64,000 nucleotides of DNA from Phoronis australis (GCA_002633005.1 NMRA01000224.1:459642-523641), one strand, 5' to 3'; shown: positions 1 to 64,000, numbered from the stretch's first letter. Translations and numbers: made by a program. Notes: generated from the sequence alone by a model not told the origin.

Positions 1-2932
1 CCAAAGAGTCAAGGGGAAAAGGACAACTGAGGTATAGACATTTATCACGGGCGTTGGTCTCAGCCTGTCAAGTCAATTTGAACCGGCTAGCGATTGTTCT
101 GCAGGGTTAGTTCTGTTGTGACTTATTTTGTGTGCGGTAGCTACGGGAACCAGTGGCACTGTTGATTAGTAGTTTTTCCAGTAGGGATATCTTGTCTCAA
201 TCAGTTAGTCGTCAGTCTCACAACTTATTGTAATCTATAATTTGTAAATGACAACGCTGCAAATTAATAGACGTATTCTATTGTTAAAGTATTCGTGTGT
301 TGTTTTACTTATTACCACGTGCGCGCCATTTATCGGCCACAACACGCATTGATATACCACAGCTTTGGCTTTCCATTGTTGGGTGTGGTTGTTGCGATGT
401 TGCTCGATATTTCAGTATTTTTAAGAGAAATGTTCTTTGTACTTCCCCATGTGTGAATCGCAAGAAAATGGCCTAATCTTGTGAACGGCACCAGGCTATG
501 GGACAGGTGAAATTTAACCAGGTTTTTCGACGAGTTATGCTTTGACAGCAGGATTCTGCGTCGCTTTTGATTTCAACTCTCGAAAATATGCCTGTATACG
601 TTTAAAATAACTAACCACTTCTTTTCACGAATTAAGGACTTCATTAACGGTAATTTCAATCACCAGTTCGTCTCGTCTCGCAATTCATTTACACTGATTT
701 CAACGACCGAGCAAGTGAAACGACTTCTCATTTTCGATAATTTCTATACTTTTTCTTTGATTTTGGATAACAGTTTGAAAATAAAATGAGACTTTGTTAA
801 GTGATTCTCATGTAAACGTAAACTTTATGAGGGCAAATTTTATTTTCTCGAAAAGTGACTATTTGGAGACCATCTATTGTGGCTATAAAAAGAAAGTTGC
901 AAAATCAACTCCCAACATGTTCTTATTTTTTATCCAATCAGTGGTACCGAATGGACACTTTTGCGCCAACGCCCAGCTGGCCCTCCCGATCGCCCGACTA
1001 TCGGCATTCATTTCATTGTGAAAGAATGTTGCCCGTTGCATGATGTTATCTGTGTCCTACAGCAACATTTTATGGCCGAGCTTTGCCCAGTTACAGAAAC
1101 AGGCGCTCGAATTTCCCGATCACTCATAACCATATAAGAAACATAAAGGTTGGAAACTAAAACTTAGCCTAGCCGAGGCTCACAACTTCAACCGTCCCAA
1201 ATCCAAATAAAATCTGCGTACATCTCCTTCAGACTGCTATTATATAAACGTTCGAAGCCTTATCTTTCCTGGATTTCATTAAATTATCCCTGTGAGTGGT
1301 GAATTGGCGACGAAATTTTCAAAACAAATTCAAAAGTATGAATTCAAGGCCCTAAAATAGTTAACAATGGGAATTTCAGTTGTGCTTTAACTTGTACGCC
1401 TGTCGAAAATAAAATTTCGAGTTTGAGCAAGCAACCCCTATGTCAAAGTCAAGAAATTTATCCCCAATGTCAATGATTGGGGTTATTAAAATTAACCTTG
1501 CGCTTAAATATAATATAGCTCATTTCAAGCCTTAACCTAGAATTTAATTGCAAGAACCGGCGTATCTTGTGTTTAATCTTGACATTATGTGCTATTCTTT
1601 GTTAAAGCACAACGAACACTCGGTTTTGGCGGACATTTCCGATGTCTAACCAAGCGTTTAGTCGCAATAAATCACCATCAGTAAATGCCAGATTTCGCAG
1701 TAGGCCAGCGTTATAAGCCAGCAACCTGTGGTACCACAGTTATAAACAACGTTGTTTTGCATAACCAGAGCTTAATTACATTCAAACTGAAACTAAATTA
1801 TGTGGAGGGCACTCAAATAACATTCGTGGGCGCGCGAAAACAGAGCTCAGGAATTGCGTCGCGAGCGTCCGCCAAGAACCCGGATGCTCGAAGGTCGTCT
1901 GACATGAAGTCTTACGTCACGGAATAAGGTCCTTGAATTTGTGATTTTGGCGTTTTTTGACGTTTTTGTCTTCAAATCACCACTCGAAGGAAATTTGAAG
2001 AGATCAAATGAAAGAAGGTATTCCAAGATTTGTTCGATGCTAATTTCGCGGAGTTCCATGCTCATTTGAGTAGAAAATTTTGAGCAAACAGATTTTGAGG
2101 GTCCAACCTTTACGTTTTCTTAGTGAGTGACGTCAGTCGTGAGCGAGGAACAGATAAACTCAAGCGCCTGTGGTTACAGACACTCGAATCTCCCAATGAA
2201 TAAACCATTTGAGAATCAGTCTTAGTAGATTCGAGGACCCATGGTGACTGCATATAATTCTTATGGAATTATTTTCCGACCAAACTGATGATCGTTGGCA
2301 ACATATCTCAAACCAGGACGTTTCAACAAACTAATTTATTGATTAATAAAAATTCTAAGGAAGTTTTTGCAGCCGTGTTGAAAGCTGTTTAACAATCAAA
2401 TCATATAATCATTAATTTTACACTCACCTTGACAAAGTACAGAAGTTGTACATACTTTCAAAAACAAAGTCACCCATAATATTTGCCTCATCGCTCTCCA
2501 TTCCATTTTTATTCAAGCAGACGTCGTAAGTCGCGTGTGGCTTTCAAGTTATGGCATGTTTGCGCGTGGGGAATGTGTGGAGTTTCCAAAAAAACTTTTA
2601 ATATTCCCTGAGTGTGTTCAGGTAGCACAAACGGACTTGCCTACTTAGGACGGAAATACTCAGTAAAACAACGCTTAAAGAGGGTTAGGAGTCCATATAT
2701 TGAAAGCGTACATATCACACTCGAATCAAGCCTAAGTACTAACATGCACGCGTGAATACATTTATACGAAGAAATAACACAACGAATATAACTGCACAAA
2801 AATCAAACCCTTTGAAAGAACTTTTTCACTTGAAAATTTGACTTTTTACTATACGCTTGTCTTTCCGTCATTTATACTTTTTACCTTTGCTTAAACTCAT
2901 GAACTAAAGCATTCTTTTAGATGACTGGCTGG

Positions 2933-4322
2933 TCTTATGGTCTAGTAGAAAGCCAATATGTTTGTGCGTGAATTTATTGGGAATAACTTCCCCATTGAGT
3001 GATAATTCCAGCGTTTGATTTGTTTGGGAATGAGTATTATTAGACTTAGAAAATATAAGATCAACATTATTTTCAGGTTTAAATTTCATCTTCCATTTGT
3101 AAGACCAGTCATAGAGTTTTTTAAGGTCAGTTTGCAATTGTAAGGAGTCATGGGGATGGTCTTTTCAGAATGGGTCGAAAATTGTAGTGTCAGCAGCATA
3201 TAAGAATGTTTTAGAGTTTATTGTGTCTGGAAGATCACTGATGTACAATGAAAAGAGCAAGGGGCCTAGTACGATACCCTGTGGTACTCCAGCATTTACG
3301 AAACCTGGCGTTGATGAAAGGGATAAGACACCTTCAATTCGGACTTTGGTAAGTTTGATTTTCCAGATATGATTTTAAAAGTAAGAGGAGAGTGCCTGAG
3401 AAACCGTAAGATTGTAATTTATGTAGAAGCAGGTCATGGGGAACGACATCAAAAGCTGACGCAATGTCTAAAAATACGGATCTCACGTTGTACCCTTGCT
3501 CAAACTGGAGGTGGATGTCGTGTACAATTTCTGGAAGTTGTGACACAGTGCTGTTACCAGGCATGAATCCAAATTGGCGACGATATATGAGGTTTTGTGA
3601 AGAGAGGTGGTAAAACATGTGTTGAGAAATGATTTTTTCTAAAATTTTGGATAAGGTGTTAAGTAGAGTTATGGGGCGATAGTTGGCAATGTCTGTTTTG
3701 GAGTTCTTTTTGTGTATTGTTATCATAATGCCAAGCTTCCAGTTCGAAGGAAATTTTCTAGATTGTAGTATTTTGTTGTATGATGTTGTCAGAGGAAGTG
3801 TAAGGTCTCTTGCTATTATCTTGATCATTTTATTGGTTATGAGATTGGTACCGTCGTTTTTGTTTTCGTCAATGTTTTCTAGTAGTTTTCTGACTTCAGA
3901 TTGTTGGGCTTGTATGTCAGAGAGGTGTTCTGTGTTTGGGAATTCTGGAAAGTTTATTGTTGGTGCACTGTGACTCTTGGCGGTGAAGTAGTATAGAAAT
4001 AACTACTTACTTTTATCAGCTTTGGATGACGCCTGGAAGTTGGAATCATTTGAGCGAATGGTAGGGTATGATGATTGCTTTACCTGTCCTCGAATTTTGT
4101 TTACTATCTCCCAATATTCCTTAGAATTTTTGGAGACATTTTTGATATTGGCGATAACTTTCATCATATAGTCTTGCTTTGTCTTTTTAATTAGTTCTTC
4201 CACACTCTTGCACTGTTCTTTGTAGCACTTGAACGTGCATGGATTATTTGATCTTCTGAACGATCTGTACAGGTTATTTCTTATATTTATTTCACACAAT
4301 GTTATTGTTAAACCACGGTTTG
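2933..4322 (-). mobile_element. CR1/L2-group non-LTR retrotransposon fragment (reverse transcriptase region, frameshifted)
   Basis: Minus-strand ORFs carry RT motifs [48 protein letters not shown] and LYAAD. Bases 4020-4322 are nearly identical to the reverse complement of about 36537-36834. Confidence 0.9.
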
Positions 4323-5564
4323 ACGGTTTCTTTAGCTCTTTTTCAGAACTGAGTGTATGCCAGGACGGGAACAGAATATCGGAAGGATGCAGAATAAATG
4401 AGAAAAACGGGGTTCGGGTGTCAAGGAAAGGCCAGTTGTAAACTGGTTGTAAATAAGTGTATTTGTTTAATATCCTATTGGCACACTAAGCCAAACCGTG
4501 CAACGAATAGCAATTTTTGAAGAGTACATTGTAATTTGTAGTCATTTCCGCACTTAATATGTCAAATGAAGAATTTATTTTATACCTGGAATTTAATATT
4601 CCAGTTTTCCGTGCAAAAAATTATCTAGAAGTGGGTATACTCTCAGCGTTCGACACCCGACGTAACATTGGCATTCTAGTGACCTTTTTCATTTAGTGTG
4701 ATAGCTGAAATGGATTGTGGGACACCGATGCCTCTATGTTCGGTAAGGAAACACAAGCTAGTGCTAACTTAGTAGTGACACTGATGTTGCAAGCTGTTTG
4801 AAACCAACATGAGAAAACACCTAAATTTACAACCAACAGACGGCACGGAATTCTAATCTGTGTCATGACCTTGGTTTTGACGTAAATATTATGGTAATGA
4901 GCGGGTTACGACTTTCCGACGATCGCAATCGCTCTGAAAAGGAACTCTCGGTTATAGTGAAACACGGCAGCATTAAGCGAGACGCGGAAATCTTGCGAAA
5001 ACGCAAGACTTCGTGAGATGCGTATGGCAAGCGAAGTTTGTGATCACACTATCTGTGCCAGGGTGATTCTTGCGTCTACGAATCTCAACCCTGAGGGCAA
5101 GATGATATTTGTTGGCTTGTAGACGAATTAACGTATCATGAAAGATCAGGGCCCGAAATGTAATCTTTATAATCGAAACAAACACGAAATTATTTTCGGC
5201 AAATTCTCTGCTACTTTTGTGCGAACTCAAGATAAGTGGTTATTACACTGTGCTCAAAATACATTATAGTTTACACATATGAGTTTCTAGTCCACGTTTG
5301 CACTTGATGGCCCTTAATTATATTCGTGCTACAAATTCGAGTAAAAACTCGAAATTTCGAGTTCACACTCGAACTTTTAGCCTTAAAGTTGGGTTTATCA
5401 ACTGCAAACTAGGACTAAAAATTATCCACGTAAGTCATAATTATGTACTCGAGCATAGAATAATAAACACTTATTGGGGACAAATAAAACAAGACAAGAA
5501 TAATGTATATTTTAGGATGTATTGGTAATTTCAGGGTCACGGTTCTACGATTAGTTATTTTACA

Positions 5565-5840
5565 GATGGTACCAGATGGGTACCTTAATTATAAGAGATA
5601 ACATACACATTTACGATACCCAATGTGTAATTGAGTATCGGATACTAAGTGGCACAGGAATAGTTCCACATCGGTACATAATACCAAATGGATACAAAAT
5701 ACCAATTGGGAATTGGCTGACTGCCTACCAAGTGGTTCGAACAAACCGGCAAATTCAACAATAAGTACCAAATGGGTACAAACTGTCAAATGGGCACATA
5801 TATAAAGTACCAAGTGGATACACAAAACAGCCAACTGGGC
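5565..5840. repeat. Degenerate short-period tandem repeat (unit about 20 bp, taccaaatgggtaca-like)
   Basis: Recurrent taccagatgggtac / taccaaatggatac / taccaattggg / taccaagtggatac units. Confidence 0.6.
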
Positions 5841-6483
5841 TATAACAACCAGGCAAAGCAGGTTCCTGACAAGGTGAGTGAGAAGTCCAGCCGGAGTGAT
5901 AAAGGAGATATTATTGTAAGGAACGTGGTGTTGTGGCTCGTTCGCACAAATGTAGAGTAGAAAATGCCACACATAACGTCGAGTTCTATTTCGTGTAAAG
6001 AGATTAGAACCCGGGATGATATTTGTGGGCGTGTAGAAGAGTTTAGGCTTACGTAACAATAAAGATAGAAATTATCATGTATTGAGTTACCAGATATGTA
6101 GCTATTTTTATTGACTTAATTATTAGATTTGTCACATGATAGTCCACGTAGTTCGAAATCGTCATTTTCTTTACCCGAGAGTAAGATTGAGTAGGGTTCA
6201 ATAACGCTGGTGCCTCACTAGAAAAGATATCATCGAGTATTTTCAGTAAGAGTACGGGATTTTGGCTAGATTTTTTGGCCGCTAGACAGTTAGTGAACTC
6301 CACCCAGGTAATGATCGATTTTAACCCTGGACGCCGAGTTCCGGTACCACAAATGAGTTGAAGATGAAGTACATTAGATTAGACAGAGAAGCGACATGTG
6401 ATAAGGTGACCGGTGAAAGCCAGTATTGGGGCAATATGACAATAAATTATAACATTATGCGGGTTATATTATTCAGCCCTTAA

Positions 6484-7331
6484 AGGAGAATTCCACCCGA
6501 TTTAATTGGTCTATATCCACCTCGCCTCTTATACGGTCGACCTCACCTTGCCGAGAGATGTCCTGTTGACCTGTGAGGAAGGTGAGAAGCGACGCACAGA
6601 CGTCAGTGGTTCATCTGCAGAGTGAATGCCTCTATGATGCGGTGCATCGTTCTCGCATGTCCGAACTACTATGAAGCTGCGAAGAAAGCGGGCGTGCGTT
6701 CAGTAGACGCTAGGACCTACCTAAAACCTAGTCAAAGTCACGTGTTCTTATTTACAATGCACGGCAATATCTCAAGTAATCTCGCGAAGTCTTGATTTCT
6801 AGCGAGGTCCTAGCGTTACTGAACGGGAGGCGGGTAAATCATTTTTCAACTTCCTCGAGAGGCCGAAATGCTTAGGAAGTGGCTCGCGGTAGTTAAGAAT
6901 GAAAAGTACGCTGTTAATAGCAAGTATGAGGCCGTGAAACATCTCCGCGTCTGTGGCCGGCATTTCGTAGACAGTGATTTCTCTGACGAATTCCGCCTTA
7001 CCAAAGAACTATCCATACGTTCCGTTGCCTGTGCATGTTCACAGCGCCTCTCTAGTATTTCTTGGTCAGTGTATTCCAGTTCGAACTGACAGCCTGTGAA
7101 ACCTAACGATCCGACCCGTGAAGTCTTCGTCGGATGAGCTCTCGACTAAGTTGGGATTGGTGCAGGGCGAGGTACTTTCAAATAATTGTAAATCCATAAC
7201 AGTGAAACAAAACAAAACATTTGTGCAAGAACTCGATGTATTTGTAAGGGGTTTACATCGAATTTTGATGGTTTATTGGTGTAAACAATGAATTCAAGCG
7301 ATAAGTTGACACCAGTAAGCGTGTTGTGAAC
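6484..7331 (+). mobile_element. Truncated non-autonomous Kolobok-type DNA transposon with THAP-domain remnant
   Basis: Starts TTAA|AGGAGAATTCCACCC and is homologous to 22268-23922. THAP remnant MLRKWLAVVK...HLRVCGRHFVDSDF. Right end missing. Confidence 0.75.
6693..6829. mobile_element. 137-bp MITE inserted in the THAP remnant
   Basis: Inverted ends cgttcagta(g)acgctaggacct / aggtcctagcgttactgaacg, flanked by a GCGGG duplication. The homologous site near 22491 has a single GCGGG. Confidence 0.7.
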
Positions 7332-7536
7332 GAGCCCCCAAATTTGGCGAAGTGCACAAAAAGATCCGCCTCAGAGAAAAAAAAACGAGACAAAAGCACA
7401 CTAAAAAGGCACCAATGCACAATTTATAGCGCTGAACGTGGTCCCCCGTTTTTTAAGTCCCACGCTGTTTTTGTAGGTAAAGGTACACATTGTCAAAAAT
7501 TCGAGCCACCTATATTTTAGGCTGGGTGCACGCATT
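7332..7536 (-). repeat. Short interspersed repeat (MITE-like)
   Basis: Reverse-complement match to about 24371-24556. A related end occurs at about 31850-32077. Confidence 0.6.
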
Positions 7537-8498
7537 GTCTTAATGTATTGCACTGTCCAGATAGTCCTAGAAATGCTACAGCAATACAAGAAAACGCCAT
7601 TTAAATACTCAAGCGCATTCATGTCACCATGAGATAACAGAAAACAAAGGACGGCCATTAGCAGTAGTTATGACAATGTCGCCGGTACTCTCAGTAGACG
7701 TCGCTGGTGCGAGAGCATACGGAATGGAACCTCATTGTGTGAGCGTCTTTCGTACCTGTTTGAATTAACTGAGGATTCTCGATCTAACGTAGACTACATG
7801 TAAGTCGGACAATAAGCCTATCCGTTTATTACATTCTGCAATTCCCGACTTCTGTGTTGTCAGCACTTTAAACATCATTATTTAACCTCAATTTACACAT
7901 GTTGCCGCTCACGGAATGTTTATTGTGATTTTCAAGGCAAGTGGGTTCATTTTGTTTCCCAAAAGACACGAGTCGGCATTAATATGCGTTTATCGGCCAT
8001 CGTTTGATACCGCCTGCCCATGATGTGGAGATCCGACTCGTCTAGAGTGACCCTTTAGAAAGACTCGTGACACTTAGTAAATATCAAATCATCGTGTTAA
8101 ACTTTATTTTATGATCAACACAAGTCATGTAACACTAAAATATTTAAAAGATACATACATATCGGCGACTTAGACGACATTTAGTTCTCAACAATCAAGA
8201 AGCATTAAATAAAGCTTCCGGAAAACGATACCCTGAAAAGTGAAAAGTTCCTCAAAAGTATTGCGTAGTACCTCGCTAAAAGGCTTTTGACTAAAGGGGA
8301 ACTTTGTCGATGAAAAGCATCTCGGACATCACGTGATGTTGTTCGTGGCCATAGCAACTGGCAATTTTATTGAAATAATTCAAACGCTTTAAGGAAATTT
8401 TCAGATAATAAACACATACTGTAAATTTATACGTGGACAGGACTGACAAAATTCAAAACACCAATGGATTTGGCAATGTAGAACGCGCTACAGCGCTG

Positions 8499-8734
8499 GG
8501 TCCCGTTCCAAGAAACTGACATAAGTTCATTTTTTACTTAAGTCTAAGATTTGTCTCAAATTCCGAACTTTGAAACTTCTTTATCTGATAAGATATTCAA
8601 ACTTAAGACAAAACTTAAGTCGAACATGGGATCTCTTTTTTGAAATGATCTTGAGACAGATTTAAGTCTTATCTTAAAATTGACTGAAAGTTAAAGATCA
8701 GTCTTAGCTAAGTCAGTTTTCGTGGAACGGGGCC
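8499..8734. mobile_element. PIF/Harbinger-like MITE
   Basis: TIRs ggtcccgttccaagaaactgac / gtcagttttcgtggaacggggcc, with CTG on both sides (3-bp CWG TSD). Confidence 0.75.
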
Positions 8735-8884
8735 CTGTTCTTCGATTTTTTTACCTTTCCATGAGAAGTGAGACTATAGCGATTTAACAGAAACTAGATC
8801 CTTTACATTCTTTCAGATGTACTGCACAACAAGAGCCACCTGTAGGAAACAAAGGCATCCTTCATGTATCACTGAATAATTACT

Positions 8885-9765
8885 TACGGTTGGTAGAGTA
8901 CACGTAGATTAATTCTTATTTACACAACGAAGCAAAACGCTGTACCTTAGCTGTTTCGGCTACTCACAGTAGCCATCTTCGGAAGCTATTGGACACCAGG
9001 TAGCGTGGTGATAAGACTGTTACAAATTTAGATAACTTATACCCCCATCGTCCCTGTTCATAGCTGAGCCACTTTTTCTGACCCAAATAAGCTCTCTTAT
9101 CCTTCTGCATCTGGAGTTATTTTCCGACTCAACAGGACGGGTGTCTCCACAGTTAATTACATGATTAAAGCCAAGAGCAGGATCAGTCACTACAGATTTG
9201 TTAATGGTATTCTGAGACCATCTCCTATCTAAACTTGTGACTATGCTGAGATAGCTCACCCACCTCTTTTTTGTGTTCGTTAAACCTGACTGAAAACTAT
9301 CGCCCAGTCTCCCCCGATGTATGCAGACTCACACCTGAAGCAAGGAATACGATAAATACACTGGCATTTCTTATCCTCTGCACTTATTCTGTCTTTGGGA
9401 TGAACTGAAATGTTCCTGATGGTCTCACACTGCCTCATGGCAGTGACGATGCCATATTGTCTGAACAACTTTGTACAGATTCCGAAAGACCTTTTACATA
9501 CAGGATGACGACATTTCTTTTTCTCTTCTCTTCCGGTTGACGATTCCTTCCGATAGAATCCACATTTGACAGCGTACACTTGAGATAACCACATTTAACT
9601 AACGCATATTCTATATGTTTTTCTTCAACAGCCCTATCTTCATCGTGTGTTAGTATACTTCTAGAGCGTTCAAACAAAGTTCTAATAACTCCCGACTTGT
9701 GGTGCACAGGATGGTGCGGGTTAACGTTGGGGTATTGGTCAGCGTGAGTAGACACTCTCATTTTT
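8885..9765 (-). mobile_element. Penelope-like element 3' part (RT thumb plus GIY-YIG endonuclease), degenerate
   Basis: THADQYP..HHPVHHKSGVIRTLFERSR, VHPKDRI, CIYRIPCFRCESAYIG and RRIRELIWVRK are typical Penelope motifs. Confidence 0.85.
8943..8988 (-). ncRNA. Minimal hammerhead-ribozyme-like motif, degenerate
   Basis: Minus strand reads tagctt CCGAAGAT GGCTACT-gtg-AGTAGCC GAAA CAGCT aaggta: variant core, perfect stem II, GAAA box. Confidence 0.65.
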
Positions 9766-10332
9766 AGGCATTACAGCGTTCTGTCGTTCAGTAACTTTTC
9801 CAGACCTGAGGGGTGCTGAACGTGCGTTAACATCTGGCTCTTTTGTTAACTGCCCAGCTCAGTCTTTTGTCCCGTATGATAACAAGCAGGCCAATTGTCT
9901 CCCAGGCTTCAAAGGAAACGTATGGTCGTTGCACGCTATTACCGAACCCGTATGAACACAGTCAATCTCAGTGCGTTGGTAATCCGTTTGGACAGAATAG
10001 ATTGTCTTAACTTCTGTTGTAGTTGGGCGATTTTAGTGATTCAAAAACGGAACATGATCAGCATTTGACGAGGAATTCAGAAATGCTATTGGTTTAAGCT
10101 CAAATATGTTATAACTTAACTTTCATTTTTATCAGCCCAACCCAGTCAGGTTAGATATGATCTGATCGAAGATTAGAGAAATTATCGAACAAAAGAGCGC
10201 AGGCCCTCCAACCATAAATTCCAGATTGGAGTTAATCAGTCGCGTAGGATATTGGCTACGGGGGTAAACTTCCCAACTTGTTGTTGGGCTAGTAGAATCG
10301 AACAAGTTGGGAGCAACGGGATGTCGCCGTCA

Positions 10333-10765
10333 TGAAGGACGATGGTAGCCTCAGACTGCTGGTATATCGCAAATCTACTCAGGCTTAACGAACACAAAAA
10401 GGAGGTGGGTGAGCTATCTCAGCGTAGAGTCACACGTTCAGATAGGAGATGGTCTCGGAATATTATTAACAATCTGCAGTGACTGATCATGTTCTTGGCT
10501 TTGATCATGTAGTTAAGTGGAAAGACGCCCGTCTTGTTGAGTCGAAAAATAACTCAAGATCCAGACAGATGAGAGAGTCTATTTGGGTCTGAAAAGTGGC
10601 TCAGTTATGAACAGGGACGATGGGGGTATAAGTTATCTAAAATTTGGAACAGTCTCATCACCACGCCACCTATAGTCCAATAGCTTCCGAAGACGGCTGC
10701 TGTGAGTGGCCGAAACTGTCAAGGTACAACGTTTTGCTTTGTTGTGTTAATAAGAATTAATGTAC
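10333..10765 (+). mobile_element. Second, inverted and internally deleted copy of the same Penelope-like family
   Basis: DGSLRLLVYRKST is joined directly to RLNEHKKEV. Bases 10381-10765 match the reverse complement of about 8900-9287. Confidence 0.8.
10681..10726 (+). ncRNA. Minimal hammerhead-ribozyme-like motif, degenerate
   Basis: tagctt CCGAAGAC GGCTGCT-gtg-AGTGGCC GAAA CTGTC aaggta; retains the GUC cleavage triplet. Confidence 0.65.
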
Positions 10766-10826
10766 ATCCTTCATCAATAAATGTAACTTCCTTCTTCATC
10801 ATTATGTCACAATTTTGCGACACCAG

Positions 10827-10971
10827 GGCTCAGTTGCATAAAAGTGATACGCTGTTTCGCAACAATGACGTCGCATTATCACGCGCCACGTAGTTATTTT
10901 AATTGTTGAACAATGCTCCTGACGTCAACAACTTATCCAGCGGATAACCTTGTAGGTTTCTGCAACCAGCC
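10827..10971. mobile_element. Probable Harbinger-like MITE
   Basis: Imperfect TIRs ggctcagttgcataaa / tttctgcaaccagcc; flanks CAG and CAA. Confidence 0.45.
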
Positions 10972-11430
10972 CAAGCGAACGGCCTGTCACCAGAACTAAA
11001 CCAATTCAAGTGCTAGTCTGGATCGAAGATTTATTCATAAGTTTTCAGTCATGGTTTACGACTGGTGATGATCAGAGTTTAATATCTCTTTAACTTTATA
11101 TCCCGACAAGGCAAGACTCTTAAAAAGTCAATATGTTATTCACCAACACCCTCACGACTGCGATATAATGAATGATGTGTTTCACTTTCAAGCGCCGTAA
11201 ATGTAAATTAGATGCAGGTGTCCACTGTTGTATTTTTATCCGTGGTGACCGCTGAGCACTTTAGGCAGATGCCAGTGTTGCCCAACTTCACAAGTTCCGT
11301 GTCTGGAATATCCGAAGGTGACGAGGCGAATAACAAGGACCTCGGAAACCTAGTCGTGCGGTTAGTAACAGAAGTAGCATAAATGAGCCTTGCCATGCAC
11401 ATCAGTCGCACAGCGACAGTCCTATTAACA

Positions 11431-11502
11431 TCATGCGTGCCTGTTAAGCTTCCCCTTGACAGCTGGCGACGTTCTGTTTGCACACTGGAACTCAAGATAG
11501 TG
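11431..11502 (-). CDS. RTK candidate terminal coding exon (HYLEFQCANRTSPAVKGKLNRHA*)
   Basis: Strong acceptor (tactttctattgcag) in phase 0, matching the 21169 donor. The junction TNQ|HYLEF parallels FGFR1 SNQ|EYLDL. Confidence 0.55.
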   Translation of the reverse strand, partial: HYLEFQCANRTSPAVKGKLNRHA

Positions 11503-11998
11503 CTGCAATAGAAAGTATGTAGAGTTAGTTAAGGTAATTGATCAGGGCCTACATGTGTAGCGAAATGAGGGACGATTTCTCTCACATCTGGCGAAGTATT
11601 TCATCACACTAAACTTCTCACAAAAGTTAGGATATCAATTTTTGAATGTTAAATGTTTGTTATTTTTGTTCATTATTATAGTCGCAAGACTTATTTTTCC
11701 TTTTTGATTCAATCATGCGACTTTCCATCATAAGTCCCAGGGATAGATGTAAAATTTCAAGATGTAATTTTGGGCTGTCATATACCATTCCCAGATCACT
11801 GGAAAATTCTTCCACCATCTTAAATATTTAATTAGACATAGTAAACAAACCACTTCATGTGCGTTTCCAACGTAAATGGACGGGAGAGTGAGAGCTGTTC
11901 ACACCAAGAGTTTTCAAAAGTTGAATGGCTACACAGCATTTTCACAAGCTTATTTTTCTTCTGGAGAAGTACGTTCGATCGATTTGGAGCGCAATTTA

Positions 11999-12088
11999 CA
12001 TGGGTGGCGCACCATGTGATGTGGGCGGCGCACCACAGAGAGCTAGTGGGCTATAGCCCGACTTATTTCAGTGTTGCGCCGCCCATGA
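11999..12088. repeat. Short MITE-like element (CATGGGCGGCGCA...TGCGCCGCCCATG family)
   Basis: Inverted ends and a gggctatagccc core; related copy at 45840-45988. Confidence 0.5.
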
Positions 12089-12442
12089 TTTAAAACAGAC
12101 AAAGAACTTAAGTCACCCCGGCGTCGGCTGACCAGCGAAGTCTAGATCTGGTGATAAAGAGTTCCCACTTTCGATTATAACGAACCGTAAACCTTTGACA
12201 TTTTCATGATTCATGTGATCAAACAAAGAGTATTTGGAACGAAAAGTGGCACAGATATTCGAAATGGAAAGAAAAGTGTGTCAAGCGGCTCGAGTCACTT
12301 TAGCTTAGGTTTGGTTCCCTGCTATCTTCGATAACATGTGTTACATTCGAGTATACTTATTTCATTTAAAGAATACAGTAAACCTCGGTAAAGTGGAACA
12401 GTTGACCTAGCATTAATTTCTTAATAAAGGCTTACGTGTTCA

Positions 12443-12595
12443 AGGTCGGATCCAGGATTTTGAGTTGGGGGGAAGGGCAGAGTATTAGCCAGGATTTTGC
12501 ACGTCAGACATTTGCACCCCCGAACTGCCAAATGGAATCTGGCAAAATTTTAGGGTGGCATGGCCCCCTTGCCCCCCCCCCTTAAATCCGCAACG
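12443..12595 (+). repeat. Short dispersed repeat (GGCGGATCCAGGATTTT...AAATCCGCC, Harbinger-MITE-like)
   Basis: Homologous to about 14151-14296 and to about 26953-27108 (inverted). Confidence 0.65.
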
Positions 12596-14074
12596 GGTTT
12601 CTTAATTAGGATCTTTGCTCAACTCTGAGAAAATTCGAGGAACAATTGACAAAAATCTCCATTTTTACCTTGTTTTATGTCGGAGTCCGTCACATGGCTA
12701 TTTTCTCTTAAAGAATCGTCAAACATTTATGGCTTTTAATAATTTGCTGACAGATCGCCTAAACCGTAACCGTCTTGGCTGACATTCACGATGCCATGGA
12801 CGATGACCCAGATGGGCTGATGAACTTTTGGTCTACATGAAAGTGCGGCTTCAATCGTGCAGGTGCTGTTCTGTTGCGGGAAAAACATTTTAGTTCGGCC
12901 TACAGTATTTTGCAGGGGGATCTTATTCCGGTGCTTTACAGGATTATATGACTTTTTGCAAGTTTATAAACACCCAGCATCCCAATTGGTAGGAATCTTC
13001 GCCGATTGTTTCTTAGTCATATATTTCAATTTATTTCCAACTTAAAACTAAATAAAAACAAACCCACCCATCTGAGCGGCATGTACCGTATACGCTGCCT
13101 ATGTAAGAACCCTCTCGGGTATGAGATACACGTGCGAAAGCCTTCAGGCATCGTTAAAGTCATATGATCTGTTTGTAGACGTTTTAAAAACATCGTGAAT
13201 CTGCATAAAAACCATTGAAACATACTCTCTGACACTTAATTAGAACTTTTCGTAAGTATGGGGTCGATCTGCTGCCTGTACATATTTTTTCTTTTATTTT
13301 ATATTTTCTTAAAATCTGCGTGATCAAAACAAACGAATGTTGCCCATAATGCTGTGCGGTTTGACCTTTCGGCAACTCGAGACAAATAGTCAGCTGTTTC
13401 CGGTACTGCTTCGAAGAAGAGAAGTTCGCCTTAACCAGGTAATTTATTCGTTTCTTAAACATTTTGATGACGATATTGCTCCCTGTATGAGCTGAACAGT
13501 CTAACTATTACTCTTAGAATTAGATGAAACCATTACCTGTGGGAAAATACGTACTGAATTCGATAGTAATCGTTGTGATCGAGTCGAGTCTGCAGTGGTA
13601 CCCTAGCCAGCCAGCTAGCGGTATCAAAGTACAGCTAGGTACCACTGTGTGTTTTTCTTCAATATAGAGCCCGAAATTCACACAGCCAGGGTAGTATATT
13701 TAGTGTACAGATTTGTATCAAGGCTAGCCCTAGTCCTAGGCCTATCAATGCTGTGACTTAAAAAGAGTGTAATGTTATTGTGGGTTGGATAGACCGTTTG
13801 TCACTCTATGGTCGTGAGTTGAATTTCCACCTGCTGGCAGTTTTCAGACTTTGGACTTGAATTGCAAAACTATTCGTGGTTTTTCATTGCCACAAGAAAA
13901 TCATCGTCTATCACCAGGGACTCTATACTCTACTTGTATATTGTACTAGCAGGGGCACATAGGAGGATTTAAGGGGGGGCTTGAACAAACCCTGTTTACC
14001 GTTTATGTTGTTTTTAGTAATAAGATCCACAAACCCAAAAATTCGACACCCCCGCATACCTACATCAGGCTGGG

Positions 14075-14296
14075 CTCGCGTATGTCGCAAAATTCTGGTT
14101 ATTCCTGTGCCCTGCCCCCCCCCCTAACTCAAAATACTGGATTCGCCCCTGGGGCAGATCCAGGATTTTGAGTTGGGGGAACATGGCAGAGTATTGGCCA
14201 GGATTTAGTTCACCAAACATTTGCACCCCCGAACTGCCAAATGGGAACTGTGAGAATTTTAGGGAGGCCATAGCCCCCCCTCAAAATCCACCACTG
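14075..14296. repeat. Head-to-head pair of the same short repeat (partial minus copy plus full plus copy)
   Basis: cccccctaactcaaaatactggattcgcccct|ggggcagatccaggattttgagttggggg forms an inverted junction. Confidence 0.6.
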
Positions 14297-16242
14297 ACTA
14301 GTCAGCTAGCTAGTCCACTTGAACACAACCCACTGGATCAGCGATGAATCCTCGGATTAAATGCAAGCAAACTTGGGAAGTGCCGGTAGGCTGAAGCTTG
14401 TTGCGAGAATAGTGAGATCATACAAAACCATGGTTGGGAATGGGATGCAACAAGTTGATGCCTGTTATTCAGTGAAGAAATCTGGTTCTCAAATTGCAGG
14501 ACACTGGGAGTGGTCACATCATTACAGAACAATATACTATATATGGGACCTCCTCAAAGGCAAAAGGGTATAAGCCAAAGGCAGATCAGTAGTAGCATTA
14601 ATAAAAGTCGAGCAGGTTACATCTTGTATTATCAGTGGTATGGTCTAGATTGGGTAAATAAAGGGCTAGGGACAGGGGAAGGTTAATGACAGTGTTTGCT
14701 TTTAATTAATATACTCTTTCTTGGACTTTGAGTGTGCAACTAGGCCGTAGCAGACTCAATTTATCAAGAACACAATCCATCAGTTTACATGGCAGAGGGC
14801 CTAAAGGGTGCTTCGAAAATCATCTATCCTCCTTGAATGTCAGTTGTTACAGACTTCTAGCATCAGTATTTCAGGTACACTCATACTTTTGCGAAAATGT
14901 GTATCCTATGGAATGTATTGAACAATGTTATCTATGTACTGCTCAGATTGACATTTTATGTGATTACTATGTTTTTAAAGGTTCACCGTAATGTGCATCA
15001 CCAGTTCACCAACAATAACAATACTCAAGCAACAGAGACAACATGATTGGAGTACTGAGCCATGTGCAGAGGAATAGGCTTAGGTGGTAATTGATGTTCG
15101 GTCTCTTCACATGCAGGTATGCTTGGAACTCTCGTTTCTTAACGCAATAGAACCGATTCTAAATAACTTTTGTGTTATCAAGTCATTTTTATTGTTTTCT
15201 TTCATCAGTAATCACACAAGCTTTATAGGTAACGAAACTGAAAACCTGTAATAAAATACATTTGCTATGTATCACTAAAATATGCCACATAAAATGCTAA
15301 AAATTATACTGTCTTAAAACTTCATTAATTAAAACTTCATTAATAACGGACCACTGGCTTTTTGAAGAACAACAACCAGTTTGTAGCTATGAAAAGACCA
15401 TTCCCCTTATGTTGAGGTCATGTTTAAACTACAACTCAAAATTAATGTGGTTTGATTTTTTTAGCCTCACATAAGTATATCTGATGATGAGGGCATTGTA
15501 TTCACGTTGCTGTGTCCATACTCACTGGGGTGGTGGGTATCACCAGCTGTGATTGTCATCAGGGTGTACCTGTGGCAGATGCTGAGGAGTGTCCACTACA
15601 CTGAAAAGATCTATAAGAAGCTACCTGTCACCTGCATTTTGCTTATGCCTGTGAGTATTTCTTATAAAGACAGTTTTGGAAATCCAGTTAAGCACCCTCA
15701 TTATGCACACATGTGACTCTGTGAAAGAAAACACTGCTGACATGACACTTGTAAAAACCTTTTACCATTTTCCTTCCAAGGCTCTGGCTACAGAGATTTG
15801 GTCTTGCAATCAACATCAATGTTTCAGACAAATACCCAAAACTCAATTTAACAAATAAATAAATTATCTGAATATGCTCATAATTGTTACTTATTGAGAA
15901 AATGTGAACAAATTATTTCCAGGCTATTAGGTATTAATGATGCCTGGACTAAACCTTTACTTGGCAATTTTGAAGGGAAAACATTATTACGGCCCTGACA
16001 GTACGCCTGTGACATGAATATTCATAAAGACTATCTATGGATTATTGGCAGGTTCATGATAAGGTCCAGTTTTAATCAAACTAAACAAAACACAATAAAA
16101 CACATTCCTTATTTGAGTTTTGTTTATTGTTTATCTGAAATTTAAGTATAAATACCAAAATAGCGATAACAATGGATTGCCAACAGTACACTCTATAAGG
16201 TATGTATAAATAAATCTTTTTCAATAAGGCATGGAAAAATGT

Positions 16243-16412
16243 CGCAAACAGCTTGTCCCATCAGCACGCCATGTTTTTGGTCACATCACGTGACCTAATG
16301 AATATCAGTCCAAAAAGATTTCTGCCCGTCCTTGTCTAGGGCAGAAATCTTTTCGGACATACGTTCATGATGTGACCAAAAAGATGGCGTGCTGACGGTA
16401 CAAACTGTTCGC
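16243..16412. mobile_element. Palindromic MITE (about 170-bp hairpin)
   Basis: tcagcacgccatgtttttggtcacatca pairs with tgatgtgaccaaaaagatggcgtgctga; inner arm aaagatttctgccc / gggcagaaatcttt. Confidence 0.7.
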
Positions 16413-19400
16413 ATTCTATAAGGTATTCAGCTTTTAAAGTACACTAGTTAAGAAGAATTTTTTTCTCTTATACATGGCTATGAAGAAAATATTATTTTTA
16501 TTTTTGATTCAGGACTTTTGGTTTCTTCGTCATAAATGAGGAACTGGCAAGATTCTGCCGTAATGATGTGCTGGCTTTCAACAAAGGTACCAACTACAAC
16601 AAAAGGCGCCTACCCCAACATATTTTCGCAATGCAAGGGTTATGTCACAAATCGTACTGCTTTATCTACTTTGCTTGCAGTCAAACAAATTATGTTATTT
16701 ACTCAGGCACCATATTTTATGTGTCTAATGCATATTTGTTTTGTCTACTACTTAGTACTCAGATAAATGTGATTTCTTTGGGGTACTAATAAACAAAATT
16801 TATGCCCAATACCATTTCTTAGTTTCATACTGAAAATCGGATGAAGACTTAAATGTAATGAAACAGAACTGGTAAAGTTGCTACAAACCAACATTCCATC
16901 AACAATAAAGTAACTTTTAATTTATACCATTTTCCGCATCAGACCTCCTATCAGTAAGTTTCTTTACCCAGGTGAGGATGGGTTTCTTGGCGTGTAACAA
17001 ATTCACCTACAGAAAATGACAAGGTGTTTCAAGGCAACTTGATAAACTGAGGTTCGAACTATAACGAACTGTCAGTTCTTTTTAATTCCAGGAATCACTT
17101 GTACTTTGAGTAAGGAATGGGCCAAAACAATAAATAGTCAAAATCAATATTTGGTTTAATTGAAGGAAGGCAGGTTCATAGCAGCTTTAACAGCAATGAC
17201 ATAATTACATTAACAAACAAAATGGATTTTCACTGCCGGAGTTTAACCTGTATAACATCAAATGCATTTCACTGCAGTAATTCTCAACACAACAGAAATG
17301 TAAATGCAAACAAGAGTTGCAGCATGACATGTAATTAATCGAAATATGTTTGAAGTCATGGACACATTTATACTAATTACGTAGTCAATTCGCACAACCA
17401 CGTGGACCAACAAAAGCAGATGATGACTGTTGATAGACTCAACATGAACCAAGTTACATGACCACTTCAATTAAAAAGCAGGTACTGTATCACAGTTTTG
17501 GAGTTAAATGTAAGCAAACAGCGGTCAAGGATTGTTGGTTTACATATATAAAAAGTAGAATATCAGATTTATATGCTGTACGGTAAATGAGTAAGATCAA
17601 AAATATAGGCGTGTCCTTTTGTATTGACAACAGTCTATATCCACGTCAAGCTACTATGCAAAGGTAATTTTAAAATTAGTGTCAAATGTTCACTGAAGCA
17701 GTGATAGTTCTTTTGATAGATCAAATAACATTTGTTGACATTGCAAAACCATTGATCGTCAAGGCAATGAACTGGGTGGCCCCTGGAAGTCATGTGTCAA
17801 GTTTGTGCACGCCTTGTTTTTCTCTCAAGCATCTGCTAATTATGGACACCGGTGGCACTGGAGTATAGGCCTTTCTTAATCCTTGACAGCATTACTCTTA
17901 GATTTCTCACTGAAGTACCTATGTAGCCTGTAAGTGTAAAATATTGTGAAAAGTTACAATATAATTGAGCACTGAAACACTAAAACCAATTATACAGTGC
18001 AAAGAAAACCACCATTGGGTACAAGTAACGATAACTGTATGTAAACCACCAACGGAATGCCAGTATCAACAAGTGTGAGAGGTTGCAAGTTAGAAAGATG
18101 GTGCAAGAACTAATGCACGTATTGCCAAATCTTCATCGCATCATGATAACTTTTGATGGCCATTGCCACTTTATGGTTTAAGTGGATCCTAGAGTTCTAA
18201 GACAAGAAATTGAACTCATGGCAACATGGTTATGTCCCAAGTGCTACTCAGCAGCCGGTCATACTATTATCATCTTTTAACAAGCAGTAAAAAACCTACA
18301 TTGAGAGAAAATAACAGTTGCATTTTCACAGAAAAATTTCTGCGGCTATAAACCCTGTTATCTGCGCAACTTAACTTTTGATTTTAACCACTTTCCTCAT
18401 TCAGATGAGAAATAAGTTTTGGTCTTGCAAAGAACTTTCAGTCCATTATGGTTGTGACCATGTCAGGTGAATGAAATGGCATGCTGTGACACGTCAACCT
18501 AAAGAAACTCTCAAGTAGTAACAAATTGCTGGAGATTTTCAAGCCNGTATAGCCATCTTGACCAAGACTTATCCCCCCCCCACTGTACTCAGTACGACCA
18601 ACACTGATATGAGCTTTCTAATAAAGCTATTGGCGTGGCCAGGTGAAGTCCCCTAACACATCCTACAAACATCCCCCCTGTCCTGCCACAATTCTTTACA
18701 CCACCTGCCACATTGTTCTGCTAGTTGAAATCGATCTAAAAGCCATTTTGTACTTAATTTCGGTGTGAGCAGAGTGTCGACATGAACTGGAAAGTTAATC
18801 GAATCGTTTTTACCGGCTTTGGATGTCTAAGTAAACTGTAGCTGATGATGTTGTCATCGAAGTAATCGCAACGTAGTGCAGACGCAACACTTGTACACAA
18901 GGAATTTTTAATGTGATGATTTGGGAACATTGACATGTGCTAATGGACACAAAAACCTATTTCTAATTCGATTAGTGACTACTCGAGCAAAATATGAGCA
19001 GCTTTTAGCGACGACATTACTCTGTAATTGTCGATGATAGCAGTGGCCCCTGACAATAACTTCTTCGATGTAACCGAAGTTGATCATTCATACTACCGTA
19101 CACCACAGCATCGACGCTCCACTTGTCTACTGTGAAGTCAACTGCCACAGTGAACTTCGATTCAGGACCGAAGTTAACCCTCCATACTGACTGCAACTCC
19201 CCAAAACATCGCCATGTCGACGTTAGAATGAAAGGGTCTTACCAGTTTTAACTATATGCTAAAACACTAACATGGTGTAACTAGTCCGGGTCAGCGTGAA
19301 TCAGCACTACTACTAGCAGTATTAGAACAAAAACTGAACAGCTGATCGAATTGAGGCTCTTCAAAATGATTCGGGTCCGATGTATGCTGACTGAGATCAG

Positions 19401-19975
19401 TCACCCATCAGTGAATGCTCTAACCGTGTATACGAGTCATTGAACATTTCACAAACAGTACACTTACTGACTTATACTTGTCCATCGAAAGCCTGGTATT
19501 GTTCATTTGTTGTAATGTAAAACCTTCACGAGTTCGAACATTCAGTCTTGTCCTCATTGTTTCTCACCTATCGAACGAGTCGTACAGGTACACGGTTTGT
19601 TGGTAATGCCGCTTTTTGTACTGGCTAACACGTCTTTTTCTGAATCTCGTAGAGCAGGACGACTGCGTTTCGCCTTCGGACGTGCACCTCATAGACCTAC
19701 TTCTCCCCGCCATTTGTATAAATTCTGTTGACCTCTAGATCTGTGGCTGCGCATGCGTTGTTGTAATGTTAACAATCTATTTAGCACCACGGATACTAAA
19801 TTCTTTGTAAACATTTCATTCGTTTGTAGTATTTACAACGATTTTTTTCAAACTTTTTGCACAAGTTGAAAGTTAATAACTTTTTGAACTCCCAGTCACA
19901 TCAAAAAACCGGCTTTAACGGCGTTAAGAGGTTTTTTCTTCTATAACTCGGACCATAGGCCTTTAACCTCGGGTA

Positions 19976-20607
19976 AGTAGTATAGTAAGTTGTTTAGGCG
20001 CCCCGTTAGGGAATACCTAGGTCAAAGTAATAGGTCAACAGTCACGTATGAGTGGAACCGGAAGTGACGCCATCCGCCAACCGGAAAGAAGTGACAATGA
20101 CGTCTCAAATCATTAGTAGGCTTAATTGGACCTGTTAGAGAGGGACCTCGATATTATAAAAAGAACAAAGGGGAAAATTTATACAACAACGACACGTATC
20201 CCGCGCAAAATAAGGTAATCAACCTTTTGTTCTTATTCAGTACGCAACATAATCGCTATTTTGTTTCCACTCTAGATCACTTGAAGTCTGTATACACAAC
20301 ATAATCTTTTATAACATCCAGGTAGTGGACCGTGCCACGCTCTAACCTACGTGGTGATGTCAGCAGTCACGTGACTTCCGATTCGACCTCGTTTACTTTC
20401 CGGTTTACCAAGTCTTCCGTCAGACATTGGATCGAGGTCCCTCTCTAACAGGTCCAAGTAAACCTATTACGTAATGATTTGTGACGTCATTGTCACTTTT
20501 TTCGGTTGGCTGATGACGTCACTTCCGGATGCACTCAAAATGCGTGACCTCTGACCTATGACCTAGGCGCCTCGCAGACGAGCGTCTAAACAACTTACTA
20601 TACTACT
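19976..20607. mobile_element. Non-autonomous Polinton/Maverick-like element
   Basis: Termini AGTAGT...ACTACT, imperfect TIRs of about 175 bp, and 6-bp flanks CGGGTA / CTGGTA (one mismatch). No coding capacity. Confidence 0.65.
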
Positions 20608-21168
20608 CTGGTAGTTGTAGGCAAACCACCTGTCACTGCTCAGTTGTGCCTGAAAACTAAGCCCATAAGTTTGATGAGTGACACAAATTCTGGGACTCTA
20701 TGACAGTTTTTCTAGCGTGTAAACCGTGTTGCCGTTATCGCGGGGGCCTTTGTGGTACAATCGTGTCGCTTAACAAAGATAGCGATGTCTGTGTTGCTTT
20801 GGGAAAGGGCTAGGTTCAAAAAAACCAATGACAAATACAATAAGCAAACATTTACTTGTTGATTTTAAGTACCCTGCTACCTGAAACGGATTAAGGGATG
20901 ACTACTGAACACTGCAGTAGGCATTACCTGGGTCAAATTCCTTGTTGGGTCATTCTTCAGCTAAGTCGGAACTCGCTTATCTTGTAGGGAATCTCTTGGT
21001 CCCATTGAATCGGACTTAACCGAGGTTTACTGTTTAATTTTATTTGAAGTGTGTCGTTGTTCGATGCCTAGCCGATTTTGGATAATTTCTAGCTCAGACT
21101 TAATTGCGCGGGCTATTCAAAACCCTAATTTGAATGAACATTTTTTTGCTTGAAGCCGGATCACTTAC

Positions 21169-21274
21169 CTGGTTGGTGTTGTTCTGAATCAGTTGATCGA
21201 CCTCTTCACACAGTTCCCCAAATGTAGGTCGGTCTTCGGGCTTTTCCCGCCAACATGACATCATGATTTTATAC
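21169..21274 (-). CDS. RTK kinase exon, subdomain XI (YKIMMSCWREKPEDRPTFGELCEEVDQLIQNNTNQ)
   Basis: CW...RPTF motif; AG and GTAAGT sites; 106 bp, phase 2 to 0. Confidence 0.93.
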
Positions 21275-21879
21275 CTAATAAAATCAAAGTTACAGGGCAT
21301 TTGAAGGGGATGGAATGTCAAACTCTCTTAACATCTGAGCAATTTCTATGTAACGCGTGGGTAACCCTGCTTGTGAGCATACAAGCTTGCATGATTTTTA
21401 TTTCGTCTACTTCATAAATATGCATGTCATAGACAGTCGAAAAGCTCAATCAATGAACATGCATTCATATTGTCTCGAGTGCAAGGATCCCTTTCGAATC
21501 CTTAATTTCATACTTTTCAGAAATTTTAAGTATTATAACTCGACAATGAACCAGACAAAAGATACTGTGAATACATTAATTTCGTCTTAAAAGAAAGGAT
21601 AAAAAGATGACGATCTCTCAGATTTTAAGAAAGAATTTATTTTAACTAAGTAATGACTAGAACATAAAAGTAACTCTGTAATGACGTCGTGACGACCACC
21701 ATCTTGTACGTTCAAAGACGTGGCAGTAAATGAAGGAATCAATTTTGCATTTGCTAAGGAAATGCAGACACATACGAATTCACACTTACTGAAACTACAA
21801 GTACTTCCTGGAGAACAAAAATGTTCTGTTTCCATTTTTTTAAAGCCAAACAAGTGCTCAAAAAGTGCAATCGGCTTAC

Positions 21880-22088
21880 ATGTCATCGTCACACTGATCC
21901 GGCTTGGGCATGCGATAACCAGACTTAAGGACATCTAGGAGGCTCTTGGCGGATATTGCAGGGTAGGGACTGCCACCTAGCGTGGCGATCTCCCACAATA
22001 CTACTCCATAACTCCATACGTCACTTTTGGACGTGTACTTTCCGTTCAACAAGGATTCAATGCTCATCCACTTGAAGGGAACGCGTTC
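21880..22088 (-). CDS. RTK kinase exon, subdomains VIII-X ([12 protein letters not shown]...[22 protein letters not shown]...)
   Basis: Canonical tyrosine-kinase motifs; CAG and GTAAGC sites; 209 bp, phase 0 to 2. Confidence 0.95.
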
Positions 22089-22267
22089 CTGCTCGTGAAG
22101 ATAAACAAAAGGTAGGTTTTACAAAATGCAGTTTGAAATTTATTTCGCATGGTAAAGGTCAGAGGTAGAGTTGCAAAAAAGTTTACCTTTGCCGGAACTG
22201 TAAACGGTTGACGTAAAACTCCTAAACACACGTGAGCAAGGTGTGATGCCAGTGTCTCACATCTTAA

Positions 22268-23922
22268 AGGAGAATGCCACCCGATTTAATTAGTCTTTTT
22301 TGCCGTCTTAATCGGTCTATATCCACATCGCCTTGAAGGCGGTTGACCTTACCTTGCCGAGAGCTGTCGCGTTAACCTGTGAGGAAGGTGAGAAACGACG
22401 CAGCGACGTCAGTGGTTCATTTGCAGAGTTAATGCCGCTATGTTGCGGTGCATCATTCCCGCTTGTTCGAACGACGCAGCTGCGAGGAAAGCGGGTATAT
22501 CGTTTTTTCGACTTCCTCGAGAGTCCAAAATGCTTAGGAAGTGGCTCGTGGTAGTGAAGAATTAAAAGTACGCTATAAATACAAGTATGAGGCCGTGAAA
22601 CATCTCCGTGTCTGTGGCCTGTAGTCGTCGATGCCGGGACAGTGCCTGACGAATGCCGGCTTACGTTCCGTTGTCTGAGCTTGTTCACGGCGCCTCTCTT
22701 GTATTTCTTCATCACTGTATTCCTGTTCGAGCTGATAGCCTGTGAAACTTAACGATCCACCTGCGAAGTCTTCGTTAGTATGAGCTCTCGTCTAAGTCGG
22801 GATTGCGAGTTGCCGTGTTGACGTTTATTACTGAGCGTTCTGTTTCAAAATGAATTATTCTCACCCTTATATCAATACTTATATAAAACTGAAAGAAAGT
22901 GTGTCTCATTAGATGCAATTTGGAATGCCTTTGGAATGTTCGTGAGTGCAAATGATTTGAGAAGACAGCAATGAATAAATCACTGCGTTAACGGCTTTAT
23001 TTGTAATAAAAGTAATTGACGGGACACCGAGGCCGTGTGAGCTCATGCTAATTAAGTGTTTGCTTACAGAAACTGTTGTGAAACAATTCGATTTCTATAC
23101 CACCGCCAGGTGTTAGGGAATCTATATTTACATTTACATTATTCAAATAATGATTGTCAATGTAAAACTTCTGCCGTGACGGTTCTGTGGCCAAAGCGGA
23201 ACCTGACTTCGCGGCCTCCGACAAGTAAGTAGATTTGCAGTTTCGTGGCTAATTCACCAAAATAATCACGTGCACTTTACTTCTTTGGCTCGCTAGTATT
23301 TCTTGACTGGAAGTTTAGTTTCCAACTATGGATTGTTTATGTTCGTGATGTCTGATCGGCTTCCGAGCCACTGACCGGGATAACGAGTGGCCCCGCCGGC
23401 CGCGATCGGGCTCCGAGCCACTGGCCAGGATAACAAACGTTTTGTGTGTTTAGAACTCAAAAAATAACAAGTCTAAACACACAGATCTAGGTTCTCCTGT
23501 CTGCAACTCACGAAAAAATACTTAGAATTTATCTCCGAACAGACCCCAAACTCCTTCTACGACGGACCTTATTAGCCTCAGTGCCGAACGTTGTAGGCTA
23601 CGGTGTGTGCAAACGCCAATAAATCCGTAACAGCGAAATTAAACAACACGTTTATATAAGAGCTCGGTGTATTTTTACGGGTTTTACATCGAAGTTTGAT
23701 GATTTATTGGTGTTAAACGATGAATTCAAGCAATAAGCTGACACCAGTAATCCGTGTTGTGAACTACTGAACAGACTGCGTGTGAAACCAATTACGTCAT
23801 TGGATAATTTCAACACCTCCGTCTGCCGTCATGTGTCAACGCAACCGTACGTGCCCTTATGGAATAGAACTACTCGATCTAAATTGATACAAATTAGGTT
23901 GTTTTTTGGGTGACATGCTCCT
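22268..23922 (+). mobile_element. Non-autonomous Kolobok-type DNA transposon with THAP remnant
   Basis: TTAA TSD on both sides; TIRs AGGAGAATGCCACCC / GGGTGACATGCTCCT; frameshifted THAP (MPLCCGAS...ISFFRLPRESKMLRKWL...HLRVCG). Confidence 0.85.
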
Positions 23923-25631
23923 TTAAGATTACTAGGCACAGTGAACAAGGCATTATGCAAGTAATAGGCTACTACTGGACACGACCACGTAAGACATGTT
24001 AGTGTATGTCACCGTAAACGATAAATGGCGGTAAAACTACGCATGCTAATTAAGGTCCACACACCTAAATTGATATCGTGATTATACGTCGGTCCTTAAG
24101 TACGGCACAGACAAAAGCTACGTTCTCAGCCTGCTGTCTCAGGTGTCATTAAACTACACAATATTTCACGTCAAGACGTGGAAGCGGAAGAGAATTGAGT
24201 GAACTAAATCAACTGGCATGTTTTCCTCATAATCCCGATTGCAGGAAAGACACTCTGCGTATTGTCTATCCGTCTACAAGACTTAATGTTCAGCTTCTTC
24301 ATTCGAAGCCTGAGGCAGGTGGATGAGCATTTAACTCTGCGTCATTGCCTTACGAACTTGAAGACAAAACATGCGCGCACCCAGACTAAAAATATGGGGG
24401 GCTCGAATTTTTGGGAACGTGGACCTTTTACTAAAAAAGCGCGGTACGAGTCAGAGCTTTTGATAGTTCCTGCTCGTTTAGTGGGCTATTGTCTCGTTTT
24501 CTCGTACTTTTTGTTTCTTTTCGGCGGATTTTTTGTCCACTTCGCCAAATGGGGGCCTCCATTATAACTCGTATATCAAGCTTTGTCAACTAGTAAAAGT
24601 ATATACTTTCTGAAAGAAAAAAAGATCAAGAAATATAAAAACATGTTTTATATTTATGCACCATTATCATTATTACGTCAAAGTTTAGTTTTTAAGAAAC
24701 GTACATTCTTAGCAAAATTAACAAAATAGCCTTTTGGTTGATTTTAATGAGACCTTTTTCAAATGGAAATTTCACCAGTCACATCAAAAACTTTGTTAGG
24801 AATCTTCGATTAGTCTTTTCGTTTCGTTTCTATGACAAATGAAATCACAGAACGTAAGGAATTTTTGTAATAAAATAAAAGTCGTATTTGTCTTTTTTAG
24901 ATGACGCAAAAAGTATGTCTCCATATCGAAAATCCTATAGCGTTTTTGAGACCCAGGTCGCCAAACGAAATCTGATGTCGCCAAGTTGAAAACAAAGTCA
25001 TCGGCGCCGAGTAATTGCGTATTCCATTGAGCATTAATTTTCGTCAAGCAAAGAAGAAAAATCTCGTACAGAGGTAACAGCACCCTTCAGCTTGCGGTTC
25101 TCTAATTTTCACCGTAGACCTGCGTACATTCAGTCTCTAACCCGTTATTCCGACTACCGCAGACGACCGCATGGCCTAGTGGCGCGAAATCCGCAGATTT
25201 TGCTCGATTTTTACCGAAAATTTCGACTTCTGTTTGTTTACTTCTGTTGTAATTAAAATGTGGTGGGAAATGTGTTCAATTCACGAAATAAGCGGAACAA
25301 TTGTAATTCAAAGATAACAAATCTAGAAAAACTTTTAGTAATTTCAAGTTTGGAAGTCAACACGAAATTGAGCGCTACTAGTATTTCACAATGGAAACGA
25401 TGGACAGAAATCGTCTAAAGCAGCCGAGCTAGATATGCTGCATGTTGGAACGACGCACAGAGGTTGTGGATTCATTTTGCCGGTTACCACCATCTGGTCA
25501 AATGACATATAAGACTTCTGATTGGGTCCTGATGACGACTTCTGTGTTGCAGACCAATCACATGTCTCAGCCGGTTGACTTGTCGGACCGGCGAAGTGAA
25601 TCGGGTGCAATCTGAACAGATTAAAACTTAC

Positions 25632-25754
25632 CTGAGACCGTTTTTTATAGTATCCACTTTCGTAAGCGTCTCGCGAGAGTCCAAAATCGCATAATTTCGC
25701 AACCATGTTGTCACATATGAGGATGTTGCGAGCGGCTAAGTCTCTGTGAAGGCA
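25632..25754 (-). CDS. RTK kinase exon, catalytic and activation loops (CLHRDLAARNILICDNMVAKLCDFGLSRDAYESGYYKKRSQ)
   Basis: HRDLAARN, DFG and activation-loop YY; 123 bp, phase 0 to 0; canonical splice sites. Confidence 0.96.
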
Positions 25755-25771
25755 CTGGAATTGGAAAAAAA

Positions 25772-26199
25772 NNNNNNNNNNNNNNNNNNNNNNNNNNNNN
25801 NNNNNNNNNNNNNNNNNNNNNNNNNNNNNNNNNNNNNNNNNNNNNNNNNNNNNNNNNNNNNNNNNNNNNNNNNNNNNNNNNNNNNNNNNNNNNNNNNNNN
25901 NNNNNNNNNNNNNNNNNNNNNNNNNNNNNNNNNNNNNNNNNNNNNNNNNNNNNNNNNNNNNNNNNNNNNNNNNNNNNNNNNNNNNNNNNNNNNNNNNNNN
26001 NNNNNNNNNNNNNNNNNNNNNNNNNNNNNNNNNNNNNNNNNNNNNNNNNNNNNNNNNNNNNNNNNNNNNNNNNNNNNNNNNNNNNNNNNNNNNNNNNNNN
26101 NNNNNNNNNNNNNNNNNNNNNNNNNNNNNNNNNNNNNNNNNNNNNNNNNNNNNNNNNNNNNNNNNNNNNNNNNNNNNNNNNNNNNNNNNNNNNNNNNNN
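25772..26199. other. Assembly gap
   Basis: Run of N. Confidence 0.99.
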
Positions 26200-26728
26200 T
26201 GCATAGTCATAGAGCACACACGGGGCTTCAGCATCCACACACTTTTTGTCAGTTAGTTGACCCTGTTGACCGCAATTGTCCACGAATATAGTAACCTTAG
26301 GTCTTTTGGGAATTTGTGGCCACCTGTCGAAGACTTGCACCAGGGAAATTATCAGTAATAAGGCTTAGCTCGACGACGTATTTTGATAAAAATTCCATCT
26401 TTTACCATTTGTTTACATGCAGACAGCCACGCATGCGCAATTCAATCACCACTAGTACAGCAGCGACACCGCGAGGAGAATTCTCCGAATAGCCCCATTC
26501 TGAAGGGAGACGTAACATTTGCAATGGATTATGGGAAATCGATCGCGTGCAACCAGAGAACGTGAACTCAACAGCAAGTCTTAGCTGCCACGAGCATACG
26601 TCAAAAAGTCAATAACCTGGTTCGCCTGTGGTTATATCGTACACGTACCAGATATATAACACCCACACATTGTTACCAGCTAGGAATTATACATTTTATA
26701 AACAATTATAAAAATACATGTAGCTTAC

Positions 26729-26910
26729 TTTCATGCTCTCCAAATGTCCCATCCCTTTGGCTATTTGCCAAGTAAATGACATTAGATCTTTGTTATCCAT
26801 TAACATGGGGTAGGAATGGTCGCTTCGTCCCGCTATCAGATCTTTGTTTCTTAAATAATTGAGAAGGTTGCCATGCTTTGCATACTCGAGCACCATCATA
26901 AAACAACCAC
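26729..26910 (-). CDS. RTK kinase exon, subdomains V-VIa (GCFMMVLEYAKHGNLLNYLR...DLMSFTWQIAKGMGHLESMK)
   Basis: EYAKHGNL and QIAKGM motifs; 182 bp, phase 1 to 0. Confidence 0.95.
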
Positions 26911-26952
26911 CTGTCACAAAATACAATTAATGATTAAACTTGTTCTAGCTAG

Positions 26953-27108
26953 GCAGTGGCGGATCTAGGGAGGGGGGCCATGGATCACCAAAAATTCTCC
27001 CAGATTCCATTCGGCAATTGGGAAGTGCGAATGTCTGACGGGCAAAATCCTGGCTAACACTTTGCCCAGCCCCCCCCCCCCTTATCCTTAAATCCTGGAT
27101 CCGCCCTT
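26953..27108 (-). repeat. Copy of the GGCGGATCCAGGA short repeat
   Basis: Reverse complement of the 12443 and 14151 copies. Confidence 0.6.
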
Positions 27109-27119
27109 GCTTGGAAAAG

Positions 27120-28264
27120 AAAGTAAGTATGTAAATACGTAAGTAAGTAATTTTTTATTATAGTGACATGTGTTCAAATGGATTTAAACAATAAATAGGT
27201 AACAAAACAGGAACACCCAGCCCTCCACAAGGCTTATATATCACTTTAGATACATGACAAACAAAAAATAAAACAATTGTACACGCATTGCAAGACGACC
27301 AAAAAGAGAACAAAGTGATAAGAGTGATAACACAAAAATGAATTTTTCCTTACTTCTTAAATATTTTTGATGAAAACTGAAGTTTTTCCGATATTATTTT
27401 TTGCATAATTGTAATTAATTTATTTCCACAGCTTTCTGCAAGAAATCGTGGATATTTGATTTCAACTTGACAGTAAAAGGTGTTTCTGGCATCTAAGAAA
27501 AACGGACAGAAAATGTACTTCAGTTTCGACCCAACCAGAGTGACAAAGACAGCAAATTCTACCATCAAATTCCAGAAAACGAACACGCCCAACCTCAACC
27601 AATAGCTGTAGGGTTCCGGTTCTAATTTGAGCAAGAATTGACCTACAGGGCCGAGTTAAGTCCAACTGCACGTAAGGCTCAACTTCAAAAACATTCGTCA
27701 TCAAAACATAGGTTCTTAACTTTGGTTTCGAACGGCATTCAAACAACCACTTATTTCAAGCCAAATCATGCAAAATATTCTTACAGTGAGAAAGATTAAC
27801 CGAGCGTAAGTTATGAAAACAATCCGAAATCCCTAATTCTTCAAATATGTTCAAAACTTCAGAAGGCCAATTATTAGAACAGGTAGTGTAGTCCCACCAA
27901 AATATTCGATATGCTAGTCTATCTTCCTCGAAATTAATAACACGATTCCACATTCTCAAAAGCTCAATTTTCCGCCTAACACTGGGGAATGCCCACCCCA
28001 TGTCACCCACAACAGCATGATTAGAAGCGAATTTGTGAACGCCCAAGAAAAACCGCTAGGCCCAATTCTGAATAACATCATAATCTTGTAAACTAGAGTC
28101 CCCCGGACACCTACACAATAGTCGCTAACAGGCACAACACATGCATTCCATAATGTAGTGAATGTTCTGTACCTCATATTTTTATTCTTTTTAAATTTAT
28201 TAATGTAAACGCCCAAAGCTCTTCCGGCAGATTCGAACAGAGTTTTAGCAGTTTCAGAAAACAC
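27120..28264 (-). mobile_element. RTEX-like non-LTR retrotransposon 3' fragment
   Basis: GDMGW, SKPKLRTY, LAQIRTGTLQLLVEVGR and RICCLC..VETEVHFL motifs; 3' AATAAA followed by a (TTAC)n tail. Clade assignment is tentative. Confidence 0.75.
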
Positions 28265-28312
28265 CTATTATTGAAATCTCTTGTTCTATTTTCACCGACC
28301 TCTTGTCTATTT

Positions 28313-28362
28313 ACACTGTCACGACGTTTCGGTCGGTCTATTCTCCGGCCATCGTCAGGTGT
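28313..28362 (-). ncRNA. Hammerhead-ribozyme-like motif
   Basis: acac CTGACGA t GGCCGG-agaataga-CCGACC GAAA cgtcgtgaca gtgt: canonical CUGANGA and GAAA boxes; stem III region imperfect. Confidence 0.6.
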
Positions 28363-28418
28363 TCTCGTGTTCTTAGAAGAACGAGCACGGATATGCGGTA
28401 CACTCGTGGTGTGAATTT

Positions 28419-28502
28419 TGTCCGAAGCAGGATTTGAACCCACGACTTCTGAAACTTCAGATAATTTGAGTCCAGCACCTTAACCATTCATCCATTTACT
28501 TA
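28419..28502 (-). pseudogene. tRNA-Leu(CAA)-like degenerate sequence
   Basis: Minus strand: atggatgaatggttaaggtgctggactCAAatt...gtcgtgggttcaaatcctgcttcggaca. A-box and B-box, long variable arm, 3' end like Leu tRNAs; the stems are imperfect. Confidence 0.6.
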
Positions 28503-30339
28503 GAGGGAATTTTATTATACTTCAATAACCTTCCTAAGTAGACTGAGCCCGGTGTCACTAGGTTGTTTGCTTGGCTGACTGAAGACGTTGCCTTGTACTT
28601 TCATGCACATGGCTTCTTTGATCTTTCTCTTGGTCCAAGCTGTTTCACTGTCAAGAATTCGGATGTTATTCCACTGGATATTGTGTTGTTTCGACCACAT
28701 GTGTTCTGTTACTCCATGATGAGTTATTACCCTCTCTTATGTTCAGCAATTCTTGTCTCCAGTGGCCTTAATGTTTCACAGATATACGATTCACCACATT
28801 CACATGGGATTTCGTAGATGACATTTTTCTTTTCCCCATGTCAGTTCTTGGTTTGACTTTTGTCAGTCACCACTTGAGACTGGGCAAAATTTGTGCCTCA
28901 ATGACTGAACAATTGACTAATGGGATAAAATGTTGCTTCTTTGCATAATACACCAGAAATACGCTATACAAAAACAATTTAGTTGAATGATCTCTGTGAA
29001 TGTGCACACAGAATATAAAAATAATAGGTTATTCTGACAGTGTTTAGCAAACACTATGAAAAAATGATCAAAGTATGTAAATTCTATGACTAAATCAACA
29101 AATACAATTCACAGCTCACACTTTTTTAATACAAAAGTAAAACGAAATAACGAGGTTGGAGAAGTTGGCGGTCTATTTAAGGTTGACCTGTCAAAGAACT
29201 ATCCATTGTTATGCAGTCAGTGTTGCTGATGTTACTACAGTTGTCACGACTGCCCATTTCTGTACAGTTTAACTCAGCATTGCATCACAAACTCAGTTTC
29301 CCTGCACACGCGTTCTTTTTGCACTACCAGCATATATCGTTTAGCACTGCCAATGGAGCTGTGGGCATTGCCTTCCATTTAAACTACAGAGCTCCATCGC
29401 CAAGGAGACAACTGTGGCCGATTAAAGAAGGTACGGTACTGCACACTGGTGATTCGCCAGCGTGCAATGAAGGGTTAAACACTGAGACCTTGTTTGGAGG
29501 CAGGCAGGATTTAGGCAAATGTTTGATTCAAAACATGTTATAATGGGCTGTTTTCATTTGTGTGTCACTTTCGTCTCTCTTAGTTGGACACAACTGCAAC
29601 AATGAGTAACTTCAACAGTCGTTTCTTAAGATGGCCTGTCCAGATAACTTCATGCACACCAGCTTTCTGAAGAACAGCTTCAAAGTCTTGCTTTAGTTTT
29701 GAAAGGCAAAAGACATCTCCGTGTGTTAGAAGCTTTGATTCAATGAACTCCAAACAAAATTGTAGAAAAACATCTCTGAAAACTGTGGATTCTTCACTCT
29801 TCACAATCTTCGTCTTCCTATTTCTTTTAGCATGATGATCTGTGGTACTTGGCTTCCTAAGCCACAAGGTCTTCATCTTTGAATTTCACTTGCATATTTA
29901 GGTCTCCAAACTGAGCTGTTGCTAAGTTGCTTGCGATACAAGTCCAACTGAGAAAACTGTAACACTAATTTAACATTTAACTACGCGCGAGTTGGCATGC
30001 ATTTTTTTCAGACAGTCGTATCCGGAATTGATCCACTCCCACCAAAACAAATTTACACGCCGTCTGATCTGCTGCCTAAAAATGTTGACCGTCTAACATT
30101 AGATTAGTTGTTGCAACTGAAAATAAGTCAGCTGACATACAACTGCAGTGACTGAAATTTAATTTCTTTTAATCATTAGGCACTTCAATTTCATTACCAT
30201 TACAGCCACCTAAGTAATTAAAGTTTATGAAAAATTGAGAATAGGTTCCCCCTGTCCCAAGATTAAGGCGGGGGATAAGGGCCTCGTGTTGACTGCAACC
30301 ATCTACTCCATTTAACCTTCTCAAAAATTTTTGACTTAA

Positions 30340-32801
30340 AGTCCTTCTCTCAAACTGCCCATGTGGTTCCAGTATCCGAAAATACTTACTACATAAAATC
30401 ATATTTTCGACACCCTTTCTTTATATTCTTTTCGCCTTTCTTACCAAAAGCGATTTTTGAACAGTATTTGACCTTTCTCTCTGAGCGTATGATTACCGGT
30501 TGTTATCGGTTATTTCCGTACCCACATTTCCGGCTCATCAGTTCAGGAACCTGTCCTGAAAGCCGCCATTTTTTCCTTGTAACTGAATGTGCTATCGCTT
30601 GCTCGAAAGTCTTCATTATTTTGTTTTGTTAGTAATATCTCGTGATGCGTTTGCATATGTAGTGTATTTATAGTTTGTAGTTAGTGGTCGTTGATGTTTT
30701 TTAGAATGTTACAGGTACTTAGTATGTTAAAATAGCATTGGTGTCTGGTTCCTTACGAAGGCCGGTCGAACCTAGGAACCAATATGGGTCGAACCTATTT
30801 TTTTCGGTTTTAATTTTTTTTCTCGTTTTGAAAAAGTACTTTGCTATCATCGGAAATGTAGTGCATTCTACTCAGTAAAAATCGAAAAAGTATCAAAATC
30901 GGGGCAAGCAGTGTAAAGTTATTGCAAGCTTTGTGGCGAAATTTGGGTCACTTTGTTTGGATCGCGTCGACCACATTGGAGGACAGCGGGATAAGTTACG
31001 AGTTTAAAACTTTGTGTAAATTGTTTTTGCGAACAAATTACGGTGAAATTTAGTTAGACATATCTTTACTTACTATTCTGTATGATTTAACAGTGTTCAC
31101 CAAATTTCAGCCTCGCAGTTGTTACTCATTAAGTGATAAATGTGCTCATAATTCCCGTTGGACTTCGTCTCATTTCTGGCGGCACCGACAACATGGCGAC
31201 CTTTGCTGAACTGAAAGGCATGTTCAATCGGTTACTTTGTAATTTGTGAAGATTTAACGTTGATACATTTTGACAAACGTTGCTACAAATAAGAAACTTT
31301 GTTCAATTTTTGTGTTTTTTGTGCAAAAATATAAGATATATTCGAATTAGTTTACTGTAAATTTCCCATTCAGGTGATCTTATACTAAGCTAGAAAAATA
31401 GTTGAAATAATTTTGAAATGGTTTTTTGTTTGACTGTCAACTGCTGTTCAAGACTTGATTTGGTGTCACAAAATGATTCACGTTTTTCTAAATTTTAAGT
31501 CTCCATTGCTTTCAAGTCATGTTTTGTAACTTATTGCTTCTTAATTCAGGTTATCAAGTCAACAATATGAATAATCTTGATTTGAGAAATAAGCTATGTT
31601 GGATTGTGAAGCGTCAAGCCTCTAATTCTTCCTCCTTGCAACTTCTTATTTTTTTAAATGATGCTTGTCAAATTCTGGTGTAAGGAAACACTATTCCGTC
31701 ACCATGGTAATAGTTACATGTATGTCCACTTTCATATCATCGAAACTGTTGCTGTTGAATAGTGTTTGCAATGCTAAATGTTGCACATTTGGGTTAATGA
31801 ATAAAAAATGATAACATGTTGTATTGGACTTGTCATACTTATGTGCTCGAACGAGCCCCCTTTTTGGAGAACTGGAAAAAGGTCTGCCTCAGTCACAGAA
31901 GTACGAATTCCGAAAAAAGTAGAAAATGAGACCATATTCCACTAGAAGACAGGAAGTACCGAAATTTAGAGTCTGCAATTCATAGCTCTGAACATACCCA
32001 CTGAATCTTATAGTAAAAGATAGACATTCCCAAAAATTCCAGCCCCCCCCCCATTCTTTTAGGCTTGGTGCGCTCACACAAATCTGGGAAAGTCTCTATT
32101 GAAAGCCAACAACTTTGCACAGTTCGCCAGAAGCCTCGTTTGAGCGAGCGCTGTGGCCAGCGACCAGTTAGGCCTAAGGGTAACCTTGGCGCAAAGCTGT
32201 ATAGGTGACTGAGGCTAACTAAGGTCTGCCGCGGCAGTGTGACACAGGACTAACCAGACTGTAATTTCATGCAAGTGTCTAAAACTACCATTGAATATAT
32301 GCAGCATTTATGATTTGACCATTTTACTTCGATAAAACAGCTTGCAACCGCATGCATTTACCGTTCGCCAGTGTCTGGTCTCGATCCGCACCGCCGGGGG
32401 CCGATAGACTGCGGTCCCGAGTCTGGCAAAATAATTTCTGTCAAAATTTTTTCGCCACATTTCTTCAGCAAATTCGATAAAATTGTTCGTAGTTTGATTT
32501 TATTAAAATTAAGGCGCGCTGTCGATTATTCTATCCCCGATTGCTGGCTGGTAACAGTACAGGCGCTGCTGCAGTCGCACTGACGGCGTTTTCTCGGCCT
32601 GGGTTCCTGAATGAATTGTATTTCCGGGTTCGCGGCAAGTTCAAAATGGCGATGGTTCTTCGGTGCGAATCGTGAGTGGCGCGTTCATTTAAACTTTTTT
32701 CGAGTACGGATCTTGTATTAGTTATAGGGTAAGTACTTCTTGGATCCTTATAACATCCTCTAACCATGTAATAAGGGTTAACAACTCGTGAGAGAAGGAC
32801 T
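30340..32801. mobile_element. Non-coding Kolobok-like DNA transposon
   Basis: TIRs AGTCCTTCTCTCA / TGAGAGAAGGACT with TTAA TSD. The empty site (gcactTTAAgtc) is present at about 56381-56392. Confidence 0.8.
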
Positions 32802-35782
32802 TTAAAGTGCTTAAAATCACATGCACAGTATCACGCCTTATGATTATCCCCTGGCGCAAGAAGTGTCAATGTGGTAACTGAACAAAGGAGTGTTCAAAAA
32901 ACAGGATTGCAGAAGTATCTGTTTATAGTCCGGTCCCTTAGCAGCCAAAAACCCCAAAACATTTACAACCCGGATTAAAGCACCAAACTTGGCACACAGG
33001 TCCTTTGACACACGCTGAATCTCATGGGGGTCAGTTGCCCGAAATTTGAGGCCAAGGTCAAGGTCAAATGAAGGTCAAAGTTCATAAAGTCAAATTTTTT
33101 GAAATGGCTCGACAGGTAATATCAGCTTCATTACTGTTTCAGATGATTATCAGGAAGCTTTTTTAAATTCAAATTATTGTTGAAAACTTGTACACATAAG
33201 TTAAATGCAAAAAAAAGTGATTTTCAGGATACTTAAGACGGTAATTAACATAATTAATAGAGCATGTATATTTTCGATGAAAATAAGTCTTTTTTGTTTT
33301 CTCCCGCTGAGAAAAACTGTCAAACTGGCATAATTTTGCATTAAATCAACTCCAGCATGGTTTATCTTTAAAAGAAATTCATTTTTGGATGTCTTTGTGA
33401 AAAATATTTGCGGTTAATCAAGTAACAAATCGTCCGAGATTACAGGAAATCGGACATCTCCCCGCTACATTTCAAGGGACAATTGTAGAAACTTTTATCA
33501 TCATTTTTAATTTTATCATAGCTAATGGTAATTTTTTCAATCAATGTGTAGTTACATTTTGGTTTGAAGTTGATTGTGACATAAATTAAACCAATTAAAG
33601 TAATTAAGGTAATTTAAGGTTTCCAGTAGGACAAAATAACAAAGCAGGTTTTACTTCTATCACAACTCAGACAGACTTTATATATCTGAGATCACAATAA
33701 TGTGAAGTCCTAGCTGCACTAAAATTTAAAACAGGTCTAGGCATAATTAATTATGTTGAGGAACACATGTTATAAACAAAAGTCTAATTTTAAACTTTGC
33801 TTCCATGTAATTGTTTATGTCTAACAACTGAAGCTTAACCTTGCTCATCCAGACAACAGTATTCAAGCTCTGAGACTCACAGAATGTTGACATCCAGTTC
33901 ATTGTTCTTGTTATATTATTTGGAATGAGATTTACTAATTTAGGTAAGTACACTTTTGATTAACTATGTAAATAAATAAACATTCTATTCTGATTTAATT
34001 GATTGGATACAATACTTTTGGTAGACTCAAGCACATTGGATTTCATGTTTAAATCACTACAGTACCCATTCACATGCTGTAAGTGGTTTAATAAAACCTA
34101 AGAGTCCAATTTTCCGACAGCCCACTATTCTGATAAATAAACACACAAAAGTTACCCTTTAATTCCACAGTACCATATTCCAAAGGCCCCGTTGTTTGAG
34201 CAAGGCGCTACTCCAGATTCACTGACTAGTAAGTGCCTGACAACCCAATGTTCTAAAACGTTACCCTTTATCCTGAAAGCAGACGACATAACTACATTTT
34301 CTGAATAACAGGTCCCAGCCACAATAAATAAGAGTTCTTGCATGGGCAAAATTTTAGAACTGTTGTCTGTAGAAACTATGAATAAACATCTGGAACATTC
34401 GGCCGTTGGAACAATTTCTTTTCCTTGCTACGCGTGAACTATGCAAAATATTTATTTCCTACATGTTTTTGAAAATGTCCCTTTTCATAAAATAAAATGG
34501 CTACAAGGCTTTTCAGTTTCATTTTAGAATGGCAAATAACAACGAAGATACTGAGTCAGTTATTGATTGGTTGAAATGCTGCATCTGTGGTCATGATGAC
34601 AGAACTCCACTCAGAAGCCCTGCTGAACGAACTGATGGGGGAAGTTTGGAAAGTTATGCGACATTTCTTCAAAATGTAGAAGAGTTCTATGAAATTGATG
34701 CTCTTCCAAGCCCAGTGCTTTGCTTCAGACGATGTAACGTGCAAGATATACTCCATCATAAAGCAAAATGGCATCAACAATGTCACGTAAAGTTTGCTCA
34801 TTCAAAACTGGAAAGAATAAGAGAGAGGGTTATCAAGCGCAAACGCAGCAACGTTGAATGCAGACAGTCAAAACGCCAGTCCCTGGACAAAAAGTCAAAT
34901 GCATGCATTTTTGCAACGGGACAAACGGTGAACTACACAACTGCTCAACCTTACAGTTAGACTCCAGCCTACGAAAGATGGCAGCAGGGATGAATGATGA
35001 AGCCTTGCTTGCAAAGTTGTCTGGGGGAGACTTTATTGCAATTGAAGATTGCTATCACAACAAATGCTTAACTTATTTCAAAAATCTATACAGAAGTAAA
35101 ATCAGAGAAAATGAAGAAAGCGACTTCAGTAGAAATCTGAAGCTATCACAAACTTGCCAAACCCGTGCATTCTCGGAACTTGTATTGCACATTGAAAACA
35201 AAGTTGAAGATGGAATTTGCATGCATAAGCTATCTGAACTGCACAGCTTGTGTGAACATCGTCTTTCTGTTTTGGGTCTACCTATATCGGTGAACAGGTC
35301 AAGGCTGAAATCACAACTGCTTTCTCATTTTGGCAATGATTGCAAAGAACAAGTTGATGGAAATATGTATTGCTTGTTTTCAGCAGTGGTATTCAGAAGT
35401 TTCTCAAGTCGACACTTCTTGGCCAGCAAGAAGCCATTACAACACAACACATTGTCTCTAAACATCGGAGACAAATGTTTGAACACCAATCATTCAAGTT
35501 TTGCGGCTCTTTTCCAGAAGGATGCCAACCATTATAGGTCCCTGAGAGCCTTACTACATTCGTCTCCATGCTTCTTTATAGCAGTAATATAACCGATCCA
35601 AGCTTTGAACTTACTCAGCCATGTCTAACAATTAGCCAACTTATAATGTTCAATGCGAAGCAGTCTACTCCAACATTAAGTACATGTAAATCGCGTCACA
35701 CAAAGGCCCGTGAACCACCACTGCCCCTTTATGTGGGACTCAACATCCATGCCTCATCCCGAAGCAACAAACTGATCAATCA

Positions 35783-38346
35783 CTGTCCGAAGACAACCTC
35801 AGTGCACTTATTATTCCAGAATACAACATTGCCTACCACACTAACGCCGGGAGTGGGTTGATCTTGTTTGTCCACAACTCCGTAAATAAAATTATACAAA
35901 CAATGAGTAACTGATGGATTGAACTTCACGTCAAACACAAAAAGGTATATTACGGTTTTTTTCTATCGCTCACCCTCACAGACGTCTCATGAAAGGAGAG
36001 CAAATTTCAAAACCTTTTCAGAACAATTGCAAGAACTCTCTCAAACTAATAAAACAATTGTTATCAACGGGGATTTCAACGCAAGAAATAGTACTTGGTA
36101 CTCAGAAGACAATGACAACCAAGCCCGTCTCGAATTATTCGATATTCTCCTCACAAATGACTGTATACAACTAATAAACGAGCCGACACGTTTAACAGAG
36201 TATTCACATTCTTGCCTTGATTTATGTATAACAAACAATCTCGGATTCATTGAATCCACTTCTGTAAGGCCTCCCATTGGTAACTCAGACCACCACGTTA
36301 CAGAAACAACATTCACACTCAACTGCGCACATAAAGAACCAGACATTATGAAGAAGATCTGGAATTACAACCTCATTAACATGGACAAACTGCGCTCTGA
36401 CATAACCACATTCAACTGGACTGAAATACTTTACAAAGGTGACATAAATGACGCAGTCTCAATATTCACACAATCACTCTACAACATATTAGATAATAAT
36501 ATCCCATCAACCATGAAAACAATAAAAAACAAGAACAAACCGTGGTTTAACAATAACATTAAGTCTGAAATAAATAAAAGAAATAAACTGTACAGATCGT
36601 TCAGAAGATCAAATAATCCATGCACGTTCAAGTGCTACAAAGAACAGTGCAAGAGTGTGGAAGAACTAATTAAAAAGACAAAACAAGACTATAAGATGAA
36701 AGTTATCTCCAATATCAAAAATGTCTCCAAAAATTCTAAGGAATATTGGGATATAGTAAACAAAATTCGAGGACAGGTAAAGCAATCATCATACCCCACC
36801 ATCCACTCAAAAGAATCCAACTCTCAGGCGTCATNNNNNNNNNNNNNNNNNNNNNNNNNNNNNNNNNNNNNNNNNNNNNNNNNNNNNNNNNNNNNNNNNN
36901 NNNNNNNNNNNNNNNNNNNNNNNNNNNNNNNNNNNNNNNNNNNNNNNNNNNNNNNNNNNNNNNNNNNNNNNNNNNNNNNNNNNNNNNNNNNNNNNNNNNN
37001 NNNNNNNNNNNNNNNNNNNNNNNNNNNNNNNNNNNNNNNNNNNNNNNNNNNNNNNNNNNNNNNNNNNNNNNNNNNNNNNNNNNNNNNNNNNNNNNNNNNN
37101 NNNNNNNNNNNNNNNNNNNNNNNNNNNNNNNNNNNNNNNNNNNNNNNNNNNNNNNNNNNNNNNNNNNNNNNNNNNNNNNNNNNNNNNNNNNNNNNNNNNN
37201 NNNNNNNNNNNNNNNNNNNNNNNNNNNNNNNNNNNNNNNNNNNNNNNNNNNNNNNNNNNNNNNNNNNNNNNNNNNNNNNNNNNNNNNNNNNNNNNNNNNN
37301 NNNNNNNNNNNNNNNNNNNNNNNNNNNNNNNNNNNNNNNNNNNNNNNNNNNNNNNNNNNNNNNNNNNNNNNNNNNNNNNNNNNNNNNNNNNNNNNNNNNN
37401 NNNNNNNNNNNNNNNNNNNNNNNNNNNNNNNNNNNNNNNNNNNNNNNNNNNNNNNNNNNNNNNNNNNNNNNNNNNNNNNNNNNNNNNNCCATGTATACAT
37501 TCAAAGTCTTAACCAACATAAACAATTACTCTAACAAAATCCTCTTTGACTCCTACAAAAGACCAAGCACGAGACCAGGACTCCGGCAAAGCAATATGTA
37601 TACTATTCCAGCCTCCATCAGCCAAGCCTTCAGAAGATCAACGATATTAACTTGTATTGACAACTGGAATTCCTTACCATTCAAAATAAAGAAAGCACTT
37701 CAATCGTCACTCTCAAAAAATAACTTTAAAATGCATACCACTACTCCAGACTTGCCCGTCCCATTGACATCATTCCAACTTCCCCGCAACCACGAAATAA
37801 CCCTAAACAGATCAAGATGTGGTCTATTCCTAAACAACGAGAAATTTAGACATAATTTTAATAATATTTCGCCTCTGTGTTCCTGTGGAGATATCCAGAC
37901 ATAACCTCATGTTTTCTTTGCTTGTGAGGTATGCAAGGAGGAGAGGATACAGCTCTTCCAGGCACTCGAACAATACCCCAATGTTTATAAAAATATTCTG
38001 AAATTCCGCAATTGTACAACAAAATTAATTTCTTTCTATATGGATGTCAAGAACTTAACTTAAACGAAAATAAGGTTTTATTTGAAATAGTGTCAGAATT
38101 TCTTTATAACATTAAATCTCTTTGTGTGAGTGGATAGAATTTTATACATCTGTATAAAAATGAATTATTTTCATTCGTTGTCATATATCATTGTATTCTT
38201 AACATCAGTTTTTTATTTATGTATTTGTATATAATCATTGTATATAGACTTCTTTGTATTTTTTACCCAGATCTAATGCCTCTTGGCGCTTTCTGAATTA
38301 TGTATATTCATTGTATTCTGAAGATTTCGTAATAAACATTAAAAAA
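35783..38346 (+). mobile_element. 5'-truncated CR1/L2-group LINE inserted in the Academ ORF
   Basis: APE motifs YRSP, GDFNAR, PTR, LDL and SDH; C-terminal SPLCSCG..H..C; AATAAA plus poly(A); AATCA TSD at 35778-35782 and 38347-38351. Confidence 0.9.
36835..37488. other. Assembly gap inside the LINE
   Basis: Run of N. Confidence 0.99.
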
Positions 38347-41300
38347 AATCAGTTTTATGAAATGGGTATTTCTGTTAACTATAAACGTGTGATGGAAGTA
38401 CAGGATATGATGACTGCAGCCACATGTCAAAGATACGAAGACAAACAGTCTGTTTGCCCGTCCCAGCTAACAGAAGGAATTTTCACTGTTGGTACTATTG
38501 ATAATAAAGACCACAACTTGTCTTCAACAACAGCTCAAGGCTCTTTTCATGGCAACAGCATCAGTCTTTTCCAAATGCCCACCGACCTAAATCCAGGCAC
38601 GATTCGACCAGCAACACAGCTTAAAGATTTTCAAGAGAGAGAATTCTCACTTCCAGAAACCTATGGTCGTGATTCAGAAGCTAGTATGAATACCAATGCT
38701 GTTAGAATTTCAGAAGTTCCAAATCTGGGTACAAAAAACCACGAGAATTTTCTTATTGGTGAGGAGCTTTTAAAAGAGCATAATTGGGTTCACTTGACTT
38801 CACGGCTTCTAACCAAAGATGTCCTGGGTGATGGTGACAACGTTTCTTGGGCTGCTTGCCATGCAGATCAGCAGACGGAAGCACCAACTCAACAAGGAGT
38901 GTCTGCACTTTTACCTCTTTTTAATGAAAAGGCAGCAACAGTGTCCATGATGAAGCATGAGTATCATTAAGCAATTAACAGACAAACTAAATCCGGGGCA
39001 AACATTAGTAGTTGCTGTAGACCAACCGCTTTATACTCTCTGCAAGTATATACAATGGAAGTGGCCTCAAACGCACTGGAAAACTTCCATGGTCATACTG
39101 ATGGGAGGACTTCATGTTGAAATGGCTTTATGGAGAATGATAGGAGTGATGCTTCCAGATATTGGCTGGACTTCAATTCTTACGGAAGCCTCAGTGGCTA
39201 CAGCTGGCAGAGTTGATTCGTTTCTCCAAGCTTCGCACTTGACTCGAACAAGATATGCACATCAGGTGACAGCTCTGTCTCTAGCAAAGCTCCAGGAAGA
39301 AGCATTTCTTATTTCGGGAAATGAAGGTGGTGTTTTGGATCAACAGTCTTACTCCGGCTGGAAAAGTGAAAGCTCAACAACAAGTCCAACATTTGAGTTC
39401 TGGAATATTATCTTACATGTCCAGTTATTGATTTTGATGTTTGTCCGTGCTCATCGCGAATGCAACTTGTCGCTGTACATTGATGTCCTTGAATCTCTTG
39501 TGCCCTATTTCTTTGCCCTTGACCTTCAAAATTATGCACGATGTGTCCCTGTCCACATCCAAGACATGAGAGTTTTGCCACCTAATGTACGGCATCATCT
39601 GGAGAAACACTGGGTGTTTTCGAAGACACGGCAGAGATTCTGTGCTATTCCAATTGACCAGGCCCATGAACAAAATAATGCCTTAGTCAAAGACAGTGGT
39701 GGGGCTATTGGATTAACTGAAAATCCAAACGCTTTGACAAGGTGGATGGTGTTTGGGCCCGAGCTAGCCTGACTGAGTTCAAATGTCAATATGGTTTTGA
39801 GGACAATAGTGAGGAGACAAGCCACCATGAAGACAGTCTATCCTTCCAGAACAAGTTAAAGAACCATGGAACAGTTTGTGTAATGTAATTTCAGCCAAGG
39901 GAAAACCTTTCCTCGACAGGGGTGATGAATTTATGACGATAGATACTCACAGATGTATTGATAGCCCTATAAGTCTTCCAACTATCGAATTAATTGGAAA
40001 ACAGCAATATGACAATTATAGGCAAGCAGTCCTAATTGAAAAATCCCAAACAACACAGACCCCTATCAAGAAAAACAGGTTTTGTTGTTTTCAAAACAGC
40101 TTGTGGGAAGACAAAAACAGTGACTCAGCAGTGTATCGATGACATCAAGAAAGACTACAGCTTATTTAGTCAACTTTTTATAGCTAGTCAAGTTTGAGAA
40201 GCTAACCTGGATGATTTCTTTATGTATGAGAATCATCCTTGGCCGCCATCCCTGAGCCAGAACGGCAGTCTGCGTTTACCTTCACAGAAGTCACAGTTGC
40301 TCAACATGTTGGAGTTTCCTCACCCAGACGTTCCTGAATCCGCCGATGCTAAAGTCTTTGATGGACCAGCCATTGTGCATAGTTTTCCCCCAAATGAATC
40401 AGCGACATTCGGTCAGTTCAGTGAAAACTTTGCTAAGTGGGCGCATTCTAACCTTCACACCTGCAGGAGAGTTAATATTGTGTTTGATGCTTACACTGAA
40501 GACAGCTTGAAGGCCACTACAAGAGCAGCCAGAGGTTCAGTTGATCGAACCAAAGTTTCACCCCAAACGCGACTGCCTCTGAACTTCCAGAATTTCTTGC
40601 AAAATTCGATGAATAAAGAGGAATTGTTCATGCTGTTAGCTGAAGATATCTCGGCAATCTCCTGTCCTCCAGGAATATATATATATATATGTTACCCACC
40701 GTCAGTCTGTTCTTTCCTCTGCTTCTTACATGCCTCCCTGCGATCACGAGGATGCGCACACCGTATGTGCTTGGACATTGCGGACGCTTTGATGAAAGGA
40801 AATCAAACAATACTGGTTACTACCGTGGATACTAATGCTGTGGTCATTCTTCTTGGTGTTTTTGATCAGCTTAAGGTGTTTTGCAACCAGCAATACAATT
40901 ATGGGTAGTGGTTAAAGCTGGAAAGAACGCACGGGAATTCTTCATCAACGGTATCTTTGACGAGCTTGGGTGCGATTTGTGTGTAGCTCTACCCATGTTC
41001 CATGCCTTAACAGGATCGGACACAACGTCCCAGTTCTATGGAAAGGGGAAGAAAACAGCATGGGAGACTTGGAAAGCTTATCCTGATGCTACTCATGCAT
41101 TCTCGTACCCAGCAATCAATCTCTTTCAGCAACTCACCATCGACAATCTGGAATTCAAAGCAATTGAGACATTTACATGTCTCCTATATGATCGTAAAGC
41201 CAAAACCAGCCAAGTCAATGGTTTACGAAGAGAGCTTTTCACCCGAGAAGTTCAGCTCATGCCAAATCTACCGCCTACCCAGTCTGCTCTGATAAAACAT

Positions 41301-43639
41301 GTTAAGAGATGTTTGTATCAAGCTGGAATATGGCTTAAGAGTCTGATTCCCATCCAAGGGAAACCAAGTCTAGAGGGGTTTGGATGGCAGAGAGACACCG
41401 ACCAACAATGGACACCTTACTGGACAGACATGTCTCCAAAGCCTGTCAACAGCTCATTAAGTGCGGTTGCAAAAGCGTACCACTATGCGGCAAGAGATGT
41501 CGATGTAAAAGCAATTCTTTAGCATGCACAGCACTTTGCGAGTGCCAGGGAACATGCCGGTAACATGGTTTGTTATGGACCAAAGGAACGAATGAATTAA
41601 TTGAATTGTGTGAGCTCTACTTGCAATTTGACATTAATCCGTTTTATTGTGTTGATATTATAAGCAGTTGAAAATACGTTTACAACATTGTGAATATGTG
41701 GACAGGGGCTACATGTAACACAATACTGACAAGGGTCGGACAGTTATCAAAGCTGGCCCCTGAGTTCATGGTAGTCTGTCAAGTTCTATACATATATTGG
41801 CCTCTTTATTATAATATGCACTGAATTTTCATACTAATTGTTCAAATGGGTGATAAATCAGTTCATTTTTAATAAGAAAACCGATTTGTTTTGGTAAGAT
41901 TAGTTTTGAATCAGATCAACGTTATGGTTTCGTTAAAATTACAGTCAGTTAGTTAAAGTTTGGCGGCCATGTTGGATTTATGCAAATGAGGTGTCTTAAC
42001 ATTATGAGGACAACATGTTACAATGTCATTTTAATAGTTTTTTATTTAATAAAGTACCTTTACCTAGCCTAAAATGTGTTATTATCTCTCAAGCAACCAT
42101 GGATTGTATTGCTTGGCGGCCATTTTGTTTTTCGAGATTTGACCTTGACCTTGACCTCAACATTTGGGCAACCGATCCCCATGAGAATCAGCGTGTCAAA
42201 AAGTACTAGTGTGCCAAATTTGTTGCTTTAATTCGAGGTGGAAACGTTTTCTGGTTAAGGGCCTGGACTTTTAATCTGAGAACAAATAAAAACACAAACG
42301 CCTCCACAGGCATCCCTGTACGTGGAAAAGGTACTTCTAAGCTTATAGCAACATGACTGATGGTTAATCAGTGTGATACATAATTTGCCGAAAAGCATGC
42401 GGCATATGGAGGACCTATGGTTTGATCACAATCTCTACTTGGCCATCGGTATTGTCTAAGGCCTGGGCAGCCAAGGGACAGAACAAGTCAAGAAAACAAC
42501 TCATAATACTGAACACACTTGGAGAACGCTGAGATGTACCTTTCAAAAACACATACCTGTTTTTCAAAGCTATAAAGTTGTTATTTCTTTCTCTTTCTTG
42601 AACCGTGGTCGATAATATGCCTTTCCTGCTCACAAATGATGCACTCATGTTTCAGAATGTTCCGATCTTGTTCAGGTTAATTTGGTGTTTCAGATTTTGG
42701 AAGTATAATTGATTTTCTTTGGTAATCATGGATAACATCTGTGTAACTTTCAGTAGCTTCAGCTTTAGCACTACTGCTGGTGTCTTGTAACGTTGTTATT
42801 GGTTTCTATGTCCTTCCAATTTTCGATCGAACACTTAGACTTCAAAATTTTTTACAGTTGGACCATTGTATAACGATTCATACTCGTTCTTCCATTAATT
42901 ATAAACACATTGGTTATTGGTTATAACGTTTCCAGTATCATCGTGTACCTCCATGGGTATTCTCTTTCTAAAGGAGGGTCCCAAGTTCTTAATATACTTG
43001 GTATTTTTTAATTTAGCAAGAACACTCAACATTGCTTTTGTTAAAGACAGGATGTCGCAAGGGTTTCAGGACTTAACTCACAAAATTATTCATCATAAAA
43101 TACTAGCCAAATAACCGACACTGTCATGGTATGGACCTTGACACTGTAGTGAGCAACATCTCACGAGGTGTTACTGCACTATTCGTGAGCGCTAGGACGA
43201 TTCCTAATGAGCTATTGCACTATCTAATTAATGTGAATCGCATGGGCAAATAACTGCACTAATGTTGCTTTTGTTCCAATCGTCGGTTCTTCATTGAGTA
43301 ATTCTAAACGTGAAGGGGGCAACGTTGTCTAATCTGCTACCCTCATCTTTCTCGCTGCAGCGCACAACTCACTACCTTTCCCGTGTGAACTTTAATTCAA
43401 ATATAACTTACGCATTGCAGGGCTCTTGACGCTAAGTGTTGATACTAGGGGCAAGTTCTCCCCGTTTTCTTTTCAGTAAGTTGTGCTTATATAAGTAGAG
43501 GCCAAAACCTGTATATGCTCACGTGCACAAGCAATTAGGCTGTGACGTATAGAATTCCGTCAAAACCATGTTTATTACAGATACATATCAAGAGAGGGCG
43601 CTTGTGTGCTCATGAATTTCATTACACCTGCCACTATAC

Positions 43640-43747
43640 CGTTTGTACATGCTCCAAGTAGAGTTATGATATTTGGATGACGCCCTACGTATATAAGTTG
43701 TTCCATTTCAAGCTTGAGCGATAGCAATTCCTCTTTTGTGCCATTTT
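43640..43747 (-). CDS. RTK kinase exon, alpha-C and subdomain IV (ENGTKEELLSLKLEMEQLIYVGRHPNIITLLGACTNG)
   Basis: Not in the ORF track; found by manual translation. Sites ttttttcag and gtatag; 108 bp, phase 1 to 1. Confidence 0.93.
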
Positions 43748-43982
43748 CTGAAAAAACAAGACCACAAACTCTGAATCAAATGAGGAGTTACATGTTTAAA
43801 ACTGCCATAAAACCTTCCGACAAAAATTAAATGAAAAATAAAAAACATAGACAGAACATTATTTCTGCTACCAACAGGAACGTAGAAATTATTAGCGCTT
43901 CAGAATTCATAGCGGAAGTGAAAATAGCGCATGTGCGGTTTGCTTTTGACTGGAGTTGGTAACGGAAATGGAATCCTACTAA

Positions 43983-44132
43983 CAGTGCTGTAGTGGCAAA
44001 ATTAGAGGTAAGTAGGCGCCCAAAGCCCACCGTATCGCCTTGAACACTGAATGTAACTTGCGGTGCGTAGGCGTTACGTTCAAATGCCAAAAGGTGGTCG
44101 CCTACGTGCGCCTACTCCCCACTACAGCACTG
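43983..44132. mobile_element. hAT-like MITE
   Basis: TIRs CAGTGCTGTAGTGG / CCACTACAGCACTG; 8-bp flanks CCTACTAA / CCTAGTAA. Confidence 0.75.
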
Positions 44133-44825
44133 CCTAGTAAGGTAAGGGATACTACGAGACCGAGTAAACAACCTAGTTTAGATTTTCGATTTTTAGCCAG
44201 CTAAACGGGACGAACTCCAGCTTTAAGTTTTGAAATTGGTCTCAATTTGTTTCTTTCTCCTGGTCTTCGGAAGAAGCCATAATTCACCACTGTTCGAGAC
44301 GAGGCTCGTAAGTCAGCGTGACATTCAATAGGAATGTTTAGCATTTCATCATTTTGACGTTTTGGACACAGTGTGACGGCATGTCTATTCTTATATCTGG
44401 GTCCAAATTATGTCATCTACAGTCATGATCACTAAACATCCGAATTCGGTGTCGAGCATATTCGCAAGCAGTAAAGAATCGTCAGCTAAGAAATCCCTTC
44501 TAATCTGAGTGATGATTGAGGCTAAAACGAGAGACAAAACAGTTACACGCAATGCTTCGTCATTCATCAAGTTCCCTCTGACCCAAGTCCTCTGGTGACC
44601 GAACAAACACAATGGAACTAGGTGCAGCTAACAGTAATTCACGAAGCATTCATTCATGGGACATTTACTGAGGGAAGCGTTGAGTCTTGCTTTACAAACT
44701 GAGGAAAGTGGTGTAAATCAAATGTTACGATTTTTGTTAACGGCTGACTTATAGACGTTTGAATTTTGTAATTCTGCAATTTTTACATTACAAATTCTAA
44801 TTGTTTTCTTTTCTGTCCCATATAC

Positions 44826-45066
44826 CTCGAACAGTCTTTACAGCCACTTTCACTGGCTCTGAAGTATCACGTGACTGAGCCCATCCTTCGTACACCAACC
44901 CGAAGGCACCTTCTCCTATACGTTGTCCAACTTTTAACGACTCCCGCGGTAGCTCCCAATTGACTGCGCTGTGATGGTATTCCATATCGGACACACATAA
45001 TTCAATGTCGTTGCCTGGACTTTCACAAAAGATACCATTGACCGTCAAAAGGCGCTGACTGAAACC
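44826..45066 (-). CDS. RTK juxtamembrane and kinase subdomains I-II exon (WELPRESLKVGQRIGEGAFGLVYEG...VAVKTVR)
   Basis: GEGAFG loop and VAVK lysine; 241 bp, phase 0 to 1. Confidence 0.93.
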
Positions 45067-45839
45067 CTAAAATTTCAGGTGAAATGTTCTGAAGTAAACT
45101 TGCGCGATGCAATAGAGAGATCAACAATTTAAAGTACTTTCTTTCAACTTTGCAATATGCTGAGCTCGAGACCCTCGAAATTTACTCGGAACCTTAGATT
45201 TCTCAGAGAGTTTACTGCAAACTGAATTCAATCGAGAAATATCCGAAAAATGGAGACCACTAAATTTTACTTAAAAGGATACCAAACCAAGTTTTATGCT
45301 ATTTAGAGATACCAAAAACGACTTTCCATCCAGTTCTCTGAGACAAAATAGTGCTCTCGTAACCCTTGGCAATCCTCAAAAGTTTGGAGGGAAACCTGAA
45401 AACTCATTTGAAAGTCTGCTAAACGTTTGACCTACGCTTTTAGCGAATTACACGGCAACTGTGGAAATAGACCACCCACCATGGACCTAAAAGAGTTCCC
45501 ACCATGACCCTGTGTCTCAAAAAGGAATTTTATTGTTACATCTTAACAGATTTAATAGCCTTTAGTAGACCTGTTGCTACAAAACAATCTAAAAATTTTA
45601 AAAATATATTTTTCTGTTATCGAGTTTGTACACAATGGGTGGAAGACCGCCTCAGCAGCCGTTGTTGTTTTACCAGTGCGATACTGATGAGTTGTGAAGA
45701 AAGTCCGCGTGGAGCCGTCTTTTTCAGACATGAAAAGGTGGGCATGTGGAAACTGTGGTAACAACAACTTGACTGTAAACGTCTTAGTGTTCAAATTTCC
45801 TAAATACGTGAAAGTTGCACAAAAATGGCATCGGTTTGT

Positions 45840-45988
45840 CATGGGCGGCGCACCATAGGAGCCTGGGGTAGGGCTATAGCCCCCCACATTTTCAGGGCTA
45901 AGCCGCCCTTGGTCTATAGGCGGTGCAACACAGGAGGGCTGGGGTGGGGAGTTTAGCCCCCACTTTTTCAGTGCTGCGCCACCCATGA
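45840..45988. repeat. MITE-like element (CATGGGCGGCGCA...TGCGCCACCCATG)
   Basis: Inverted ends with an internally duplicated unit; related to 11999-12088. Confidence 0.55.
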
Positions 45989-47640
45989 TTGTGCGCCGAA
46001 CAAGAGTGTGGAGTGTCAGTGTGGAACATGAGATTCAGTTTGGCGTAAGCCACACTTTGATCGGCACATTTCAAAGAATCGTGTTTCGACCACACACATA
46101 AGCGGCGTTACAATGAAGGACTCACCACCAAGTAAGTGCATTTGCAAATTTTGTAAATAAAGAACAAACTGCTTCCATTCTAGGGCGAGTGATGCCGGCC
46201 GAGATCGAGTGCTACTACAAGTAGGCTTATGCATATTGTGTTTAGACTGTGCTCATTCCATCACGGCAATAGTGAATACGAGTAACCCAGGTTGGCTGTG
46301 GCCTTTGTCAGTAATTATTAAGTGTCTATTTTGTGAGTAGTGACCACCACTTGGTAGAGTTGGTTGTGGCTCACATATGTCATTTCTCGTGCAAGTGGGT
46401 CGAGTTCATACGGTCCGAAACTCGACGAAAGTTCGCTAAATGGGAAATCAAATTCATTGTCTGATTCTTCAAGTACTTGAGTATAAGTGCCCGTATCCAC
46501 TCTCCCCCCCCTGTCTGCATAATAATTGTCCAGTTCTCGCCTAATATTGTCACTGTCTTCTGACCTGCAGTGTTCCGACATTGCAAATGATTGTCAAGCG
46601 GCCAACAGTCTTCCACTCATTGCATCATTTGGCGGGAAACTTAGAAATAAGTAATTTTTCTTCAAAATTAAAAAAGTTGCCATTATTTGGCATAAAAAGT
46701 GCCTATTTAGCAAGATTTTATGGTATTCGATTCATATTTAGCTAACTGAAACCTGAAAAAGTAAGAAATGCTTGGTGGGAACTCTTTAATAACCAATTTG
46801 TGACATAGGGAGTATGAGTTTTTCATTGATTCCTGCGTTTAACTTTCAAGATTGACGCCAACGATGCATTAAGTGGTGACAAGACGAGGATTGGTGGAAA
46901 TCATCAAACGGGGGTTTAGTATCCTTTTAAATCACTTCAATACTCACCTCTTAAAAAGAGCTGAAGTTCCACCACAGGGCTTTTCATCACTTGGTGATAT
47001 AAACCAAAAACAAGGGAGGGGAATTCTAGTTCTACTAAGCAAATCAAATTCCCTTGATGCGTTTAGAACACCGCAGACCGTCTTACCGATTATTTTTCGC
47101 CTCCTTTTTCCTTCCTTTAGCAACAGCGAATCAAATTGTCTGCCATCTTCTACCCTTTGTCTTTGACCCAAATGCCAGCCAACGAACTCAGTGAATGCTT
47201 CGGTTCACGAGTTCACGGGTAGATTAAAAGATATAAATGGCGGAGTGACAAGCGAAAAGTAATAAGTCGAATCTTCCAGTGAATAATTTCTTTCGAATTT
47301 GATTTGGTTATCACTAATAGACTGAACAAGAATTTTCCTTCCATTCTTTTGGTTTATGTCCTTCGGTGAAAAGCCCTGTTTAAGCTCTATTTAAGAGCTC
47401 AGTATTGGCTGTAATAAATATGAAGTTTGCCAATAATTTAGGTGTGAAAAAGTCTACGGCGTGCTCGAAGAAAAATTCAAGGGTGTGCACTTTGTGAATG
47501 TAATTTCATTCATTTACACTGATAGAAATTGTAGTAAAACACTCACAGTTTTCAATAAGGTATCAAATTGTGAACTTGAGGTTTCAAATAAATTAGTTGT
47601 GCTTTATACTTTTTCAAGTCAGTACAAATTCTCAAATTGA

Positions 47641-47815
47641 GGAGACAGTGTTGCGCAGTAGTTTGAACTCCGACTCCGTTTGGGAGACAAAGGTTGGAAT
47701 CCTGGCTTTACTGGCTGACAATCGAGCATTGCACAACGGTGTCTCCTACTCCTTTGATCCCAGTCTTACTAATTAATGTGTGCAAATGACACAATGCGTA
47801 AGCGATTTTTGGGGC
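47641..47815 (+). mobile_element. Possible decayed tRNA-derived SINE
   Basis: A-box-like ttgcgcagtag and B-box-like ggttggaatcc at tRNA-like spacing. Confidence 0.35.
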
Positions 47816-48040
47816 TGTGTTCATATATTTATATCAAAATTGTCGTCACTGAAAGTCACATAGGCCACTTAAGCCTTAATGTTTCATTATAGAAGTGAAT
47901 GAGGTAAAAACATCAAGAAAATCAATTATTTGTATTGCATAACTAAGGTTTCTTACGGCTGGTACCTCGCACAACACTCGCTTTATTGAATACATTCAAT
48001 ACCTTGCACGATTACATAGCGCGACAAAAAAGCGACAAAC

Positions 48041-48201
48041 CTCATAGAAAACGTTATCTCGCTGAATCCTCTTGCTCTTGGTTTTTGCGTCCTCAAAAAG
48101 CCGTTGGCAGACATGTCTGCTTTTCATCCAGTACATGAAGACGACAAGGGCACACAGAAAAATAACACCAAACACTAGCAGACCGCCAATCATAGCACCG
48201 A
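48041..48201 (-). CDS. RTK transmembrane exon (VGAMIGGLLVFGVIFLCALVVFMYWMKSR...NVFYE)
   Basis: Hydrophobic stretch followed by basic residues; 161 bp, phase 1 to 0, compatible with both neighbours. Confidence 0.9.
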
Positions 48202-48410
48202 CTAAAATAAATTGAAACATTTTACATGAAAGAAAAAGCGTCGATAGAACGAAGGGCCATTCAGTGTTAGTTTTTGTCCTCTAAAGTACTATATTTTCCC
48301 TCATGGCGTGTTCGAAGGTTATGATAAATTTGTAAGTTAGTTTGGTCGTTAATAATTAGTCCATGTTTAGTAAAATACCGTGAGTTAGCATGTAGCAGAT
48401 CTAGTAATAC

Positions 48411-48608
48411 CTAGCCGAACGTTGCTGTGTGGAGTCGTGACAACACATGTGAGCTCGCTCATGTTCCGTGACCACTGCTCAAGCTCTTCGCCTCCTAGAC
48501 ACCGACACTGAGTGACGTTTGTGCTTGCCATGTTGCTAATGGCGTTCTCGGGGCATCGGGAGCAAGGCTCATTTCCGGCAATGTCTTTGAAGTGATTGAC
48601 AGGGCATT
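48411..48608 (-). CDS. RTK ectodomain exon, Eph-receptor-like Cys-rich repeat (ECPVNHFKDIAGNEPCSRCPENA...QCRC)
   Basis: CPxxxFKxxxGxxxCxxCP pattern; 198 bp, phase 1 to 1. Confidence 0.88.
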
Positions 48609-49673
48609 CTAAAAGACAGACAACGGACACAGAAGTTGTGCTATATATAGAAGAGTGCAGACAACTAGCTGTCTATAAACGCTAGCGCATCTAGGCGCGT
48701 ATTCAGGGGTTTAACATGTCGATCGTGTAAAAAGTGGCAGTAAGCCATCTACACGGGCAGATTTGCTCGTGCAAAGCAACGTCATGACGTTGTTGTCCGT
48801 CGTTTTAATTCAAGTTGGGTAAGATAAAACACTTGGTTTTCCCCTGACGGCTATACAGATTCGATAAGCTGAGACTAACACGACAAGACACGAAACATAA
48901 TGATCCAAGGTTTAATCAACAACAACCTGACAGTTTGTCTCGAGGCTACCAGTCATATTATTCTGAGTAAAGAACAAAATGATGTCGATTTTATAAGCGA
49001 CCTATATCAAGCAAAAGTTGGGGTTTTTTTTGACAGAAAGACACGATGGCCGCGACAATGGTGGCAGTAAAGATACAAAAAGTTTCCTGCACCTTCCATA
49101 AACGTGGGGTACGGCACAGACAAGGCACAATAGCATGTGATATTATGGCGAGAAAGTAATTTCATTAGGGAGAGTCTACACATTACTTCGTCCAAAATTT
49201 GCAATTTTCCCCCTTCCCTCCTCTGTCATCGCCCATCAGTTGTTAACTCCCCCGTCCAGCCTAGCTGTGATTACGTCAGCACAATCACCCCCTGTTAAAG
49301 AAGTGATGGAGTTGGTCTGTCGTTTGTCCCATGTGTACGTATTTATAATGGCAGGTCCCGATTTTGGTGTTAGTCAATTCCCCTAGAAAGTGAACCAGAT
49401 TCTTAACGATATGTACTGTGACGGAGACATTCTGACAAACCACATGACGACGTAAACATGAGTCGCTCTCCCCTCCCCCTTGAAAAGTCATCTTTTACGA
49501 CCCTCCTCCCCCATCTAGTGACCACGTAATATATGAATGTACCCTAGTCACTTCTTTTAGCTTGCATTTAGCGATTACAATATAAAGGATACTGTATAGG
49601 CCAATGGTTACAATATGTCTGGGCTATTCTGTCATTCCTGCTAAAACACAGAATGATAAAATGAAGTTCTTAC

Positions 49674-49756
49674 CGGTGCAAAAGTCTTTGTCGTATTGCA
49701 ACAAACAACCGCACGGTGTCGCTTCGGAGTTATTGGCCACTGTTTTTCTAGTAAAT
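49674..49756 (-). CDS. Probable ectodomain exon (FTRKTVANNSEATPCGCLLQYDKDFCT)
   Basis: gttgcag and gtaaga sites; ends in phase 1 to give CT-E-CPVN. The upstream join is unresolved. Confidence 0.6.
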
Positions 49757-50545
49757 CTGCAACGACATTTCGAATTACTTAATAAGTTCTATTTTGATTC
49801 TATTACAAACTGTCATCCTCAGTCTGCAACGGTAATAAATAATCGGGCACTGAAATTAGTTCTAAACTCATCTAAACTATAGGCACCAGTTTAAACGAAA
49901 GCTATTGATTAGTGCGCTGCTGCCTTGGGTAACATTCATGTGAGACTTTCACAGCAGTGTCTTTATGATTCATTTGAAGGTGTTCGGAAATATTAGATCG
50001 AGAATTACCGTCAAAATACTCACCATGCAACTGAGGAAAACTTTTCGTTTGTTGCTGACCGAAAATAAAGCGCATATTTAGGTCGCATCTGGATGTTGTG
50101 CACGTGCACCACTTAATGAGCAAAACCACTTACACTCAAGTGAAGTGTTTTGTCAGTTTTCAAACAGTAGATATTGGCAGGTTTGCCGCTGAATAATAAC
50201 TACAGTACAAGCCAAAACGATTTCAGACCCAATGAACCGTAATTCACCGTCATGATGATATAAGACGGAAGCCGAATTTATCGTCAGAGTAGTCTCCCCT
50301 GATGACTAACAATGAAGGGGAATTAACAGGGAAGTTAATAAGGCGGCTAAGCCATTCTGTTATTAGAATTTTGTCACCCACTGCTCGATAGTTACTAGTG
50401 ATGTTTACCGTTAACAGAAATTATCGTCATGACGGAAAACGGTATTTTGTCTGATTACTTTGACTTGTACTGTAAATACGGCAAATCACATAGGCAATCT
50501 ACAATACAAAATTTGCAACACGTTGCACATAGGCGAAAGACGGGC

Positions 50546-50675
50546 GGGTGGCAGACAGGTGGAGCTGTTGATAGTTTTACCCACCCAGGTAAGCACGTGC
50601 ATACACCTCTTACGTTCACGGCACCTGGTGGGCACTTGGTCAGGCAATCACTGTTAAGGTTGTTGGCTGGGCAAC
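50546..50675 (-). CDS. Cys-rich ectodomain exon (GCPANNLNSDCLTKCPPGAVNVRGVCTCLPGWVKLSTAPPVCH); donor position uncertain
   Basis: ttccag acceptor in phase 1 matches the LRR-CT exon donor; CPxxxxxxxGxCxCxxGW pattern. No clean GT at the expected end. Confidence 0.7.
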
Positions 50676-50976
50676 CTGGAACGATAACATCAAAACATGG
50701 AGACGGCACTACGCTATCCTTCTTCTTCCTTTATTTGTACACATGGCCATCGGCCTCAAGTACAACAAACAAGCAAACAAGATCTTAGGAGTGTTATGCA
50801 CACTAGTCGGTAATACACAAGCTGTTCCGTTTTTAGATGCGTAGGATACATATTCCACAATTGAAAAATCTGGATTACATAATACTCTGTGAAATTTAAA
50901 CAAAGAGAGACTTGTGCAGAGGCTCTCACTTATAAACTTAACTCTGATTTTGGAAAAAGCGTCGCAATTAACTAAC

Positions 50977-52333
50977 AACAAGAGCAACGCAGAGCGTTGA
51001 AATGCGCCCACGAATACAAGGCAAATGGTGTGCTTTTAGGGTTATTTATTTGTATCATAAAAATGGCCACTAGATGGCGCAAAAACGTGCAATCCATCAA
51101 AAAACTGGAACATGCCATATTTCATAACAATGTGTCAAAGAACTTCAGAAAAAGAAAGGAAAATAGAATAAAATGAAATTCCCACTTAAGTGGGGCACAG
51201 TGTCCGTTGAATCCGCCTGAAACTGAAATTGTCACTAGGGGGCACACCAGCTAGCAGTCAGACCCGTCCGAAAGTTGTCGTCGTTCATTGCCTACATCAT
51301 ATGAATACACTTTCCAAATTTAGTAAATATCCTGCGAACGGTTTAGGAGATACAGGCATAGGCGCAAAAAACAAAACTGCGACTAGGAGGCGCATCAGGA
51401 GTTGAAGTCGTCGGAAAATCATCATCAGCCGTCCACTTTACAGTATGAACGCACATGTTAATCTTCATAACCATTCTTCGAGCGGTTTGGTTGACAGAGG
51501 GGTGGACGCAAAAAACAGACTCGAAAACAGTAAAAATGGCCACTAGGTGGCGCAAACTACGTCGCATCCATCCGAAAACGGGAGAACAACGTCATCTCAC
51601 TAGTACGTGCCTACATATTGAATTTTATGAAAAACCTTTGAGGACTTTTGAAGATACAGATGTAAACGTAACAAACTAAAATTGCCACTAGGGGGCATAC
51701 CGGTAGTCGGATCCGTCCGAAAGTCGTCGTCATCTGTTGTCAACGTCATATAAATACACTTCCTAAATTTAGTAATGATCCCTCAAACGGTTTAGGAGAT
51801 AGAGCCATAAGCGCAAAAAAACAAAACTGCCACTAGGAGGCGCCACAGAAGTGCAAATCGTCGGAAAATCACCGGCAGCCGTCCACTTCATAGTAAAAGC
51901 ATACATGCTAATTTTCACAACCATCCTCTAAGCGGTTTGGTTGATAGAGGGGTGGACGCAAAAAACAGGCCCGAAAACAGTAAAAATGGCCACTAGGTGG
52001 CGCAAACTACGTTGAACCCATCCGAAAGCGGCAGGACAGCGTCATCTCACAAATAGGTGCCTATATACCACATTTTATGAAAGTTTGTTAAAAACATTTG
52101 AAGATACAGAGGTAAACGTAAAAAATAAAATTGCCGCTAGAGGACACACCGGTAGTCGGATCCCTTCGAAAGTTCGCTCATGCCGTTCCATCCACGGAAG
52201 GAACACGTGTGCAAAATTTCATGAACACATGTCAAGGCGTTTTGGAGATAGAGCAGCGGACGCCGGACACAGGACGGGCGGACGGAGATGACGGCATAAT
52301 CCGTCCACATATAAATATGTGGGCGCATAAAAA
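50977..52333 (-). mobile_element. Helentron-associated (HINE/DINE-1-like) element with central tandem repeats
   Basis: Subterminal IRs atgcgcccac / gtgggcgcat; terminal hairpin caacgc-aga-gcgttg; partial IR ccacatat / atatgtgg; (GGAC)-like microsatellite; A-rich ends; about 150-bp units arranged as 450-bp trimers. Confidence 0.75.
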
Positions 52334-54330
52334 GTGATATTCATCCTCGACACAATTCATTGACCAGTTTCTACTGCCAGTCTGTGGTTTGCTCATCGAA
52401 AACGTGTAAAACTTTGCACGAACAACCTTGGAAGATTTTCAATTTCTAAACAGTTTTCGTGTATTTAAACTTAAACTAGGCTATCGACAACGATACAACC
52501 AGAAAAAAAAAGCTACTGCTTAGGGCCTCACACAACACCATAGGGCACATGAACATTGATTGACGGTGGGCGACCAGAAGTGGGTGCTTAGTCGAAAATC
52601 GTGAAGACCGGGAGGAATAGTCTGAAAATTGCGGGAAATTCTAACGACGTCCAGGGTTCCCAGCTTCAGGGGCCCAGAAAACCCTGGCGTACATTCCGTA
52701 AACACAACAACCTCGCAAAAACGCAAGCTCGTGCAAGAGACTAGGAGCTATTGCAACGCAAATGATCAGGCTCACTCGTGGCCTTCGCGAGATTTATATA
52801 TCTACGGAACTTAATCCAGCGGTCGGTTTCACGAAAGTTTTTCTGTTTACCTTAACCCAAAATCGGTACATGTCTAGTAAACGAGATTTAAATTGTACTT
52901 ATGGCTCTAAAATACTGTTAATAGACCCTATTCCGAATTCGTTTCAAGACCATGATTGTACTTGAAACCGGATTTCGCACATCGCCTGGCTTTGTTCGAC
53001 GTAGCCAAAGTTGATGAATTCGCAACAGGCGGAGTGAGCGCAGCCAGTATGCTCAAATTTTGACCGATGACCGAAACTCGACGTTTTGCTCGCAAAACGG
53101 TATTTTCTAAATTTCTGTCCTCGATCTTAGCGCGAAATGTGGCCTTAAATTTGAGAATTTTTTAGTTCTAAGCCTACTGAGGCTTAATATTTAAAGTCAC
53201 TTTTCACAAAACAGGCCCTTGAATATAACTTCTAAAATAGCAAGACCCGTGCTAATTGTGCATCAATAAATAATCATAATGAAATTAATATAAAAGGAAA
53301 TGCTGTCTCTAGGGGGCGAAACTAGCAATTTAACTGTGGGGATGCGTCAAACTTAAATGTAATTTGCCTCAGCCAACATGAAGGAGTGGAAATAGGCAAC
53401 TTCGATTTTAAAGACAAATCAACTGTAACCTTAAGCTGATATAAAAGTGGAGTTTCGCAATTTTATCAGACACACACTGTTAACTCAAGCAATTGAGCAC
53501 CTCAAAGGCATTTTCAGTATTAAAACGCGCATTGCAAATTAATTTCATAGGCCACTGAAAGCATTGTTTTTAAGTGTAGTGACATTCTATAACGCAACAT
53601 TAAGTAGCTCTCAACGTCCAGCTTCCAAGCTCTGAACTAAATCTTAACTCAAACTCGAAACTGCGGTTGTTTTTCTGTCAATGCTGACTCGACAAAAACC
53701 CACACCGAACATTTTTTTGTAAAACTTTCAAACATGGAAACTTTTTTGAAAGTTCCCCCAACTTCATCTTCCTTTGCCCAATATTTTCTTTCTTTTCCAA
53801 CTGAATCAGCAATTATTGGGGAGGTGGCGTCCTGGATACCCTCTAGAAGCTACTAACCTGGTTGTATCACTCCGGTTTCTGAAGAAAAGAATCTGGTTGA
53901 ACATCGATGAGCTAGCGAATGCATTGACGAAGACATATACAGTAAGTGCAATAGTGCTTTTTTCAACAAAGCCTGTCACCAAATCTAGCACACATGTATA
54001 AACGAAGTCAGACTGCGCGAATTTTTTTCTGTAGACTCCATTTGTTGCAACGATCAGTTTTGTTTGAGAGGATAACAAGCTCTGCTTTAGCCTAAAGAAA
54101 GATAACAACTACAAGTTGACATCAATCTTTGAAGCAAATTATTTTAGTAAGTTGAAAACTAAGAAAAAGTAGTGAGATAGGAAGTGTGACTAGTAACATG
54201 TTGATCAAGCTGACACCTAAGGGGTAAAATCAACGACACATGGATTTGGTGGTGCCAACACTGACGAACAACGTGTTGGACGACATGTGCAATACAAGAT
54301 ACGAACTATCTTATAATAGTCAAAGTATAC

Positions 54331-54494
54331 CACATCTGAGCAAAGACACGTTGACCAAGTTCATCTTAACGTTCATCAGAACTGGCGGGGAATGACACGT
54401 GGGCACCAAGTACGGCTTTGAAGAATATCTTTGATAGAGTGTCAGCAGCCATTCCAATTCGCAATTGCAATGGAATGGATTATTGCCGAGATAC
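54331..54494 (-). CDS. LRR C-terminal cap exon (YLGNNPFHCNCELEWLL...PTCHSPPVLMNVKMNLVNVSLLRC)
   Basis: Not in the ORF track. Classic NPFxCxC..W...CxxP...C motif; strong acceptor; 164 bp, phase 2 to 1. Confidence 0.9.
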
Positions 54495-55259
54495 CTGTAA
54501 AAGAAAATAACGCCATCAACGAGTTATCGCCAAATTTTGTACTGTTTGTGAGCAAAAACAATCACTTTATATGTTTGTTCATATTCGTAATCTAAAATCC
54601 GTTTTATCAAGATCGCATGCCCGTCGGACATTAGATAATCGCAACCACCACCAGAAGTGGGAGTGTAGTTCTTTTGGAAATTACCTTCCTGTAGGGTTTC
54701 TGGGACGTTCAGTCTTCGGAACTTTACGAACACGGCGGTAAGGAATTACACCAAAAAGCGCCCTCTGACAGAAAATTATGTAGGAAAAGACGTTCTTTCG
54801 TAGGAAATTGTAATTGGAAAAGGCACTATTCCGCCAGACATTACATGTATTTGTTGAAGGACACCTCTCCGCAAGGAGTTATATCGGAAATAACCTTTTC
54901 GTAGGGAGTCCTGGCCATGAAGAAAGCCCTCCCGTCTGAGCGGTACGTCCTACCACGTAACTCGCGTAGTTATGAAATGCCATAATAATATTTTAGGTCA
55001 GTACAAACTGGTAATGAACCGAATTCACTCTGGTGCCACCGTAAGCGCGCACAAACAGGCCACTACCAGCAAAATCTGCCGGCTGTGACGTCATGTGATT
55101 GGCATGATTGGCAGTGTGCTGTCTTGAGAGACAATGGATATGCGCCCTCCGTTAGTCATTTGTTGGACTGCAGCGTTGTCTGTGAATAAAACGTCCGGTT
55201 CGATCTAGAGAAGCAGATTCTGTTGCAATTGACACAGGTGTTCCGATCAGTCAGAACAC

Positions 55260-58200
55260 TAGTCGGTGGGCCAGATCTCATAGCGTTCATCCTTGTGAGT
55301 ACTTTGGGGGGCAACCTAGTTTTTTCTATGTGGCTAGATAATATACCTATAAATCAAATTCCAAAAAGTTCCCACGTCTACACTTGCACATTTTTTTTAA
55401 AAAAGGTGTTTTTGTTGCACAAAACATTATGCACATTCCTGCCACTTGGAGGCGCTTTTCTATTGAATTGACCAATCAGAGAGCCAGATTGTATTGTTGT
55501 GCTTAGTTACTTCAATATGGCTGCTCCCATGAAGTGTGATGCCTGTATAATTCAAGGTTTATCAAACAGCACAAAATTGTGATGCCAGAGCCTAAAGAAG
55601 CATAGGAAAGCTTCCTGACGAAAGCTGTTGGACTGTGGAACTCTGTAGATCAATAGATAAAAAAGAAGAAGAGGTGCCACAAACGTTTGTTCTGGAAACA
55701 GCTGCATGTTCTGGTATAGCCTATACAGTATACTGCTGAGTGCTGTCCAAGTGTCAGACCAAAAAATTGAAAGGACTTAGACCAGCATAGCAACGTTTCA
55801 AGGCACCAGCAGTAGTACTAAAGCTGAAGTTGCTGAAAGTGATACAGATGTTACCAAAGATTTCCCAAGAAAATCAATTATACTTCCAAAATCTGAAACA
55901 CCCAATAAACCTGAACAAGATAGGAACATTCTGAAACATGAGTGCATCATTTGTTAGCAAGAAAAGTATATTATGGACCATATTTCAAGAAAGAGAAAGA
56001 AGTATAGCTTTGAAAAACAGGTACGTGTTTTTGAAAGGTACATCTTGGTGTTCTCCATGTGTGTTTCAGTATTATCACCAGTTGTTCAGCCCCTTGGCTG
56101 CCTAGGCCTTAGACAATACCACCGACCCAGTAGAGACGGTGATCATACCATAGGTACTCCATATGCCGAATGCTTTACGGCAAATTATGTTCCAATAAGT
56201 TTAGAAGTACCGCGTAGAGAGATGCCTCTGAGGAGGTCGTTAATGTTTTCATTTGTTCCCAGTTTAAACAAATACTCCTGCAATCCTGTTTTTCGAACAC
56301 TCCATTGTTCAGTTGCCACATCAACACTGCTTGCACTAAGGGATAATCATATGGCGTTACACTGTGGGTGTGATTTTAAAGCACTTTAAGTCAAAAATTT
56401 TTGAGAAGTTTAAATGGAGTAGATGGTTGCAAACAACATGCCCAAGTGTCCGTCATCCCCTGCCGTAGTCCTGGGATAGGGGGAACCTCTTGTCAATTTT
56501 TGTAAACATTAATTACTTTGGTAGCTGCAATGATAATTAAGTTAAAAGTGCCTAAGTGGCCAAGGTCCTCGTCATAATTTGAGGACAGTGGAAGCCACTG
56601 TCCATTTCGTCAAACGTCGATTACCTTAAGTGTAAATCGATTGACTATGGTTTGAGCATCTGATTTAAAAAAATTAAATTTCAATCACTGCACTGGTATA
56701 TCAGCTGATTTATTTTCAGTTGCATCAACTAATCTAGTTATTAGACGATCAACATTTTTAGGCGACAGATCCGACGGCATGTAAATTTGTTAGGCTGGTG
56801 GTGGATCAGTTCCTGGTAAGTCCGTTTGAAAAAGTTGCTTGCCAACTCACTCATAGTTGAATGTTAAATTAGTGTTAACAGTTCGTTTTTTTTTCAGTTG
56901 GACTTGTATCGCAAGGAACAGCTCAGTCCAGAGCCCTGAATAAGCAAATGAAATTCAAAGATAAAGACCTTGTGTCTTAGAAGCCAAGTACCACAGATCG
57001 TCATGCTATAAAAAATAGAAAGACAACGATTGTGAAGAGTGATGAATCCACAGTTTTCAGAGAGGTTTTCCTACAGTTTTGTTTGGAGTTCATTGAATCA
57101 AAGCTTCTAACACATGGAGATGTCATTTGCCTTTCAAAACTAAAGCAAGACTTTGAAGCTGTTCTTCAGAAAGATGGTGTGCATGAAGCTATTTGGACTG
57201 GAAATCTTAAGAAATATTGTTGAAGCTACTCACTGTTGTAGTTTGTGCCCGACTAAGCGATACGAAAGTGAATTGAGGCTAGTGTTCAATAATTCACTTG
57301 CTGACTCTAATTAACACAGCCTATTATAACATATTTTTAATCAAACGTTTGCCCAAATCCTGCCCGCCTCCAAACAGGGACTTAGTGTTTGACACTTCAT
57401 TGCCTGCGGGCCAATCACCAGTGTGCAGTGCTGTACCCTCTCTAATCGACCATAGTTGGCTCCTTGGCGGTGGAGCTTTGCAGTTTAAATGTATGGCAAT
57501 GCCCGCATCTCCATTAACAGTACTAAACGATGAACGCTGCAAGTGCAGAAAGAACATGTGTGCTGGGAAACTGAGTTTGTGCTGCAATGCTGGGTCAAAC
57601 TGTACAGAAATGTGCAGCAGTGACAACTGTAGTAACATCAGCAACACTGACTGCATAGCATTGGATACCTCTTTGACAAGTCAACCCTAAATAGACCTCC
57701 AACCCCGTTATTTCGTTTTTTTTGTATTAAAAAATTAATTTTATTTGTTGATTCAGTCATAGAAAGTACATACTTTGATCATTGTCATGTATTTGCCTCA
57801 TACTGCTTGATAAACGCTGTCAGAATAATCTATTATTTTCATACAGTCTGTGCACATTCACAGAGATCATTCAACTATAATGTATTTGTACTATAACGTA
57901 TTTCTGGTGTATTATGCAAACAAGCTGTATTTTACACCATTAATCAATGTTTTAGTCATTGAGGCACAAATTTTGCCCAGTCTCAAGTGTTTTGTGTTAT
58001 TTTTGTTGCCAGACAATGCCATAATAACTTCCTAGTAACATTCATACTTAGATTGCATTTTTGCCACTAGGTGTCTCTTTACATTTTTTTAAATTTCACT
58101 ATTTACAATTAATCTACAATAGTCAAACATGCAATGTGAGTGCAATATTGTTCAATACAATGGCACTGATGGGACCATATTACTTGCTTTACAAAAAGTC

Positions 58201-58424
58201 ACCAAAACTTGTTTTTACAAATATAAGTTTACTAAGCTCTTTGGTGATTATCAGGTAACTTCAAACTCTAATTTCTCAAAAATGTGCAACTTTATATGTG
58301 GGAACTTTTTATATTTCGAAAACACTCTAATAAATGAATTAAAAAACACCAAATTAAAATTGCCCCCTAAAGTGCTCACAAAAACCATTTTCTAGAGGCC
58401 CTACAAATTCTGGCCCACCGACTA
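55260..58424 (+). mobile_element. Non-autonomous Academ-derived element, copy B (both ends intact)
   Basis: TIRs TAGTCGGTGGGCCAGA / TCTGGCCCACCGACTA; CAC 3-bp TSD; residual Cys8 finger (RCKCRKNMC...CCNAGSNCTEMC). Confidence 0.88.
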
Positions 58425-58489
58425 CACCTGTGTTCTTTAAGTAGTGCCTGTTTATCTTCTCGTCTTTGTTCACTGGTTTTAATGTACTA

Positions 58490-58960
58490 CTGACAGTCGA
58501 CTTCCACCTGCTGTGATTGGAGAACACAGCTTCTCAGTCTGCGACAGTGATGTTTCCCGTCTTCAGATTGCGCTTGCAAACATCTTTGCAACGAAGCACG
58601 GGTCTTCCTGCAGGTCTGGTTCCGGTGGCGAGTTCACCACAAAGTATATCCATCGTTCATGTGCCTTACGTGGCCAAGCCAACAAAAGCGCCTCTAGGTA
58701 AGCATTGCGTACGTACTAAGCAGTGCCGCCTGAGTTTGAATTTTGTTGTAAGAGACATGGTCCCTCCATTTGATGCAGAGTACTGTTCTCAGGCAGCACA
58801 AAGAGTTGAGTCTGCGCTCTTGACGGGGGTGTATAGGGATCATGATTCGCTGCTGTATAAGAGAATGCTAAGGACGCAAGCTTGGTAGACGTTCATCCTG
58901 TTGTTGATTTGTCAGCATACAATTTTCCTAGACCTTTTCAAAATAGAGCACGGCTGCTTG
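58490..58960 (-). mobile_element. RTE-clade LINE fragment
   Basis: Minus strand: YQACVLSILLYSSES, QERRLN, IKWRDHVS, WLGHVRHMNDG and GELATGTRPAGRPVLRCKDVCKR. Confidence 0.85.
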
Positions 58961-59749
58961 AAAACACAAAAATGTAACCACTTACTTACACAATTGGGAG
59001 AATATTGAGGTGGCCATTGAACTTTCGCACCCCTTCGCTGTAAATTTAACTAACCGCAATTACGTAAATCCGACCGGCGTAATCCGTACTTAAATTATTC
59101 ACAAACCATTTTAATGAATTATATCTCTGTAAAATTTAAGATAGGAAGCTTTAAGATTCGACTGGGTTTACGACCTTTGATATAACAGAACGCTAGAAGC
59201 CAAAAGTACTTCTGTGAAATACAATGTCTTAATCATTGCCATTAAATGGGAAGGTATCCAGTTAGAGTTATTTTTTGACCAAAGCGCGATTTTCTGTTCC
59301 ACATAATTTTTCAAGTTACTGCTTATAAATGTGCCACACCGGAAGTGACATTCGCTTCCCAAATCATTCCTGCCACACTTGTTCATTTGTGAAATGATTC
59401 ACTTTGGACATACGTTGAGTCTATACTATTTTTCCAAAAGTGCCATGGATATTTGCCTTCGACCTGTATTCTCACACACTCCTAGATTGGCTAAGACCTC
59501 AGGTGAATGGGAGTCTTTGTTTGGTTTGCACTGAACAGAAAATGGCTGGGAGTCATGTACCAAAAACACAAATCACGTACATTATGAATATCCGTTGTTG
59601 CTTGCCATGAACGCCAGGGTAACTTAATTATCTTGAAAGTATAGCTGGATAAAGAATTCAAGTTAAAAAAATCACGATTTTACCAAAAATGGCAGTAAAA
59701 ACGGTTGCCTTCCCATCCACGCTTTTGCGGTGGGATAAGTTCTCACAGC

Positions 59750-59990
59750 AAATAATAATAATAACAACAACAACAATAATAATAATAATAACAAGAAGAA
59801 AAAATTAGTAATGATAATTATTGTTAAAATAATAATAACAATAATAACAATAATAATAATAATAATAATAACGATAATAGTAATAGTTATTGCAGTAGTA
59901 AAAAAGTAAAAGTAATAGTAATAGTAATAGTAATAATAGTAATAGTAATAGTAATAATGATAGTAATAGCAATAGTAATACTAATAATAA
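59750..59990. repeat. (AAT)n / (AATAGT)n simple repeat
   Basis: Direct reading. Confidence 0.95.
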
Positions 59991-60261
59991 TTGACACAAG
60001 AAACGGGCAAAGTATTATCTTTGTGAGCTAGATATAGTAAAGTTTAAAGTTAATGAACAAGTGGTCGGTAAATAATTGTCGAAAAGGTCTCGTGACAAAT
60101 CACTCGGTGCAAACAAAAGTTCACTAAAGTACATGTACGCTCGAGCAGAATTTGTTTGCTCAGCCCACAAGTGCATTTAACAACTGAATGAATCCAATCA
60201 ATGCTCATCGAAACTTCAGATAAAAGCGAGGAAGCGTGCAGATTCTAATTATTTGACTTAC

Positions 60262-60348
60262 ATAGGCATGGAATCTCCTTGAAACAATGTGGTGATGACT
60301 TCCTTTAAACTGTGGTCGATCGTAGAGATTGTATTGTTTTCTAAATGA
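60262..60348 (-). CDS. LRR exon (IHLENNTISTIDHSLKEVITTLFQGDSMPM)
   Basis: tttttcag and gtaagt sites; phase 2 to 2; LxxNxIxxI core; splices in frame to both neighbours. Confidence 0.8.
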
Positions 60349-60355
60349 CTGAAAA

Positions 60356-60484
60356 ACAACACAGAGCGCAAACGTTACATGGTAACTGGGAATGCACGTT
60401 ACTATGGGTCAACATTTGAACAACACAGAGCGCAAACGTTACATGGTAACTGGGAATGCACGTTACTATGGGTCAACATTTGAA
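60356..60484. repeat. Tandem duplication, 2 x 64 bp
   Basis: acaacacagagcgcaaacg...caacatttga occurs twice. Confidence 0.9.
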
Positions 60485-60507
60485 TGTAAAACTTGTAGTA
60501 TTATCAG

Positions 60508-60510
60508 CAT

Positions 60511-60551
<41 letters not shown>
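60508..60551. repeat. (CAT)n(CAG)n microsatellite
   Basis: Direct reading. Confidence 0.9.
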
Positions 60552-60552
<1 letters not shown>

Positions 60553-61171
60553 TGATAATAGTAATTATACTAAATTTAAAATTGTTCTCTGAAAGCGGGG
60601 TCCATAACAATCGAGTAAACACAAACTGGTTTAACGTTTTACAAAGTTCAATTTGAGGATTCAATTCATTTTATAATTTTCCAGCTCTGAAGTGAAAGCA
60701 ATGTTTACAGTAAATGGTAATATTTTCCTCATACTTTGCGCTTGTAAACGACAACCTCGTTTAGGCACCGTGCTCGAAACAAGGTAAGGTGACAGAAATA
60801 CAAATGATTGGGCTGTAACGCGAAACTCTTTGTACATTGCATTTGAGCAAAGCAAATCACAGGCTCATACTGCCTCTTTGGCTACTCTGTCGACGAGGGA
60901 AGTCCCAGGTTATGTCACGTACATTACAAATAACACCCTCTGAACCAAAGCTGGTTCAAAAAGAAGTACATTTTTGTCAATAATTCTTTCTTTGAGAGTT
61001 TTAAGCATTTGGGTCACAGTCGGGTGCTTTTGCATGCACGCAAGTGGAGAGCATGCCTCCTCTATGTATATATTTCATGCTAATGAAAATATTGTATTCA
61101 AAAGATCATTAGATAATCATGCCATAGAATGTTATGTTTATTTAAAATATCATTAGGTTTTGAACACTTAC

Positions 61172-61240
61172 ATGACCATTTTAGTGAAGCCAGGCATTTC
61201 AATATCTGGAATGGTTCTTAGGAAGTTGTTGTTGAGCATT
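61172..61240 (-). CDS. LRR exon (MLNNNFLRTIPDIEMPGFTKMV)
   Basis: gttgcag and gtaagt sites; 69 bp, phase 2 to 2; LxxNxLxxIP consensus. Confidence 0.82.
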
Positions 61241-61736
61241 CTGCAACGGAAATAAATAATCTTTGGATTAAGCACAAAACAATGGAAGCTTTTGGAAGCT
61301 TCTCCATTTGTATATACATGAGTGTATACTATAACGCAACGGATTCGAGAGACAATTACGGCTAAAAATCCTGGGTTATGAAACGGGAGTTGTAAATTTA
61401 CTCCCATAATTCAACTTTCCAGCCTTACCATTCAATCATTCTTTTGGAGGCCATATTGGTATTAAAGTCCAGACAATACTTGCCAAACATTCGGTTTTTA
61501 CTTGCATGACTACGTGATCTTGCTTGTTTGCGCCAAACTCGTATCATGCGCATCGAAAGGCTTTTCCAGGATGCACATGTAGTCATTAATTTTGTTAAAT
61601 TTGTTGAACGACCGTACGTTTGACATTTTCAGAAGTCGGCAGACAGAAAATGGTAGATGAAAGGTAACGTTGTCAGATTTCTGTCCATTCAAGTATTTCC
61701 GGTGGCGAACGGAGACAGTTGGCGCCAGCTGCATTG

Positions 61737-61975
61737 ATGTATGTATGTATGTATGTATGTATGTATGCATGTATGTATGTATGTATGTATGTATGCATGT
61801 ATGTATGTATGAATGTATGTATGTATGTACGTATGCATGTATGTATGTATGAATGTATGTATGTATGTATGAATGCATGTATGTATGTATGAATGTATGC
61901 ATGTATGTATGTATGTATGCATGTATGTATGCATGTATGTATGTATGTATGAATGTATGTATGTATGTATGTATG
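61737..61975. repeat. (TATG)n microsatellite
   Basis: Direct reading. Confidence 0.97.
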
Positions 61976-62129
61976 CCCTTGTGGATGTATATGTACGTGT
62001 GAATGCAAGTATATATGTGTATATGTATGTTTATATGCAAAATTAGTTGAGTGCACGACACTTGTCGTTATTAACTGTCTTTATTCCGTTACGTTCGTAT
62101 TCTCGGAACAAAGTTCGACCACCTGCACT

Positions 62130-63360
62130 AGCATAGTACTATTTCACCATATAAATTGCAAATTGTCTCAACACAAAGATGGTGTGAGCATGGGCTTTCC
62201 CACTTTTTCGGAATTTTATATGTCTGAAGTGGAAAAAAGGGCAATGTGACTGGTGGTATTTCTATCTATATACTACAATACGTGGATGATATTTTTGTTT
62301 ATTGCGCTTTTGACGAGTTGTTGATGAAGTTGAGCGTCACTCTGTATTGAAGTTCACCCACGAGCTTCCTGTAAGTGAAAAAAGTCCGTCTTTGGACATG
62401 TTTGTCAACCATTCTCCATTTGAATTTCTACATCAGTTTATCACAAGCATACTGATAAAGGTTTCTGTCTTCACGCCAAAAGTAAGTGCCAACTTCCTAG
62501 AGATGGCGTATTTGGTGTTCAGTCAAGAGGTAGATCGTATAAGACAAACCCTGGAGAATAATGGCTTCACCAATACTTTTGAAGACCGTCATATTAGTAG
62601 ATGCATGACCAAAATTAATTGTGAATCCATTGCACGTCGGACCTGTGTGACCAAAAAGGTATCTTACAAAAATGTCATGTCCAATAACTACCTCCATGAC
62701 GAACACGCCGTTAAAAACGTCATCAGGGATAATGTTAGTTTGTAAGCCCGATGATAATGTCGATGTCATTTACTTACTTAATATTTTAGGAATAGGAAGT
62801 TCTCCAAATTCGTCATGAAAAATAACATTTCCAAAGCAAAAGTCCGTCCCGTCAGTTGCCCAGTGTAGTGTTTTTATGAGTTTGTATGCCCTATGAAAAA
62901 ATATCGTCGTTAAAATGTCAAGCAATGATACATTGGTCAAACGGTTTGCTATCTTTCCCGTAAGTTATCTATGCATCTTCAAAATGGCGCCATCCAAAAA
63001 CAGTTTCTGCATTATCGTGAACGTAAAAACACCCGTTAAGAAATTGTGGAAAACACGCCAATTCGGTGCGTAAAGCACGATGTGTTGTGATTGAAAGTAT
63101 TGGAGTCTTTTGATTGCATTTGAGAAGCCTGTTTTAAATGAGCAGTAAACAGAGTCGCGTCGCACGCTACACTTAACTCGTTTGCGTGACTTTCCTGTTA
63201 CCCCATCCACTTTTCATTCTTTGCAGTATTTCGCACCTGCAGTGTCCCACTGTGTACGTTTCCAGTTGTTGCTCTGTGGTGGTATTAGTGTGTCATTTTA
63301 TTTCCACTTGAGAATGAAACAAGAATGTTTCGAAATATCGTGTGTATTTTAATCATGTCT
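62130..63360 (+). mobile_element. Degenerate Penelope-like element (RT, GIY-YIG, 3' region)
   Basis: DGVSMG, FYMSEVE, YVDDIFV, LKFTHE, FYEFVCP and YIGQT motifs, with many lesions. Confidence 0.75.
63304..63344 (+). ncRNA. Hammerhead-like motif with variant core
   Basis: ccac TTGAGAAT GAAACA-agaa-TGTTTC GAAA tatcgt gtg at the 3' end of the Penelope-like element. Confidence 0.45.
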
Positions 63361-64000
63361 CTTGTCAGTTGCTTTACCAATATTCTGTTCAGTGTCGAGG
63401 ATACGAACGGAACTCTAATGACAAGAACGACAACTGTCGTGTATTCAGCCAATTTTGAATAACAGGAAACTTGCTCCCAAAGTACAGCCAGTATATGTGT
63501 ATGTAAACCTTTACATGTAGAACAAAAGAATCTGTTCGCAGACCAGGAGACGTCTCAAAACTAATAAACGCAATAAAGTCGTTCCAAAATATTTCCAGTT
63601 GCCAAGAAACGAGTGTTTCGTCAAATCTGGCAATTGTTGAACTTTAGAAACAAAACTTCCAAGCGGCCCAAGAAAATCTTTAGCTTCCTACCAACTTGAG
63701 GTGACAACTTCTCCATCCAATCCATTGCTTCCATAGTTTGGTTTCTCGAATTTTGCTGATAATTATCTCCAAATAAGGTCAAATGAAATTTCAATTTACA
63801 TAACAAACCAAATTGTTATCACAGTTCCGTTGTTCTGAATGTCATTTCTTCTAGTGAAATTGGTGTTTGTTTAGAGTGACCCACCGCAGTGGAGAGCCGT
63901 AGTAATTCTCATTGTCACAACTCTAAGAAAACTATTATACTATACTTACAGATAATTTAGGCGAAAACCCTTTACTATGCGAATGTTTGCTAAAAGAGTG

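What the first reader, a model, noticed from the sequence alone, without database searches (positions are those of the whole stretch)
11431..61240. Receptor tyrosine kinase with an LRR and Eph-like Cys-rich ectodomain on an FGFR/RET-type kinase
Seen: at least 14 candidate minus-strand exons give LRR-LRR-LRRCT, Cys-rich repeats, one TM helix and a kinase with intact catalytic motifs (GEGAFG, VAVK, alpha-C Glu, HRDLAARN, DFG). All joins are phase-compatible except the one after the 50675 exon. Four exons are absent from the ORF track. Established: FGFRs have Ig ectodomains, RET has cadherin domains, Trk has LRR plus Ig with a different kinase subfamily, and Eph has the Cys-rich repeat without LRRs. 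Inference: this is a domain-shuffled orphan receptor class with an unknown ligand, possibly developmental or pattern-recognition.
Basis: partly seen in the sequence, partly recalled or inferred. Interest (0 to 1): 0.8.

Follow-up and report, generated by a model that had tools for sequence, protein, structure and literature searches.

The report
Orthologue of Aplysia's LRR tyrosine kinase
This is a real, spliced and expressed animal gene predicted to encode a cell-surface receptor kinase of a type already described in the sea slug Aplysia (LRRTK), so it is not a new receptor class, although its relatives show that the family is much older and more widespread than that first description suggested.

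Summary
The gene is real. RNA reads join the LRR exons to the Cys-rich, transmembrane and kinase exons in one unbroken splice chain on the minus strand. The 5' end lies outside what was found; the last kinase joins and the terminal exon rest on phase and homology only. It is not a new class: the same layout (LRRs, GCC2_GCC3/Eph-like region, TM, FGFR-like kinase) was published as Aplysia ApLRRTK (PMC4200351). The kinase falls in one clade with ApLRRTK (100/99); placement inside FGFR or RET is rejected. What is added: 12 of 17 relatives carry all three domains, in a brachiopod, a nemertean, gastropods, a millipede, a hemichordate and amphioxus, against a 2016 statement that orthologues share no ectodomain (PMC5176290). 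Most members have a YxxxYY activation loop, and a second donor (47087) suggests a second isoform. The ligand remains unidentified. Three look-ups of this scan's earlier notes returned nothing on this family.

The parts
61172..61240 (-). exon 1 of the model: LRR piece; most 5' exon found (upstream exons not located)
   Evidence: AG/GT, open frame; donor joined to 60348 in 18 reads
60262..60348 (-). exon 2: LRR piece
   Evidence: both joins in RNA reads, 18 and 24 reads
54331..54494 (-). exon 3: LRR C-terminal cap (NPxxCxC, four Cys)
   Evidence: joins in 24 and 30 reads; best PDB matches are LRRCT caps of LRFN5, E 1.4e-4
50585..50675 (-). exon 4: Cys-rich
   Evidence: joins in 30 and 18 reads; 3 of its 5 Cys invariant in 13 relatives
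   Evidence: found; joins in 18 and 17 reads plus contigs
48411..48608 (-). exon 6: Ephrin_rec_like (PF07699) repeat and stalk
   Evidence: Pfam E 1.2e-4, 22.2 bits, just under the 23.1 cut-off for this exon alone; joins in 17 and 18 reads
48041..48201 (-). exon 7: single transmembrane helix and start of juxtamembrane segment
   Evidence: only hydrophobic peak in the model, Kyte-Doolittle 2.86; joins in 18 and 14 reads
47087..47146 (-). alternative donor at 47087 spliced to exon 8; 5' extent of this exon unknown (47146 marks only an upstream out-of-frame ATG)
   Evidence: 9 reads in two runs; in-frame stop two codons upstream, no stop-free cassette possible
44826..45066 (-). exon 8: juxtamembrane, glycine loop, VAVK lysine
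   Evidence: PF07714 E 2e-5; joins in 14 and 17 reads plus a contig
43640..43747 (-). exon 9: alpha-C Glu
   Evidence: 5' join in 17 reads; 3' loose end of 12 reads equals the start of exon 10
26729..26910 (-). exon 10: hinge and short kinase insert
   Evidence: PF07714 E 2.6e-9; 5' join from loose end
25632..25754 (-). exon 11: HRDLAARN, DFG, YxxxYY activation loop; an N gap (25772-26199) lies 17 bases upstream
   Evidence: PF07714 E 2.8e-13; phase fit; joins not tested by RNA
21880..22088 (-). exon 12: kinase subdomains VIII-X
   Evidence: PF07714 E 8e-25; phase fit; joins not tested by RNA
21169..21274 (-). exon 13: kinase subdomain XI
   Evidence: PF07714 E 4.4e-5; phase fit; joins not tested by RNA
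11431..11502 (-). likely terminal coding exon: 23 codons beginning with the family's tail tyrosine motif, then stop
   Evidence: best acceptor score (4.1) among 15 motif hits at 1165 AG sites; rival at 20463 has a weak acceptor and lies in an inverted-repeat element; not tested by RNA

Best explanation
The window holds most of a spliced, expressed gene whose predicted product is a single-pass receptor tyrosine kinase orthologous to Aplysia ApLRRTK, and it likely works as a ligand-activated growth receptor that signals through MAPK. Shown here: one minus-strand splice chain from LRR exons into the kinase; intact catalytic motifs; a kinase clade of its own beside FGFR and RET. Inferred: a secreted or surface protein ligand would bind the LRR horseshoe, the Eph-like Cys-rich repeats would act as a rigid stalk and clustering surface, two receptors would trans-phosphorylate the three activation-loop tyrosines (YxxxYY), and phosphotyrosines in the juxtamembrane segment and tail would recruit PTB and SH2 adaptors to Ras-MAPK-CREB. 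By analogy with Aplysia the likely role is neurite growth and synapse remodelling. Odds: orthology about 0.95; active receptor kinase about 0.9; MAPK output about 0.75; a neural role in this animal about 0.5.
For: RNA joins; open 607-codon model. Top architecture-bearing hits to one kinase exon are LRR and/or PF07699 kinases of Tubulanus, Lingula and Haliotis. The window's ectodomain alone matched 17 of the 238 proteins then held, all 17 being the family rows. Kinase tree: 18-row clade with ApLRRTK at 100/99, same result in two other row sets. P0137 matches the paper's residue numbering at 4 of 4 positions. Catalytic Gly, Lys, Glu, Asp, Asp invariant in 13 of 13 relatives. In Aplysia: kinase activity in HEK cells, kinase-, MAPK- and CREB-dependent neurite outgrowth, presynaptic need in long-term facilitation (PMC4200351).
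Against: No functional or tissue data exist for this animal; run libraries carry no tissue label. The gene's 5' exons were not found, so the signal peptide and most LRRs are assumed. Three kinase joins and the terminal exon lack RNA support. Short reads show overlapping joins, not one whole molecule. The juxtamembrane NxxY is present in only 5 of 21 family rows and Aplysia has YxxxHY rather than YxxxYY, so signalling details may differ. The family labels in the tree were chosen from the search results before the tree was built; Trk, Eph, ROR and vertebrate Tie were not in the tree.
Confidence: 0.8

Rival explanations
1. A new, lineage-specific receptor class made by recent exon shuffling of LRR and Eph-like modules onto an FGFR/RET kinase.
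For: No vertebrate or insect protein with LRR+PF07699+kinase among the 120 best hits; PMC5176290 suggested a recent ectodomain-kinase association.
Against: Same layout published for ApLRRTK. 12 of 17 relatives carry all three domains, across protostomes and deuterostomes. Ectodomain and kinase pick the same relatives independently.
Confidence: 0.03
2. A true but divergent FGF receptor that swapped Ig domains for LRRs and still responds to FGF, as the Aplysia paper proposes.
For: PMC4200351 places ApLRRTK in the FGFR family and reports that it enhances FGF effects on synapses (data in supplements I could not read). FGFR kinases are the best PDB matches to the Lingula orthologue. LRRTK+FGFR as sister groups is not rejected (p-AU 0.374).
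Against: Window protein inside FGFR rejected (p-AU 0.001). LRRTK+RET is not rejected either (0.164). No Ig domain in any of 17 family rows scanned. Ptychodera has a separate Ig-type FGFR in the FGFR clade, and so does Aplysia per PMC5176290. YxxxYY in 13 of 21 family rows and 0 of 10 FGFRs.
Confidence: 0.15
3. A pattern-recognition receptor: LRRs bind microbial products and the kinase triggers an immune response.
For: LRR plus LRRCT ectodomains are used by Toll-like receptors (recalled). The ligand is unknown.
Against: The family looks conserved and low-copy, with a tree that roughly follows the animal groups, unlike expanded immune LRR families (recalled). Best LRRCT matches are neural adhesion proteins (weak evidence). 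The one functional study is neuronal.
Confidence: 0.08
4. The LRR exons and kinase exons are two neighbouring genes or a pseudogene.
For: An alternative exon at 47087 also feeds the kinase exons; introns are long, hold transposon remains and two N gaps.
Against: Direct TM-exon to kinase-exon join in 14 reads and a contig; eight consecutive joins; no stop in 607 codons; colinear full-length relatives.
Confidence: 0.02

Closest known systems
Aplysia ApLRRTK
   Same: LRRs, GCC2_GCC3 region (recalled as the older name of PF07699; Pfam hit at 864-894), one TM helix, FGFR/RET-type kinase; same kinase clade 100/99; 35.5% identity over 532 aligned columns.
   Different: Aplysia protein has a long extra N-terminal stretch and YxxxHY in the activation loop; the window's protein has YxxxYY, a likely very short tail, and an unknown 5' end.
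FGFR family
   Same: Kinase of the same broad group (best PDB matches of the Lingula orthologue); tyrosine motif just after the kinase; similar kinase intron positions (recalled).
   Different: No Ig domains; separate clade; extra activation-loop tyrosine.
RET family
   Same: Activation loop start resembles RET.
   Different: No cadherin-like domains; inclusion in RET rejected, p-AU 2e-5.
Trk receptors
   Same: LRR with Cys caps outside; three activation-loop tyrosines in the same spacing (PMC2772990 passage).
   Different: Trk has Ig domains after the LRRs; kinase matches FGFR first. Trk was not in my tree.
Eph receptors / SCUBE proteins
   Same: Share the PF07699 Cys-rich repeat (the PDB matches are weak, E 0.33 and above).
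   Different: No ephrin-binding, FN3, SAM, CUB or EGF arrays; different kinase.
Amphioxus LRR-F5/8C-Sushi kinases (P0282 named Branchiostoma; P0334, P0368 unnamed)
   Same: LRR ectodomain on a tyrosine kinase.
   Different: Own kinase clade, apart from LRRTK; no PF07699.

Membership tests
LRRTK (ApLRRTK type) | Signal peptide and 8-9 LRRs at the N-terminus | tested here: inconclusive
   Only two LRR pieces and the LRRCT are in the window; no upstream join found up to 63549 and no further LRR exon by profile search.
LRRTK (ApLRRTK type) | GCC2_GCC3 / Ephrin_rec_like region between LRRs and membrane | tested here: met
   PF07699 E 1.2e-4 on one exon, just under cut-off; Cys pattern conserved with relatives.
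LRRTK (ApLRRTK type) | Single TM helix, no Ig domain | tested here: met
   One hydrophobic peak; no Ig hit on 13 exons; RNA joins leave no room for extra exons between LRRCT and TM.
LRRTK (ApLRRTK type) | Kinase domain groups with ApLRRTK | tested here: met
   100/99, 100/99 and 100/100 in three row sets.
LRRTK (ApLRRTK type) | Kinase activity, MAPK/CREB signalling, neuronal expression | not testable with these tools
   Catalytic residues intact; no assay or tissue data.
FGFR | Two or three extracellular Ig domains | tested here: not met
FGFR | Kinase within the FGFR clade | tested here: not met
   p-AU 0.001; sister-group relation neither shown nor rejected
RET | Cadherin-like ectodomain and kinase within RET clade | tested here: not met
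   p-AU 2.2e-5
Trk | LRR followed by Ig domains | tested here: not met
   no Ig hit; Cys-rich repeats follow the LRRCT directly
Trk | Kinase within Trk clade | not tested
   No Trk sequence was held for the tree; the 60 best PDB matches of the Lingula orthologue are FGFR, KIT, FLT3 and one entry named EGFR.

The most novel reading that the evidence does not exclude
LRRTK is neither an Aplysia oddity nor an FGFR variant but a separate receptor-kinase family dating from the last common ancestor of bilaterians, with a fixed LRR-LRRCT-Eph-like ectodomain and a Trk-like YxxxYY loop on an FGFR/RET-type kinase. It was kept in spiralians, a millipede, hemichordates and amphioxus, apparently lost in vertebrates and insects, and answers to an undiscovered, non-FGF neural growth factor.
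Probability: 0.5. Interest if true: 0.5.

Novelty: new member of a known kind. Interest (0 to 1): 0.27.

Why it matters
As a single gene it is one more orthologue. The useful part is the family picture: a receptor tied to synaptic growth in Aplysia turns out to be shared, ectodomain included, by protostomes and invertebrate deuterostomes. That corrects a published remark, argues against calling it an FGFR, and gives a set of aligned ectodomains with which the missing ligand can be sought in tractable animals such as amphioxus or hemichordates.

Tried and rejected
No genome held for the window, so the 5' exons could not be sought beyond 64000. A protein search with exon 8 alone found nothing at E 1e-3. 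The first read-laying at 90% likeness was swamped by repeats and listed no exon join. The run search listed no indexed RNA holder; the raw-read runs came by species label. The profile search of 1.84 billion representatives was dominated by long repeat proteins; of 14 rows followed up (13 from it, plus P0004), 13 entered the tree and only 2 (Lottia, Biomphalaria) joined the clade, so distribution is a lower bound. A short Priapulus fragment (P0004, 65% identity) was too short for the tree. AlphaFold of the Lingula orthologue (mean pLDDT 74, pTM 0.56) gave only FGFR/KIT kinase matches in the 50 rows shown; the single-sequence fold of its Cys-rich part was unusable (pLDDT 45.5). The Atlas search gave only weak structure matches, TM under 0.4. 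Exon candidates 59126, 54091 and 62890 from the splice-site scan had no RNA join. Terminal-exon candidate 20463 was rejected on acceptor quality and repeat context, without RNA proof. Paper searches: searches found no description of the wider family; some searches found the two Aplysia papers. D'Aniello 2008 on amphioxus kinases is not held and may describe the amphioxus member. The supplements of PMC4200351, which hold the FGF data, could not be read. Earlier scan notes: nothing relevant. No complex prediction was run, as no candidate ligand is in hand.

Full report
Setting. The window is animal DNA, 39% GC, with many transposon remains and two N gaps. No whole genome is held.

Observation. 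Thirteen minus-strand exons, 61240 to 21169, all AG/GT, join into 607 codons without a stop. In order they give two LRR pieces, an LRR C-terminal cap, Cys-rich repeats (PF07699 on exon 48608-48411, E 1.2e-4, just under the curated cut-off), one transmembrane helix, and a kinase with GEGAFG, VAVK, alpha-C Glu, HRDLAARN and DFG. Pfam gave no hit at E 1 on the six shortest or most divergent exons (both LRR pieces, LRRCT, two Cys-rich exons, alpha-C exon); the LRRCT exon does match solved LRRCT caps (E 1.4e-4). The phase break after exon 50675 vanishes with exon 49756-49674.

RNA test. Three stranded paired-end runs of one study and one contig set of another were laid on 43550-63549 at 99% likeness (about a fifth of each raw run was read). 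Nine joints were listed, all CT..AC on the plus strand and all from minus-strand RNA. Eight form the chain 61172>60348 (18 reads), 60262>54494 (24), 54331>50675 (30), 50585>49756 (18), 49674>48608 (17), 48411>48201 (18), 48041>45066 (14), 44826>43747 (17); five are also in contigs. A loose end in 12 reads at 43638 maps once in the window, at 26879-26908, the start of the next kinase exon. So LRR and kinase exons are spliced together. Four relatives of 957-977 aa have 319-376 residues before the LRRCT motif, where the model has 57. The terminal exon 11502-11431 is the best of 15 motif hits at 1165 AG sites; a rival at 20463 sits in an inverted-repeat element.

The ninth joint, 47087>45066 (9 reads, two runs), cannot be an in-frame cassette: a stop lies two codons upstream. 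Either it is an internal first exon, giving a 296-319 residue cytoplasmic kinase from the Met at 44985, or an extended exon 7 that stops 14 codons after 48041 and gives a kinase-less receptor or a decay substrate. No join into that exon was listed, and intronic depth is seen upstream of it in one run; the data do not decide.

Relatives. One kinase exon retrieved 244 proteins; ranks 2, 3 and 22 were Tubulanus, Lingula and Haliotis proteins with PF07699, the last two also with LRRs (rank 1 was a multi-kinase protein scored on several domains). [quoted passage not shown] Of these 17 rows, 12 have LRR, PF07699 and kinase hits together (Lingula, Lineus, Haliotis, Patella, Batillaria, Aplysia, Bradybaena, Lymnaea, the millipede Chamberlinius, Ptychodera, two Branchiostoma); three lack LRR hits, one (Saccoglossus) lacks the PF07699 hit, one has the kinase only; several are marked partial or start without a signal peptide. 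The window's ectodomain alone matched exactly these 17 among 238 proteins held, and its kinase ranked ten of them first.

Trees. On 66 kinase domains the window's protein and the 17 form one clade at 100/99, apart from FGFR (100/97) and RET (100/99). With 26 long-branch, partial or redundant rows dropped (40 rows) the result held; forcing it into FGFR (p-AU 0.001) or RET (2e-5) was rejected, while LRRTK as sister to FGFR (0.374) or to RET (0.164) was not. Adding 13 rows brought in Lottia and Biomphalaria and showed that a second LRR-bearing kinase group (LRR-F5/8C-Sushi, one row named Branchiostoma) is separate. Model LG+G4 without mixture; Trk, Eph, ROR and vertebrate Tie were not sampled.

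Literature. PMC4200351 (I read abstract, results, discussion and methods, parts 1-4 of 6; supplements unreadable) describes ApLRRTK: signal peptide, eight or nine LRRs, a GCC2_GCC3 region, TM S922-A944, kinase R945-T1393. P0137 has those four residues at those positions. The paper reports neuronal surface expression, kinase activity in HEK cells, kinase-, MAPK- and CREB-dependent neurite outgrowth, a presynaptic need in long-term facilitation, and enhancement of FGF effects, and files the protein under FGFR. PMC5176290 (passages only) finds it no closer to FGFR than to RET, notes kinase orthologues in molluscs and Branchiostoma, and says none shares its ectodomain. My trees agree with the first point; the Pfam scans contradict the last. 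I found no paper on the wider family in searches, nor in passages of PMC7535936; subscription papers, including the amphioxus kinome paper, were not seen.

Mechanism. Shown: receptor layout, splicing, intact catalytic residues invariant in 13 of 13 relatives. The activation loop has YxxxYY in 13 of 21 family rows, including this one, and in none of 10 FGFR, 6 RET and 9 other readable rows; Trk has three tyrosines in that spacing (PMC2772990 passage). A juxtamembrane NxxY occurs in 5 of 21 rows, this one included, and a tail tyrosine aligned with the FGFR1 YLDL motif in 11 of 14 family rows printed. Inferred from general RTK biology (recalled): ligand on the LRRs, dimerisation aided by the Cys-rich stalk, loop trans-phosphorylation, adaptor docking, Ras-MAPK. 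Inferred from Aplysia: a role in neurite and synapse growth. The ligand is untested; FGF is the published candidate, but the lack of Ig domains and the coexistence of a true FGFR in Ptychodera and Aplysia make a different ligand at least as likely.

Verdict. New member of a described kind, interest 0.27. The remaining value is the evidence that LRRTK is an ancient bilaterian family with a conserved ectodomain and no proven ligand.

Noticed in passing
window 47087 (minus strand): Alternative donor spliced to the first kinase exon in 9 reads against 14 for the normal join; would give either a cytoplasmic kinase-only isoform or a kinase-less receptor.
   Followed up: partly
window 63950-64000 (plus strand): An AG followed by an LRRCT-like stretch on the opposite strand at the window's edge; weak profile score (E 3.8), no Pfam hit. 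May be an exon of a neighbouring LRR gene or chance.
   Followed up: partly
window 61559-63549: Minus-strand read depth drops to about nil here although nearly all other bins, introns included, have some; could be a polymorphic insertion (a reverse-transcriptase-like remnant near 62300-62750, recalled likeness, no Pfam hit) or a transcript start near 61500.
   Followed up: no
window 34496-41522 and 35907-37904: A decayed large DNA-transposon-like element (DUF6589 hit) in the 16.7 kb intron, interrupted by a LINE (endonuclease hit) that spans an N gap; a 95% alike inverted copy of part of the LINE lies at 4026-4297, next to an RVT_1 frame.
   Followed up: partly
window 50970-52340: A highly transcribed repeat (450-base tandem unit) inside intron 3, read mostly from the minus strand at depth in the hundreds, with sharp read starts at 51472-51476.
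   Followed up: no
window 6838-7089 and 22303-22758: THAP-domain remnant, with a second partial copy in the intron between kinase exons 11 and 12.
   Followed up: partly
proteins P0282, P0334, P0368: A second LRR receptor-kinase group (LRR, F5/8 type C, Sushi; one with a C-terminal tectonin domain), one row named Branchiostoma, with RGYR in place of the twin loop tyrosines in the two rows read.
   Followed up: partly
proteins P0137, P0138, P0140, P0294, P0388, P0389: All six heterobranch gastropod rows have His in place of the second loop tyrosine, so the one studied member is atypical of its family.
   Followed up: no
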